This document shows positions 1 to 64,000 of a stretch of 64,000 nt of DNA, piece by piece. The notes below the pieces were generated by a model. The model was not told the DNA's origin, did no database searches, and was given only the letters and a program-made list of their open reading frames with translations. Source of the DNA: a virus; the IMG/VR virus record IMGVR_UViG_3300020190_000010, positions 32,001 to 96,000 of that record; one strand, given 5' to 3'. Both the position numbers and the translations under genes were made by a program. Positions within the stretch are counted from its first letter, which is position 1. Every line of letters starts with the position of its first letter.

Positions 1-102
1 CAAGGTTATACACCAAATCAAATACCAGACGAAGTAATGTCTGCTTTAACCAAAGATTATTCTGCTCTTATGAAAAAGATAGAAGAAAAAAAAGGGAGAT
101 GA
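1..102 (+). CDS. 3' end of a hypothetical phage protein (partial)
   Basis: Frame 1 is open from base 1 (QGYTPNQIPDEVMSALTKDYSALMKKIEEKKGR) to TGA at 100-102; the next ATG follows 3 nt later. Confidence 0.7.
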   Translation, partial: QGYTPNQIPDEVMSALTKDYSALMKKIEEKKGR

Positions 103-105
103 TAA

Positions 106-600
106 ATGTCATTTTACCGTAGAAAAAGAGAAATTGTAAATACTGCAGTTCCAAACTTAAAATATGCAAGACCAATTGGTATAACTATACCGTTTAACAA
201 TCCAAATGGTGTATTTTTTCAAAGTTTTACTAATGTAAAACAAGTTCTTTCAAATCTTAAAAATTTGTTATTGACTGCTCGTGGTGAACGATATATGTTG
301 CCAACATTTGGAACAGATATTAGAACTATACTATTTGAAAACATTACAAATGAAGAAGATTTTTTCAATAGAATAAACGGTGAAATTGAAAGTGCAATTC
401 AAGAATGGATGCCATATCTTGTAATACAAGAATTGGAAACAATAATACCAAGTGAACAAGATTATATTGTTGAAAAAGACCATTCAGTTGAAATAAAATT
501 AACTGTAAAAATAGGTGGAACAAACATATATTTGCCAATTCAGATATTTATTGATGACACAGGCAATTTAGAAATTAAAGAGTCAATAATAAATAAATAA
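106..600 (+). CDS. Baseplate wedge protein, T4 gp25/GPW-like
   Basis: NLKNLLLTARGERYMLPTFGTDIR...LFE and IQEWMPYL match the gp25 pattern; lies upstream of a gp6-like gene; GGGAG upstream. Confidence 0.9.
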   Translation: MSFYRRKREIVNTAVPNLKYARPIGITIPFNNPNGVFFQSFTNVKQVLSNLKNLLLTARGERYMLPTFGTDIRTILFENITNEEDFFNRINGEIESAIQEWMPYLVIQELETIIPSEQDYIVEKDHSVEIKLTVKIGGTNIYLPIQIFIDDTGNLEIKESIINK

Positions 601-614
601 AGAGGCGGTTACAA

Positions 615-2510
615 ATGGCTGATTTGGTAAAAAAAGACATTCGTTATTTATCAAGAGATTTTTCTTCTCTTAAACAAAATCTTATTGATTTTGCTAAAAA
701 TTACTTTCCAAATACATACCAAGATTTTAATGAAACATCTCCGGGTATGATGTTTTTGGAAATGGCCGCTTATGTTGGTGATGTATTATCGTATTACACC
801 GATGTTACATTACAAGAATCAATGATATTACATTCTAGTGAAAGAACAAATATATTAAATTTGGCACAATCATTGGGATATAAACCAAAAAATAGAATTG
901 CATCAAATGTTGTATTGGATATATTTCAAATAGTTCCTGCAAAAACAGTTGATGGTGAAATTGTACCAGATTATGCGTATGCATTTGCAATAGAACCGGG
1001 TATGGTTGTTGGAACAACCGGCGGTGGATTTAATACTATTGAGTTTAGAACAGTTGATTTTGTTGATTTTAAGTTTAGTAGTCCTAATGATCCAACCGAA
1101 GTAACTCCTTTTGAAGTAAATGGAAGTGGTGAAGTTTTATTTTGGTTATTAAAAAAATCAGTTAAAGCTGTTTCGGGAACAATAAAAACAGTAGATTACG
1201 AATTTACAGATCCAAAACCCTATGATAAAATTGTTTTACAAGATTTGGATATGATTGAAGTTTTATATGCAATTGACTCGGATGGAAACGTATGGCATCA
1301 TGTTCCATATTTAGCACAAGATACTATTTTTGATTCCGTTATTAACGTTTCAAGAAATGATAAAACCCTATCACAACACAGAACAGAAACACCTTATTTA
1401 TTAAAACTTAAAAAAGTTGCTAGAAGATTTACAACAAGAACTGTTGATTTGGGATCATATGAAATACAATTCGGTGCAGGTGTTGCTGATTTAGATGATG
1501 AAGTTCTTATTCCAAATCCAGATTTAGTTGGTTCATCATTAACTGGTTTAGAAGCAAATACTTCAATTGATATTGATCCTTCAAATTTTCTCTATACAAA
1601 AACATATGGTCTTGCTCCAAACAATACAACACTAACTATTCATTATACTATTGGAAAAGGTATTGATGATAATGTTCAAAGTGATGTTTTAACAAGAGTA
1701 ATTAGCAGAAATATATTACTTGATGAAACTGGATTAGATAATGTTTTATACAACCAAGTGGTATCGAGTCTTGCGGTAACAAATTCTGTACCAGCTACTG
1801 GTGGAAAAACAGCAGAAGGAATAAACGAAATTCGTCAAAATGCACTTGCTTCTTTTGCTGCTCAAAATCGTGCTGTTACAAAAGAAGATTACATAATTCG
1901 TGCATATAGTTTGCCTTCAAAATATGGTTCTATCGCTAAAGCATATATTACAAAAGATACACAGTTAATATCCGAAGCAATTTTTAATAGTGAACGGGTA
2001 CAAAATGATTTAGCATTAAATTTTTATGTTTTAGGGTATGATGCTAACAAACAATTAACTACTGTAAATAATGCAACAAAAGAAAATCTAAAAACATATC
2101 TAAATCATTATAGAATGCTTACGGATGCAATTAACATTCGTGACGCTTACATAATAAACATCGGTATTGAATTTGATATAATCATATTTCCTGATCAAAA
2201 TTCAAACCAAGTTGTTCTTCGTTGTATAAACAAATTAAAACAATACTTTAATACAAAAAAATGGCAGATAAACCAACCAATTATTATCAGTAATGTTTAT
2301 ACGGAACTTGATAAAGTAGAAGGTGTCCAAACTGTTGTTGATGTAAAAATAAATAATTTATACGATCAAACATTAGGATATTCTTCTAATGCTTACAATA
2401 TACCACAAGCAACAAAAGATGGAATTATATTTCCGTCACTTGATCCATCTATTTTTGAAATAAAATATCCCGATAATGATATTATTGGTAGAGTGAGGGC
2501 ATTTGGATGA
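615..2510 (+). CDS. Baseplate wedge protein, T4 gp6/baseplate-J-like
   Basis: RDFSSLKQNL, YQDFNETSPGMMFLEMAAYVGDVLSYY, LAQSLGYKP, EIQFGAG and QNRAVTKEDY motifs. Confidence 0.9.
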   Translation: MADLVKKDIRYLSRDFSSLKQNLIDFAKNYFPNTYQDFNETSPGMMFLEMAAYVGDVLSYYTDVTLQESMILHSSERTNILNLAQSLGYKPKNRIASNVVLDIFQIVPAKTVDGEIVPDYAYAFAIEPGMVVGTTGGGFNTIEFRTVDFVDFKFSSPNDPTEVTPFEVNGSGEVLFWLLKKSVKAVSGTIKTVDYEFTDPKPYDKIVLQDLDMIEVLYAIDSDGNVWHHVPYLAQDTIFDSVINVSRNDKTLSQHRTETPYLLKLKKVARRFTTRTVDLGSYEIQFGAGVADLDDEVLIPNPDLVGSSLTGLEANTSIDIDPSNFLYTKTYGLAPNNTTLTIHYTIGKGIDDNVQSDVLTRVISRNILLDETGLDNVLYNQVVSSLAVTNSVPATGGKTAEGINEIRQNALASFAAQNRAVTKEDYIIRAYSLPSKYGSIAKAYITKDTQLISEAIFNSERVQNDLALNFYVLGYDANKQLTTVNNATKENLKTYLNHYRMLTDAINIRDAYIINIGIEFDIIIFPDQNSNQVVLRCINKLKQYFNTKKWQINQPIIISNVYTELDKVEGVQTVVDVKINNLYDQTLGYSSNAYNIPQATKDGIIFPSLDPSIFEIKYPDNDIIGRVRAFG

Positions 2511-3676
2511 TATATTCGATATATGCTGAAAAAGATGCAACAATTTATGAAAAAACCGAATCAAAAAATTCAGGTCTTGATTCATTATTAGAATTATCCC
2601 ATGAATTAGTTGGAACTGCATCCAAATACAATAGTAGAATACTAATAAAATTTGATATTAGTGAAATTGAAGAAAAAATAAATGCAGGTAAAATATCAAA
2701 TAATGCAAAATACTATTTATCATTGAGAACAGCAGATGTAAGAGAAATACCACAAGAATATGATGTTTATGCATATCCCGTAAGTTCTTCATGGACAAAT
2801 GGAACTGGTAGATTTTTTAATAATCCATTTTCAACAGACGGTGTTTCTTGGAAATATAGAACTTCAAAAACTGTTGGAACAGAATGGGATGTACCGCCTG
2901 CAACATCCTCATTGGAATGGGATAGTATTTCACAAACATGGGTTGATGCTGCCATATTATTTGGTTCAAATTTATCTGCAAATGTTACGTCATCATATTT
3001 CTCAAAAGAAGGTGGAGGAACATGGTGGGATTATGATAATATTGAATGCACACAATCATTTTCTTTTCAGACAAGTGATTTGTATATGGATGTTACACAG
3101 ATAGTAAAAAAATGGGTTACTGGTTCTGGTAGATTTGAAAATGATGGTTTTATACTTAAATTTAGTAATGATATTGAAAGTTCATTAGATACATTAAACA
3201 GTTTGAAATTTTTTGGAACAGATAGTAATACAATATATGTTCCAAGATTGCATGTTATTTGGAATGATTCTGTTTTTATTACTGGAAGTTTGAGTCCAAT
3301 AACTGATAGTAATATGAATATAAATTTGAAATTAAAAAAGTTTTATTCACAAGATGAAAAAGCAAAAGTAAAAATTTATGCAAATACAAAATATCCACAA
3401 AAAAATTATACAACTCAATCGTATCATACTGTAAATTATTATCTACCATCATCATCTTATTATGAAATTAGAGATGCACATACGGATGAAATAATACTAC
3501 CATTTAATTACACTGGTTCAAAAATTAGTTGTGATGGAACAAGTAGTTACTTTAATGTTTGGATGAATGCATTTCAACCAGAAAGATTTTATCGTATAGT
3601 TTTGAAAGTAGAAACAGATGGTGGTGATAATGTCCAAATTTTTGATAACAATTATTACTTTAAGGTTACACGATAA
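2507..3676 (+). CDS. Virion structural protein, DNRLRE-like beta-sandwich
   Basis: N-terminal EKDATIYE...N.G...LEL...SRILIKFD and later DVTQIVKKW...DGFILK resemble DNRLRE domains; ATGA overlap with the gp6-like gene. Confidence 0.55.
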   Translation: MIYSIYAEKDATIYEKTESKNSGLDSLLELSHELVGTASKYNSRILIKFDISEIEEKINAGKISNNAKYYLSLRTADVREIPQEYDVYAYPVSSSWTNGTGRFFNNPFSTDGVSWKYRTSKTVGTEWDVPPATSSLEWDSISQTWVDAAILFGSNLSANVTSSYFSKEGGGTWWDYDNIECTQSFSFQTSDLYMDVTQIVKKWVTGSGRFENDGFILKFSNDIESSLDTLNSLKFFGTDSNTIYVPRLHVIWNDSVFITGSLSPITDSNMNINLKLKKFYSQDEKAKVKIYANTKYPQKNYTTQSYHTVNYYLPSSSYYEIRDAHTDEIILPFNYTGSKISCDGTSSYFNVWMNAFQPERFYRIVLKVETDGGDNVQIFDNNYYFKVTR

Positions 3677-3678
3677 CT

Positions 3679-4749
3679 ATGTATTCATCACCTACTCCAC
3701 CGCCGCCTCCTGTTGTTCCACCGGCTCCACCAGCGCCTCCTGGTGTTCCACCGGCTCCACCAGCGCCACCACCTCCTTTCCTTACTCCAGGTGGTAGACT
3801 CGGTAGTGATATGATAAATATGCTAAAAAGAGATCAGTTAAATGGCCGTATAATAAGTTATGTTCCACAAAGTGAAATTCAAAACTTTGGATCTATAGAA
3901 GTTGCTGTTCTTGACGGTAGATATGTTCGTAGTGATTTTACACGAATAATAGATACAAAATTTAAGTCATTACCAGACGCAATTAGCGCTGAACAAAGTG
4001 TATTTAATAAAATATCAAGTATACAAAACAGAGCTTTATTACCAGGTGAATTTGAAAAAATAACAGGAAAACCATTACCAGCTGGATTAAATGATCAACA
4101 AATTCGTGAATTGGCAAAAAAAGAATTTTTAACAAAAGTAAATAACTTAACAAATGCAGGTGATAATACAATAGGTGGTTTGCAAGTTAGAATTTCCGAA
4201 CTTGAATCTGAAAACGCTAGAAAAGACTCTATTATTAGTGATCAATTACAAACCATTTCTAATTTTGATGATGTTCTTTCATCCGTTAGTGCAGAGAGGG
4301 CAAATGCTTTAACAACTGCAGAAAAACAAAGAGAAGCAAAAGTTTCACTACAACAACAGGCAGATGAAACACTTTTCAGAACCGAATTGGAAGTTATTAA
4401 ACAAAGAGAAGAATCTGCAAAAGCTGCTGAAGAATTAAAAGAAGCATTACTTGATGTTGCAGACCAAAGAGACGAAATCACTAATATTCAATCCGATGTT
4501 GCAACTACACAGGCGGTTGTTACTGGTCTAGCAAGTGATGTAAAAGATATAAGTGTTGATAATACAAGACAAGATGGAGAAATTAGAGATGCACAAGATA
4601 CAGCAGATGATGCGATTGATCAATCAAATTCTGCTAGAAATGATGCTAATGCTTCAACCTTCAAAATAAATGAGGCAAATAGAAAGGCGGCATCTGTATT
4701 GTCTACTGATACTGCTGAACAGGCAATTGATAAGATATTCCCAATTTAA
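3679..4749 (+). CDS. Hypothetical baseplate-region protein with poly-Pro N-terminus and long coiled coil
   Basis: 356-aa ORF packed between structural genes; Pro-rich first 33 aa; heptad-like Ala/Gln/Glu-rich C-terminal half. Confidence 0.65.
   Translation: MYSSPTPPPPPVVPPAPPAPPGVPPAPPAPPPPFLTPGGRLGSDMINMLKRDQLNGRIISYVPQSEIQNFGSIEVAVLDGRYVRSDFTRIIDTKFKSLPDAISAEQSVFNKISSIQNRALLPGEFEKITGKPLPAGLNDQQIRELAKKEFLTKVNNLTNAGDNTIGGLQVRISELESENARKDSIISDQLQTISNFDDVLSSVSAERANALTTAEKQREAKVSLQQQADETLFRTELEVIKQREESAKAAEELKEALLDVADQRDEITNIQSDVATTQAVVTGLASDVKDISVDNTRQDGEIRDAQDTADDAIDQSNSARNDANASTFKINEANRKAASVLSTDTAEQAIDKIFPI
3704..3767 (+). repeat. 30-bp tandem repeat encoding PPP(V/G)VPPAPPA
   Basis: cgcctcctg(t/g)tgttccaccggctccaccag occurs twice with one mismatch. 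Confidence 0.9.
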
Positions 4750-4763
4750 CAACGGATGGTTTA

Positions 4764-7700
4764 GTGACAAATTTTAGTTACAAAAATATAGACGATATTT
4801 TATTAGCAAAAGGTCCAATTCGAGGAACCAGATTTACACCAATTAGATTAAAAAGAAAATTGGTTGTTCCTGTTTTGGATGCACCAACAACTCAATTTTT
4901 TGAATATCCTGATGCCAGTTTAGAACTTCATGCATTTTTACCAACAACTGCATATGTTGATGGTGCATCGTTATATGATATACCTTTTACAACAAAAACT
5001 GTAAATGAACAAGTTACAATTGATGGTGTATCAACAACCGTAGAAAGAAAATATGTTGTATTGGATGTTCATAGACATATCCATGAGTTTTTGAAATTAC
5101 CAGTTGGTGAATATAAATTTGTTTACAACTTTTTTAGAAATTTGGTTGGAGATCCATCAACTGATGCTTATAGATTATTTATATCCGATTTGTCTGCAGA
5201 TCGTAGAGAAGTTAGACTTTCCTTAAAATACGCTGCAAATCAAGAAGCAATTAAAAGATTAAGTGATTTTGTTTTAACATATCTATCATCAACAACATAT
5301 TTGCCACCGATAGTATTAAACTTTGGTGAAAATTTAATAGTAGATGTAATAAACATTACAACTGATGGTGATGATACATATTTTTATGCAAAATTATATG
5401 AGCCATTACCAGCAGATGTTGATGTTTATTACGAATGTTGGTTAGGTAGTCAGATACTTAAACCTTGGATAGAAAATGTATCAGTTCGTAGAGAAGAAGG
5501 TGTTGGTAAAATACCATATATTAGTGGACCTAATTTTGAAGTTGATTATGATTATTGGCTATCAACTGAAACTGATTACAAATCTTGGAATGATTTATTA
5601 TCCACAAATGTTCAAACATCACAAGAATTATTAAATAGATATGTATTTGATTACGGAAGTAATGTAAAATTAAATGTAGATTTTCGTGAGTTTAAGAACT
5701 TTATATTTTATTCTTCTGCTGCTGATAGACTTGCAAATTTCTTTTTCAAATTGGGTTTAATAGAAAATTACAACACACAACTTGTTTTATTATCTACATA
5801 TACGGGTTCCGTTGATGCTAATGTTATTAAAGTTACAAATTTAAGGGATAAGGTAATTGGTGGTTTTGATGAATTTGAAAAATGGATGTATTACGAAACC
5901 ACCGGTAGTAATTATTACACATCACAACTATCATCAACAATTACACCATTTCCAAAATATGAATTGGATATAACTGCAAGTAATTACAATATAGCAACAA
6001 AAGAGGGTAAATTTGGTTTATATTCAACATTATCTGCCGAAGGACAAAATTGGTATGATAACTTATATGAGTCTGCGAGTAACTATGATTTAAAAAATTA
6101 CAACTCTCTCAATAAAGCAATACCAGAATTTTTAAGAGATGACGAAGATAACGATGAATTTACAGTTTTTGTAAATATGATTGGACAACATTTTGATATA
6201 ATATATTTGTATACCGACCATATTTTGAAAAAAAATCAAAGAAAAGAAAATCCAAAAGACGGATTATCACAAGATTTAATATATGAAACTGCAAAAAATT
6301 TAGGTTGGACATTATCACATGGAACACAAGCAAAAGACCTTTGGGAATATGCACTTGGTTTAAGTGGTAGTGGCGAACCAATTTGGTCTGGAAAAGTAAC
6401 TACAAACAAATACCTTGCAAAAACAGAAGAAGAAAGAACAAAAGAAGTTTGGCGTAGAATACTAAATAATTTACCATATATTTACAAAACAAAAGGAACT
6501 GCAAGAGGAATACGGGCATTACTTGCTGCTTATGGCATACCAAAAACTCTTTTAAGTATAAGAGAATACGGTGGTCCAGATAATGCCGATTTCGGTGAAA
6601 CACCAAGAACAGAATTTGAAAAACAAACTTATTATCTAAATTTTTCAGGAAGTTATCCGCTACCAACAACAAATCGTTATGTTGAAGTTCCGTGGGAACA
6701 AATTAACAATGAAGATGGCAATTGGCAATATCCAGATACATTAACATTTCGTTGGAAAATGGAACCAAACAAAATGTATAAATATGATTTGGATCCAATA
6801 CAAACTGTATTGCAAAAACAAAGTGGTAGTCGAGTGGATTGGTTTGTTACTGCAAATAAAAATGGAACTGATATTGAAAAAGGAAGTTTAACTTTTTATT
6901 TAGGAAATGGTAGTAGTTACAAAAGTGCATCAATAAACGATGATTATTTCTATGATGATGTTCCATTAAATTTAATGATTAAAAGAAGATATACAAATGA
7001 TAATTCTTCTTCAAATCAAATTTATGATTTTATAGTTAAAACTGAAAAATACGGAAAAGTTGTAATAGAAAGGTCTGCTAGTATATCCGTAACTGGAAGC
7101 ACCGAATCAAATTACAATCGTGCATGGGTATCAAGTGGACAATTATACATTGGTTCTGGATCAAATACACAAACAAATAATATACTTTCAGGTTCAATTT
7201 TTGAATTGAGATATTGGGCAAAACAATTAAATGAAACTTCTTTCAATAACCATGTGTTATCTGCTCGTGCTTACAATGGTAATACACCAACATCCTCTTT
7301 CTATGATTTACAGGCACAATGGAAATTTTGGCAAAAATTTGATGTTGCAGTTACAACAAGTATACAAAGTTCACATCCAGACCAAACAAAAAATACATTT
7401 TATAGTTCTTCAAAAAATGCTTATTTTTATGGATTTGATTCCGGTGCATTTGAAAGTTTTGTTGAAACATATAATATGGAAATTGTAACTGCAGGAAATA
7501 ACACACCGTTTACAGAAAAAATCCGAATTGACTCCGCATCATTACTTGCTCCATTAAAAGTTGATGAATCATTTGCCGTTTCAAATTTTGATAAATTTTC
7601 TATTGATACAAATAAATTGATGGTTGCATTTTCACCAAACCATATAATAAATGAAGACATATATGAGGCATTAGGATATACAACACTTGATGATTATTTT

Positions 7701-8762
7701 GGTGAATACTCTGCTGTAAATTCCGATGAATATGTAAACTTAAAACATTTTGCAAGAGAATACTGGAAAAAATATCCAAACAAAAATGATTTTACTGCAT
7801 ATATTCGTTTAATTGCAAAATTTGATTTTAGTGTATTTGATCAAATTCGTCAAACATTACCATTAAGAACAAATGAAATTTTAGGTGTGGTTGTAGAACC
7901 AAATGTTCTTGAACGCTCAAAAGTAAAAGTAAATAGAGATTTTTCTGCTGAAAATGTAAATGTAGTTGATACTAATGTTTTGGATAAGGCACCAAAACCG
8001 GCAGTATCTATTTCAAGAAAAAAATCAACTTTATTGATTGGATTTGAAGAAAACTTTGGAAGTAACATTGCAAATGTTGAAGGTGAATATGATGTTGAAA
8101 CTAATTTTAGTGTTGTAGTTGATGATATTGAAGGTGATAGAGATATAAAAGCTGAAGTAAAACCTAAAATACAATTTAGAAAAAAGGCAAAAATTACTCC
8201 AAAATTCAAAAAAATTGAAAGTCAATATAAACCAACTATTAAAACAAAAATACAATCAACATTTAAGTCAATACTACCAAGTATTAGTTCACTTGAAACT
8301 ACATTGATTGCAAAATCATCAAAGATAAGTGTTCAATCAAATATGTTTTATTCTCCAACTGGAATATTATCCATTATTCCATTGCGTTCAAATAGAATAG
8401 ATTTTGAAAATTTAACTTCAATTGGGTATAATGCTAAAGAAAGAAAAACTGCTTACTATCAACAAATAGATAGATACAGAGATGATAGTTATTATCAAAA
8501 ATTTGATCCAAGATATGCAACCATATTAAGTTACAATATGGAAGCACCAACATCTTATGAAAAAATATCAACAGATTATCGTAAATCTGAAAATTTACCA
8601 ACTGGTATAAAAAATCATAGATTTATTGGAACAAAACTTCGTGGAAAAAATAATGAAGCAATAAACCAAGATTGTATACCTGCAGTAACGCCAGACGGTG
8701 GACCGGTTGTTGTTGTAATTACATCAAATCTTGATACTGACATTGAATATAATATACAATAA
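4764..8762 (+). CDS. Large baseplate wedge protein (gp7/P2-I-like segment plus LamG-like domain)
   Basis: RRILNNLPYIYKTKGTARGIRALLAAYGIP matches the gp7/tail-I KGT motif; LYIGSGS...LSGSIFELRYW matches a LamG-like C-terminus; GTG start. Confidence 0.7.
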   Translation: MTNFSYKNIDDILLAKGPIRGTRFTPIRLKRKLVVPVLDAPTTQFFEYPDASLELHAFLPTTAYVDGASLYDIPFTTKTVNEQVTIDGVSTTVERKYVVLDVHRHIHEFLKLPVGEYKFVYNFFRNLVGDPSTDAYRLFISDLSADRREVRLSLKYAANQEAIKRLSDFVLTYLSSTTYLPPIVLNFGENLIVDVINITTDGDDTYFYAKLYEPLPADVDVYYECWLGSQILKPWIENVSVRREEGVGKIPYISGPNFEVDYDYWLSTETDYKSWNDLLSTNVQTSQELLNRYVFDYGSNVKLNVDFREFKNFIFYSSAADRLANFFFKLGLIENYNTQLVLLSTYTGSVDANVIKVTNLRDKVIGGFDEFEKWMYYETTGSNYYTSQLSSTITPFPKYELDITASNYNIATKEGKFGLYSTLSAEGQNWYDNLYESASNYDLKNYNSLNKAIPEFLRDDEDNDEFTVFVNMIGQHFDIIYLYTDHILKKNQRKENPKDGLSQDLIYETAKNLGWTLSHGTQAKDLWEYALGLSGSGEPIWSGKVTTNKYLAKTEEERTKEVWRRILNNLPYIYKTKGTARGIRALLAAYGIPKTLLSIREYGGPDNADFGETPRTEFEKQTYYLNFSGSYPLPTTNRYVEVPWEQINNEDGNWQYPDTLTFRWKMEPNKMYKYDLDPIQTVLQKQSGSRVDWFVTANKNGTDIEKGSLTFYLGNGSSYKSASINDDYFYDDVPLNLMIKRRYTNDNSSSNQIYDFIVKTEKYGKVVIERSASISVTGSTESNYNRAWVSSGQLYIGSGSNTQTNNILSGSIFELRYWAKQLNETSFNNHVLSARAYNGNTPTSSFYDLQAQWKFWQKFDVAVTTSIQSSHPDQTKNTFYSSSKNAYFYGFDSGAFESFVETYNMEIVTAGNNTPFTEKIRIDSASLLAPLKVDESFAVSNFDKFSIDTNKLMVAFSPNHIINEDIYEALGYTTLDDYFGEYSAVNSDEYVNLKHFAREYWKKYPNKNDFTAYIRLIAKFDFSVFDQIRQTLPLRTNEILGVVVEPNVLERSKVKVNRDFSAENVNVVDTNVLDKAPKPAVSISRKKSTLLIGFEENFGSNIANVEGEYDVETNFSVVVDDIEGDRDIKAEVKPKIQFRKKAKITPKFKKIESQYKPTIKTKIQSTFKSILPSISSLETTLIAKSSKISVQSNMFYSPTGILSIIPLRSNRIDFENLTSIGYNAKERKTAYYQQIDRYRDDSYYQKFDPRYATILSYNMEAPTSYEKISTDYRKSENLPTGIKNHRFIGTKLRGKNNEAINQDCIPAVTPDGGPVVVVITSNLDTDIEYNIQ

Positions 8763-8802
8763 TTAAAAATAACAATTATTTGTGGTAAATTATTTTACAA
8801 CC

Positions 8803-8810
8803 ATATTTAT
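8803..8810 (+). promoter_or_regulatory. Candidate phage late promoter ATATTTAT
   Basis: The same octamer recurs in ten intergenic gaps upstream of + strand genes. Confidence 0.65.
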
Positions 8811-8891
8811 ATTGGAAATCTACCCACTATTTGTTTTGGGTATCAATAAAATGTATTTTAATATACTAATTAAAAATAAAGGAGTATTAAC

Positions 8892-9611
8892 ATGGGTTAT
8901 TTGAGCAATAGTGGCACAATCACCGTAGATGCAATTCTTACGAAAAAAGGTAGAGAGTTACTTGCTAAAGGTCAAGGTAGTTTTAACATTACACAATTTG
9001 CACTTTCTGATGATGAAGTAGATTATGATTTATGGAACCCACAACATGGACTTGGTTCCGATTACTTTGGTATAGTAATTGAAAACATGCCAGTTACTGA
9101 AGCTGTTCCAGATGAAACACAATCAATGAAATATAAATTGATTACACTTCCTCCAGGAACAAAAGCAATTCCATATCTTGAAGAAAAAAATGGACAAACA
9201 TCCGTATCAGTATACAGTCAAGGTTATTTGGGAAATAATGCTGCAACTTTTCCTGTTACTAAACTAGTGGAAATTGGAACATTCCAATACACAGGTACAC
9301 AAAGTAATACAAGAATGGATGCAGAAGCTCAAACATATACTCTTACTATTTTAGATTCAACTTATATTATGTTTGACACAACGATCCCATTGAATACAAA
9401 CAAGCAACCAAGTATGTCAGGTAATTCAATGACATATTCTGGAGTTGGTGATGTTTTGACTAATGGTCAAAGATATGTAAACTTTACAGTTAGAGGTAAA
9501 GACGTTCCAACTGTTCCGGGTGGAGTAGAAACTACAAAATCTACAAAAATTATTATTACTAATGAAAAGTATGGCTCAAGATTAGTTTTACCGGTATCAT
9601 TTACATACTAA
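8892..9611 (+). CDS. Virion structural protein with tail-collar-fibre (DUF3751)-like N-terminus
   Basis: AILTKKGRELLAKG...ITQFALSDD; GGAG SD at 8881. Confidence 0.6.
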   Translation: MGYLSNSGTITVDAILTKKGRELLAKGQGSFNITQFALSDDEVDYDLWNPQHGLGSDYFGIVIENMPVTEAVPDETQSMKYKLITLPPGTKAIPYLEEKNGQTSVSVYSQGYLGNNAATFPVTKLVEIGTFQYTGTQSNTRMDAEAQTYTLTILDSTYIMFDTTIPLNTNKQPSMSGNSMTYSGVGDVLTNGQRYVNFTVRGKDVPTVPGGVETTKSTKIIITNEKYGSRLVLPVSFTY

Positions 9612-9649
9612 TTTTAGTAAGTTTTTTTAATAAAAGATAGGAATTTAAC

Positions 9650-10822
9650 ATGAGTAGCTTAATCTATAAGCCATTAGAATTTACTGTAGCACCAAATGGT
9701 AGAGCAGAAGTAATTACAACACCATTCATTCGTGGTATGTGGGATGATACTACAAGTGAACTTATGACATTTTTTACAAGTTCATTACAAACCACTGCTT
9801 CTCAAGAATACTATTATGAAATTTGGAGTTCTTCTTCTTTGAGTTGCGAAAACAAAGAAAAAGTTTTTTCCGTTGCATATGGTCATGTAAGTGGTTCTGG
9901 CTCACAATATAATAATGCAAACGTAGAAAATACTTCTGGCGATACACCATCAAAATCGATATACAACCAATTCAAACAAATGTGTCTTGATGGAGATGAA
10001 GGTGGTTTGAAATTGTCAGGATCATCATTCCCAATGACACATTTTTATGTTGTATCACTCAATCGTGATAAATTTGGTGATAAATTGGATCCAGGTAATT
10101 TTGAATTAAACTTGGTAGAATTAAGTGGAAGTGGTATTCCAAATAATGATTTTACTGGAAGTAAAGTTGTTCCCTCCGGATCAAATCCAAAAATGATTTC
10201 TTTAATAGATGATTCTGGCGATATTAACAATAGTGCTGTAGACGAAAGCGGTATTGCAACATCTGTTCCAAGATATATTGTTAGTGGTAGTTTGTCAAAT
10301 GGTATTCATAATACATCCGCACCACATCAATACGGTATTGTTTATCCAAGTTTGGGTATAATGTTATTGGATGCCGATAAACTAAACCTTTCAGCATCAT
10401 TTAATTCAGTAACAGGTAGTAATGTAAACGGTGATAATTCATATAAATTATTTACAGCCATAAGTGGTGCTGCTTCTTTACAATCAACTGGATTTAATGC
10501 TCGTTCAATTGACGTAAAAAATGAGTCACATTTTTATGTAAGAGTAAAAACAGAAACAAATGGTTATGGATCTAATAATCCAACTTTTGTTTTACCGCCA
10601 AATACTGTTGATGCTGAAACAGGAATATCTGCAACAGGATTGATAAAATATAGTGACTGGAGGGCAAAGGCATCCGGTGTTTCTGGAAAACCAACCGTTT
10701 ACATAACATCAATTGGTTTGTATGATAAAGACTTCAACCTATTGGCTGTTGCTAAAATGAGTAAACCGGTAAGACATGATATAAATGAAGAATTATCAAT
10801 AACTGTAAAATTAGAGTATTAA
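9650..10822 (+). CDS. Baseplate/tail structural protein, paralogue 1
   Basis: Shares FSVAYGH, DKLDPGNF, SLIDDSG and C-terminal YITSIGLYD..LLAVAK motifs with downstream ORFs. Confidence 0.7.
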   Translation: MSSLIYKPLEFTVAPNGRAEVITTPFIRGMWDDTTSELMTFFTSSLQTTASQEYYYEIWSSSSLSCENKEKVFSVAYGHVSGSGSQYNNANVENTSGDTPSKSIYNQFKQMCLDGDEGGLKLSGSSFPMTHFYVVSLNRDKFGDKLDPGNFELNLVELSGSGIPNNDFTGSKVVPSGSNPKMISLIDDSGDINNSAVDESGIATSVPRYIVSGSLSNGIHNTSAPHQYGIVYPSLGIMLLDADKLNLSASFNSVTGSNVNGDNSYKLFTAISGAASLQSTGFNARSIDVKNESHFYVRVKTETNGYGSNNPTFVLPPNTVDAETGISATGLIKYSDWRAKASGVSGKPTVYITSIGLYDKDFNLLAVAKMSKPVRHDINEELSITVKLEY

Positions 10823-10824
10823 AT

Positions 10825-11910
10825 ATGGACTCATTATCATTTAAGAAATTTACAAACGATGCACTTTCAACATCGCAACGTGAAGTAGTTACGGCACCAT
10901 TGTGGTCTGAAGAACAAAGTAAATTATCAACTGTATTTACAAGTTCCGCACAATCTGATAATGAAAAACGATATTATTATGAAATTTTTAATAGTCAATC
11001 AAATACAATAGGTGCAGAATCACAATTTAGTATTGCGTATGGCGATGTTATGGGCAGTGGTTCATCAACAGGTTCTTATGGATTTGATACATTAGATTAT
11101 CCAACAAAGGCGATATATTCTCAATATAGACAATTATTGCTTACCAATCAAAATTTATTTAAGTTTGAAAATGATGAAACATCTGAATATGTTTATATTG
11201 TTAATGTAAACCGTGCTCGTTTCAAAGATAGAATGGACACTAATACTTGGCAATTAAACTTAATGCATATAAATGGAACTGGTAGTGCTCTTCTCGGTCA
11301 AGTTGTTGTTTCATCATCAAATAAAATGATTTCATTGATAGATGATTCTGGACAATCAACTACCGAATCTGCAACATTAGGTGGTAGAGTACATTATGTT
11401 AGAAGTGGATCATTAGTAAATGGTATTTATACTGCAGATACAACTCCGTGGGGATTGTTTTATCCAGACTATGGTGTAATTGTTTTGAACGGAAAGGCAT
11501 TAGATGCATCTTCTTCATTTTCAACTGCAAGATCTGTTGCTGGTAGTGGTAGTCAATTTGGTGGTGGTGCAGATAATATATTTAGATTTTGGACATCAAT
11601 AAGTGGTGCTATGTCATACGATCCAAATAGTGGATCATTTCAAGGTGCTACCAGTGAAGTAATTGCATCAACCTATTACTATGCTAGACTATTAAATAAT
11701 GAATTTAACTATACAGGAAATCCAAGTTTTTATTCTGGTAGTAGAAATGAATTAAAATGGCCAGGTATGTATAATGATCCAAGAGTATATTTAACTACTG
11801 TTGGTTTATATGATGACAATTATCAATTATTGGCTGTTGCTAAATTAAATGAGGCGGTTGCAAAAACATTTGACAAAGAAATTGTTATTAAAGTAAAACT
11901 TGATTATTAA
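10825..11910 (+). CDS. Baseplate/tail structural protein, paralogue 2
   Basis: FSIAYGD, TKAIYSQYR, SLIDDSG, YLTTVGLYDD..LLAVAKL..IKVKLDY. Confidence 0.7.
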   Translation: MDSLSFKKFTNDALSTSQREVVTAPLWSEEQSKLSTVFTSSAQSDNEKRYYYEIFNSQSNTIGAESQFSIAYGDVMGSGSSTGSYGFDTLDYPTKAIYSQYRQLLLTNQNLFKFENDETSEYVYIVNVNRARFKDRMDTNTWQLNLMHINGTGSALLGQVVVSSSNKMISLIDDSGQSTTESATLGGRVHYVRSGSLVNGIYTADTTPWGLFYPDYGVIVLNGKALDASSSFSTARSVAGSGSQFGGGADNIFRFWTSISGAMSYDPNSGSFQGATSEVIASTYYYARLLNNEFNYTGNPSFYSGSRNELKWPGMYNDPRVYLTTVGLYDDNYQLLAVAKLNEAVAKTFDKEIVIKVKLDY

Positions 11911-11918
11911 GGCGATAT

Positions 11919-14900
11919 ATGAATGAATACTTTGACGATGGCGTTTTCGGTTTAATTACATCTGGTGTAACCGCAATTACACAGAAGAATGCATCTGTTA
12001 TAGATACAACAATAACCGCATTACAAGCTGAAATACAAAAACAACAGGGTAATATAGATTATTGGAGAGATCTTGATAGACAAGATATTGTTGATGAACT
12101 TACTCTCATTCAAAATATCGCAAGACAATTTGTTACATTATTCAATGTTTATTTCAGATACTTAACTGATACAGGCGGAACAGGAACTCCTCCATATACT
12201 GATTGGGCTGATGAATATAATTCATTTCTTGGTGTATCACCAAAAACAATAGTTAGTGGATCACAATTACCTTCTGGTACAAATCAAAGTTCATTGGAAT
12301 ATGGTACATGGCAAAAATTAAAAAACATGCTAACTACTGGTCAAACTGGAACACCTTATACCCAACCACCACCACCACAGGGAATGCAACAGCGTGCAGC
12401 ATGGATGCAAAAACCATTTACATTACCAATTGACAATGCAAAAGATTGCATGTTTTATATTGAAACTAGAGAAGTTGATCCAGGTGGAACAAGAAGTATA
12501 GTAATTGGAAGTAATACATATACCATAAAAAATCCAACAGTTTTAGAATTTAAGTTACACAGATGTTGCAATGTCAAAGTTCCAAAAGTAGTTGATCAAT
12601 GTGGTAATTGTCCTACAGGAACAAATCAAAAATATAAGGCAAATGAACGGCACATAATAATTGATTGGACAAGATTAGTTACCGGAAAATTATCATATAC
12701 ATTACAAGATTGTCAAGGTCTTCAAACAAAAAAGGTAAATTACAATTATTGGTATGATTCAGACGAAGTTTGGGAAAACTTTTTATCAATAACAAAAAAT
12801 TACAATATAGTAGTTCCTGATGGTCAAAATGAAGCATCATGTGCAGTTGATATGCAATTTGATCCTGAGGATTATCCATATTCAACACAATCTCGTCAAT
12901 TCTCTCTTGTAAATTTACAAGAACATTTAATATCAAGAACAATTGATCCTACTGTTTACAGTAAATATCCAAACAATAGAGGAAGAGAATTGCGTGGAGC
13001 ATATGCCACAAGTCTTGGAACTCTATGCACCGAAGCGTATAATAAACAATTTGTTAGTCCTCACGGTGATATTGGTGAGTTAATTGGTTCAAAAAAGGGG
13101 ATGCTTCCAGATAATTTTGATAGAATATTTGCATATGCTTCACCAAAGTGGTTTGATTACACAAATATAGGATTCATAAGTCATGTTGAAGCTGTTTATA
13201 GAGGAAATACAAAATCAAATCCTGGTAGTATCAGTATAAGTGAATGGTATTCAAATGCATCATTAACCAATGAATTTGAACTAATTTCTGATATTCAGCA
13301 TTTTGATAATCCCATAGTTGAAAGAACGTCATGGCCTTATGTTGATCCTCTATCCTCTAATCCAAATGATAGATTATATCCGTTAGTGCCTTCTGTGAAA
13401 GCAAAAGGTGGTGGGGAAATTGCATGTCAATCACCAAACATTACACCAACTGGTTATGATTGTAATAGACCATTTAGTGAAACTAGAGGATTTAATTGGA
13501 TATTAAAAGAATCTCCTGTAAATGTTTTTAGAGACATTGAAGATTTTTCAAATGCGTATAATCAATCAACAAAAAGATTTGTTGGATTAACAGATAATAA
13601 TACATTTGACGGATCAGTAAAAATTGCATCCGGACAAATCTTTAAGATTTTTGATGGTGGCGGATCTGTATTGAGATTTAATAACTTTACAGATGTTCCA
13701 AACATCCAAGTTCCTGGTAAACCTTGTTTTGTTGGAACTGAAAGAACATACAAAATTGATATTAAACGCCAACAAAAAGTTTATATTAAATTAGAATGTA
13801 ATGCTTGGGGCGAAATTCCATATTTTTCAAAACCAACAGATGTCCCAAAAGCCGCTGGCGATTCAAGATTTGACAATTCAGATTTTACAGGAAATGCTGG
13901 TATTATATCAAGAGGACCATATGTAACTCAAATGGTTAAAGGTGGTGCTGGAACAACAATGGGTTCTTATCCAGGTGCTATACTTGAAGAATCAACTGGA
14001 CAATGGTATATTTACAAAGAAGTATTTACACCATTTTTAGATGGAAATGGTAATAGAGACTTCAAAACAATTCTTGGTAATACAATATCTCTGAATAAAA
14101 ACGGTGTTGGTTGTCAGCCATCAAGAGAAGAATGTGCTAGAACAGAACCACAAGTTGATCCAAATAATGTTTGTGGTTGCACCGAATTTATTATAGAAAC
14201 TTGCGATGATGTATATGATTCATTTACATATACAGATTTCATGGATAGACAAACGCATGTAAAAGAATACAGAATTGCTAAGGAGTTTCCTGCTGATCCA
14301 CAATACCGTTGGTTACGAGCAACAGAAAGAATATACTCAACCGTATTATCTGGAAGACCAGAGTGTAATCCTTCACCAGTTAGAATGCATCATCCTTTCT
14401 TGTTTGGTGCAGATGTGCTAACAGGTATAAAGAAAAATATAGTTTTTGGTTTATTCAATGGAATGCAATCACCGACTTGTTATTTAACAAGTTCCGTTCA
14501 ACCTACTGCATCAAAAGAATACTATTATGATATAACTGATTGTGATAGTTGCACAACAAATCCATATTATGCAATTGCTTATGGACATTATGAAGGTTCT
14601 GGATCTACAAGTATTGGTTATGATTATAGTGATAGTGCAACTAAGGCAATATATTCACAATATAGATTATTGGCACTTGAACATCCAGAAACAAGATTTA
14701 AGTTTTATGATGTTGGAACCGAAACAACACCAAAGGGAATATATGCAATAAACTTTTATAGAGATGGTTTGAGTCACAGATTGGATCCTGGCAATTTTCA
14801 AATAAATCTTGCAGGATTAAGTGGAAGTGCTTTTGCTAATAATGTTCACACAGGAAGTAATGTTCAAATATCTGGTTCAAATCCAACGATATTGTCACTA

Positions 14901-15485
14901 ATTGATAATTCCGGTGATATTGATGAAAGTAAATTTTGTTTAGAGGATCCGTATTCATATTATGATATTGTTAGTGGTTCACTTTCAAATGGTGTTCATA
15001 ATAGTGGAACTGGAAGTATATTGACCAATACAAACATAACAACTTATGGTAGAGTATATCCAAATATAGGCGTTGTTATATTGAACGGTGATAAATTTGA
15101 TAGTATTTTAGGATTTAATTCTGTAACTGGAAGTAACATTGCAGGTGATAATGCTTGGAAAATACATACATCTATAAGTGGTGCAGCTGCTCTTGGACAA
15201 CCTATTAAAGCTAGAAATGTAAGAACAAAAACAACAAATCATTATTTTGTTCGTGTTCCAACAACTGAGGCAAATTATAGCACAAATCCTACTTATGTAC
15301 TAAACGATGGTGAAAAACGCGGTCACTTAAAGTATGAGTGTTTTGTAAACGATCCAGTAACATACATTACATCAGTTGGTCTTTACAATGACAAAACAGA
15401 ATTACTTGCTGTTGCAAAATTAAGTAGACCTATTCAGAAAACGCCAGATAACGATGTTCTAATTAAAATAAGGTTAAATTGGTAA
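11919..15485 (+). CDS. Baseplate/tail structural protein, paralogue 3, with a large Cys-rich N-terminal extension
   Basis: The C-terminal ~350 aa carry the paralogue motifs (YAIAYGH, TKAIYSQYR, RLDPGNF, YITSVGLYN..LLAVAKL). Confidence 0.7.
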   Translation: MNEYFDDGVFGLITSGVTAITQKNASVIDTTITALQAEIQKQQGNIDYWRDLDRQDIVDELTLIQNIARQFVTLFNVYFRYLTDTGGTGTPPYTDWADEYNSFLGVSPKTIVSGSQLPSGTNQSSLEYGTWQKLKNMLTTGQTGTPYTQPPPPQGMQQRAAWMQKPFTLPIDNAKDCMFYIETREVDPGGTRSIVIGSNTYTIKNPTVLEFKLHRCCNVKVPKVVDQCGNCPTGTNQKYKANERHIIIDWTRLVTGKLSYTLQDCQGLQTKKVNYNYWYDSDEVWENFLSITKNYNIVVPDGQNEASCAVDMQFDPEDYPYSTQSRQFSLVNLQEHLISRTIDPTVYSKYPNNRGRELRGAYATSLGTLCTEAYNKQFVSPHGDIGELIGSKKGMLPDNFDRIFAYASPKWFDYTNIGFISHVEAVYRGNTKSNPGSISISEWYSNASLTNEFELISDIQHFDNPIVERTSWPYVDPLSSNPNDRLYPLVPSVKAKGGGEIACQSPNITPTGYDCNRPFSETRGFNWILKESPVNVFRDIEDFSNAYNQSTKRFVGLTDNNTFDGSVKIASGQIFKIFDGGGSVLRFNNFTDVPNIQVPGKPCFVGTERTYKIDIKRQQKVYIKLECNAWGEIPYFSKPTDVPKAAGDSRFDNSDFTGNAGIISRGPYVTQMVKGGAGTTMGSYPGAILEESTGQWYIYKEVFTPFLDGNGNRDFKTILGNTISLNKNGVGCQPSREECARTEPQVDPNNVCGCTEFIIETCDDVYDSFTYTDFMDRQTHVKEYRIAKEFPADPQYRWLRATERIYSTVLSGRPECNPSPVRMHHPFLFGADVLTGIKKNIVFGLFNGMQSPTCYLTSSVQPTASKEYYYDITDCDSCTTNPYYAIAYGHYEGSGSTSIGYDYSDSATKAIYSQYRLLALEHPETRFKFYDVGTETTPKGIYAINFYRDGLSHRLDPGNFQINLAGLSGSAFANNVHTGSNVQISGSNPTILSLIDNSGDIDESKFCLEDPYSYYDIVSGSLSNGVHNSGTGSILTNTNITTYGRVYPNIGVVILNGDKFDSILGFNSVTGSNIAGDNAWKIHTSISGAAALGQPIKARNVRTKTTNHYFVRVPTTEANYSTNPTYVLNDGEKRGHLKYECFVNDPVTYITSVGLYNDKTELLAVAKLSRPIQKTPDNDVLIKIRLNW

Positions 15486-15486
15486 T

Positions 15487-16008
15487 ATGATATGGGATAG
15501 AACAAAAACTCTTGCTATTTTATCAAATTTTTATGTTTACATGGTTCCAAGTGTAAGTATTTTTGGTGAATTATACAATTTAACAGTAATTGAAGATGAA
15601 TTGCAAGATCAAGTATTACGATTAGAATTTCATAACGAACAGCTGTTGCCAAGAGTTGGATTAAAAAAAGTTGTTGATAATGTTATTGCAAGAAAAAGTG
15701 CAGAATTTTTCATAAGACTAATACAAGATTCAAAATTTCATGTTAAAGATGGATTAGATTATCTAGAATTTATTGAAGGCATAGAGTATGCATTAGATAA
15801 GTTAAATTCATACGATAAAGTATTAACTGACATAGTTATAGAGGATCAAAAAGATGTATCTTTAATTGAATTTAGTGTGAATTTTATTGCTGCACTTAAT
15901 GACAAACAAAATGAAATTGAAGAATCTGAAACAGAAGATCAACTTGCAGAAACATTTTTTGATTCACCGATAGATACTAGATTTTTAATAGATGATACAG
16001 AAATTTAA
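15487..16008 (+). CDS. Hypothetical acidic protein
   Basis: 173-aa ORF starting 1 nt after the upstream stop; no recognisable motif. Confidence 0.6.
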   Translation: MIWDRTKTLAILSNFYVYMVPSVSIFGELYNLTVIEDELQDQVLRLEFHNEQLLPRVGLKKVVDNVIARKSAEFFIRLIQDSKFHVKDGLDYLEFIEGIEYALDKLNSYDKVLTDIVIEDQKDVSLIEFSVNFIAALNDKQNEIEESETEDQLAETFFDSPIDTRFLIDDTEI

Positions 16009-16046
16009 TATACAAAAATTATTTATTAAAAATAAAATGGTTACAA

Positions 16047-17330
16047 ATGAAAATAGATAGACTTAAAATAAATAAATACATTCTTGAATTATTAAAAAGT
16101 TACGTTGATTTTGTAAAAGAAAACGATTTTGTAACTCCAGATAAAATTACTGTATTAAATCGCACAACAAGTGGTTCAGTTTTTCCAGAAATAGAGTTCA
16201 TAAATGAAGCTCTAAATCTTGGTGTTCCATCATTAAACTATAAGGAATTATCGAAAGAAACCGATTATACACCTGCCATAAAAAAACAAACTACAAGAGG
16301 TTTATTTGGGTGTGCAACAAATGAAAAATTGGAAACATTCTATACTGGTTCAGTATTATCCAATCAACAAAATTATTATATGTCTGTTTATGATAAATTG
16401 CCAAGTGATATAAATACACATCACGAATTTGATATTGCATATGCACATATATCTGGATCAGGTTCTTCATATACACAAATAGACGGAACATATACAACAG
16501 AATTTTTGCCAGCAAAAACTATGTTTCGTAAATATATGTTAGATTGTTTTGATAAAACTGATGGTAAATTTGAATTTAAGAATGGTGCAAACGGTAACTA
16601 TTTTTATGTTTTACATTTTAATAGACAATCATTTAAGGACAGGTTAGATCCTGGTAATTTTCAAATGACTATTTCTCCCATTGTTTCAAATCCAAATCAA
16701 TTATACAATACAGGAAGTAATTTTTATTTCAATACTGCATCAAATACTATATTTACATTGATAGATGATAGTTCTGACTCAAAAGAACAAATAACATACA
16801 TGGAAGAAGTAAAAGATTATTACTACCTTGTTTCTGGATCTCTTTTAGATGGTGTATATGATGATAGTGGTTCAAATGCTTGGGGTATAGTTATTCCAAA
16901 AAAGGGTATTGTTATTTTAGATGGTGTTGTTTTGGATCAATCATGTTCATTTAATACCGTTACTGCTTCTATTGATGGTGATAACATTAAAAAATTATTT
17001 TATGCAATAAGTGGTTCAACTGCACCAAATAGTGTAAGAAATAACTATGGTTCTTGGTTTGCTAGATCATCGGAATGTAATTTAGTAGAAACATATTTTT
17101 GTAGAGTTCGACCAAATGAAATGAGTTATTCAAATAATCCTACTTATGTAAGTGGTAGTAATAAAGAACTACGCTATAAATCACCAGTAGATGATTCATT
17201 TGCTTACATAACAACCGTTGGTTTGTATAATAATAAAAGACAACTTATTGCAGTTGGTAAATTAGAAAAACCAATTCTAAAAAAGAAGAGCGATGAATGT
17301 ATATTTCAAGTTAAAGTGAGAACAAACTAA
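16047..17330 (+). CDS. Baseplate/tail structural protein, paralogue 4
   Basis: FDIAYAH, DRLDPGNF, TLIDDSS, YITTVGLYN..LIAVGKL. Confidence 0.7.
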   Translation: MKIDRLKINKYILELLKSYVDFVKENDFVTPDKITVLNRTTSGSVFPEIEFINEALNLGVPSLNYKELSKETDYTPAIKKQTTRGLFGCATNEKLETFYTGSVLSNQQNYYMSVYDKLPSDINTHHEFDIAYAHISGSGSSYTQIDGTYTTEFLPAKTMFRKYMLDCFDKTDGKFEFKNGANGNYFYVLHFNRQSFKDRLDPGNFQMTISPIVSNPNQLYNTGSNFYFNTASNTIFTLIDDSSDSKEQITYMEEVKDYYYLVSGSLLDGVYDDSGSNAWGIVIPKKGIVILDGVVLDQSCSFNTVTASIDGDNIKKLFYAISGSTAPNSVRNNYGSWFARSSECNLVETYFCRVRPNEMSYSNNPTYVSGSNKELRYKSPVDDSFAYITTVGLYNNKRQLIAVGKLEKPILKKKSDECIFQVKVRTN

Positions 17331-19045
17331 TGTCATTTCAATTCGGAAATACAATAAGTGTTGCTTGGAAAAAATTAAAAGCCGGTGATTATACTGTTAG
17401 GTCATTTGAGGCAAATAAACTTTGGAAAATAAACACAGATACAAATGACCAATACTATTACGATAAAATTGGAACAAAAGTATACCGTGCACTATATGCA
17501 GAAAATCATAAGTATTTTGGCAAAGTTGCAAATTTAAGTTCTTCTTTATATGAAAGAGTTTTTACTTCACAAAGTTTAGATCCAAAACTTTTATGGTATC
17601 ATCTTGACCATTCTTTTTATACAGAATATCAAACAGGAAAATTTCCTGTTTATATTACAGAGGATGCAACATTAACATATCTTTGGCAATCAAGTTCAAT
17701 GGTTGTATTTCCAATGGGTGTTTTTGGTGAAGGAATAAAGAAAAAAAGTTTTACTATGACCAATTACAGTAGCACATCTTCAAAAGAATTTACAGTAGTT
17801 GATGACGGATTTGGTAATCTAATAGATACTTCATACGATACTGAACATTTTATACCGATAGAAAATAATCTTCTATATGTTGGTTTCAATGAAAAGTATA
17901 GAGAATACAATTACAAAAATGAAAAATTGGAATATGTATTAGATACTTCGAGAAATAGATATAATGTAAAATTATTTAATCCGAAAAAAATAAGTTACAA
18001 TGATGGAATACCAACAAGTGATACAAATGAATCAACTGGTGTTTCTGCTAATTTATATGGTTCTTATTTTCAAGTAGAAGAAGCACCGTATTTTAATTTT
18101 ACAAGGTTAAACAATTTTGCTTTTAGTTTTTGGATGAAAATACCACCAACACAATCAATGCTTACTTCCGATTACAACGCAATCTTTAATAAAAATACAA
18201 TTGAAAAAAAAGATATAAATGGAATAACATCAACAATTTTAAGTGTTTCGGAACAATATCCATTTGATATTTCATTATTAAATGTGTCATCTTCTTCACC
18301 AAATTCAATAAGATTTAGACAAAGTTCAGAATTAGAGACTGCATTTGTTACTTCAAGTGCATTAACGCCAAATTCTTGGTATCATGTTGTGTGTCAGAAA
18401 ACAGGAAGCAATTATCAAATATGGTTAAACGGTGCATTAAATGCATCTTCAAGTGCATTCGTTTCAAATAAAATACTAAATAATAACAATTTTTATATTG
18501 GTGATGATGGAACTGGAACAAAATGTTTATCTGGTTCTTTGGATGAAATTCGTATTTACAAAAAAGGTTTAACCTCAAATCAAATAAATTCTTTGTATGA
18601 TAACAGTTTTGAAACAGGATCTGCATATCAAACCAATAGAATTGGCAATATATTTTACAAAAAAGGAATTGTTGTTGTTTCTGATCCAAGACCTAAATAT
18701 GCAAATACATTTTTAGGTGAAACTGGTAATTTTGATTACAATGATTTAACAGATGGTTTTTATGGACAATTTAGAAGCACAACAACAATGTATGAACATG
18801 AAATTGTTTGTAAAATTCGCAAACATGAATTTAATTATACACAAAATCCATCTATATTAAAAGATGTGCAATCCGGTCCTTCATTATTAGATACCTATGT
18901 AACTAATCCATATTTCAATCCATACATAACAACAGTTGGATTATACAATAAAGATAGAGAGTTAGTTGCAGTTGCTAAAGTGGCAAATCCGATAGAAAAA
19001 AGAGACGATGTAGATATGAATATCATTGTAAGGTTTGATATGTAA
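17330..19045 (+). CDS. Baseplate/tail structural protein, paralogue 5, with inserted LamG domain
   Basis: FSFWMK, WYHVVC, IWLNG, FYIG and SGSLDEIRIY form the LamG signature; C-terminal YITTVGLYN..LVAVAK. Confidence 0.75.
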   Translation: MSFQFGNTISVAWKKLKAGDYTVRSFEANKLWKINTDTNDQYYYDKIGTKVYRALYAENHKYFGKVANLSSSLYERVFTSQSLDPKLLWYHLDHSFYTEYQTGKFPVYITEDATLTYLWQSSSMVVFPMGVFGEGIKKKSFTMTNYSSTSSKEFTVVDDGFGNLIDTSYDTEHFIPIENNLLYVGFNEKYREYNYKNEKLEYVLDTSRNRYNVKLFNPKKISYNDGIPTSDTNESTGVSANLYGSYFQVEEAPYFNFTRLNNFAFSFWMKIPPTQSMLTSDYNAIFNKNTIEKKDINGITSTILSVSEQYPFDISLLNVSSSSPNSIRFRQSSELETAFVTSSALTPNSWYHVVCQKTGSNYQIWLNGALNASSSAFVSNKILNNNNFYIGDDGTGTKCLSGSLDEIRIYKKGLTSNQINSLYDNSFETGSAYQTNRIGNIFYKKGIVVVSDPRPKYANTFLGETGNFDYNDLTDGFYGQFRSTTTMYEHEIVCKIRKHEFNYTQNPSILKDVQSGPSLLDTYVTNPYFNPYITTVGLYNKDRELVAVAKVANPIEKRDDVDMNIIVRFDM

Positions 19046-19046
19046 T

Positions 19047-19454
19047 ATGCGTAGAAATCAAGTTGCAATTAAACATGGTTTTCGTAGTGGTTTGGAAGAT
19101 ATAGTAAATGATATGTTGAAAGAAAACGGTAAATCATTCAGTTACGAAAGTGAAAAAATATCCTACATCCAACCGGAAACTAAACACAATTATACACCAG
19201 ATTTTGTCCTAAACAAAACGGATGGCAACAAAATGTATATTGAAACAAAGGGTAGATGGGTAAAGACAGACCGATTGAAGTTTGATTTGATATTTGACCA
19301 ATATCCTGGTATAGATATTCGTTTTGTATTCCAAAATCCAAATGCAAAATTATACAAAGGAAGTAAAACAACCTATGCTCAATACTGTGATAAGAAAGGG
19401 TGGCGTTGGGCAAAGAAAGAAATACCAGAGGAATGGTTGAAAGAATGCTTGTAA
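19047..19454 (+). CDS. T7 endonuclease I-like Holliday junction resolvase
   Basis: FRSGLE, YESEKISY, YTPDF, IETKG and IRFVFQ motifs; ATG at 19047 preferred over TTG at 19035. Confidence 0.9.
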   Translation: MRRNQVAIKHGFRSGLEDIVNDMLKENGKSFSYESEKISYIQPETKHNYTPDFVLNKTDGNKMYIETKGRWVKTDRLKFDLIFDQYPGIDIRFVFQNPNAKLYKGSKTTYAQYCDKKGWRWAKKEIPEEWLKECL

Positions 19455-19478
19455 TTGTAACAAATTTTTCTTATATTT
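19431..19478 (+). repeat. 48-bp direct repeat, copy 1
   Basis: gaatggttgaaagaatgcttgtaattgtaacaaatttttcttatattt; 47/48 identical to 19964-20011. Confidence 0.95.
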
Positions 19479-19480
19479 AT
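19473..19480 (+). promoter_or_regulatory. Candidate late promoter ATATTTAT
   Basis: Exact motif 33 nt upstream of the 99-aa ORF. Confidence 0.6.
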
Positions 19481-19513
19481 TGGTATACCAAGTATTTTTT
19501 TTGGAGATTATGA

Positions 19514-19813
19514 ATGAATAAACAAAGAATGCAAAAACTTGCTGGTCTTTTGAAGGAAAACATCAATGAAGCCAGTGGTAAAATCAATGCGAAAATTACA
19601 GCTGTTGAATTTGATTTTGAATCAGATGACGATTATGGGGATGTATCTCCAGCAGAACAGAAAAAATTTGTTGCTTCTGTAATAGGTAAAACGTATCAAG
19701 TTGATGACGAAGATGAAATTGCAGACGCTATTTCAGACGATACAGGGTGGTTAGTAATGAGTTTACAATACGAACTTCAAGATGCAATAGTTCAACGTAA
19801 AATGAAAAAGTAA
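19514..19813 (+). CDS. Small acidic protein, probable internal head protein
   Basis: GGAG at 19503; N-terminal RMQKLAGLLKENINE resembles the scaffold C-terminus RLRKLAGLK. Confidence 0.7.
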   Translation: MNKQRMQKLAGLLKENINEASGKINAKITAVEFDFESDDDYGDVSPAEQKKFVASVIGKTYQVDDEDEIADAISDDTGWLVMSLQYELQDAIVQRKMKK

Positions 19814-19831
19814 AATCTTCTTAAAGAAGCC

Positions 19832-19987
19832 ATGGGGCTAACCATAGACCAAAATCTTCCGAATGCTACCAACAAAATTACATCATTCAGCAATGAATAT
19901 TGGAATAAAATACGGGAGTATGAAAGAAATACGGTGGAACCTTTCACGGAGCGGTTGGCAGAAGAATGGTTAAAAGAATGCTTGTAA
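19832..19987 (+). CDS. 51-aa ORF ending in the resolvase C-terminal peptide EEWLKECL
   Basis: Translated by hand: MGLTIDQNLPNATNKITSFSNEYWNKIREYERNTVEPFTERLAEEWLKECL; below the ORF-track cutoff; no clear SD. Confidence 0.35.
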   Translation: MGLTIDQNLPNATNKITSFSNEYWNKIREYERNTVEPFTERLAEEWLKECL

Positions 19988-20011
19988 TTGTAACAAATTT
20001 TTCTTATATTT
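19964..20011 (+). repeat. 48-bp direct repeat, copy 2
   Basis: gaatggttaaaagaatgcttgtaattgtaacaaatttttcttatattt. Confidence 0.95.
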
Positions 20012-20012
20012 G
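19982..20012 (+). promoter_or_regulatory. Bacteroidota-type primary sigma promoter (-33 TTG, -7 TATATTTG)
   Basis: TTG at 19982-19984, 20-nt spacer, TAnnTTTG at 20005-20012; upstream of primase. Confidence 0.7.
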
Positions 20013-20043
20013 TTACAAGTATTATTTTCCGTAAAGTGTGGTT

Positions 20044-20997
20044 ATGATAAATTACGATTTGTTATCTCTTGTTGAGAAAGTTCTTGGTAAAGGTAGAAGA
20101 ACATCTGGCAACAATTATTCATTCTTCTCACCTTTCATCAGTCATTACAAACCAAAACTTGAAATTGATTTAACTGTAAACAATAACGGTGAAAATCCAT
20201 GGCATTGTTGGGTTAGTAATGCTAAAGGTAGAAGTATAGTTTCACTATTCAAAAAAGTAAAAGCAGGTAAACAATACCTAGATGACTTAAATAAAATACT
20301 CAAAACAAAAAATCTATACATTAAAGATAAATCCGAAACAAAAGAAGAATTGGTTTTACCAAAAGAATTTATCCGTTTATACGAATACCCAAAGATAAAA
20401 GACATTCAAGTAAAAATGCAAATGAAACAAGCATTAAATTATTTGAAATTAAGAGGTATCGGTAGAACGGATATATTGCGTTATGGGATTGGTTATTGTC
20501 CTAATGGTAATTATTCTGGCAGAATTATTGTTCCATCTTATGATGAAAACTTCAATCTAAACTTTTTTGTTTCTCGTTCTATTTTTGAAGAAGATACTCT
20601 AAAATATAAAAATCCAAAATGGAGTAAAGATGTTATTGGATTTGATTGTTTTATTGATTGGGATGAACCGGTTACACTTGTTGAAGGTGTATTCGATGCA
20701 ATTACTGCCAGATATAATGCAGTTCCACTATTCGGCAAAATAATTCAACCAAAACTTCGAGAAAGAATTTTGTTGCGTAAACCACCAAAAATAATTGTTG
20801 CACTTGATAATGATGCTTATTCGGATGCCATAAAAATATCCTCATCACTTCTTTCAGAAGGTATAAATGTATCAATAGTTCAAATGCAAAGTAAAGATAT
20901 AAATGAAATGGGTTTCAAAGATTTTTCAAGTTTGAAATCAGTTACACCACCAACAGACAGTTATGATATAATTAAACAGAGGATATTGTATGCGTAA
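20044..20997 (+). CDS. DNA primase (DnaG-type, Toprim)
   Basis: YLKLRGI, GRIIVPSYD, KYKNP, LVEGVFDAI and VALDNDA motifs; degenerate N-terminal zinc-binding domain. Confidence 0.9.
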   Translation: MINYDLLSLVEKVLGKGRRTSGNNYSFFSPFISHYKPKLEIDLTVNNNGENPWHCWVSNAKGRSIVSLFKKVKAGKQYLDDLNKILKTKNLYIKDKSETKEELVLPKEFIRLYEYPKIKDIQVKMQMKQALNYLKLRGIGRTDILRYGIGYCPNGNYSGRIIVPSYDENFNLNFFVSRSIFEEDTLKYKNPKWSKDVIGFDCFIDWDEPVTLVEGVFDAITARYNAVPLFGKIIQPKLRERILLRKPPKIIVALDNDAYSDAIKISSSLLSEGINVSIVQMQSKDINEMGFKDFSSLKSVTPPTDSYDIIKQRILYA

Positions 20998-23900
20998 AGA
21001 AACATTATGGTCATTCGCTATTAGTGAAGTTGAAAAGATATTACACATATCGGATGTTCATATTCGCAATCTAAAAAGACATGACGAATATCGTAGTGTA
21101 TTCAAAAAACTTTATGATGTTTGTAGAAGTAAAGTTGCTGAAAACAAAAATACTATCATATATCTTGCCGGTGATATTGTTCATGCAAAAACAGATATGA
21201 CTCCGGAACTTGTGGAAATGGTTACAGAATTTCTTGATACTATTTCAAGAATTGCACCAACAATTTTGATTGCTGGTAATCACGATTGTAACTTAAATAA
21301 CATGAGTAGAATGGATGCACTTTCACCAATTGTATCACTATTGACAGATGAAAAAAATCAATTATTTTATTTGAAACAGAGTGGTATTTACTATTTACAA
21401 AATGTTGATTTTGTTCTTAACTCGGTTTATGAAAATCCAAAAGATTTTATTTTGGCAAAAGATGTGGTTGGAAACAGAACAAAAATAGTATTGTATCATG
21501 GACCCGTTGATAGAGCAGCAACCGATACCGGTGTTCTTATGAAACATAATGATGTAAAGATTGAAATGTTTGATGGATTTGATTATGGAATGTTTGGCGA
21601 TATTCATAAGTTTCAATATCTTGACGTTGATGGGAAGTTTGCTTATGCAGGTTCACTCATACAACAAAATTATGGTGAAGGTTTAGTTCATGGTATTATT
21701 GAATGGGATATTAAGAATAAGAAATCAAAGTTTATTGAAATTGAAAACGATTGGTCATATCACACTATTGATGTTGAAAACGGTAAAATTAAAAAGTTGC
21801 CAACAAAATGGACAAAGTATAATTCAATTAGATTGCGTATAACCAACACACCCCATTCCGAAGTCAGTCAAATAATGACTGAATTAAAGTCATTGACAAA
21901 TGTTATAGATATTAGAACACAACATCTTGTTGGTTCAAGTAATGGCAATGTTCAAACAAAAGTAAATCCAATTGGTAAAATTCGTGATGTTGAATATCAG
22001 AACAAATTGATTACTAATTATGTAAATGACAAGTTTACGGTAACGGATGATATACTTGAAAAGATTAGGGGTATCAACAGAAATGTAAATACCAAATTAT
22101 CAGAAAGTGATGTTGTTCGTAATCTTATATGGAAACCAATTTCATTTGAATTTGAAAATATGTTTTCATATGGAAAGGGTAACAGAATACAATTAGATGG
22201 GATGAATGGAATATACGGATTGTTTGCTCCAAATGCAAGTGGTAAGTCTTCCATTCTTGATGCAATTATGTTCTGTCTATTTGATAAATGCTCGAGAACA
22301 TTCAAAGCAGCACAAGTTCTCAATAATAAAAAAGATAACTTTCAATGTAAACTACATTTTATGATTGGTGAGAAAAACTTTTACATAAAGAGAGTTGCCA
22401 CGAAAGAAAAGAAAGGAAATGTAAAAGTTAATGTAGATTTTTGGTATGAAGAAAACGGTGACTTGGTATCACTCAACGGCGAAGACCGTGATGGGACTAA
22501 TTACGCCATACGGAAGTATATTGGAAATTACGATGATTTTGTCCTAACGGCAATGTCATTGCAGGGTAATAATACAAACTTCGTAGATAAAGCACAAAAG
22601 GATAGAAAAGATTTGTTGGCACAATTCTTTGACTTAAATTTATTCGAGGAATTAAACATTATTGCTACGGATGAAGTCAAGGGATTGCAGGCATTGGTCA
22701 AGGAATTTAAGAAACAAGACCATTCAACAAAATTAGCAGATGCCATCGGTATTCATAAAGCAAATACAATACTTTTGGAAGAAACAACTGACCAGAAGGG
22801 TTATATTGAGAAAAAAATAGAAAAATTAACCGTTTCAATTTCAGAATTGAATAAAAAACTAATTCCAATTGCAGACAATTTTTCTTCAAAATCTGTCCAA
22901 TCATTATTGGATAAGAGATATTTATTAGATAGAAAGAGTAATGATTTAATAAATGAAATAAAGTCATTAGAAGATGAATTAGATGATGCTAAGACATCAC
23001 ACTCGAAGTATCTTGGTTTATCGAAAGAGTTTGATAAAGAAACTCTGATGGTAAGAAAAGAAAGAATTGACATTGTTCGTAACAGAATAACTGAACTTGA
23101 AGCTGATTTGCGTAGTGTAAAGTTAAAAGTTCAACATTGTCAAGATAAAATTGATAATTTGAAAGATCATGAGTATGATCCAAACTGTGAGTTTTGTGTA
23201 AATAATGTATTTGTTAAGGATGCAGAAAGAGCAAAATCACAGATTTGGGGATTTGAACAAGACAGAGATGAATTGAATTTTGAATTGCGTAATTTGAACG
23301 AGGAATTTACAAAAAATTCATTTGTTTATTCTGAATTAGAAAAATTACATTCTCTTGAAAATAGTGCTTTCAAATATGAGAAGCAGATATATTCGGTAGA
23401 AAAACAGATTTTTTCTGCAAAAGAAGAACAGAAAAGAATACATGATGAAATTGGTAACATAGATATTCAGATTGAAAAGTATAAAGAAAATGAAGATGCC
23501 ATCAATCAGAATAACAAAATTCAATCAGAAATTGATGAATTGGAAACTGAAAAGAATACTCTATTAAAAGTTGAATTGAAAAAAATTGATGAAAGTATTT
23601 TAGAGTATAATGGTAATGTAAAGGTTAGTGAAAAGGTAATAGACGAATGTGAAGTATCTATACAAAAGTTGAAAGACCTTGAAAAAGAATATGAAGCATA
23701 CGACTATTACCTAAAGGCAGTAAACAGAAACGGTGTTCCGTATGAATTGATAAGTAATGCTTTGCCAAGTATTCAAGAAGAAACAAATAATATATTGGCA
23801 AACGTGGTCGATTTCCAAGTTCTGTTTGATACAGACGGAAAGAGTATCAATACATACATAGTATATGACGATGACCGTTTTTGGAATTTGGAACTGTCAA

Positions 23901-24169
23901 GTGGTATGGAAAAGTTTATTTCATCACTTGCAATCAGAACAGCATTGATACAAGTTTCGTCTTTACCAAGACCAAACTTTATTGCAATAGATGAAGGATT
24001 GGGTGTTCTTGATCCAACTGTTATGGCAAACTTCTCTCTGTTCATGGAGTATTTGAAAACACAATTTGAATTTGTAATACTTATATCACACATAGATAGT
24101 GTTCGTGATATGGTGGACAATCACATTGAGATTAAAAAAGAAAACGGATTTTCTAAAATAGAGACATAG
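20990..24169 (+). CDS. Fused Mre11/SbcD nuclease - Rad50/SbcC ATPase (T4 gp47-gp46-like)
   Basis: Phosphoesterase motifs HISDVH, AGDIVH, AGNHD, LYHG, FGDIH; Walker A APNASGKSS; hook CEFC; signature SSGMEK; Walker B IAIDEG; ISH. Confidence 0.92.
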   Translation: MRKETLWSFAISEVEKILHISDVHIRNLKRHDEYRSVFKKLYDVCRSKVAENKNTIIYLAGDIVHAKTDMTPELVEMVTEFLDTISRIAPTILIAGNHDCNLNNMSRMDALSPIVSLLTDEKNQLFYLKQSGIYYLQNVDFVLNSVYENPKDFILAKDVVGNRTKIVLYHGPVDRAATDTGVLMKHNDVKIEMFDGFDYGMFGDIHKFQYLDVDGKFAYAGSLIQQNYGEGLVHGIIEWDIKNKKSKFIEIENDWSYHTIDVENGKIKKLPTKWTKYNSIRLRITNTPHSEVSQIMTELKSLTNVIDIRTQHLVGSSNGNVQTKVNPIGKIRDVEYQNKLITNYVNDKFTVTDDILEKIRGINRNVNTKLSESDVVRNLIWKPISFEFENMFSYGKGNRIQLDGMNGIYGLFAPNASGKSSILDAIMFCLFDKCSRTFKAAQVLNNKKDNFQCKLHFMIGEKNFYIKRVATKEKKGNVKVNVDFWYEENGDLVSLNGEDRDGTNYAIRKYIGNYDDFVLTAMSLQGNNTNFVDKAQKDRKDLLAQFFDLNLFEELNIIATDEVKGLQALVKEFKKQDHSTKLADAIGIHKANTILLEETTDQKGYIEKKIEKLTVSISELNKKLIPIADNFSSKSVQSLLDKRYLLDRKSNDLINEIKSLEDELDDAKTSHSKYLGLSKEFDKETLMVRKERIDIVRNRITELEADLRSVKLKVQHCQDKIDNLKDHEYDPNCEFCVNNVFVKDAERAKSQIWGFEQDRDELNFELRNLNEEFTKNSFVYSELEKLHSLENSAFKYEKQIYSVEKQIFSAKEEQKRIHDEIGNIDIQIEKYKENEDAINQNNKIQSEIDELETEKNTLLKVELKKIDESILEYNGNVKVSEKVIDECEVSIQKLKDLEKEYEAYDYYLKAVNRNGVPYELISNALPSIQEETNNILANVVDFQVLFDTDGKSINTYIVYDDDRFWNLELSSGMEKFISSLAIRTALIQVSSLPRPNFIAIDEGLGVLDPTVMANFSLFMEYLKTQFEFVILISHIDSVRDMVDNHIEIKKENGFSKIET

Positions 24170-24170
24170 G

Positions 24171-27100
24171 ATGTTAGAAAAGAAACGGTTACCCAGAAAA
24201 TACATAGATGTAAAAACTACCTTTACGGATAGTAATAATAAATCACCAAACATTCTTGATTTGAAATTTATACCCGATGTATTTACTGCCGGTAAAAATA
24301 TATTTAAGATAAAGCCAAATAAAAAAGTAGTTTCTTCAAAGTTTCCAATAGACATAGAAATTCTTGATAAGAATGGTAATCCAATATACCATGAAGTTTT
24401 AGAGTCAAGAGAAAAAACAGATCTAATAAATGTTTCAGTTTATGTTTATGAGACTGTTCCTGCAGGTGAATGCACAATAACTATTCTAGCAACTGTAACT
24501 GTTGATAGAACGGGAAGACCTTTAACTAAAAGCAATATAAAGAAGTATAATTACAAATACAACCACAAACTTTCTGTTGATCCAAAAAAACAAAATGAAA
24601 GCGAAATAATATATTCAAAAGTTCCAGAAGTTTCTATTAAGGAAAAAACATTTTCTGTAATAGAAGAAATAAATACGCCAACAAAATTGGATGTAAAATC
24701 TGGATATGCAAACTATGAGTTAAAAGAAGACGGAACACCAAGATTAACTGCTAGAACAGATTTATTCAATTCCGATTTTGTTAATGGTAAAATAACATTT
24801 GGATCTCTTGCAACAGGATATAGACCAACCGTTCAAACTTCATCATTTCAATATACATCAAGCGTTGATAAGGTAGTTGGACCAAGACAATTAAACTTAA
24901 AAGATGCAGTTTACATAACTGGATCAGATGGGATTTATAGAAAATTAAGTTCTGTTTCAAATCAACCGTATCAAATAGAGTATTACAAAAGTCCAACTAT
25001 TAGAAATATAACACAAAATGTAAAGACATATGCACAGATTGATATTTCTGGATTGGATCCTGAAGTTGGTAATTCATCTAGAATAAAAGTTTTTGCTAGA
25101 AGTGCCGTAAAACCAAATCAATCATATGAGTTAATATATGATGAAAGAGTATTACAAAATAATAGATTGGTAGATACTTCATCAAAATTTATAGATCATC
25201 CAATCGGTATATTTGCAAAAAATGTTACAGTAAAATCTGCTGGAACACAAGTAACATACCAATTAAATTCATCTGCAAGTTATTGGAAAGCGGTATCTGT
25301 AAACGGTGCTCCATCTGCAAATATAACAACTGGATCAGTTGCTAATGATGAAACCTTTGTTGGAATATCAACTGTTGTTGCATCACCTTTAACTGGAATA
25401 CAAGAAATTTTTGTTGAACAAACTTCAAGTGCCGCTACTGAATTTTATGATGATTCTGTTTACAACTTAAAATTCGATTATACCATAAGACCTAGTAAAT
25501 CAGATTCCAGAACTCCAAAATTTAGAGTATATGTAACAGGAAGTGCTTTTGCAAATAATTCTGAATACGGTAGATTGGTTGCAGATATTCCAATTGGTAG
25601 AATATTTGATAATAAAGTAAATAAAGATTACACCGTAAAACTACCTGTTGTAAAAAATGGAACTGGTATAGTTCGTTTTCTTGTAAATGATGGCATAAGA
25701 TTATCGAATATAAGAATACAAGAGGATGTTGATTTTGGTTTTACTCCAAATAGAACAACCATATATGCACCATTGAAACAGGATCATAGAAATGAATATC
25801 TTGATTTTAAGATACAATTTTTTAATGATAGTCTAAAAGAATCAAATGTTTCTGCATCATTTACTAATGCATTTTTTGTTGGTGGAAATAGTTACATATA
25901 CGGTGGAACTAATATAATAACTGGATCTACATTTATTTCTCCATATACTTCAAGTGGTGTTCAATTGTATGCAAACATACAAGCCGGAACATCAGGATCA
26001 GCAATTCAGTCTTATGGTTATAGTGGGGTAAACAATGCAATTCAAAATCCTTCAACTCCTTCTCATTTTGGATGGGGATTAACTCAAGGCAATCCTCATA
26101 GTCAAAGTGTAAATACCTTCTCCGAAACAAATATAAATATGATAAATGAATGTGGATCTATTTTTGATTTTAGAGCAACACCTTCAAATTTTATATTTAC
26201 AATGATTGGTAGTTCTTCATTTCTTGTAGGTAGTAGTGGATCATACAATCCAACATTTGGCACTGCAGGTGCGGCTGGAACATCTGGATGTGATCCAATA
26301 TGTGATGAATCATACATAAAGTGGGATGGGTGTGAAGTAACAATATACAATGCAAATGTAATATCAAGTTCTTTTGTAGGAACATCCGGTATTGGTGGAA
26401 CTGGAACATCAGGAACTTCTGGCACCGATGGATTAAATGGGACATCCGGAACATCTGGAACTTCAGGAAATAATGGTTCATCCGGAACATCTGGATTAGA
26501 TGGGACATTTTTTGGTTCATCTGGTTCATCTGGAACCTCAGGTTCATCAGGAAGTTCTGGCACATCAGGTTCATCAGGAACTTCTGGCACATCAGGTTCA
26601 ACAGGAACATCTGGATTAGATGGGACATTTTTTGGTTCATCCGGAACATCAGGAACTTCTGGCACATCAGGTTCATCAGGAACATCAGGAAGTTCTGGTT
26701 CATCTGGTTCAAGTGGAACTTCTGGCACATCAGGTTCAACAGGAACATCTGGATTAGATGGGACATTTTTTGGTTCATCTGGTTCATCTGGAACCTCAGG
26801 TTCATCAGGAAGTTCTGGTTCATCTGGTTCAAGTGGAACTTCTGGCACATCAGGTTCATCAGGAACTTCTGGATTAGATGGGACATTTTTTGGTTCATCC
26901 GGAACATCAGGAACTTCTGGATTAGATGGGACATTTTTTGGTTCATCCGGAACATCTGGTTCATCCGGAACATCTGGTTCATCCGGAACATCTGGTTCAT
27001 CCGGAACATCTGGTTCATCCGGAACATCTGGTTCATCAGGTTCATTCGGAAGTTCTGGCACATCAGGTTCATCCGGAAGTTCTGGCACATCAGGTTCATC

Positions 27101-30100
27101 AGGAAGTTCTGGCATATCAGGTTCAAGTGGAACTTCTGGTTCATCAGGTTCATCAGGAAGTTCTGGCACATCAGGAAGTTCTGGCACATCAGGAAGTTCT
27201 GGCACATCAGGTTCATCAGGAACTTCTGGTTCAAGTGGAACATCTGGTTCATCAGGAACATCAGGTTCATCCGGAACATCAGGAAGTTCTGGCACATCAG
27301 GTTCATCAGGAAGTTCTGGTTCAAGTGGAACTTCTGGTTCATCAGGAACATCAGGAAGTTCTGGCACATCAGGAACATCAGGAAGTTCTGGCACATCAGG
27401 TTCATCAGGAAGTTCTGGTTCAAGTGGAACATCAGGTTCATCAGGAAGTTCTGGTTCAAGTGGAACATCAGGTTCATCAGGAACTTCTGGCACATCAGGA
27501 AGTTCTGGCACATCAGGTTCATCAGGAAGTTCTGGTTCAAGTGGAACATCAGGTTCATCAGGAAGTTCTGGCACATCAGGTTCATCCGGAAGTTCTGGCA
27601 CATCAGGTTCATCAGGAAGTTCTGGCACATCAGGTTCATCAGGAACTTCTGGTTCAAGTGGAACTTCTGGTTCATCTGGTTCATCTGGTTCAAGTGGAAC
27701 TTCTGGTTCATCAGGTTCATCAGGAAGTTCTGGCACATCAGGAAGTTCTGGCACATCAGGTTCATCAGGAAGTTCTGGTTCAAGTGGAACATCAGGTTCA
27801 TCAGGAACTTCTGGTTCAAGTGGAACTTCTGGTTCATCAGGTTCATCAGGAAGTTCTGGCACATCAGGAAGTTCTGGCACATCAGGAAGTTCTGGCACAT
27901 CAGGTTCATCAGGAACTTCTGGTTCAAGTGGAACATCTGGTTCATCAGGTTCATCAGGAACTTCTGGTTCAAGTGGAACATCAGGTTCATCAGGAACTTC
28001 TGGTTCAAGTGGAACTTCTGGTTCATCAGGTTCATCAGGAAGTTCTGGCACATCAGGAAGTTCTGGCACATCAGGAAGTTCTGGCACATCAGGAAGTTCT
28101 GGCACAACAGGTTCATCAGGTTCATCAGGTTCATCGGGAACTTCTGGTTCAAGTGGAACATCTGGTTCATCAGGTTCATCAGGAACTTCTGGTTCAAGTG
28201 GAACTTCTGGTTCATCAGGTTCATCAGGAAGTTCTGGCACATCAGGAAGTTCTGGCACATCAGGAAGTTCTGGCACATCAGGTTCATCAGGAACTTCTGG
28301 TTCAAGTGGAACATCTGGTTCATCAGGTTCATCAGGAACTTCTGGTTCAAGTGGAACATCAGGTTCATCAGGAACTTCTGGTTCATCAGGAACTTCTGGT
28401 TCATCAGGAACTTCTGGTTCAAGTGGAACTGCAGGAACAAGTGGCAGTCAAGGTAATATAGCCGGTATACAATACAGATTTGATAATTCATCAACAACTG
28501 GCACAGGATTGAATAGCGGTAAGTTTAGATTTAATTCAGCAACTCCATCATCAGTAACACAATTATACATACATAATTTTGATGTTAATACAGTTTCAAT
28601 GGAAACATTTATTGAAACATGGGATGATTCAAATTCAACTCAAAAGGGATATATCTTAATTAGAGGAAATGAAAATAGTGATACAACCGTAATAGTTTTT
28701 GAAGTGACATCATTGGATAATATAGGTGGTAATCCTTCTGCAACAGGACTTGAAATAAATGGAACTATTTTGAATGCTGGGACTGCAACTTTACCAAGTT
28801 CAAATGAACAATGTGCATTACAATTTAGTAGAACTGGAAATAGTGGGACATCTGGATCTTCAGGAACATCTGGTTCATCAGGAACTTCTGGTTCATCAGG
28901 TTCATCAGGAACTTCTGGCACATCTGGTTCATCAGGAACTTCTGGTTCATCAGGTTCATCAGGAACTTCTGGTACATCAGGTTCATCAGGAACAAGAGGA
29001 ACATCTGGTTCAAGTGGAACTTCTGGTTCATCTGGTTCATCAGGAAGTTCTGGCACATCAGGAAGTTCTGGCACATCAGGTTCATCAGGAAGTTCTGGTT
29101 CAAGTGGAACATCAGGTTCATCAGGAACTTCTGGTTCAAGTGGAACTTCTGGTTCATCAGGTTCATCAGGAAGTTCTGGCACATCAGGAAGTTCTGGCAC
29201 ATCAGGAAGTTCTGGAACATCCGGTAGTTCTGGAACAAGAGGAACATCAGGAAGTTCTGGAACAAGAGGAACATCTGGTGTTCAAGGGGATAAGGGTGGT
29301 TTGGAATATAATTTTAACACAACCACAAATACCATTCCTAGCTCAGGACAATTTAGACTAAACAGTGCAACAATATCAAACGGTTCAACCTATACTCTTT
29401 CAATAAATTCAACAAATGCTGATAGTGCATCAGTTGGTAGTTATTTGGCTACATGGGATGATTCCACTAGTTCAACAAAAGGATTTATCATAATTAGAAG
29501 TAATAGCAATGAAAGTTCACTTCTACTCATATTTAGTGTATCTACATTAAACATAAGTTCACCGTATTATCAATACACAGTAACTTCTATATCAGGAACA
29601 ACACTTCCATCAAATTCTGAAAAATGTGTAATTGAATTTTATAGAACAGGTGATATAGGGAATGCTGGTATAACTGATTTACAAGTTTATACAAATGGAT
29701 CCAACTATTGGTCAAAACCAACTGGTGTTAATAAAGTTGATATTATACTAATAGGCGGTGGCGGTGGCGGTGGATCAGGAGCATTATGTGGAACTTCTCC
29801 AGGCCGTAAATTATTTGGCGGAGGTGGCGGTGGTGGTGGAGCAATAACATTTGCTACTGTTAGGGCATCGGATTTAGCTGCAACTGTATCTTATCAAGTA
29901 GGAAGTGGAGGAAATGGTGCTGCTCCTGTAACTGCAGCTACTGCAACTGATGCTATTAATGGTAATAATGGTCAATCTGGCGGAAAATCTATATTTGGTA
30001 GATTTATTGCTCCTGGTGGTATAAACGGTTCTAGAGGAATAACTACTGATCAAGGAACATATGATTTTCCTTTTGCCGGACTAGGAGGCGGATCTCAAGT

Positions 30101-30728
30101 TAGAGATGTAAATAAATACAATGTATCAGATACACAAACCAATTGGGGGACCATGGGTGTTGATGTATACAGCGGTATTGCTATAGGTGGACTTGGATTT
30201 ATTCCAGGAATTGCTGGTGGGACGGGAAGAGTGATTGTATCAGCCAATCAAAACGAAACTCCAAATGATACAAACGCTAACTCTAGACATAATGCTCCGG
30301 TATATTTAATTGGTTGCACTGGCGGTGGAGGTGGCGGTGGTTCAACCGGTGAAACGGGTGAAAGAAATGTTGCAGGTGGAAATGGTGGTTCTATAATTGC
30401 ATCAAATCCAAATGGTACTATTAATAACAACATTGCATCGCCATTTTATGGATTGGATCAAGTTGGTTTATGGAAAGGTGGATTATCTACAACTACTGCA
30501 GCAACTGCTAGTGCAGGTGGAGCATATAGTGGTTCATTATTTGTAAAAATAGGTTTAGGTGGCGGCGGAGGATGGAAACGGAATAATTTAGACGGAGCAC
30601 AAGGGGGAGCCGGTGGCGATTTTGGCGGAGGTGGCGGTGGCGGTGGATCTGCAATAAGTGCAAATGGTCGTAAATCTGGTGCCGGTGGTAAAGGCGGTAG
30701 TGGTGTAGTTGTTGTTATTTCATATTAA
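24171..30728 (+). CDS. Giant tail fibre-like protein with Gly-X-Ser collagen-like shaft and glycine-rich C-terminal domain
   Basis: 2185 aa; GSS/GTS triplet arrays; a duplicated ~125-aa globular domain; C-terminal IILIGGGGGG...GAGGKGGSGVVVVISY. Confidence 0.8.
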   Translation: MLEKKRLPRKYIDVKTTFTDSNNKSPNILDLKFIPDVFTAGKNIFKIKPNKKVVSSKFPIDIEILDKNGNPIYHEVLESREKTDLINVSVYVYETVPAGECTITILATVTVDRTGRPLTKSNIKKYNYKYNHKLSVDPKKQNESEIIYSKVPEVSIKEKTFSVIEEINTPTKLDVKSGYANYELKEDGTPRLTARTDLFNSDFVNGKITFGSLATGYRPTVQTSSFQYTSSVDKVVGPRQLNLKDAVYITGSDGIYRKLSSVSNQPYQIEYYKSPTIRNITQNVKTYAQIDISGLDPEVGNSSRIKVFARSAVKPNQSYELIYDERVLQNNRLVDTSSKFIDHPIGIFAKNVTVKSAGTQVTYQLNSSASYWKAVSVNGAPSANITTGSVANDETFVGISTVVASPLTGIQEIFVEQTSSAATEFYDDSVYNLKFDYTIRPSKSDSRTPKFRVYVTGSAFANNSEYGRLVADIPIGRIFDNKVNKDYTVKLPVVKNGTGIVRFLVNDGIRLSNIRIQEDVDFGFTPNRTTIYAPLKQDHRNEYLDFKIQFFNDSLKESNVSASFTNAFFVGGNSYIYGGTNIITGSTFISPYTSSGVQLYANIQAGTSGSAIQSYGYSGVNNAIQNPSTPSHFGWGLTQGNPHSQSVNTFSETNINMINECGSIFDFRATPSNFIFTMIGSSSFLVGSSGSYNPTFGTAGAAGTSGCDPICDESYIKWDGCEVTIYNANVISSSFVGTSGIGGTGTSGTSGTDGLNGTSGTSGTSGNNGSSGTSGLDGTFFGSSGSSGTSGSSGSSGTSGSSGTSGTSGSTGTSGLDGTFFGSSGTSGTSGTSGSSGTSGSSGSSGSSGTSGTSGSTGTSGLDGTFFGSSGSSGTSGSSGSSGSSGSSGTSGTSGSSGTSGLDGTFFGSSGTSGTSGLDGTFFGSSGTSGSSGTSGSSGTSGSSGTSGSSGTSGSSGSFGSSGTSGSSGSSGTSGSSGSSGISGSSGTSGSSGSSGSSGTSGSSGTSGSSGTSGSSGTSGSSGTSGSSGTSGSSGTSGSSGTSGSSGSSGSSGTSGSSGTSGSSGTSGTSGSSGTSGSSGSSGSSGTSGSSGSSGSSGTSGSSGTSGTSGSSGTSGSSGSSGSSGTSGSSGSSGTSGSSGSSGTSGSSGSSGTSGSSGTSGSSGTSGSSGSSGSSGTSGSSGSSGSSGTSGSSGTSGSSGSSGSSGTSGSSGTSGSSGTSGSSGSSGSSGTSGSSGTSGSSGTSGSSGTSGSSGTSGSSGSSGTSGSSGTSGSSGTSGSSGTSGSSGSSGSSGTSGSSGTSGSSGTSGSSGTTGSSGSSGSSGTSGSSGTSGSSGSSGTSGSSGTSGSSGSSGSSGTSGSSGTSGSSGTSGSSGTSGSSGTSGSSGSSGTSGSSGTSGSSGTSGSSGTSGSSGTSGSSGTAGTSGSQGNIAGIQYRFDNSSTTGTGLNSGKFRFNSATPSSVTQLYIHNFDVNTVSMETFIETWDDSNSTQKGYILIRGNENSDTTVIVFEVTSLDNIGGNPSATGLEINGTILNAGTATLPSSNEQCALQFSRTGNSGTSGSSGTSGSSGTSGSSGSSGTSGTSGSSGTSGSSGSSGTSGTSGSSGTRGTSGSSGTSGSSGSSGSSGTSGSSGTSGSSGSSGSSGTSGSSGTSGSSGTSGSSGSSGSSGTSGSSGTSGSSGTSGSSGTRGTSGSSGTRGTSGVQGDKGGLEYNFNTTTNTIPSSGQFRLNSATISNGSTYTLSINSTNADSASVGSYLATWDDSTSSTKGFIIIRSNSNESSLLLIFSVSTLNISSPYYQYTVTSISGTTLPSNSEKCVIEFYRTGDIGNAGITDLQVYTNGSNYWSKPTGVNKVDIILIGGGGGGGSGALCGTSPGRKLFGGGGGGGGAITFATVRASDLAATVSYQVGSGGNGAAPVTAATATDAINGNNGQSGGKSIFGRFIAPGGINGSRGITTDQGTYDFPFAGLGGGSQVRDVNKYNVSDTQTNWGTMGVDVYSGIAIGGLGFIPGIAGGTGRVIVSANQNETPNDTNANSRHNAPVYLIGCTGGGGGGGSTGETGERNVAGGNGGSIIASNPNGTINNNIASPFYGLDQVGLWKGGLSTTTAATASAGGAYSGSLFVKIGLGGGGGWKRNNLDGAQGGAGGDFGGGGGGGGSAISANGRKSGAGGKGGSGVVVVISY
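26400..28450 (+). repeat. 9-bp-unit coding repeat (GSS/GTS triplets), array 1
   Basis: ggttcatca / ggaacatca / ggaacttct / ggaagttct / ggcacatca units over ~2 kb; assembled length may be unreliable. Confidence 0.95.
28840..29290 (+). repeat. GSS/GTS triplet array 2
   Basis: Same 9-bp units as array 1. Confidence 0.95.
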
Positions 30729-30739
30729 AAGAGACATTT

Positions 30740-31315
30740 ATGGCACAATACGGTATACAAAATATATCAACATTAGATATTATCAATATAATAGAAACCG
30801 ATGATACCGGAAGTATTATACTTGAATCTGGATATCAATTGTATTCGGGATCACTATCAATGTGGTCAGAATCGTATGAAAACTATACAGAAACATATCC
30901 ATCATATACTGGATCATTTACGGGTTCATTTAATGATTACTCTGGATCTCTTGGGTGGTTAGACAATTTTGCATCTTCATCTAGAACCGGTTCATATACT
31001 GGATCATTTACGGGTTCATTAAATGGCACTGCTTCATATGCAGGAACATCATCGTATGTATCAAGTATAAAATCAGGAGTAATTTCAAGTGGTGAATGGA
31101 TAATTGACATGACAGGTTTTAATTATACCGCTTCTGTTGCATTTTCATCAAGTTACTCGACCATTGGATATTCTATTACATTAACACCTGAAACTGATGT
31201 TCGTTCATTTTCTATAACAAATAAGAGGATAGACGGGTTTAACATTGATAGTAATTCTGCAACACCAATGACCGATGATGTATATTGGATAGTGGTTCCA
31301 TATAATAATCCATAA
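30740..31315 (+). CDS. Tail fibre-associated protein with YTGSFTGS repeats
   Basis: 29-bp direct repeat (30902-30930 and 30992-31020) encoding SYTGSFTGS; beta-rich C-terminus. Confidence 0.6.
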   Translation: MAQYGIQNISTLDIINIIETDDTGSIILESGYQLYSGSLSMWSESYENYTETYPSYTGSFTGSFNDYSGSLGWLDNFASSSRTGSYTGSFTGSLNGTASYAGTSSYVSSIKSGVISSGEWIIDMTGFNYTASVAFSSSYSTIGYSITLTPETDVRSFSITNKRIDGFNIDSNSATPMTDDVYWIVVPYNNP

Positions 31316-31341
31316 AAAATTCATGTATTAGCAGTTTTTTT

Positions 31342-31349
31342 ATATTTAT
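31342..31349 (+). promoter_or_regulatory. Candidate late promoter ATATTTAT
   Basis: Exact motif in the intergenic gap. Confidence 0.65.
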
Positions 31350-31375
31350 ATGAGAAAACTAATGAGAGAGAATAA

Positions 31376-32920
31376 TTGCCAAGTTCACAAAGAGACCTAA
31401 CCAATCTATTTGTTTCCGAGTCTTATTATAGATTACTTCAAACGGATCCTGTTGATGACTCAACACTTCTTGATGGAACTGGATCTCTTGTTACTTTATT
31501 AGCTGTATCTGGAACTGTTGATGCTTACTATTTTAAGGGTGACGGTTCACAATTAACCAATATCGGTGCGGCATCATTACCTAATGGTGTAGTATCTTCA
31601 TCCGTTCAAACCATTTCACATCTTGTTGGAACAAATGTAATATCAAGTTCTGCTCAAAGAGGAGTGCTTGGTCTTGCTACAACGGATTCACCAATATTTA
31701 ATAACCTTACCCTAACTGGTGATTTAACTGCTAGACAGTTAATTATTTCATCATCGGTAATAAATGTAACCCAATCATTCAGTAGTGGTTCAACTATATT
31801 TGGTAACGATATACTAGACACCCATCAGTTTACAGGTTCTGTACTTGTATCTGGATCATTATATGGAACATTTGTTGGTGATGGTAGTGGTTTGACAAAT
31901 CTTGTTGCTGCTGGCACAATATCATCTTCACAACAAATACAAAACTTTGGATTTATTACTTCAAGTGTTTGGGATGAAATTGTAAATAAACCAAGTGGAA
32001 TTGTATCAAGTTCTGTTCAAGTATTAGGTGGAACGGGAATAGTATCATCTTCTACACAAAGAAGTTCTATTGGATTAGGAACAAGTGATAATGTTGTATT
32101 TGGAAATATATCTGGTAGTAATTTAACAATAGATGGTAATGCATTTATTGATGGAACTCTTACTGCTAGAACTTATGTGGTATCGTCATCGATAGTTGAT
32201 ATACAATCAATTAAGGCATCTGGTTCAACTCAATTTGGTGACACAATAGATGATACACACCAATTTACTGGTTCATTATTTTTAAGTGGCTCACTTACAT
32301 CACAAGGAACAATTACTGCTCCACTTTTTAGTGGTATATTTGGTGGTGGTGTAATTTCATCTTCACAGCAAATTCAAGATTTAGGATTTGTTACTGATGG
32401 TGAATTGAGTGGTAGTGTTTATTGGGATAATATACTCAATAAACCAAGTGGTATAGTATCATCTTCTACACAAACACTTTCACATTTATTTGGAACAAAC
32501 ATTGTTTCTGGATCAGGTCAAAGGAGTGTATTAGGTTTGGCAGAAAGTGATTCACCTAGATTTTCAACATTATATGCAACAAATGCAAATTTTGACGGAA
32601 ACCTTTTAGTAGGCGGAACAATAACGGCAAGAACTTATGTGGTATCATCATCGGTAGTTAATTATCAAACAATTTTGGTATCTGGATCATCAAAATTTGG
32701 TGATAGTTTAGACGATATACACCAGATAACAGGTTCATTGTCTGTTACTGGTAGTTCATTTTTTGATGTAAACACCTTTATATTAACTGGTTCAGCTTAT
32801 GTAACTGGTAGTCTTATCGTTGAAGGAAAATTTGTATTACCATCTATAAATGAACTTCCTATAATAGATTCAACAGGAAGTTTAGTTATTTCAGGAAGTA
32901 ATCTATATTTATTCATATAA
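31376..32920 (+). CDS. Tail fibre-like protein with three SGSxxFGxxxxDxHQxTGS repeats
   Basis: Three internal modules TAR...SSS...SGS.FG...D.HQ.TGS; TTG start. Confidence 0.7.
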   Translation: MPSSQRDLTNLFVSESYYRLLQTDPVDDSTLLDGTGSLVTLLAVSGTVDAYYFKGDGSQLTNIGAASLPNGVVSSSVQTISHLVGTNVISSSAQRGVLGLATTDSPIFNNLTLTGDLTARQLIISSSVINVTQSFSSGSTIFGNDILDTHQFTGSVLVSGSLYGTFVGDGSGLTNLVAAGTISSSQQIQNFGFITSSVWDEIVNKPSGIVSSSVQVLGGTGIVSSSTQRSSIGLGTSDNVVFGNISGSNLTIDGNAFIDGTLTARTYVVSSSIVDIQSIKASGSTQFGDTIDDTHQFTGSLFLSGSLTSQGTITAPLFSGIFGGGVISSSQQIQDLGFVTDGELSGSVYWDNILNKPSGIVSSSTQTLSHLFGTNIVSGSGQRSVLGLAESDSPRFSTLYATNANFDGNLLVGGTITARTYVVSSSVVNYQTILVSGSSKFGDSLDDIHQITGSLSVTGSSFFDVNTFILTGSAYVTGSLIVEGKFVLPSINELPIIDSTGSLVISGSNLYLFI

Positions 32921-32943
32921 ACAACTTAATTTTGGAGAATTAA

Positions 32944-34260
32944 ATGGCAGCGTGGAAAAAAATCATAGTATCGGGTAGTGTGGCCGAATTAGCATCGGTT
33001 AGTGCTTCGGTTGGTGTGTTAGTCGGTACTAATCAACAAATTCAAACTACATCGGCATCTACAAGACTCTCTGGTTCTTTTTCCGGATCTTTTACAGGCG
33101 ATGGTAGTGGATTATCAGGTGTAACAGCAACACCATCATTCCCAACAACTGCAAAAACAACACTTGCAGGTTCAGACAAATTTTTTGTAAATGATGATGC
33201 CGGTGATGCAACAAGTGGTAATAAGAAAATTACATTATCAAATTTATTAACTGATATTGCTGGTAATGGTTTATCCGCAGTTGGTGGTGAAACACTAAAT
33301 GTTAATTCTGGTTCAATGCAAACTTTCTTTAATTCATCATCATATGCAGGTGTTAGCGGCGATATTCTTATAGATGCATCAACCGGTGTTGCAACAATAC
33401 AAGCCAATTCGGTTGCTCTTGGAACAGATACAACAGGTAATTATGTTGCTACTGTATCTGCTTCTGGTGCTCTTCTGTCATCTGCAACAAGTGGTGAAGG
33501 AAGCACCCCAAACATTACATTAGATACAAACTCAGCAACATTTACAAGTGGTGTTGTATCTGCTCTTCCAAGTGGAACAGTTAGTGGTTCTTCATTCAGT
33601 TCACCGTCACAAGGCACAGTCCGTGCAACAATTAACGGTGTAAATACAGATGTTGATACCGGTCTACAAACAGGAGACAGTCCAACATTTGTTGATGTAA
33701 CTTTAACAGGCGATATTACTGTTGGTGGCAATGATATTAAGATGAATGGTGGCACAACTGCCCTCACATTTAGTGGAACCGGTGATGTAGAAGTTGCTGG
33801 TGATTTGAAAGTTAGTGGTAACGATATTAAGGCAAGTAATGGAACAACTGCAATTACTCTTAATGGCGCTAATGCAACTGTTTCTGGAAGTCTTACTGTA
33901 TCTGGTGATTTAACTGTTAGTGGAACAACAACAACACTGGATACAACAAATCTTTTAGTTGAAGACAAATTTGCTCTTTTTGCATCTGGATCAAATGCAT
34001 CAACCGATGGTGGTATAATTGTTCAACAAGGTTCAACAACCGGCTATGCTTTGGGAGTTGATGCCGATGCAGACCGATGGGCACTTCAAAATAATTTATC
34101 ACCAACTGCAGTTACTATTGCACCTGATGCATTTATGGGTGTAATACAACAATGGACAACTGGTAATGCACCTGCAGCTCCACAATACGGCGGTGCAACT
34201 GCATACGGAACAATCGGTGTTGACATTGACGCCAAAGAGGCGTACATTTGGATAGGATAA
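32944..34260 (+). CDS. Tail fibre-like protein
   Basis: S/T/G-rich; TVSGSLTVSGDLTVSGTTTT beta-repeat; GGAG SD at 32934. Confidence 0.7.
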   Translation: MAAWKKIIVSGSVAELASVSASVGVLVGTNQQIQTTSASTRLSGSFSGSFTGDGSGLSGVTATPSFPTTAKTTLAGSDKFFVNDDAGDATSGNKKITLSNLLTDIAGNGLSAVGGETLNVNSGSMQTFFNSSSYAGVSGDILIDASTGVATIQANSVALGTDTTGNYVATVSASGALLSSATSGEGSTPNITLDTNSATFTSGVVSALPSGTVSGSSFSSPSQGTVRATINGVNTDVDTGLQTGDSPTFVDVTLTGDITVGGNDIKMNGGTTALTFSGTGDVEVAGDLKVSGNDIKASNGTTAITLNGANATVSGSLTVSGDLTVSGTTTTLDTTNLLVEDKFALFASGSNASTDGGIIVQQGSTTGYALGVDADADRWALQNNLSPTAVTIAPDAFMGVIQQWTTGNAPAAPQYGGATAYGTIGVDIDAKEAYIWIG

Positions 34261-34266
34261 TTTTGC

Positions 34267-34297
34267 TTTGATATATTATTAAAAATTGTTATATTTG
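34267..34297 (+). promoter_or_regulatory. Bacteroidota-type promoter (-33 TTTG, -7 TATATTTG)
   Basis: TTTG at 34267-34270, 19-nt spacer, TATATTTG at 34290-34297; heads glycosyltransferase cluster 1. Confidence 0.75.
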
Positions 34298-34323
34298 TTA
34301 TGAAAAAAATTATAGGCTATATT

Positions 34324-34503
34324 ATGGGTTTAGTAAATAAAGAAAATTCATTAAAAGAAAGACAAAACGTTTCAGTTCCTCCTTTTACCAAGGAGGAACT
34401 GGAATTTTTATTAAAGTTAGTTTCTGAATGTACTTTTCAAGGAAAAGAAGTACAAGTTGTATATGACCTTGTATACAAACTTCAACAGTTATATGTAAAA
34501 TAA
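34324..34503 (+). CDS. Small hypothetical protein
   Basis: 59 aa; ATG at 34324 preferred because ATG 34300 lies only 2 nt from the -7 element. Confidence 0.6.
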   Translation: MGLVNKENSLKERQNVSVPPFTKEELEFLLKLVSECTFQGKEVQVVYDLVYKLQQLYVK

Positions 34504-34517
34504 TAAAAAGGTTTTTT

Positions 34518-36137
34518 GTGAAAAAAGTTTTGTTTGTGGTGCCACATCTTTCCACAGGTGGTCTACCGCAATATACCTTTAAATTTATAGAAAGTATAAA
34601 AAATAAATACGATGTATATTGTCTTGAATACCAAGATATTACAGGCGGAATTTTAACCGTTCAACGAAATAAGATTGTAAATTTATTAGGAAATAATTTT
34701 TACAGTCTATCCCATCACAACAAAAATATACACGAAGTTATTTTGGAGATAACTCCCGATGTTATTCATTTTCAAGAAATTCCACAATCTTTCATTGTAA
34801 ACGAAGATTTGAACAAAATTTATTCGGATAATAGAAAATATAAAATAGTGGTAACAACCCATGGATCAAATACAAATCCAAAGGAAATAATTTATTCAGC
34901 AGATAAGTTCATACTTGTTTCAAATTGGAGCAAAGATATTTTTATTGAAGAATTTGGAAAAGAACTTTGTGATATTTGGGAATATCCAATAGATAAAAAT
35001 GAATATAATAAAGATGATGCTAAAAAAGAATTAGGATTTGATAGTAATTTTAAGCATATACTCAATGTTGGTTTATTTACTCCGGGAAAAAATCAAGGTG
35101 AACTAATTGAACTTGCAAGAAAACTTCAAGATAAACCAATTAAATTTCATTTTGTTGGAAATCAAGCCGGTAATTTTGAGAATTATTGGAAACCGATAAT
35201 GGATAAATTTCCATCAAATTGTATATGGCATGGTGAAAGAGAAAATGTTGATAAATTTTACAAAGCCGCTGATGTTTTTTATTTTACATCAAACCTTGAA
35301 TTAAATCCTTTGGTTGTAAAGGAAGCATTGTCATACGGATTACCAACTTTCATAAAAAAATTAGAAACATACGGTAATGAATACGATGATAGAGTTAATT
35401 ACATAACAAAAGATATAAATGATAATGTTAAAAAATTATTGCATGTATTAAACATGAATAACAAATTAAAAGAAAAAGTGCATAAAAAAAATATAGTTGC
35501 TATGCACATGATTACTGATATTGATACTGAAAGAGAAGTTGATTCTATGATTTCTTTATCAAAGTTAGAAAACTATGGAATAGAGTATATTCCATGTGTA
35601 AACAGGAGATATACCGAATTACCACCAAAAGAAACGTGTGAATATCCAGATAAAATTAGTTTTGAACCTGGTGGAAAATTGACACCTGGACATTATGGAT
35701 GCTACCTTGCACACAAGAATGCAGTATTAGATGGAATAAATAAAAATGAAGATTATATTCTTGTATTTGAATGTGATGCAATTATTGATGTGAGTTACGA
35801 TGAATTTATTGAAAAATTAAATTTTGCGTGCAAAACGCTAAATGATACAGATTTGTTAATGTTCTCATTTGGTTTTCATAATAATACAAATATAATTGAT
35901 AAGAAAAAAGATTATTGGGTTGTTAATAAATTTTATGGAGCACATGCATATTTGATACCAAAAAAATCATACAATGTATTCAAAAATCTTTTTGAAAATG
36001 AAAAATGGAATGTTACCGATTTATTATATGCTGAAAAATTAGATAATTACAAAATCGGTATTTTTGAAAAACCAATAACAAAACAAGCATCAGGAATTTC
36101 CATATTAGATAAGGTTTACCATGAAGAAAGATACTAA
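34518..36137 (+). CDS. Two-domain glycosyltransferase (GT4-like plus GT25-like)
   Basis: VLFVVPHLSTGG, VGLFTPGKNQ and YKAADVFYFTSNLELNPLVVKEALSYGLP (GT4); GHYGCYLAH, ILVFECDA and GAHAYLI (GT25). Confidence 0.85.
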   Translation: MKKVLFVVPHLSTGGLPQYTFKFIESIKNKYDVYCLEYQDITGGILTVQRNKIVNLLGNNFYSLSHHNKNIHEVILEITPDVIHFQEIPQSFIVNEDLNKIYSDNRKYKIVVTTHGSNTNPKEIIYSADKFILVSNWSKDIFIEEFGKELCDIWEYPIDKNEYNKDDAKKELGFDSNFKHILNVGLFTPGKNQGELIELARKLQDKPIKFHFVGNQAGNFENYWKPIMDKFPSNCIWHGERENVDKFYKAADVFYFTSNLELNPLVVKEALSYGLPTFIKKLETYGNEYDDRVNYITKDINDNVKKLLHVLNMNNKLKEKVHKKNIVAMHMITDIDTEREVDSMISLSKLENYGIEYIPCVNRRYTELPPKETCEYPDKISFEPGGKLTPGHYGCYLAHKNAVLDGINKNEDYILVFECDAIIDVSYDEFIEKLNFACKTLNDTDLLMFSFGFHNNTNIIDKKKDYWVVNKFYGAHAYLIPKKSYNVFKNLFENEKWNVTDLLYAEKLDNYKIGIFEKPITKQASGISILDKVYHEERY

Positions 36138-37698
36138 AATTGGATTTATATTAACATACTTTCATAATTCAAGAGAAGGTTATGAATTATTGAAAAAAAA
36201 TGTAGAAATTATTAGCAGAGAAAATTATTACTTTGTAATAGCAAGTCATTCTCCTTTACCGGTTGAAATGCAAGAAATGTGTGATTTTTATTTTTATCAA
36301 CAAAAAAATGTAGTTGATGATAAAAGGTATTCACATGGAGTTGCAGAAAATAACTTAATACAAATTTCACTAAATCATTTGAAATCTAATGGAATAGAAT
36401 GGGCGTATAAGATATGTTATGACATAGAATTGAATGATGTTAGTAGGTTCAAGGATTGGATTAAAGAATACAAATATAAGTTTGTTTCATGTAATTGGGG
36501 AAATAACATATTATGTACAAATTCTTTCTTCACAAATGTTAATTTTGTTTTGAAAAACATAGACTTTTATGATTCAATAGATTCTATGTTTAGTGTAAAT
36601 AATGTTCTTGAAAATTGTTGGGAAAAAAATGTAATAGATAAAAATTTGTTACATGAAATATATTCTTTCAAAGACAAAGAAACTTTTTATGGTGATAACA
36701 AAATAGATATTCTTTTCTACAATTATTCTGATATATCGTTTACCTATTCTAAAGAAGAAAACAGATTTTACATATCAAACAATACGAAACATGAAACTAT
36801 AAACAAATTTCGTATATTTGACTATTACAGCGATACCGTAATTGATGTTCAAACCAATACGAATATAACTCCTGGATCTACATGGTGGTTTGTACCACCA
36901 CATTCTGGATATGTTCCAAATGCTAAAAACGGATATTATGTTGAAATTTATTTTCCAGATAGAGTGGTAAGAAAGAACACCGGAATAATAGATTTTGATT
37001 ACAAACACCCGTTACACAAAAAATTCTTAAAACATAAATTTGAAGACATAAAATACAACGAATTTTCAGATTTTTCCGAATATAATCTGTATGATGAATT
37101 TAACATTGAACCAAACGAAATAAAAACATATGTTGATATTGGTGCAAACTATGGTATGTCTAGTATACCATTTATTGCATCAAATTCAAAAGTTTACATG
37201 GTAGATGCGGATTCTACCAACATAAGAATACTTGAAAATTCATACGGAAAAGATAACAGGATAAAGATAATAAATAAGGCAATTCATTCTTATGATGGTA
37301 TTACATCTTTTTATGAAGATATTAACGGATCATGTATTTCAAGTATTTCTAATTCAAATGTATTTGGTTCATCGGATAATAGAATAGAAAAAAAAGTAGA
37401 ATGTATATCACCAAACAATTTGATTGAAAAGTATGTGGATGAATATGAAATAGATCTACTAAAAATAGATATAGAGGGTGCAGAGTATGAATTTTTCAAT
37501 AGTATAACAGATGACAATATCAAAAGGATAAAAAAGTTTGTAATAGAGTTTCATATGAATGAAAATTATCGTGTTATGAATATAATAAAAAAACTTGCAA
37601 AAAATGATTTTAGATTTAGACTTGCAAAATGGGAACGGAATAATGATGATGATTATATTGTATCACATACTTGGGGTATAATTTATGCTTGGAAGTAA
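36121..37698 (+). CDS. FkbM-family methyltransferase with unknown N-terminal domain
   Basis: VDIGANYG, IINKAI, IDLLKIDIEGAEY and IEFH motifs. Confidence 0.85.
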   Translation: MKKDTKIGFILTYFHNSREGYELLKKNVEIISRENYYFVIASHSPLPVEMQEMCDFYFYQQKNVVDDKRYSHGVAENNLIQISLNHLKSNGIEWAYKICYDIELNDVSRFKDWIKEYKYKFVSCNWGNNILCTNSFFTNVNFVLKNIDFYDSIDSMFSVNNVLENCWEKNVIDKNLLHEIYSFKDKETFYGDNKIDILFYNYSDISFTYSKEENRFYISNNTKHETINKFRIFDYYSDTVIDVQTNTNITPGSTWWFVPPHSGYVPNAKNGYYVEIYFPDRVVRKNTGIIDFDYKHPLHKKFLKHKFEDIKYNEFSDFSEYNLYDEFNIEPNEIKTYVDIGANYGMSSIPFIASNSKVYMVDADSTNIRILENSYGKDNRIKIINKAIHSYDGITSFYEDINGSCISSISNSNVFGSSDNRIEKKVECISPNNLIEKYVDEYEIDLLKIDIEGAEYEFFNSITDDNIKRIKKFVIEFHMNENYRVMNIIKKLAKNDFRFRLAKWERNNDDDYIVSHTWGIIYAWK

Positions 37699-38797
37699 AA
37701 TAAAATGTAAATTTGAAAATGGTTTATTAACTGTAAAAAATATATCAAACATAACATTAAACGATTGTTTGATAAATTTGAAAAATGTTTTTAACCACAA
37801 TGTTGTTTTTCAAATGACAACACTTCAACCAAATGTTGAACAAATTTTTACGGTATCTAATAATAATTTTAATTTGTATTGGATGGATGATGTTGTATAT
37901 TTGAACATCTATCAGAATCACAAATTGATATATCAGAAAAATATAAATGATAAATCAAAGTGCTATGTAATTTACTCAAATGAAAACTTTGAATCATTAG
38001 CCGAGCAATTGATACTTGGATTGGACTCATATTCAACATCGGATGTTATACATTATTCGATAAATTATGAATGTAAATTGGATTATCCAAACTTAAAAAA
38101 TATAAGTTATTATGTCGATGGTGATATAAAAGACGGTCAATATATGCAATTTATGAAACCAAAATTGTTTTTAGATTTGTTAAGCAGGGGATATAAAAAT
38201 GTTGTATTTCTTGATGCAGATATACAAGTTAGACCCAATATAGATGATATGTTTAGGTTTCTTCCAGAATTAGATGCAGGTCCCTTGTTACAAAAACATG
38301 CATGGGATTATACATTGGTTGGTGATCAATATATTCCAGGTCCTTTGTTACAAGAATACATGAAATTACCTACACAAAAATTTCCACAGGGTGTTACAAA
38401 TGTTATGGCATTTAACACTAATCACAAAAGTTTATTTGAAGAATGGGAATCTGTTTGTTTTTCAAACGGTATAGATGAAATAAGAAAAAAAGAATTTTTA
38501 CATGATGAATTGATATTAAATTGTTTATTGTGGAAACTTGGAATACCACCGAAAGAACATAATCTTTTTGTAAACACAGTAAATTTGAATTGTGTACATT
38601 TCTTTTACACACATGATATGGATAACGCCGAAACTGTTAATATGAATGATTACGGTTATGGGTGGGGACATCAATCCTTTATCCCATACGATAAAAATTT
38701 AATAAAAGGATTTCACGGTATAAAAGATTCCATTATTGCTTCAAATGTTAATGAATATGTTTTCATAAATGATTGTGTTAGAGGTAATTATGTATGA
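37685..38797 (+). CDS. GT-A fold nucleotide-sugar transferase
   Basis: FMKP...VVFLDADI (DxD), HDELILN and FHG motifs; within the glycosylation cluster. Confidence 0.65.
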   Translation: MLGSKIKCKFENGLLTVKNISNITLNDCLINLKNVFNHNVVFQMTTLQPNVEQIFTVSNNNFNLYWMDDVVYLNIYQNHKLIYQKNINDKSKCYVIYSNENFESLAEQLILGLDSYSTSDVIHYSINYECKLDYPNLKNISYYVDGDIKDGQYMQFMKPKLFLDLLSRGYKNVVFLDADIQVRPNIDDMFRFLPELDAGPLLQKHAWDYTLVGDQYIPGPLLQEYMKLPTQKFPQGVTNVMAFNTNHKSLFEEWESVCFSNGIDEIRKKEFLHDELILNCLLWKLGIPPKEHNLFVNTVNLNCVHFFYTHDMDNAETVNMNDYGYGWGHQSFIPYDKNLIKGFHGIKDSIIASNVNEYVFINDCVRGNYV

Positions 38798-39929
38798 CGA
38801 TATTAAGTTTAACAAAAATATAATAAGAAATGAAATTCAAATTATACATCATTTTGTTGATGGTGGATATGTAGAAATAAAATCACCGATTGAAAAAAAT
38901 TTTAGAGTTGAATTTTGGAACAAAAATAATAACTGTGATTACTCTACGGTATTATCTTCAAATTCTTGGGCAAAAACAAGCAAAAAGTATTTTGAAGAGT
39001 ATACTTGTAAAGTTTATGATGAAGAAAATAAAATTATTTTTAATAAAAAATATGATGCAAAAAATAAAAGAGTATTTATATCGCTTGATTCAAAGGCGTT
39101 GGGTGATACTTTGGCATGGTTTCCATATGTAGAGGAGTTTAGAAAAAAATGGGACTGTGAAGTGATTTGCTCTACATTTTGGAATAAACTTTTTGAAAAA
39201 AATTACCCAAACATCCAATTTGTTCAACCTGGATTAGTTGTTCATAATTTATACGCCATGTATAGAATTGGATGGTATTATGATGGTGATAAAGCAAATT
39301 ATGATTTTACACCAATAGATTATAGACATCAAAATTTACAATATACTGCATGTGCACAACTTGGTTTAGATTTCAAACAAATTCGTGCAAAATTAGATAT
39401 ACCTTCTGTTGAAAAATCAAATAAAGTTGCAATAGGTATACATGGAACTGCTCAAACAAAGTATTGGAATAATCCAACTGGATGGCAAGAATTAACGGAC
39501 TATTTAACAGAAAATAATCATCAAACCATAATAGTTTCAAAAGAAAATGATGGTTATATGGGAAACTATCATCCAAATGGCGCAATAAAATTGCCAGAGG
39601 GATCTATAGAAAATCTGATAAAAGAATTATTATCCTGTAAATTTTTTGTTGGAATTGGATCTGGATTAAGTTGGTTAGCATGGACATTGGGCATTCCTAC
39701 AATTTTAATATCAGGTTTTAGTAAACCGTATTCTGAATTTAGTGGTGATAATGTTTATAGAATATTTAATTCAAATGTTTGTAATGGGTGTTTTAATACT
39801 CACAAATTAGATCCAGGAGATTGGAATTGGTGTCCTGAACACAAAGGAACTGAAAGACAATTTGAATGTACAAAAACAATAACATTTGATATGGTAAAAC
39901 CACATATAGAAAAGTTATTGAAATCATAA
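38790..39929 (+). CDS. TibC/AAH-like (autotransporter strand-loop-strand) protein O-heptosyltransferase homologue
   Basis: ALGDTLAWFPYVEEF, FFVGIGSGLSWLAW, ILISGFS and the iron-finger-like CNGC...WCPEHKGTERQFECTK; GAGGT SD before ATG 38790. Confidence 0.8.
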   Translation: MYDDIKFNKNIIRNEIQIIHHFVDGGYVEIKSPIEKNFRVEFWNKNNNCDYSTVLSSNSWAKTSKKYFEEYTCKVYDEENKIIFNKKYDAKNKRVFISLDSKALGDTLAWFPYVEEFRKKWDCEVICSTFWNKLFEKNYPNIQFVQPGLVVHNLYAMYRIGWYYDGDKANYDFTPIDYRHQNLQYTACAQLGLDFKQIRAKLDIPSVEKSNKVAIGIHGTAQTKYWNNPTGWQELTDYLTENNHQTIIVSKENDGYMGNYHPNGAIKLPEGSIENLIKELLSCKFFVGIGSGLSWLAWTLGIPTILISGFSKPYSEFSGDNVYRIFNSNVCNGCFNTHKLDPGDWNWCPEHKGTERQFECTKTITFDMVKPHIEKLLKS

Positions 39930-39935
39930 AATCAC

Positions 39936-39943
39936 ATATTTAT
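39936..39943 (+). promoter_or_regulatory. Candidate late promoter ATATTTAT
   Basis: Exact motif in the intergenic gap. Confidence 0.65.
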
Positions 39944-39975
39944 AGAAGTATTCATATAAATCGTGGAGTTACCGA

Positions 39976-41079
39976 TTGTCTAATTGGAAGAAAATAATAG
40001 TAAGTGGAAGTCAGGCACACCTATCATCAGTAACGGCATCAAATGGATCTATAATATCTGGTTCGCTTGGTGTAACAGGTTCCATAGATATAATTGGTAA
40101 TTTAATAATAAACGGAACAAGTTATATCGCAGCACCATCTGGAACAAGTGGAACATCAGGAACATCTGGTGCACCTGGTCCCATTGGTCCTCCTGGTGCT
40201 TCAGGTTCATCTGGTTCATCGGGAACACGTGGAACAAGCGGAACTTCTGGTGCTGCTGGTCATGCTGGTGCCACTGGTGCCACTGGTGCTTCAGGTTCAT
40301 CAGGAACTTCTGGTGCTACTGGTGCAACTGGTGCAACTGGTGCTTCAGGTTCATCAGGAACTTCTGGTGCTGCTGGTGCCACTGGTGCCACTGGTGCTTC
40401 AGGTTCATCAGGAACTTCTGGTGCTACTGGTGCAACTGGTGCAACTGGTGCTTCAGGTTCATCAGGAACTTCTGGTTCATCAGGAACATCTGGTGCCACT
40501 GGTGCTTCAGGTTCATCAGGAACTTCTGGTTCATCAGGAACATCTGGTGCTGCTGGTGCTTCAGGTTCATCAGGAACCTCAGGAACAGGATTCAATACGG
40601 TATCAAATCCTGCAGATAATAGAATACTTACATCCGATGGAACTACAAATGCAGCGGTAGCTGAAAGTAATCTAAATTTTGACGGAACGATATTTAACGT
40701 TACTGGTAGTGCATATATTTCTGCTACCGCTCGTTTAACCGATGTTGAAGAACGAGAAGTAACTGTTTTAATTGGTGGAACACCAACAAGTCTAACATTA
40801 GATTTAAGCACTGCAAATGTATTTGAAGTTAGTTGGAATAATAATGTAAATACATTTACAATTTCAAATCCACCACCAACAGATTATGCAGGAAGTTTTA
40901 CACTCGTTACAACTGGAACTGGAATACCTTATACTTGGCAATGGGGTTCTGCGGTAACTTGGTCTGGCGGTTCTGCTCCTGCGATAACAAGCACAAACGG
41001 TAAAAAAGATATTTACGGTTTTATTACTACAAATCAAGGAACTAATTGGTATGGTTTTATCGGTGCACAAAACGTGTAA
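39976..41079 (+). CDS. Collagen-like tail fibre protein
   Basis: N-terminal WKKIIVSGS; ~50 GAT/GAS/GTS triplets; C-terminal LDLS.ANVF...W.GG.AP...DIYGF...NWYG fibre-tip pattern. Confidence 0.75.
40141..40590 (+). repeat. Gly-X-Y coding repeat ([12 protein letters not shown])
   Basis: ggtgccact / ggtgcttca / ggttcatca / ggaacttct units. Confidence 0.9.
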
Positions 41080-41088
41080 GGTTAAGTT

Positions 41089-43266
41089 ATGATAAAAAAT
41101 ATTATATTAAATGTTTCTAGATCATACAATCCCTACGTTTTTTCAAATGAAATATGGGCATGGGGACTCAATGATACAGGACAACTTGGACTGAATAATT
41201 TGACAAACCGTTCAAGTCCAGTGCAAGTTGGAACTCTTACCAATTGGAAAGATATTTCTGCAGGTAGTTCACATACAATGGCTATAAAAACAGATGGAAC
41301 AATGTGGAGTTGGGGTTCTAATAATGTTGGTCAATTAGGTATTGGAACCGTAGGAACTAAATCATCGCCCGTTCAAATTGGTTATGATACAAATTGGGTG
41401 TCTGGATCAGCAGGTGATGGTCATACTCTTGCCGTTAGAAATGATGGAACAATGTGGAGTTGGGGTTCAAATGGTGCAGGGCAACTTGGATTAAGTAATA
41501 CAACAAATAGAAGTAGCCCAGTTCAAATTGGAACTCTAACTAATTGGAAAGATGTTTCTGCAGGTCGTTCACATACAATGGCTATAAAAACAGATGGAAC
41601 GCTTTGGGGTTGGGGTTTTAATGTTTTTGGTCAATTGGGCGATGGAATCCAGACGAGTAAATCATCGCCCGTTCAAATTGGAACACGAACATGGACAACC
41701 GTTTCCGCCGGTGCAATTCATTCAGCCGCTATTCGTTCCGATGCCACTCTTTGGACATGGGGTAATAATGGAACTGGACAATTGGGCGATGTAACCGTAG
41801 TAAGTAAATCATCGCCCGTTCAAGTTGGAACTAGAACATGGACAGATGTTGCGGCGGGTCTTTCTATGACTATGGCAGTTAGGGGCGATGGAACTCTTTG
41901 GACATGGGGTAATAATGATAATGGTCAATTGGGATTGCTTAGAGACCGCAGTAGACCTAATTATGTAGATACTTATACTACTTTTACAAGTATTACTACC
42001 GGAGATGAAGCTTCACTTGCGATAGCATATGACGGAACTCTTTGGTCCTGGGGATCAAACTCAGGTGGTGTACTTGGTCATAATGATGGCATTTCACGTA
42101 GTAGTCCAACACAAATTGGAACTAGAATTTGGAATAATGTATCAAGGGGAGATCATCTACATACATTAGCAGTCCGTAATGATAATACGTTATGGTCATG
42201 GGGCGCGAATATTTTTGGTTCTTTAGGACAAAACGATGATATATGGAGATCTAGTCCAGTTCAAGTTGGAACTTTGAGTAATTGGTCACAAGTTTCTTCT
42301 GGATATTTACATTCTCATGCTGTTAAAACAAACGGTACACTTTGGGGTTGGGGGTACTTTGCTACCGGTGATGGTACAAGCAACAATAGATCCAGTCCAG
42401 TTCAAGTTGGAACTTTGAGTAATTGGTCTCAAGTTTCATCACTATTCGCAGAGGCATTTGCATTAAAGACGGATGGAACTCTATGGGCATGGGGAATAAA
42501 CTCATACGGAGCCCATGGCGATGGAACTACTACTTTTACGCTTTCTCCAGTGCAAATAGGAACTAGAACATGGTCATTTATTAGTGAAGGTGGTGGTGGT
42601 CTCCCATTAATGCAAACCTTTCATATGATTGCAGTTAGATCAGATGGAACTCTTTGGGCATGGGGACTCAATAATACAGGACAACTTGGACTGAATGATT
42701 TAGCAAACCGTAGTAGTCCAGTTCAAATAGGAACTGAAACAAATTGGGCATCCGGTGCAGTTGGTGGTAGTTCTACAATGGCAATAAAAACAAATGGAAC
42801 TCTATGGGCATGGGGAAGGAACGCAAACGCTATGCTTGGATTAGGTGACACTATAAATCGTAGTAGTCCTGTTCAAGTTGGCACTTTATCATCATGGGTT
42901 TCTGCCAGTATAGGTGAACAACATACAGTATTACTTCAAAATAATGGATACATATTAACTACTGGAGCTGCCAATCAATCCGGTGAACCTGGATTTGAAA
43001 CTAATAGGGCAATAAATCGTAGTTCTCCAGTTCAACTTGGTATCGATACAAATTGGCAAAGGGTAGAGGCAGCAATAAGTACAGGTGGACAATTCATTGC
43101 ACAAAAAACAGATGGAACACTTTGGTTATGGGGATCAAACACATCCGGTAATTTAGGTGACGGAACAGTTATTGCGAGGTCATCGCCAGTTCAAATTGGT
43201 AATGAAACAACTTGGGTTGATTTTAGTGCTAAGGGATTTCATTTTGTTGGTATAAAAAGATACTAA
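41089..43266 (+). CDS. RCC1/BLIP-II repeat beta-propeller protein
   Basis: About 14 repeats of DGTLWxWGxNxxGQLG...SSPVQ(V/I)G...W..VSAG..H. Confidence 0.92.
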   Translation: MIKNIILNVSRSYNPYVFSNEIWAWGLNDTGQLGLNNLTNRSSPVQVGTLTNWKDISAGSSHTMAIKTDGTMWSWGSNNVGQLGIGTVGTKSSPVQIGYDTNWVSGSAGDGHTLAVRNDGTMWSWGSNGAGQLGLSNTTNRSSPVQIGTLTNWKDVSAGRSHTMAIKTDGTLWGWGFNVFGQLGDGIQTSKSSPVQIGTRTWTTVSAGAIHSAAIRSDATLWTWGNNGTGQLGDVTVVSKSSPVQVGTRTWTDVAAGLSMTMAVRGDGTLWTWGNNDNGQLGLLRDRSRPNYVDTYTTFTSITTGDEASLAIAYDGTLWSWGSNSGGVLGHNDGISRSSPTQIGTRIWNNVSRGDHLHTLAVRNDNTLWSWGANIFGSLGQNDDIWRSSPVQVGTLSNWSQVSSGYLHSHAVKTNGTLWGWGYFATGDGTSNNRSSPVQVGTLSNWSQVSSLFAEAFALKTDGTLWAWGINSYGAHGDGTTTFTLSPVQIGTRTWSFISEGGGGLPLMQTFHMIAVRSDGTLWAWGLNNTGQLGLNDLANRSSPVQIGTETNWASGAVGGSSTMAIKTNGTLWAWGRNANAMLGLGDTINRSSPVQVGTLSSWVSASIGEQHTVLLQNNGYILTTGAANQSGEPGFETNRAINRSSPVQLGIDTNWQRVEAAISTGGQFIAQKTDGTLWLWGSNTSGNLGDGTVIARSSPVQIGNETTWVDFSAKGFHFVGIKRY

Positions 43267-43278
43267 TTAAAAATAAAG

Positions 43279-43310
43279 TTTGTTTATATTGTAAATTATT
43301 CGTATATTTG
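43279..43310 (+). promoter_or_regulatory. Bacteroidota-type promoter (-33 TTTG, -7 TATATTTG)
   Basis: TTTG at 43279-43282, 20-nt spacer, TATATTTG at 43303-43310; heads glycosyltransferase cluster 2. Confidence 0.75.
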
Positions 43311-43343
43311 TTATACTTTTGAAGAATAAAAAGGTTATATGTT

Positions 43344-44348
43344 ATGGAACAAAAAATTCATCCACTTGATGAAGCACTTTCCTATGCCATTAACGGTGCA
43401 CCCGAAAGAAGTGAGGAGATATTGAGAGACCAACCTCAAAATGACTATCGTGTTCTTTTTAATTTAGGATGGCACGAAATGCGTAAGGGTAATATGCAAA
43501 AAGCATTTGAACATTTCAATTATGGTCGTTTCATTGATGTCTTTGGTCTTCCTGCATTGCCAGGAAACATATGGAAAGATGAACCGCTTGAGGGCAAAAC
43601 ACTTCTTTTCCGTTGTGAAGGTGGTTATGGAGACCAAATTCTTAATTTTCGTTTTGCTAAGAGATTTGAGGAGATGGGTGCAAGAGTTTTGGTGTCTTGT
43701 GCACCAGAATTAAAGGCATTATTCTCTCGTCACGGTTTTATTTGTGTAGACAATGAAGTAATTATGTGTGCACACTATGATTATTGGGTTCCGGCTATGT
43801 CTGCCGCTTATGTTTTGGGTATGGAATACGAAGATTTAGACGGTTCACCGTTTATTTTTCCAACTGAACCAAGAAAATTGTTTTCAAAACCAAATCATCT
43901 TAAAGTTGGTATTCGTTGGAGTGGTTCTCCTGAATTTGAAGATGAACAACACCGAAGATTTCCACCAGAATTGATGATAAACCTACATGATATTCCAAAT
44001 ACAACACTCTATTCACTTCAGCGTGACGAAAATCTAGTTGATGGTCTTCCATTTGGTGATATGCGTGAACAAATGAAGTCTTGGGATGAAACTGCTAACA
44101 TTATTGCAGGTTGCGATGTTATCATTACATCATGCACGTCAATTGCACATCTTGCAGGTGCTATGGGTAAACCCACATGGATTGTTACGCCAATCATGCC
44201 TTACTATTCGTGGGTTGTTCCAGGTAATACTTCTCGTTGGTATGATACTGTTAGACTGTTCAGACAAGAAAAATATGGTGAATGGGAAGCTCCTTTCCAA
44301 AAAATACGTGAAGAACTTACAAAATTAGCAGAAGGATATGCAAAATAA
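43344..44348 (+). CDS. GT9-like (GT-B) glycosyltransferase with TPR-like N-terminus
   Basis: EGGYGDQILNFRF, KVGIRWSGSP, LYSLQ, DVIITSCTSIAHLAGAMGKPTW, WYDTVRLFRQ. Confidence 0.8.
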   Translation: MEQKIHPLDEALSYAINGAPERSEEILRDQPQNDYRVLFNLGWHEMRKGNMQKAFEHFNYGRFIDVFGLPALPGNIWKDEPLEGKTLLFRCEGGYGDQILNFRFAKRFEEMGARVLVSCAPELKALFSRHGFICVDNEVIMCAHYDYWVPAMSAAYVLGMEYEDLDGSPFIFPTEPRKLFSKPNHLKVGIRWSGSPEFEDEQHRRFPPELMINLHDIPNTTLYSLQRDENLVDGLPFGDMREQMKSWDETANIIAGCDVIITSCTSIAHLAGAMGKPTWIVTPIMPYYSWVVPGNTSRWYDTVRLFRQEKYGEWEAPFQKIREELTKLAEGYAK

Positions 44349-45133
44349 TGGATTCCAATAGATTGAGCATAGATATTGTTCTACGGACACATAGTTTCAT
44401 AGATATTCATGCTAATCCAACACCAAGATATTGTGGTGTTGATAAAACTACATTGGTTATTAAGTGTATTAAGTCATTGATTCAGTCTGCAGAACAATAT
44501 GATGGAAAGATTCACTTTGTTTGGTTTGATGACCATTCATCACAAAAATTGATCGATGGGTTACATGACATTTTCAAAACATCTAAACACACATATGAGT
44601 TTAACCCATTAGAATTGCGTGGATGGAATGCATCTGGACATGCACAATTTGATAGAGGTCGTTCATCTACTGCCGATTTAGTTTATTTTGTGGAAGATGA
44701 TTACCTACATTATCCGAATGCAATACTTGATATGGTGGACGCTTACATTCGTTTCAAAACGAATTTAGGAACAGAAGTTGCCATTCACCCATACGATGAT
44801 CCAGATAATTACTTACCAAAGTTTATTGATGAAACTCGCGTTGTTCTCGGTAGAGATAGACATTGGAGAACAAACAAGTATTCAACATTTACTTTTATGT
44901 GTAATCCTGAAATAGTCCGTAAGTTCTGGAGTAGATTTTATACTTGTGCAACTGAATACATGACAGAGTGGGGTGAGGCAAATGAAATACAAGAAGGAAC
45001 TACTATCAATCATATTTGGCGTTGGGAAGTGAAGTTATTTACACCAATACCGTCACTTGCTCTTCATATGGGTTATGAAAGACAATTAGATCCTTATATT
45101 GATTGGAAGAAATTGTGGAATTTAATTCAGTAA
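44348..45133 (+). CDS. GT-A (GT2-like) glycosyltransferase
   Basis: FVWFDDHSS and VYFVEDDYLH motifs. Confidence 0.7.
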   Translation: MDSNRLSIDIVLRTHSFIDIHANPTPRYCGVDKTTLVIKCIKSLIQSAEQYDGKIHFVWFDDHSSQKLIDGLHDIFKTSKHTYEFNPLELRGWNASGHAQFDRGRSSTADLVYFVEDDYLHYPNAILDMVDAYIRFKTNLGTEVAIHPYDDPDNYLPKFIDETRVVLGRDRHWRTNKYSTFTFMCNPEIVRKFWSRFYTCATEYMTEWGEANEIQEGTTINHIWRWEVKLFTPIPSLALHMGYERQLDPYIDWKKLWNLIQ

Positions 45134-45135
45134 TC

Positions 45136-45143
45136 ATATTTAT
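45136..45143 (+). promoter_or_regulatory. Candidate late promoter ATATTTAT
   Basis: Exact motif immediately after the upstream stop codon. Confidence 0.65.
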
Positions 45144-45176
45144 TGATATGATATTTAATGAACAAAGGAATTTCCA

Positions 45177-45638
45177 ATGAGATATGCATTTGTAGAAAAT
45201 GGTATAGTTAAAGAAAGTAATAGACCATTACCTATTATTTGGGCAAATGTTTCAAACTTTCATTTGTTTGATGTTGAAACTCTGAAAACTTATGGTTGGT
45301 ATCCGTATCGTTTTGTTGAAGCTCAAAAAGATGTGGATGATATTATTGATGGTTCTTATTTTTCTGTTGAAGAAAACGAAGTTGTTGAATATCAAACTGT
45401 AAGAAAAAAATCAGAACAAGATATACAAAACGAAATAGATAACCAATGGGGTAATGTTCGTGCTCGTAGGAATATACAATTGATGGAAAGTGATTGGACA
45501 CAAGTTCTTGACAGTCCTTTTACAGACGAACAAAAAGAAGAATGGAAATTATATCGTCAGTTACTACGAGATATAACTTTACAAGTTGATGTTTTCAATA
45601 TATCTTGGCCTGTAAAACCTGGAACAGAAAATGAATAA
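45177..45638 (+). CDS. Tail fibre assembly chaperone
   Basis: VRARRN..L.ESDWTQ..DSP...W..YRQ.LRDIT...WP.KP. Confidence 0.85.
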   Translation: MRYAFVENGIVKESNRPLPIIWANVSNFHLFDVETLKTYGWYPYRFVEAQKDVDDIIDGSYFSVEENEVVEYQTVRKKSEQDIQNEIDNQWGNVRARRNIQLMESDWTQVLDSPFTDEQKEEWKLYRQLLRDITLQVDVFNISWPVKPGTENE

Positions 45639-46374
45639 CAAAATTACAAAATTGATTAAGGAAATGAACCTTGCCATATTCAATGAAAATGATTTGGTAG
45701 ATAAGGATGTTCTTGTAATTTATCCTGGTAAATTTCAACCGATGGCAATATATCATAGAGAAGAATATGATAGAATTTGCCGTAAGTTTGATAAAGAAAA
45801 TGTTTATATTGTTACAGACGATACCACTGATCCAATAGAAAAACCACTAACATTTGATGAAAAGTCTGCAATTATGCGTCGTCATAATGTTAAGCGGATT
45901 ATGAAATCAAATACACCATTTCATGCAACAGATGTTATCGAACAATTTGATAACGATAGCACCATTGTAATTTATGCGGTTGATAAAGACGATGTATCAA
46001 AGTTGAAGGATTACAAAAGATTGATGTGTTGGAATGGTAGTAGTCAATTGGCATACAAAGATATTCAAAATCCGTATGTATATTATATGATTGTTAATCA
46101 TGTTCGTTACAATATTCCAAGTTTTGGCGAGATGACACAAAAAAGTATTTTTTCTGCTTTGGCTGATAGAAGTGCTAAATTAGCTGAATTAAAGTCTCGT
46201 TTTATTTCTATATTTGGTTGGTTTGATGTTGAGATATTCAATATGGTTGTTTCCAAGTTCAATACAAAACGTGGAAAAATGAAAGAAGTAAAATCCGATA
46301 AAAATGGTTTAAGACCAATCCACATGATAACAAGAAAATTTTGGAACAAAGTTTACAACGAAATAATAAAGTAA
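45631..46374 (+). CDS. Cytidylyltransferase-like (HIGH superfamily) protein with degenerate motif
   Basis: VIYPGKFQPMAIYH at the HxGH position; PLTFDEK. Confidence 0.6.
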   Translation: MNNKITKLIKEMNLAIFNENDLVDKDVLVIYPGKFQPMAIYHREEYDRICRKFDKENVYIVTDDTTDPIEKPLTFDEKSAIMRRHNVKRIMKSNTPFHATDVIEQFDNDSTIVIYAVDKDDVSKLKDYKRLMCWNGSSQLAYKDIQNPYVYYMIVNHVRYNIPSFGEMTQKSIFSALADRSAKLAELKSRFISIFGWFDVEIFNMVVSKFNTKRGKMKEVKSDKNGLRPIHMITRKFWNKVYNEIIK

Positions 46375-46385
46375 AAGGTTATGTT

Positions 46386-47003
46386 ATGGACATTAAAATT
46401 GATAATTTGAATGATGTAAAAAAACTTCTTGCGGGAGAACACGAAAGTCAAAACAAAATTGCGGTAGGTTATATTGGAGATAATTCAGAAGATAAAATAT
46501 CCCGCAAAATTGGTGACAAGTGGTTCGATGAAGATGGAAATGAGTGGGAACAAAAGAATGGGTATAAAGTAAAACTTGGGAAAGAATGGCAACAAGAGTT
46601 ACATAATTACTTAAATACTTTTCCAAATTGTAGAAAAGAAAATTGTGTATGTATGTTTCCAAAAAAGATAGATGAAAAAATGCGTCGCATTCATGGAATG
46701 TGTTTTGATTGTGTAGTTGAAATGGAACACAAAATTCGATTGGAAGGTAAGTGGGATGAATATGAAAAAAGAAAATTGAAAGAAAACGCAATGGCTTGGT
46801 TAGCAGAAGCTGAAAAAGACAAGGATGCAGTTGCAAACGAATTATCAAACATGGAATTTTCAAATGATTTTGGTGATACTGAAAAATGGAAAACTCCATT
46901 CAACAAAGAAGAAATGTTAGAAAAAATAGAAAATGAATTTGCAGAGTTTAGAAAGAACTTTATTGAAAAGTTAGAAAAGGATTTAGGAGAAAGAGTTGAA
47001 TAA
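46386..47003 (+). CDS. Hypothetical protein with Cys cluster
   Basis: IGDKW.DEDG.EWEQKNG; C..C.C...CFDC; ATG at 46386 follows AAGGT. Confidence 0.6.
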   Translation: MDIKIDNLNDVKKLLAGEHESQNKIAVGYIGDNSEDKISRKIGDKWFDEDGNEWEQKNGYKVKLGKEWQQELHNYLNTFPNCRKENCVCMFPKKIDEKMRRIHGMCFDCVVEMEHKIRLEGKWDEYEKRKLKENAMAWLAEAEKDKDAVANELSNMEFSNDFGDTEKWKTPFNKEEMLEKIENEFAEFRKNFIEKLEKDLGERVE

Positions 47004-47316
47004 ACTTAATCCAGTTGCTCAAACTTTTAGTGGTTTTAGTGGTAGAATATCATCCAAGCGTGTGATGATGTTTTTTTCTTTTGGTGTTATGATATTTATG
47101 GCAATAGTATCAACCTTTTATGATAAGAAAGTTGAACAATTTATATTCGATGGTTTTCTTTACATAGTAGTTGGTAGTCTTTTTTCAGTAGCATCAGAAC
47201 AATTTGCAAACAAATTTACAAAGATAGAAAATGGAGAAGGTGATGAATACTATTCAGATTACGATGAGCAAGATATTATTGATGAACCACCAAAAAGAAA
47301 ACGGAGAAATTTATGA
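46996..47316 (+). CDS. Small membrane protein with two TM segments, holin-like
   Basis: SSKRVMMFFSFGVMIFMAIV and FLYIVVGSLFSVA hydrophobic segments; charged C-terminus. Confidence 0.5.
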   Translation: MNKLNPVAQTFSGFSGRISSKRVMMFFSFGVMIFMAIVSTFYDKKVEQFIFDGFLYIVVGSLFSVASEQFANKFTKIENGEGDEYYSDYDEQDIIDEPPKRKRRNL

Positions 47317-47888
47317 AAGCGGTAATAATTGAAAGAGCAGTTCCAACTAATAAGAAACTTTATTCGAGAATAAAATCGAGAATTAAAAGTAAATATAAAG
47401 TATGGCCAAGTGCATATGCTTCAGGTGCTCTTGTTAAAGCATACAAAGCTGCAGGTGGTGGATTTCGTAATGTAAAAGAAACTATTGTAAATCCTGGCTA
47501 TCAACTTGAAGGATATGCTACAAATGCTTGTGGTAAAATCACCGAATTACATTTTCGTTTACAAGAAAGTGAACCTAATATGATGAATGAAGCAGAATAT
47601 CGTGGTAGAAAAGTATCATTAGGTAAACCATTCAGAACACCGGGTGGTCCAAAAAAATTTTCCGTGTATGTAAAAAAACCAAATGGTAATATCGTAAAAG
47701 TAAACTTTGGTCACAAGGGCGAAGGTGGTAAGAAAACCATGCGTATTAAAAAAAGTAATGCAGCTCGTAGAAAATCATTTCGTGCTCGTCACAATTGTCA
47801 ATCTCCCGGACCAAGACATAAGGCAAGATATTGGTCATGCCGTTTTGGATGGCCGTCAAGTGGCAAAGGTGCAATAGATAAGACTTAA
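47313..47888 (+). CDS. Basic two-domain hypothetical protein
   Basis: WPSAYASGALVKAYKAAGG domain and AEYRGRKV...VNFG...RRKSFRARHNC...ARYWSC domain. Confidence 0.7.
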   Translation: MKAVIIERAVPTNKKLYSRIKSRIKSKYKVWPSAYASGALVKAYKAAGGGFRNVKETIVNPGYQLEGYATNACGKITELHFRLQESEPNMMNEAEYRGRKVSLGKPFRTPGGPKKFSVYVKKPNGNIVKVNFGHKGEGGKKTMRIKKSNAARRKSFRARHNCQSPGPRHKARYWSCRFGWPSSGKGAIDKT

Positions 47889-47891
47889 TAT

Positions 47892-49016
47892 ATGAACCCA
47901 GCAACTTTCAAGTCGATGCTTACTCCCGAAATGGGAACAAATAATGTTACAGATACAGACCACGCTGCACAAATACTTGCTGATGCATATGATTTGGCAA
48001 ACATAGGTTCTAGTTGCACATTTTTTGGTTCATCAGTTATTAGTGGTGATAAAGATACATTGCAAAAATTTATCAAGTTAGCTTTTGATACCAATAAAAC
48101 TACAAATACAAAAGAAGGTTTTATTTTAATGGCAACTGGATTTTGTGCATATTGGTTGAAAGCTATATTTACACCATTACCAACTTTGCCTCCTACGATA
48201 AGTCCGTTAAAAGGCACAACTGTTCTTTTTCCAGGAGAACCTACGGAATTGGAAAAAGATTTAATAAAGGCATTTGACCAACCAGAATTTGAAATGTTTG
48301 CTGATACATTGTATAATGCATTAGTTGCACATCATACTAAAATAGCAGGAACATATAATGGACTAATACCCGCTTTTCCATCACCAATTCCTGGTATATT
48401 GCCTTGGGTTGCAATTTTAAGTGCACCTTTACCTGATACAGGAACTTCCGGCACAAGTGGAAAGGATGGATCATCTGGAACAAAAGGTAATGGTGGAACT
48501 GGTGGAACATCTGGAACTGGTGGAACATCTGGAACTGGTGGAACATCTGGAACTGGTGGAACATCTGGAACTTCTGGTTCTGGTGGAACTGGTGGAACAT
48601 CTGGAACTGGTGGAACATCTGGAACTGGTGGAACATCTGGAACTTCTGGTTCTGGTGGAACTGGTGGAACATCTGGAACTTCTGGTTCTGATAAAGGTAT
48701 GGGTGGGTTCGATACAAAAGGAGTTTCTGATTATAGAGTAAAGTTAAGATTATCTAATATAGTTCGTAGTGTTGATGGAAAATATAATGCAGATTCTATA
48801 ATAAGATTTGCTTTAAGTGACTTCCAAAGACCTGTACCTAACCAAATAAAATATGATAGTACGTTTAATAAAAAATTGATACCAGAGATTGGAAACTTAA
48901 AAGGACAAGATAGAAATAGATTATTTTACATATTCGATTATATGATTGAACAAAAAAATCTTGAATTAGACAATATAACTGGATATGTAAAATATGGATC
49001 AGTTAAAATAACATAA
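47892..49016 (+). CDS. Hypothetical protein with GGT/SGT collagen-like linker
   Basis: 374-aa ORF with a central GTSGTGGTS repeat. Confidence 0.65.
   Translation: MNPATFKSMLTPEMGTNNVTDTDHAAQILADAYDLANIGSSCTFFGSSVISGDKDTLQKFIKLAFDTNKTTNTKEGFILMATGFCAYWLKAIFTPLPTLPPTISPLKGTTVLFPGEPTELEKDLIKAFDQPEFEMFADTLYNALVAHHTKIAGTYNGLIPAFPSPIPGILPWVAILSAPLPDTGTSGTSGKDGSSGTKGNGGTGGTSGTGGTSGTGGTSGTGGTSGTSGSGGTGGTSGTGGTSGTGGTSGTSGSGGTGGTSGTSGSDKGMGGFDTKGVSDYRVKLRLSNIVRSVDGKYNADSIIRFALSDFQRPVPNQIKYDSTFNKKLIPEIGNLKGQDRNRLFYIFDYMIEQKNLELDNITGYVKYGSVKIT
48491..48690 (+). repeat. ggaactggtggaacatct tandem repeat
   Basis: 18-bp unit encoding GTGGTS. Confidence 0.9.
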
Positions 49017-49022
49017 TACTAC

Positions 49023-49030
49023 ATATTTAT
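49023..49030 (+). promoter_or_regulatory. Candidate late promoter ATATTTAT
   Basis: Exact motif 4 nt before ATG 49035. Confidence 0.55.
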
Positions 49031-49034
49031 CTAT

Positions 49035-49379
49035 ATGAATAAATGCACAGAAAATATAGTAAGAGAAATAATAAACAAATATCTACGATCAGTAATCATC
49101 GAAGGAAAAAAACCCAGTGGTGGTCTTACTGGTTGGTTTAGAGAAAAATGGGTTGATATTTCTCGTAATAAAAAAAGTGGTGGCCATCCACCATGCGGCG
49201 CCTCTGCTGGTAGTAAGGCAAGAAAAGGTGGTAAAAGAGCATATCCCAAATGTGTTCCTGCATCAAAAGCCGCTTCAATGTCAAAAAAACAAAAAAGAAG
49301 TGCAGTATCACGAAAAAGAAAACACGGTACAACCGGTCGTGGTAAGGCAAAAATGGTTTCAACTTATACAAAAGGTTAA
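49035..49379 (+). CDS. Small basic hypothetical protein
   Basis: GGLTGWFREKWVDI...PCG...YPKCVP; K/R-rich. Confidence 0.7.
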   Translation: MNKCTENIVREIINKYLRSVIIEGKKPSGGLTGWFREKWVDISRNKKSGGHPPCGASAGSKARKGGKRAYPKCVPASKAASMSKKQKRSAVSRKRKHGTTGRGKAKMVSTYTKG

Positions 49380-49381
49380 TT

Positions 49382-49720
49382 ATGAATGGTGTTTTGGAAG
49401 AAAAAATTGGCAAATATGTGAAAATGTTTGTCATTGGAGTTTTTGCAATACTTTTTGTTTATTTAGTTTATGACAATAATCGTTCAAAAGAACAGATAAA
49501 GACATCAACAAAAACAAAAGATAGTTTAGACGCTTTAATAAACAAATATGAGTTTGATTATACTAATTTGAAAAAAAGAGCTGATGAATTAGACTCACTA
49601 ATTAAAGTTCGTAAGGACAGTATTCTTATCATACGAAAAAAATTCTATGTTTATCGTGATAAAGAAATAAAAAATCCTGATGAAGCCACAAAGTATATTA
49701 TCAACTTTTTGAAAGACTAA
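49382..49720 (+). CDS. Membrane-anchored coiled-coil protein (i-spanin-like topology)
   Basis: N-terminal TM MFVIGVFAILFVYLVY followed by a coiled coil. Confidence 0.45.
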   Translation: MNGVLEEKIGKYVKMFVIGVFAILFVYLVYDNNRSKEQIKTSTKTKDSLDALINKYEFDYTNLKKRADELDSLIKVRKDSILIIRKKFYVYRDKEIKNPDEATKYIINFLKD

Positions 49721-49723
49721 TCT

Positions 49724-50095
49724 ATGAAGTATTTAATTGCCCTATTATTTTCAGTAACAACTGTGTTTGCAGTTGAAAATGACTCTGTTATATGTTTTAA
49801 GAAAACCGATGTGGTGAAGATGGCAAATCGTATTCAACTAATTCGTGATTCAGTTGAATATCTAACCGCAGTTGTAAATGCTCAAGATACTTTAATAGAA
49901 TTTCACCAAACTCGTTTTGACTTATATCACCAACAATTAAAAAATCGTGACCAAGCTATTGATGCTTGTAAAAAAAGAAGTGTAGAATTGGAAAAAATTA
50001 TTGATGAACTCCAACCAAAATGGTATGATAATAAATTACTTTGGTTCTTTACTGGTGTTGGAACTACTCTTGGGATAGTATTTGCAGTTCAATGA
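49724..50095 (+). CDS. Exported coiled-coil protein with C-terminal TM
   Basis: Signal-peptide-like MKYLIALLFSVTTVFA; C-terminal LLWFFTGVGTTLGIVFAV. Confidence 0.5.
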   Translation: MKYLIALLFSVTTVFAVENDSVICFKKTDVVKMANRIQLIRDSVEYLTAVVNAQDTLIEFHQTRFDLYHQQLKNRDQAIDACKKRSVELEKIIDELQPKWYDNKLLWFFTGVGTTLGIVFAVQ

Positions 50096-51675
50096 GTAAG
50101 AATCTAAAAGATATTATCAAAGAAGAATACGCAAAGTGTGCCGCTAATCCGGTATACTTTATGAAGCGTTATGCTAAAATTCAACATCCAACCCGTGGCA
50201 AGATATTATTCGACCTATATCCATTTCAGGAAGATGTCCTCAAAGAATTTAACACTAACCGGTGGAACATTGTATTAAAGTCTCGTCAGTTAGGTATATC
50301 CACAGTTATTGCTGGATATTCACTTTGGTTGATGTTATTCAATCAAGATAAAAACATTCTTGTTATTGCTACAAAACAAGAAACTGCTAAAAACTTGGTT
50401 ACAAAAGTTCGTGTTATGTATGATAATATGCCAAGTTGGTTAAAGACTGGTGTTCAAGAAGATAATAAACTTTCACTCCGATTTAAGAACGGTTCACAAA
50501 TTAAAGCCGTTTCTGCTGCAGCTGACTCTGCTCGTTCTGAAGCACTTTCACTTCTTATCATAGACGAGGCCGCCTTTATTGATGATATAGATAGAATATG
50601 GGCATCTGCACAACAAACACTTGCAACCGGTGGTACTGCAATAATCAACTCTACTCCAAATGGTGTTGGTAATTTTTATCATAAACAATGGGTAAATGCA
50701 ATAAACAAAGAAAGTGCATTTAATCCAATAGAATTATTATGGCAAGTTCATCCAGACCGTGACCAAAAATGGCGCGATGAACAAGACAAACTATTGGGTC
50801 CTAATATGGCAAAACAAGAGTGTGATGGAAATTTTCTTACATCTGGTCGTTCCGTAATTGATGGTGAACTTGTCCAATGGTATGAACAAACTTATGTGTG
50901 TGAACCAAAAGAACGGCGTGGTGCAGAGGATGCTTATTGGATTTGGGATTATCCAGAACCAAATAAAACATATATGGTTATTGCTGACGTTGCTCGTGGT
51001 GACGGAAATGATAATTCAGCATTCCATGTGATTGATGTAGAAAATATGGAACAAGTTGCAGAATACAAAGGTAAACTCGATACAAAAACTTATGGTAATA
51101 TGTTAGTATCAGTTGCAACAGAATATAACGATGCTCTTCTTGTAGTTGAAAATGCTAACATTGGGTGGGCAGCAATTCAACAGATTATTGATAGAGGTTA
51201 TCCAAATCTTTATTATACATACCGTGAAGATGGGTATACTGATCCATCCGTTCATATTCCAAAGGGTTATGACTTAAAAGACAAGGCACAAATGATTCCT
51301 GGATTTACTACAAGTGCTAAAACAAGACCACTTTTGATTTCAAAATTGGAAACATATTTTCGTGAAAGATTACCAATAATAAAGTCTTCAAGATTAACAC
51401 AAGAACTATATGTGTTTGTTTGGAATGGTGCAAAGGCAGAGGCACAAACAGGATATAATGATGACTTGGTTATGTCATTTGCAATAGGACTTTGGGTTAG
51501 AGATACTGCTCTAAAACTTCGTCAAGAAGGACTGATGAAGACACGAATGAGTTTGGATTATATGGGGAAATCAACAACACCACTAAAACCTTCATATCAA
51601 TATGGAGATGACCTACATGGTTGGAATATGACAGTCAATGGTCAAAATGAAGACCTTACTTGGTTAATAAAATAG
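50092..51675 (+). CDS. terL: Terminase large subunit (T4 gp17-like)
   Basis: LYPFQ, Walker A KSRQLGIST, Walker B LLIIDEAAF, STPNG, nuclease ADVARG and DDLVMS motifs; ATG at 50092. Confidence 0.95.
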   Translation: MSKNLKDIIKEEYAKCAANPVYFMKRYAKIQHPTRGKILFDLYPFQEDVLKEFNTNRWNIVLKSRQLGISTVIAGYSLWLMLFNQDKNILVIATKQETAKNLVTKVRVMYDNMPSWLKTGVQEDNKLSLRFKNGSQIKAVSAAADSARSEALSLLIIDEAAFIDDIDRIWASAQQTLATGGTAIINSTPNGVGNFYHKQWVNAINKESAFNPIELLWQVHPDRDQKWRDEQDKLLGPNMAKQECDGNFLTSGRSVIDGELVQWYEQTYVCEPKERRGAEDAYWIWDYPEPNKTYMVIADVARGDGNDNSAFHVIDVENMEQVAEYKGKLDTKTYGNMLVSVATEYNDALLVVENANIGWAAIQQIIDRGYPNLYYTYREDGYTDPSVHIPKGYDLKDKAQMIPGFTTSAKTRPLLISKLETYFRERLPIIKSSRLTQELYVFVWNGAKAEAQTGYNDDLVMSFAIGLWVRDTALKLRQEGLMKTRMSLDYMGKSTTPLKPSYQYGDDLHGWNMTVNGQNEDLTWLIK

Positions 51676-51694
51676 AGTTTGTATTTTTTCCTAC

Positions 51695-51702
51695 ATATTT
51701 AT
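51695..51702 (+). promoter_or_regulatory. Candidate late promoter ATATTTAT
   Basis: Exact motif upstream of the portal gene. Confidence 0.65.
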
Positions 51703-51734
51703 ATTAAGTTTATATTACATAAAATAGGTGACAA

Positions 51735-53600
51735 ATGGCACAAAATAAATCATTGTTTGATAGACTAAAAACACTTTTTTCTACTAATGTTGTTGTTCGT
51801 AATGTTGGTGGTAAAAAATTAAAAGTTGTTGATACTGCTCGCTATCAAGGTGATGGAAACCCACACACATCAAAAGTTATTGATAGATATGGCAGATTAC
51901 ATGGAACAAAGGGAACACCAATATCAGTATACAATCAATACAATTCATTCGCAGCAACAAAAATAGATCTTTATACTGATTATGAATCAATGGACACAGA
52001 TGCCATAATATCATCTGCACTTGACATATATGCAGATGAAAGCACACTCAAAAATAATCAAGGTGATGTTTTAACTATCAAAACTGACAATGACAATATA
52101 CGTAAAATTCTTCGTAATCTTTTTTATGATGTTCTTAATATAGAATATAATCTTTGGCCATGGATTCGTAATCTTTGTAAATACGGTGATTTTTATTTGT
52201 ATATGGATGTAAAGGAAGAATTGGGTGTTACAAATGTTGTTCCGTTTTCACCATATGAAGTTCAAAGAGAAGAAGGAACTGATCCGGAACATATCTATAT
52301 GACAAAATTTGTATACGAAGGTCCTCTTGGTAGAGGTGAATTTCAAAATTATGAAATGGCACATTTTAGATTATTAGGTGATACTAATTATCTTCCTTAT
52401 GGTAAATCAATTTTAGAAGGTGCTCGTAAACTTTACAAACAACTAGTTTTAATGGAAGATGCGATGTTGATACATCGTATTATGCGTGCTCCTGAAAAAC
52501 GTATTTTCAAAGTTGATATTGGTAATATACCACCGGCTGAAGTAGACCAATACATGAATAACCTTATGAATAGAATGAAGAAGACTCCCGTTATCAATGA
52601 ACAGACTGGTGACTACAATCTCCGTTTTAATATGCAAAATCTTTTGGAAGACTTTTATCTTCCTGTTCGTGGTGGACAATCTGGTACACAAATTGAAACA
52701 CTTGCAGGTTTACAATATCAAGCAATTGAAGATATTGAATATCTTAAAAGTAAAATATTTGCTGCCCTAAAAGTTCCAAAACCGTATTTGGGCTATGATG
52801 AAAGTATAGAAGGAAAGGCAACACTTGCCGCTCTTGATATTCGTTTTGCTAGAACAATAGAAAGAGTACAGAGAATTGTGATTTCTGAATTGACAAAGAT
52901 TGCTATTGTTCATCTATATTCACAGGGATATGAAAATGCAGATTTGGTAAACTTTGAATTGGGATTAACAGGACCTTCTATCATATATGAACAAGAAAAA
53001 GTTGCTCTTATGAAAGAAAAAGTGGACTTGGCGGGAACACTGATAGAAAAGAAACTATTTTCATTGAAATATATTTATTCAAACATATTTAACCTTTCAG
53101 AAGACGAAGCAGAATTTGAAAAGAATGAAGTTCTTGAAGATATTAAACATATGTTCCGTCAAAAACAAATTGAAAATGAAGGAAATGATCCAGCAGTAAC
53201 AAAGGAGTCATTTGGAACACCACATGATATTGCAAGTATGCAAATTCGTGGTGGTAGTAAAATGATAACCGATAATGAAGTTCCAGAAGGTGGTTGGCCT
53301 GGAGCTGGTAGACCTGCTAAGAATTTAAGTTATGGAACAGATAACAGTCCATTTGGCAGGGATCCAATCGGAAAGAAAGATATTGGTAATACATTGAAGG
53401 TTAATAATTCACCAAAAGTAAATTACAAAGGAAATTCACCGTTATCACTTGAAAACCGTGATATAGGTAAATTGATAGATAGTATGTCCGGTATAAAGAT
53501 TAAAACAAAAAAAATAATATCGGAAAGTCTTAAACCGACTATTAAACACGAAAATGAATCAAATTTGTTGAATGAGAACAATTTATTAGATGAATTGTAA
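51735..53600 (+). CDS. Portal protein (T4 gp20-like)
   Basis: LMEDAMLIHRIMRAPEKRIFKVDIGNIP, EDFYLPVRGG, IETLAG, IEDIEY. Confidence 0.95.
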   Translation: MAQNKSLFDRLKTLFSTNVVVRNVGGKKLKVVDTARYQGDGNPHTSKVIDRYGRLHGTKGTPISVYNQYNSFAATKIDLYTDYESMDTDAIISSALDIYADESTLKNNQGDVLTIKTDNDNIRKILRNLFYDVLNIEYNLWPWIRNLCKYGDFYLYMDVKEELGVTNVVPFSPYEVQREEGTDPEHIYMTKFVYEGPLGRGEFQNYEMAHFRLLGDTNYLPYGKSILEGARKLYKQLVLMEDAMLIHRIMRAPEKRIFKVDIGNIPPAEVDQYMNNLMNRMKKTPVINEQTGDYNLRFNMQNLLEDFYLPVRGGQSGTQIETLAGLQYQAIEDIEYLKSKIFAALKVPKPYLGYDESIEGKATLAALDIRFARTIERVQRIVISELTKIAIVHLYSQGYENADLVNFELGLTGPSIIYEQEKVALMKEKVDLAGTLIEKKLFSLKYIYSNIFNLSEDEAEFEKNEVLEDIKHMFRQKQIENEGNDPAVTKESFGTPHDIASMQIRGGSKMITDNEVPEGGWPGAGRPAKNLSYGTDNSPFGRDPIGKKDIGNTLKVNNSPKVNYKGNSPLSLENRDIGKLIDSMSGIKIKTKKIISESLKPTIKHENESNLLNENNLLDEL

Positions 53601-53608
53601 AATTGCCT

Positions 53609-53616
53609 ATATTTAT
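53609..53616 (+). promoter_or_regulatory. Candidate late promoter ATATTTAT
   Basis: Exact motif in the intergenic gap. Confidence 0.65.
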
Positions 53617-53651
53617 TCTATGAAAGTGCACATAAACAGGTATAAGGAACA

Positions 53652-54494
53652 ATGAAGAAAATTAAACATTCTAAATTCAAAAATACTGCAATGCTGTTTG
53701 AGTTATTGACTCGTCAAATAACATCAGACATCATTTCCTCCAACGAATCTGTTGCCATTCAGATTCTCAAAAAATTCTTTAATAAGAACACAGAACTTAT
53801 TAAAGAATATAAATTGTATAAAACCCTTTGTGATGAAAAATTAAAGTCAGACACAAAGGCAAATATGTTAATAGAGGCAGTATTGAAAGCAAGACGTGGA
53901 TTAAACAAACATAAATTACAGAACGAAAAGTATGAATTGATAAAATCAATCAAAGAAAACTTTGATATTGATACATTTTTTCAAACAAAAGTTCAAAATT
54001 ACAAACTTCTTGCTTCCGTATACAAAGTTTTTGAATATAATGAATTGGATAATCCAGTTGAAATTACAAAGTCTCGTATAACCATACTTGAAAGTATAAC
54101 ATCAAAACAAAATACATCCGTAATAACCGAAGATGTTGCTATTGCACAGGAACCAAAAGAAGTTCGTTTGATGGCTTACAAGTATCTTGTTGAAAAATTT
54201 AATGCAAAATATAGTAATTTAACGGAATCACAAAAGGTATTATTACGAGAATACATAGAAAATGTTAGTAATACAAATAACTTAAAGTCTCTTGTTCAAA
54301 CAGAAGCGGTAACTATAAAAAGATTGTTTACAAAAAATATGCATAGGGTAAAAGACAAATCTCTAAAAATAAAATTACAAGAAGTTGCAGGACTTTTGGA
54401 TGAATATGAAACGATAAAGAAAGTAGAAGAAAATCATATCTCTGCTCTACTTCGTTATTACAGTTTAATAGACGATTTATCATGGAGTAAATAA
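53652..54494 (+). CDS. Head-module helical protein (possible prohead core)
   Basis: Between portal and protease; KHSKFKNT..LFELL; AAGGA SD. Confidence 0.6.
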   Translation: MKKIKHSKFKNTAMLFELLTRQITSDIISSNESVAIQILKKFFNKNTELIKEYKLYKTLCDEKLKSDTKANMLIEAVLKARRGLNKHKLQNEKYELIKSIKENFDIDTFFQTKVQNYKLLASVYKVFEYNELDNPVEITKSRITILESITSKQNTSVITEDVAIAQEPKEVRLMAYKYLVEKFNAKYSNLTESQKVLLREYIENVSNTNNLKSLVQTEAVTIKRLFTKNMHRVKDKSLKIKLQEVAGLLDEYETIKKVEENHISALLRYYSLIDDLSWSK

Positions 54495-54814
54495 TGGCAG
54501 TTAATCAAATACACCCATATAATTTTCCTGCTTCACAGGCAAGTGAATTTGAAAGAAAGGGGCATCCTGGAAAATTCTTTCAATCAATAACTTGTGAAAC
54601 CGGAACTACAACTTTTACTTCCTCTAATTTTGGTGCAGGTGGTATAATTGTACCAAATGGAACTACGGGAACTGCATCATTGTCTTTAGGTGGGACCATT
54701 CCACTTTCTGCTATGGCCAGCACTGCTGCAGTTATACACGAATTATCATTACAGAGTGTAACGGTGGATAGTGGAACCGTATATGTTTTAATTCGTAATC
54801 AAATGATTAGGTAA
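54494..54814 (+). CDS. Small beta-rich hypothetical protein
   Basis: 106 aa; GGAG SD; S/T/G-rich. Confidence 0.6.
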   Translation: MAVNQIHPYNFPASQASEFERKGHPGKFFQSITCETGTTTFTSSNFGAGGIIVPNGTTGTASLSLGGTIPLSAMASTAAVIHELSLQSVTVDSGTVYVLIRNQMIR

Positions 54815-54817
54815 TAT

Positions 54818-55321
54818 ATGAATGTAGAGTCTTTCATAAAAAAATTAAAAGAATCAGAAGAATACCGTCAGTTTGCAGAAGAATTATCATTAGATGAAAT
54901 GAGCACAACTGCTGGTGTTCCCGGATACCAAACGCCAAATGCTTTTGCTAAGAGTGAAGAAGATTTTGAAGAACACAACAAAGAAACTGCAGAAGTTTAT
55001 GGATATAAACTTGTTCCTAAAACAAAAAAGAAAAATTATGAATCAACCTACAAACAGGCAATGGGTTTAATTTCGGAAGGAACATATAAAGATTTTAGAA
55101 CGGATGAAACAAGAAGTTCAAACAGAAAAATAAATGATTCAATTAAGAATATAAATAGAACAATCTACGAAGTAGAAAGAGTTGTTGAACATGCATTGAG
55201 ATTAAAAACAGAAATGAATGTTGATCAAAGAACTCTTTGGGGTGAATCAATGACTAGATTGAGAAAAATATCCGAAAGAATAAATAGAATTACAAAAAAG
55301 ATTAACGAATTAGGTGCATAA
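54818..55321 (+). CDS. Head-module hypothetical protein
   Basis: LDEMSTTAGVPGYQTPNAF followed by a coiled coil. Confidence 0.6.
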   Translation: MNVESFIKKLKESEEYRQFAEELSLDEMSTTAGVPGYQTPNAFAKSEEDFEEHNKETAEVYGYKLVPKTKKKNYESTYKQAMGLISEGTYKDFRTDETRSSNRKINDSIKNINRTIYEVERVVEHALRLKTEMNVDQRTLWGESMTRLRKISERINRITKKINELGA

Positions 55322-55323
55322 AA

Positions 55324-55995
55324 ATGAAAGAACTACTCGTAGACACCATACTTTTTAATGTAAATCCAAAAATGATTACCGAATCTGAAAAGAAAAATGA
55401 CGGTAAAGTTATAGTTTCGGGTGTTTTACAAAGAGCTGAAGTAAAAAATCAAAATGGTAGAGTATATCCTAAAAAGATTTTAATGCGTGAAGTTAAGAAG
55501 TATACCGAAAATCAAATAAAAGAAAATCGTGCGCTCGGTGAACTTGATCATCCAGATTCATCGGTTATCAATCTTCGTAATGTTTCACATAATGTTCTCG
55601 GTGTAGATTGGAAAGGTAATGATGTAGTTGGAACAGTTGAGATACTACCAACACCATCCGGAAATATCCTAAAACAACTTCTTGATGCGGGTATTCGTCT
55701 TGGAATATCATCAAGAGGTTTAGGTTCTGTTGAAGAAATAAGTGAAAGCACAGTTGAAGTTCAAGATGATTTTGAATTGATTGGTTGGGATTTTGTTTCA
55801 AACCCATCAACTCATGGTGCATTTATGTATCCACAAGGAATGAAAGAAGGTTTACATGAAGAATTGATTACAGAAGGTATATCAACTTCAACAATTGCAA
55901 AAATAGATCCTAAAATAAATCGCATCCACAATAATATAACAAACATTATTTGTGAAATTGGTAATGTTTGTGAATGTATATTTGATGGAAGATAA
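55324..55995 (+). CDS. Prohead protease (T4 gp21-like)
   Basis: NQNGRVYP, ALGELDHP, GISSRGLGS, DFVSNPS. Confidence 0.95.
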   Translation: MKELLVDTILFNVNPKMITESEKKNDGKVIVSGVLQRAEVKNQNGRVYPKKILMREVKKYTENQIKENRALGELDHPDSSVINLRNVSHNVLGVDWKGNDVVGTVEILPTPSGNILKQLLDAGIRLGISSRGLGSVEEISESTVEVQDDFELIGWDFVSNPSTHGAFMYPQGMKEGLHEELITEGISTSTIAKIDPKINRIHNNITNIICEIGNVCECIFDGR

Positions 55996-55997
55996 CG

Positions 55998-56594
55998 ATG
56001 CCGGCATTATCACAACAGCAACAGAAGTTAATGGGACTTGCACTCTCTTACAAAAGAGGTAAAGTTGCTTCAAGTGATGTTAGTAAATCTGTAAAGGATT
56101 TGGCGTCATCAATGTCTGAAAAAGAATTAGAAAAATATGCTAGAACATCACATAAAGGTCTTCCTAAAAAAGTTGGTGAAACAAAAACATCAATGACAAG
56201 AGAAGAAATAAATAAACTTGTTTCGGATGCTGTTCAAGAAGTAATGAACGAAAAATTTAGTACAAAAGTTCTTACATCTGAACAAAAACAACAATATATT
56301 GAGGCAATTTCAAAATACAATCAATACAGAGAGGTAGTTCATCGTTCAAAGGCACTACCAGAAATAGTTTCTGAAATAAAAAGACTTGTTGAATTTGCAA
56401 GTAAAAACATGGTTGAGGAGTCTGGCGATTGGTTTGAAGGTGTATCACATAGAAGAAACTCAAAAAGATTGAGAGAATCTGTAAATGAATTTCAAAAAAT
56501 ATCGGAAAAAATTGTTAAATTACAAAGAACCCTGGAGTCTATCTACGAGAACATAGGTAAACAACTCGGAACATTTTACGAAATAAAAAAATAA
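55998..56594 (+). CDS. DUF3008-like hypothetical protein
   Basis: MPALSQQQQK...KRG...SMSEKELEKYART.HKGLP, then a helical domain. Confidence 0.6.
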   Translation: MPALSQQQQKLMGLALSYKRGKVASSDVSKSVKDLASSMSEKELEKYARTSHKGLPKKVGETKTSMTREEINKLVSDAVQEVMNEKFSTKVLTSEQKQQYIEAISKYNQYREVVHRSKALPEIVSEIKRLVEFASKNMVEESGDWFEGVSHRRNSKRLRESVNEFQKISEKIVKLQRTLESIYENIGKQLGTFYEIKK

Positions 56595-56602
56595 AGGAAA
56601 AA

Positions 56603-56836
56603 ATGGTTATGTCAGACAGAGTTTATACCAGTTCAAAACCTGCTCATGTTAAAGTTAAGGCAGGTGGAATGAATGTAGATACAATGATTAAGGTATTTAA
56701 ACGTAAGGTAAAGGAAGCCGGTATTCTTGAAGAATATAAAAACCGCATGGAATATATTAAACCATCAAAAAGAAAATCTGAAAAAAGAAATGCTGCTGTA
56801 AGAAGACAGAGAAAACTCGATTCAGAAAACATTTAA
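56603..56836 (+). CDS. rpsU: Phage-encoded ribosomal protein bS21
   Basis: VDTMIKVFKRKVKEAGILEEYKNRMEYIKPSKRK...AAVRR matches the bS21 pattern; alternative start at 56609. Confidence 0.88.
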   Translation: MVMSDRVYTSSKPAHVKVKAGGMNVDTMIKVFKRKVKEAGILEEYKNRMEYIKPSKRKSEKRNAAVRRQRKLDSENI

Positions 56837-56846
56837 TGGAGATAAA

Positions 56847-58037
56847 ATGACCTTTGCTAGTATTGAAAAACTAATCCGTGACGAAACACGGAAAGTTATT
56901 GAAAACCTGGAAAGGTCTTTTTCGTTATCAGAAGAAGACGAAAAACCTGCAAGCGAAGATCCTAAAAAAATGCTTGTTGTTAATAAAGAAAGTGGAAAGT
57001 CGTATTACATAAGTAAAAAAAGTTTTGATCCAACAAAACATCAAAAATCTGCTCCAAAAGAAACTACAAAAGAAGAAGAAGAAGAAACTTCTTCAGAAGA
57101 AACATCAACTGATTCTGAAGAAGAAATTAAAACCGATGATTCAAAAAAAGAAGATTCTGCAACTTCTGATGAAGAAAAACCAAAAGGTGATGCGGGTGAT
57201 AAAGCAGAAAAAAAACCAGAACAAAAACCAAAAGAACCAAATGAAGAAAAAACTGGATTAAAAACTGTTGGTTTTTTGAATAAAGTTGATGCAGAAAAAT
57301 TAGATACCAAAACAGACAATCTATATCCAAAAACACGTGAACAACTGTTGGAATATGATTATGAAGATATAATTGATATGTATGATTTAAGATTTGATGA
57401 AGATGGGGTAAATTTTAAAAAGTTATACAAACGAGCAGAAATGATTGCAGTATCAAAGTATTCTTTAATAACACCAAAATCAATAGATAAAGAAACTCTA
57501 ATGGCATTGGGTTATTATTATTTGAATACTGAAAGAATAATTAACATATTGAGATTTGCTAAACCAAGTTTAACAAAACCTGAAATACAAAAACAATTAA
57601 AGTTAGGTAAACCAAAAGAAGGCGATAAAAGGGAAAAACAATATAAAAGTGCAATGAATGCATTTACTATTCGTGAAATGAACTATGCATTTGACGAACA
57701 ATTACAAAAATTAGAATATAATATAGTTTCATATCGTTCCGTAGAAAATGAAAAAGTATTACAAATGTTTATTGATGCAGGACAATGGGTAGATAAATCG
57801 TTTGTAACAACATCATTAAACCCTTTAATTACAGAAGGAACTGGAAAAAAGAGATTGCCATTATTTGAATTTTTAATTCCTGCTGGAACGTCTATACTAA
57901 CATTACCATGTCACTCAAATGATTATTGTCACGAAACAGAGGTAACACTTCCAAGAAATTGTAGATATACTATACAAGGATTTAACGATACCAGAAATAT
58001 TTACAAGATATTAGTGGAGCAAAACTATGGCCGATGA
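56847..58037 (+). CDS. VIP2/Alt-like ADP-ribosyltransferase
   Basis: R-S-E motifs SYRSV, FVTTSL and HETEVTLPRN; acidic linker; GGAG SD. Confidence 0.75.
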   Translation: MTFASIEKLIRDETRKVIENLERSFSLSEEDEKPASEDPKKMLVVNKESGKSYYISKKSFDPTKHQKSAPKETTKEEEEETSSEETSTDSEEEIKTDDSKKEDSATSDEEKPKGDAGDKAEKKPEQKPKEPNEEKTGLKTVGFLNKVDAEKLDTKTDNLYPKTREQLLEYDYEDIIDMYDLRFDEDGVNFKKLYKRAEMIAVSKYSLITPKSIDKETLMALGYYYLNTERIINILRFAKPSLTKPEIQKQLKLGKPKEGDKREKQYKSAMNAFTIREMNYAFDEQLQKLEYNIVSYRSVENEKVLQMFIDAGQWVDKSFVTTSLNPLITEGTGKKRLPLFEFLIPAGTSILTLPCHSNDYCHETEVTLPRNCRYTIQGFNDTRNIYKILVEQNYGR

Positions 58038-58155
58038 AAAGAAAATAGATACAAAAGACCGAAATAAGAGATACATCTATACAGAAAATGATGCAAAATC
58101 AATCTTTCAGTATGATCCTACAAAAAAACCTATCGAAAAAATAGAAAAAAAATAA
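58027..58155 (+). CDS. 42-aa ORF overlapping the ADP-ribosyltransferase stop
   Basis: MADEKKIDTKDRNKRYIYTENDAKSIFQYDPTKKPIEKIEKK; GGAG ~7 nt upstream; not in the ORF track. Confidence 0.55.
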   Translation: MADEKKIDTKDRNKRYIYTENDAKSIFQYDPTKKPIEKIEKK

Positions 58156-58163
58156 CTTTCCTT

Positions 58164-58245
58164 ATACTTATACTTACATAATACTCTATTCGTTATAGAG
58201 TCCGATATTATTTTTTATTGCAATTAGTGTTTCAAATAACACTAA
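58164..58245 (+). promoter_or_regulatory. Late promoter variant ATACTTAT followed by two leader hairpins
   Basis: ATACTTAT at 58164-58171; actctat/atagagt at 58183-58201; ttagtgtt/aacactaa at 58224-58245. Confidence 0.5.
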
Positions 58246-58263
58246 AAATAGTTGGAGATTTTT

Positions 58264-59337
58264 ATGAATGATTTATTGAAAGAAGCTATTGCAGATGCAA
58301 AAGCCGTTAAGGAAGTAGCATTAGCAAACGCTAAATTGGCATTGGAAGAAGCATTCACTCCGCGTTTGCAGTCTATGCTTTCCAAAAAGTTGGCAGAGGA
58401 GGCAGAAGCCGAAGAGCCAGTTGAGGAAGGTGAGGGTGAAGAAGAAGCACCCGTAGAAGAATACGGATTTTATAGCGAAGGTGATGATGAAGAACCTGCT
58501 ATGGAAGAAGGTGAAGGCGAAGAAGAAAAGGTTGAAGAAGCCGAAGAAGAAGAAGAAAAGGTTGAAGAAGCTGAAGGTGAAGAAGAAGAAAAAGTTGAAG
58601 AAGGTGAAGATGAAGAAGAACCAATGGATGAAGAATTGATGGAGATTATTCGTCAATTAGAAGAAGACATTGATTCATCCGAAATCGGTGGCGGTGACAA
58701 CAAGAAACCTTCCGCAGTTGCATCTGATGACAGCACAGAAGATAAGGGTGAAAAACTTGTTCAACTTGTTGAAGAAGAAGATGAAGATTCCGAAGAAGTT
58801 GCTGAAATCAAAGAAATTCTCCGTGCTCTTCGTGAAGAAGAAGAAGGTGAAAAGGCAGAAGAAAAAGTTGAAGAAGGTGAAGATGAAGAAGAAGTAGACA
58901 TCAAAGAAGTTCTCCGTGCTCTTCGTGAAGAAGAAGACGAAGAAAAAGTTGAAGAAGCTGAAGAAGAAAAGGAAAAGGAAGTGGCAGAAGCAAAACTTCG
59001 TGAAGCTTATGCTGTAATTTCTTTCTTGCGTTCTAAAATCAATGAAGTCAATCTTTTGAACTCAAAATTGCTCTTCTCTAACAAGTTATTCCGCAAGCAT
59101 TCACTCAATGAAAAACAAAAAATGACTGTTATCGAAAACTTTGATCGTGCATCAAGTCTTCGTGAAGTTAAATTGGTCTATGCTACACTTTGCGAATCGT
59201 TGAGAACAACAAAGATTAAACAAATTAAAGAATCTTTCGCGTCAAAACCAACCGCAAGTACCCGCCCATCAAAACCAATCTTGAATGAAGGTGATGATAT
59301 GGCAAATCGTTTACGTAAATTAGCAGGTTTGAAATAA
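58264..59337 (+). CDS. Prohead scaffold/core protein (T4 gp22-like position)
   Basis: Extremely Glu-rich; directly upstream of the capsid gene; ends RLRKLAGLK; GGAG at 58254 supports ATG 58264. Confidence 0.85.
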   Translation: MNDLLKEAIADAKAVKEVALANAKLALEEAFTPRLQSMLSKKLAEEAEAEEPVEEGEGEEEAPVEEYGFYSEGDDEEPAMEEGEGEEEKVEEAEEEEEKVEEAEGEEEEKVEEGEDEEEPMDEELMEIIRQLEEDIDSSEIGGGDNKKPSAVASDDSTEDKGEKLVQLVEEEDEDSEEVAEIKEILRALREEEEGEKAEEKVEEGEDEEEVDIKEVLRALREEEDEEKVEEAEEEKEKEVAEAKLREAYAVISFLRSKINEVNLLNSKLLFSNKLFRKHSLNEKQKMTVIENFDRASSLREVKLVYATLCESLRTTKIKQIKESFASKPTASTRPSKPILNEGDDMANRLRKLAGLK

Positions 59338-59355
59338 TTTTTTAAGGAAAAAACA

Positions 59356-64000: not shown

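Follow-up and report, generated by a model that had tools for sequence, protein, structure and literature searches.

A probable O-glycosylation system for the tail fibres of an uncultured tailed phage

An uncultured tailed phage probably sugar-coats its own tail fibres, as judged from its genes. The E. coli enzyme TibC sugar-coats adhesins. In the phage, a relative of TibC and further genes for sugar transfer are sited among the fibre genes, and fibre glycosylation is therefore probable. With somewhat better than even confidence we propose a phage-encoded protein O-glycosylation system which would act on the tail fibres of the phage itself. In other phages, too, the TibC-like enzyme is accompanied by GT4 domains and by genes for proline-free Gly-Ser/Thr collagen-like fibres. 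A literature search found no description of such a phage system of TibC-like enzyme and collagen-like fibre.

The gene cluster

The window, i.e., the 64,000 nucleotides analyzed (positions 32,001 to 96,000 of IMG/VR record IMGVR_UViG_3300020190_000010), corresponds to the late structural part of a myovirus-type phage genome, with baseplate, fibres, terminase, portal and head. Its fibre module combines a full-length TibC/Aah homologue with a GT4+GT25 protein, a GT6/8-like GT-A protein, an FkbM domain, a fibre chaperone and two further genes of weaker GT similarity. All genes of the cluster are on the plus strand, and the glycosyltransferase (GT) cluster lies inside the fibre module, the tail-fibre assembly chaperone marking the end of the cluster. 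The gene coordinates given in an earlier reading of the letters alone (the sequence-only reading) were confirmed. The features are:

24171-30728, plus strand: giant fibre protein, 2185 aa, candidate acceptor (G-X-Y count, Pfam)
30740-31315, plus strand: small Ser/Gly-rich protein of the fibre module, 191 aa (homologues in 2/81 TibC loci)
31376-32920, plus strand: Ser-rich fibre protein, 514 aa, alternative acceptor (homologues in 20/81 TibC loci)
32944-34260, plus strand: Ser/Thr-rich fibre protein, 438 aa (homologues in 9/81 TibC loci)
34518-36137, plus strand: two-domain GT, GT4-type GT-B (about 1-315) and GT25-type (about 380-495) (Pfam)
36121-37698, plus strand: N-terminal domain, possibly GT-A, and C-terminal FkbM-family methyltransferase (Pfam, NCBIfam, model)
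37685-38797, plus strand: β-sandwich and GT-A domain, GT6/GT8-like retaining type with DxD (predicted structure)
38769-39929, plus strand: homologue of TibC/Aah-family (BAHT) protein O-glycosyltransferases, proposed priming enzyme (TIGR04414)
39976-41079, plus strand: collagen-like fibre, 367 aa, candidate acceptor (Pfam Collagen, 78.9 bits)
41089-43266, plus strand: RCC1-repeat β-propeller protein, 725 aa (Pfam RCC1-like domain, 511.5 bits; 11 RCC1 repeats)
43344-44348, plus strand: TPR and GT9-like protein, 334 aa, possibly a further GT-B transferase (weak Pfam, Atlas)
44348-45133, plus strand: weakly GT2-like (GT-A) protein, 261 aa (Pfam below cut-off)
45177-45638, plus strand: tail-fibre assembly chaperone (Pfam Phage_tail_APC, 64.2 bits, cut-off 26.6)
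45631-46374, plus strand: adenylyl-/cytidylyltransferase-family protein, 247 aa (TIGR00125, 20.7 bits, below the cut-off of 27.7)

The TibC-like enzyme

The sequence-only reading had named a TibC/AAH-like enzyme and proposed a search with the respective family model, which bears the assignment out. The protein encoded at 38769-39929 matches TIGR04414 (hepto_Aah_TibC) with 285.5 bits at a cut-off of 200, across model positions 11-373/374, the N-terminal β-barrel region included. A six-frame search of the whole 137-kb record gives 285.2 bits and no second match, and 14 control genomes all stay below the cut-off. Compared with the TibC structure 4RAP the E value is 1.5e-60. The family is large (3702 proteins with an E value of 1e-20 or lower); in isolated phages it is seldom seen, with 4 of 50,697 records carrying the enzyme.

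According to excerpts of the structural work on TibC (PMC4358343), the family consists of protein O-glycosyltransferases in which Asp-110 of TibC is the catalytic base, Thr-226 and Lys-230 are ligands of the β-phosphate and Trp-305 is a ligand of the heptose O4. Arg-286 contacts adenine N1 and thereby concerns ADP-sugar specificity; in the Ala mutant activity is lost or largely lost. Position 300, which affects stereoselectivity, is Pro in TibC and Ser in Aah and an E. coli plasmid homologue. The acceptor is a strand-loop-strand motif of a β-helix which is threaded through a dodecameric ring (same excerpts).

The phage enzyme retains the equivalents of Asp110, Thr226, Lys230, Trp305 and Cys339/342/358/370. 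In a census of the residues called essential for TibC in these excerpts, taken over 75 unique phage homologues, Asp110, Lys230 and Trp305 are each present in 75/75, and Thr226 is represented by 71 Thr and 4 Ser. The cysteines of the putative iron finger (339, 342, 358 and 370) are likewise each present in 75/75. Phe-368, a thumb contact, is kept in all 75; positions 265 and 266, Phe and Val in TibC, are mostly Tyr and Met (56/75 each), and at position 300 there are 44 Gly and 31 Ser. The equivalent of Arg-286 is Leu in the enzyme of the window. Among the 75 homologues this position is Arg in 4, Val in 21, Leu in 20, Thr in 14, Ile in 12 and Ala in 4, and the Arg is also absent from 6 of the 11 unique homologues which have an HldE-like kinase in their locus.

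Partner enzymes

The GT4, GT25 and FkbM domains proposed from the sequence are all recovered by Pfam. The two-domain protein at 34518-36137 scores 58.8 bits for Glycos_transf_1 and 24.5 bits for Glyco_transf_25; since the latter cut-off is 24, the GT25 assignment passes by a small margin. Its GT4 part occurs in 66/81 TibC loci, mostly directly upstream of the TibC-like gene. The FkbM part of 36121-37698 (Pfam Methyltransf_21, 51 bits; TIGR01444, 68.1 bits) is present in 41/81 TibC loci.

Of the two GT-A domains originally claimed, the one at 37685-38797 stands. No Pfam family passes for this protein, and its model (pLDDT 88.9) displays a β-sandwich and a GT-A domain. Foldseek yields 470 matches in the PDB with an E value of 0.001 or lower, at the top WbbM, the blood-group transferases GTA/GTB and α-1,3-GalT, which together with UGGT have E values of 4e-8 to 4e-7. 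D177 and D179 of the DxD motif are invariant in 14 sequences. The modelled GT-A fold thus resembles GT6/GT8-type retaining transferases. The other proposed GT-A domain, the N-terminal half of 36121-37698, is unconfirmed (pLDDT 57.3; weak GT-A matches at E of about 1e-3).

For 43344-44348, said to be GT9-like, the evidence is weak: the Atlas neighbours are TPR/GT9 clusters (0.95-0.99), yet the Pfam GT9 match stays under the cut-off (E 0.034). Homologues exist in 5/81 TibC loci. The protein at 44348-45133 has two matches below cut-off (Glyco_tranf_2_2, E 0.0044; Glycos_transf_2, E 0.016) and homologues in 2/81 loci. The product of 45631-46374 shares 43% identity with the N-terminal portion of a 'cytidylyltransferase like protein' of Microcystis phage Mel-JY01 and 27-34% with proteins of loci L021, L028, L032 and L043 which pass Pfam CTP_transf_like. 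It may be a sugar-phosphate nucleotidyltransferase or, possibly, an unrelated enzyme (NMN adenylyltransferase-like).

Fusions, a cultured relative and the donor sugar

In relatives the partner enzymes are physically joined to the TibC-like domain. Fusions with a GT-A of the 37685-38797 type form ORFs of 770-783 aa in four loci (L004, L008, L026, L037), a GT4-TibC fusion of 732 aa is found in L014, and in L053 and L039 a methyltransferase (Methyltransf_23 or FkbM) is the fusion partner. In Mel-JY01, GT4 and TibC are the ends of a single protein of 1226 aa. These fusions argue that the enzymes work as one unit. Mel-JY01 is a cultured phage in which the genes are laid out likewise, a Gly-Thr/Ser-Ser fibre of 185 triplets among them; as the entire arrangement is present there, the question is directly testable.

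The genes after GT4-TibC in L014 encode, in this order, a cupin, a protein of 135 aa with rfaE_dom_II as best NCBIfam match (100.2 bits, E 8.8e-29), a kinase with rfaE_dom_I as best match (121.6 bits) and a fibre of 1592 aa with 276 triplets. An HldE-like kinase adjoins the enzyme in 14 loci from several lineages; all HldE-like matches in relatives are under the NCBIfam curated cut-offs. Such a split HldE-like kinase/adenylyltransferase pair beside the enzyme favours heptose as the sugar. In the window's own record (137 kb, 78% complete) no GmhA, rfaE domain II or PfkB kinase was found, and Arg-286 is replaced by Leu; both points count against the proposed system, and heptose is a candidate sugar in this phage.

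Fibre proteins and candidate acceptors

The giant fibre protein of 24171-30728 starts with a non-repeat part of about 700 aa, followed by two Gly-Ser/Thr-Ser collagen-like arrays with globular inserts between them and a Gly-rich C-terminal domain. Counted in runs of at least 6, it has 273 G-X-Y triplets in the assembled sequence, the longest run being 169. Ser and Thr account for 94% of X and Y (X 96%, Y 93%), and Pro is absent. The last 785 aa score 57.5 bits for Pfam Collagen (PF01391, cut-off 27.2) and 36.1 bits for Gly_rich_2. Homologues of the N-terminal part are found in 7/81 TibC loci and in Mel-JY01. The second collagen-like fibre, 39976-41079, is also above the Collagen cut-off; it has 49 triplets with 66% Ser/Thr (84% at Y), and Pro makes up 4%. 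Thus, the 'hundreds' of Gly-X-Ser/Thr triplets originally attributed to both genes apply to the first fibre alone. Repeat arrays of this kind go far beyond what chance would give. The second fibre gene is directly 3' of the TibC-like gene, the place which the substrate gene occupies after bacterial BAHT genes; in the bacterial references this downstream gene encodes an AIDA-repeat or YadA-like protein.

The Ser-rich protein of 31376-32920 is without collagen repeats. It is 52% identical to an annotated 'structural protein' of Mel-JY01, the gene of which is directly upstream of the GT4-TibC fusion of that phage. The initial 22 or so residues of 32944-34260 are similar to those of the fibre encoded at 39976. 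The small protein of 30740-31315 has no family in Pfam or PHROG. The β-propeller protein of 41089-43266, with homologues in 6/81 TibC loci, is probably a fibre-tip or receptor-binding part.

Co-occurrence of enzyme and fibre

The sequence-only reading predicted that the cluster and Ser/Thr-rich collagen-like fibres co-occur across related phages, and they do in both directions. Around the enzyme in 80 viral loci, a fibre ORF (at least 20 triplets, at least 60% Ser/Thr, at most 10 kb away) is present in 60/80 as a raw count; after clustering of the enzymes the figures are 31/43 clusters at 80% and 15/18 at 60% identity. Eleven fibre ORFs begin at most 106 bp from the enzyme gene. Conversely, among 78 viral records selected by similarity to the repeat array of the window only, 33 have TIGR04414 above cut-off. 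Sorted by CheckV completeness, the enzyme is found in 10/42 records below 20%, 10/21 at 20-49%, 13/15 at 50% or more and 6/6 at 90% or more. Near-duplicates are present among the loci of either test, and the two sets have two contigs in common. The 45 of 78 repeat-bearing records without a TibC-like gene (TIGR04414) are mostly small fragments. This two-way co-occurrence supports a link between enzyme and fibre.

Two observations count against a strict link to collagen. In one lineage (L021-24, L028, L032, L034, L043 and L044) GT4-GT25 and the TibC-like enzyme are beside a fibre of 2200-2450 aa without Gly-X-Y repeats, and in two repeat-fibre records, of 55% and 65% completeness, the recovered part contains no TibC-like gene. 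Overall, the O-glycosylation proposed from the sequence is partly supported: it gains from the family model, the co-occurrence, the fusions, the HldE-like pair and the siting in the fibre module; it is weakened by relatives without collagen repeats.

Alternative explanations

Phage fibres may be glycosylated with acceptors other than the collagen-like arrays, which would merely co-travel. The sugars would then be carried by non-collagen Ser-rich proteins (those of 31376-32920 and 32944-34260, together with the giant fibre outside its repeats), which may form β-structured fibres closer to the β-helix substrates of TibC. A collagen-like chain is indeed a kind of acceptor unlike the β-helix on which TibC works (excerpts of PMC4358343), and this counts against the reading we prefer. 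The lineage with repeat-less fibres keeps the enzymes, and a further locus, L005, has them together with fibres similar to 31376 (82% identity) and 32944 (56% identity) by tblastn, with no ORF reaching 8 triplets. The location of the Mel-JY01 homologue of 31376-32920 directly 5' of the fusion gene fits as well. We nevertheless regard this explanation as unlikely: homologues of 31376-32920 occur in only 20/81 TibC loci, as compared with 60/80 for Ser/Thr collagen-like ORFs; of the repeat-selected records of at least 50% completeness, 13 of 15 have the enzyme; and no more than 106 bp separate the enzyme gene from the start of the collagen-like ORF in 11 loci.

It is more improbable still that the enzymes target host surface proteins or LPS/glycolipids, e.g., for superinfection block or release, the siting in the fibre module being due to gene mobility. 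GT4, GT25, GT9-like and GT2-like families are best known for envelope glycan synthesis, the NCBIfam matches of the GT4 domain are glycolipid/LPS enzymes (all far below cut-off), PHROGs classifies GT4 homologues as 'moron, auxiliary metabolic gene and host takeover', and a donor-sugar pathway is absent from the record. However, TibC belongs to a family of protein O-glycosyltransferases (excerpts of PMC4358343), the genes share one orientation with those of fibres and fibre chaperone and are interleaved with them, and a tight tie to one unusual fibre type spanning several lineages would be unexpected. Phage glycosyltransferases often modify DNA, as an excerpted account states (PMC12619734), and base glycosylation could serve restriction evasion. 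We consider this highly improbable here: no gene of the thymidylate-synthase or dCMP-hydroxymethylase family was found in the 137-kb record, the genes are located in a late fibre module, and the TibC-like enzyme retains features of a protein O-glycosyltransferase.

Proposed mechanism

Glycosylation of the phage's own fibres would take place in the host cytoplasm late in infection, on newly made fibre chains. The TibC-like enzyme would attach the first sugar to Ser/Thr hydroxyls, most likely in the Gly-Ser/Thr-Ser arrays of 24171-30728 and 39976-41079. This sugar would most likely be heptose with ADP-heptose as donor, which would be taken from the host because the phage's 137-kb record is without HldE-like genes; some relatives may produce their own. 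GT4, GT25 and GT-A would lengthen the glycan and FkbM would O-methylate it. With the help of the chaperone the fibres would then be assembled into virions bearing a dense glycan coat, with candidate roles in stabilization of a Pro-free helix, protection and adsorption. Acceptor identity, sugar and order of steps are each what we infer from the genes.

A more far-reaching version is possible, if doubtful. Aquatic phages would have recruited a ring-forming autotransporter heptosyltransferase which threads proline-free Gly-Ser/Thr-Ser chains and processively heptosylates their Ser/Thr residues. The partner enzymes, often fused, would build a methylated oligosaccharide at each site, the dense glycan would replace hydroxyproline as helix stabilizer, and fibres hundreds of nanometres long would mediate adsorption, a widespread and undescribed virion modification.

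If the proposed system is real, virion protein O-glycosylation would be common in large aquatic phages, beyond mycobacteriophages, and a family of bacterial enzymes associated with virulence would turn out to have another, far larger natural role. It would account for stable fibres made from proline-free, nearly uncharged Gly-Ser/Thr-Ser arrays and would be relevant to host-finding, protease resistance and grazing resistance of phages. A simple repetitive acceptor tag with a compact enzyme set would further be of use in glyco-engineering.

Comparison with known systems

The closest known systems are the E. coli pairs TibC-TibA and Aah-AIDA-I (bacterial autotransporter heptosyltransferases, BAHT; 4RAP/4RB4). 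The phage enzyme shares with them full-length homology over a curated cut-off, the catalytic Asp, the β-phosphate Thr/Lys, the heptose-binding Trp, the four iron-finger Cys, and a gene position directly 5' of a long Ser-rich repetitive surface-fibre gene; the HldE-like pair of some relatives suggests that ADP-heptose may be shared, too. Unlike BAHT, it is phage-encoded within a tail-fibre module and lacks Arg-286, and the candidate substrate beside it is a collagen-like protein free of proline where BAHT have an autotransporter β-helix; position 300, Pro in TibC, is Gly or Ser among the phage homologues. No autotransporter gene is near the enzyme gene, the next gene being the collagen-like fibre; it is therefore a sequence homologue, not a functional 'autotransporter' heptosyltransferase. 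Further, GT4, GT-A and methyltransferase domains accompany the phage enzymes or are fused with them, which implies a longer glycan.

Glycosylated collagen-like surface proteins are BclA of Bacillus, the collagen of Mimivirus, which has its own hydroxylase/glucosyltransferase, and the cuticle collagen of Riftia; the animal GT25 enzymes are collagen galactosyltransferases. The phage fibres are alike in being surface proteins with collagen-like repeats, with O-linked sugars known there and predicted here, and a GT25-type domain is present. Enzymes and acceptor residues differ: here Ser/Thr occupy X and Y, and the arrays have no Lys/hydroxylysine.

In mycobacteriophage virions (Freeman et al. 2023), the subunits of capsid and tail tube carry glycans at their C-termini according to an excerpted account (PMC12619734). 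As there, phage glycosyltransferases lie beside structural genes and are proposed to decorate virion proteins; set against this excerpt, the candidate acceptors here would be collagen-like fibres and the key enzyme would be of the BAHT family.

Genome setting

The window covers bases 32001-96000 of a viral record that comprises 137,492 bases and is 78% complete by the CheckV estimate. The G+C content is ~30% in the window and 40-44% within the repeat arrays. All sizeable window genes lie on the + strand.

Genes assigned by PHROGs
615-2510, +, baseplate wedge protein
20990-24169, +, SbcD/SbcC-like nuclease
50041-51675, +, large terminase
51735-53600, +, portal
59356-60993, +, major head protein

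Judged by the baseplate, terminase, portal and head assignments, the fibre/glycosyltransferase cluster belongs to the late structural genes of a phage of myovirus type. Among named phages, Microcystis phage Mel-JY01 (PP395634.1; L002 and L164 among the related loci fetched for comparison, which carry L-numbers) is the most closely related. The gene order is common to both, and terminase and portal are 64% and 78% identical, respectively (tblastn). Searching a phage collection at the DNA level with the enzyme block returned nothing beyond short matches in 3 records. The nuclease gene is a single ORF of 1059 aa with an SbcD-like match at residues 16-346 and an SbcC-like match at residues 299-1058, which suggests a fusion of SbcCD, the palindrome-specific nuclease subunits.

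Collagen-like fibres

The giant fibre (ORF 24171-30728, 2185 aa) contains 273 Gly-X-Y triplets as assembled, counting only runs of at least 6. The X and Y positions of its arrays are 94% Ser/Thr, with zero proline. In a second fibre (ORF 39976-41079) 49 triplets were counted, and Ser/Thr make up 84% of their Y positions; both ORFs pass Pfam Collagen. The C-terminal end of the giant fibre (29500-30728) is a Gly-rich domain (Pfam Gly_rich_2, 36.1 bits) with a homologue in just 1 of 160 related loci (tblastn; L144, 57%).

Long open frames of up to 766 aa extend over the repeat array (26102-28276 and 26197-28497 on the - strand, 26926-28461 and 28774-29361 on the + strand). Most likely these overlapping and antisense frames are by-products of the repeats, not genes. 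They can misdirect gene callers, and the annotation of Mel-JY01 seems to be affected: its repeat region instead bears two annotated CDSs on the minus strand and a short one on the + strand. The Mel-JY01 giant fibre gene is apparently split across both ends of the linear record (L002:2-3049 and L164:47686-49998); an open frame of 771 aa continues past the record end, and a 1016-aa frame with 185 triplets begins at the first bases. In this fibre short Gly-Pro-Pro stretches adjoin the Ser/Thr arrays, and a prolyl 4-hydroxylase is annotated at L164:6570-7169; the same fibre might be both hydroxylated and glycosylated.

The N-terminal ~22 residues are closely alike in the fibre proteins starting at 32944 and 39976 (32944-33010 versus 39976-40042); they may form a shared site for anchoring to the baseplate or to a different fibre. 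Two Ser-rich fibre proteins weakly match the Pfam 'Chlorovirus glycoprotein repeat' below its cut-off (31376-32920, E 1.3e-4; 32944-34260, E 9.4e-3).

The glycosyltransferase cluster

Genes of the cluster and its downstream neighbours
34518-36137, +, GT4 and GT25 (Pfam; GT25 barely passes, 24.5 bits at a cut-off of 24)
36121-37698, +, uncharacterised N-terminal domain and FkbM methyltransferase (profile matches to the FkbM part)
37685-38797, +, beta-sandwich and GT-A domain (predicted model, pLDDT 88.9; no Pfam match)
38769-39929, +, TibC-like enzyme (TIGR04414)
41089-43266, +, RCC1 propeller (Pfam)
43344-44348, +, TPR protein, weakly GT9-like (weak profile match)
44348-45133, +, weakly GT2-like protein (weak profile matches)
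45177-45638, +, tail-fibre assembly chaperone (Pfam)
45631-46374, +, weakly adenylyl/cytidylyltransferase-family protein (weak family match)

Of 10 proteins from the cluster and the fibres submitted to PHROGs, 8 had no match. The model of 37685-38797 resembles WbbM, blood-group GTA/GTB and alpha-1,3-galactosyltransferase (E ~1e-7), and its DxD motif is invariant. The gene assignments of the sequence-only reading were borne out with one exception. A second GT-A, placed in the N-terminal half of 36121-37698, is unconfirmed: the predicted model is poor (pLDDT 57.3), and the weak GT-A matches were set aside.

The TibC-like enzyme

The search against TIGR04414, the family of the autotransporter heptosyltransferases TibC and Aah, had been named beforehand as a check on this enzyme. 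It yielded a clear match of 285.5 bits over nearly the whole model (curated cut-off 200), and the TibC structure 4RAP is matched with E 1.5e-60. Functional residues were drawn from the TibC structure paper (PMC4358343) and inspected in an alignment of 75 unique phage homologues and an E. coli plasmid homologue, numbered as TibC. Asp-110, according to that paper the catalytic residue, is present in 75/75 phage homologues, as are Lys-230, Trp-305 and the four iron-finger cysteines. At position 226, 71 homologues have Thr and 4 have Ser. Arg-286, described there as the adenine contact of TibC, is retained in just 4/75 and is Leu in the window enzyme. Position 300, reported in the same paper to determine heptose stereoselectivity, is Gly in 44 and Ser in 31. 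Both profile and structure matches and the retained functional residues thus indicate a genuine and probably active homologue of TibC.

The steadiest companion of the TibC-like gene is a GT4 domain, found in 66/81 loci and usually directly upstream; an FkbM domain is present in 41/81. Fusions join these parts. In Mel-JY01 a single 1226-aa protein is fused as GT4-...-TibC; L014 has a GT4-TibC fusion, L004, L008, L026 and L037 a GT-A-TibC fusion, and L053 and L039 a methyltransferase-TibC fusion. Metagenomic homologues number 3702; the 120 best of them add fusions with PF00534, PF05050, PF13578 and PF19662.

Co-occurrence of enzyme and fibres

Co-occurrence of the cluster with such fibres in related phages, proposed as a check by the sequence-only reading, was examined in both directions. 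In the forward direction a scan of viral contigs gave 127 relatives of the enzyme, of which 80 loci were retained; the count covered ORFs inside the 10-kb flanks that have 20 or more triplets and a Ser/Thr share of 60% or higher. Such an ORF accompanies the enzyme in 60/80 loci, a lower bound because many contigs stop within repeats. With enzymes clustered at 80% and 60% identity the counts are 31/43 and 15/18 clusters. For 11 fibre ORFs the start is at most 106 bp from the enzyme gene.

In the reverse direction 79 loci were picked solely by resemblance to the window's repeat array. The enzyme is inside the locus in 22/79, and in whole records the TIGR04414 cut-off is exceeded in 33/78. The rate climbs with completeness, from 10/42 (<20%) and 10/21 (20-49%) to 13/15 (at least 50%) and 6/6 (at least 90%). 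This set still includes near-duplicates, and 2 contigs are common to both sets. The proposed co-occurrence was found in both directions. Isolated phages, a collection different from that of the reverse test, encode the enzyme in only 4 of 50,697 records.

Counter-cases exist. In the lineage L021-24, L028, L032, L034, L043 and L044 the enzymes are beside a giant fibre that has no Gly-X-Y repeats; L005 likewise has enzymes and no such repeat fibre. Conversely, 2 fairly complete records have repeats, and the enzyme is absent from the sequenced part.

A single-protein query of bacterial and archaeal species-representative genomes returned 2 close relatives of the enzyme, L165 and L166. These short MAG contigs bear the labels Rickettsiaceae and Candidatus Muiribacterium, and their content is phage-like, namely a fusion enzyme plus a fibre ORF; in one of them an 872-aa ORF with 22 triplets is beside the enzyme. 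Probably both are viral contigs binned into bacterial MAGs.

The probable donor sugar

Downstream of the GT4-TibC gene of L014 come genes for a cupin, for a 135-aa protein and for a 249-aa kinase, and after these a convergent gene for a fibre of 1592 aa with 276 triplets. The top NCBIfam match of the 135-aa protein is rfaE_dom_II (heptose-1-phosphate adenylyltransferase, 100.2 bits), that of the kinase rfaE_dom_I (heptose-7-phosphate kinase, 121.6 bits), both below the curated cut-offs. The next-best single-function families score far lower (glycerol-3-phosphate cytidylyltransferase 60.4 bits, ribokinase 45.9 bits). Together the three genes (L014:11082-12584) would form a compact set for sugar activation; the ORFs tested included neither a GmhB-like phosphatase nor a SIS-type isomerase. 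An rfaE_dom_I-like kinase adjoins the enzyme in 14 loci from several lineages. The rfaE-like genes beside the enzyme in relatives favour an ADP-heptose-type donor for the family.

No rfaE domain II, GmhA or PfkB kinase was found in the window's own record; at 78% completeness, such absence is not proven. The window phage would either have to draw an ADP-heptose-type donor from its host or carry the genes for it in the 22% of the genome that the record lacks.

Interpretation and comparison with known systems

We consider it moderately probable that the phage glycosylates its own fibres with the TibC-like enzyme as primer. The sequence-only reading had proposed such a virion O-glycosylation system of Ser/Thr collagen-like fibres and a glycan-building cluster. 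That interpretation is partly supported: enzyme family, fibre co-occurrence and partner fusions speak for it; the L021-24 lineage and L005 speak against a strict link to collagen. We favour the collagen-like arrays as preferred acceptor and heptose as preferred sugar. In view of the fibre lineages lacking repeats, the repeats lacking the enzyme, and the known substrates of TibC, which are beta-helices according to PMC4358343, the acceptor role may extend to fibre proteins in general. That the glycosyltransferases act on phage DNA instead ranks low: no thymidylate synthase was found in the window's own record, an absence that carries the same reservation of completeness as that of the donor genes. 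A purely host-directed role is likewise ranked low compared with glycosylation of the fibres.

Glycosylation of phage virions is already known from mycobacteriophages, as stated in PMC12619734, which in its passages on the subject mentions neither collagen nor heptosyl. Nowhere in the open-access article texts covered by our search is a TibC-type phage enzyme together with collagen-like fibres described, nor was Mel-JY01 found there. As in the pairs TibC-TibA and Aah-AIDA-I, the enzyme gene is positioned ahead of a long Ser-rich repetitive surface-protein gene. Unlike these pairs, the window system has no autotransporter substrate, and Arg-286 is replaced in its enzyme. With both features missing, we treat the window enzyme as a phage variant of the TibC/Aah family, not as its equivalent.
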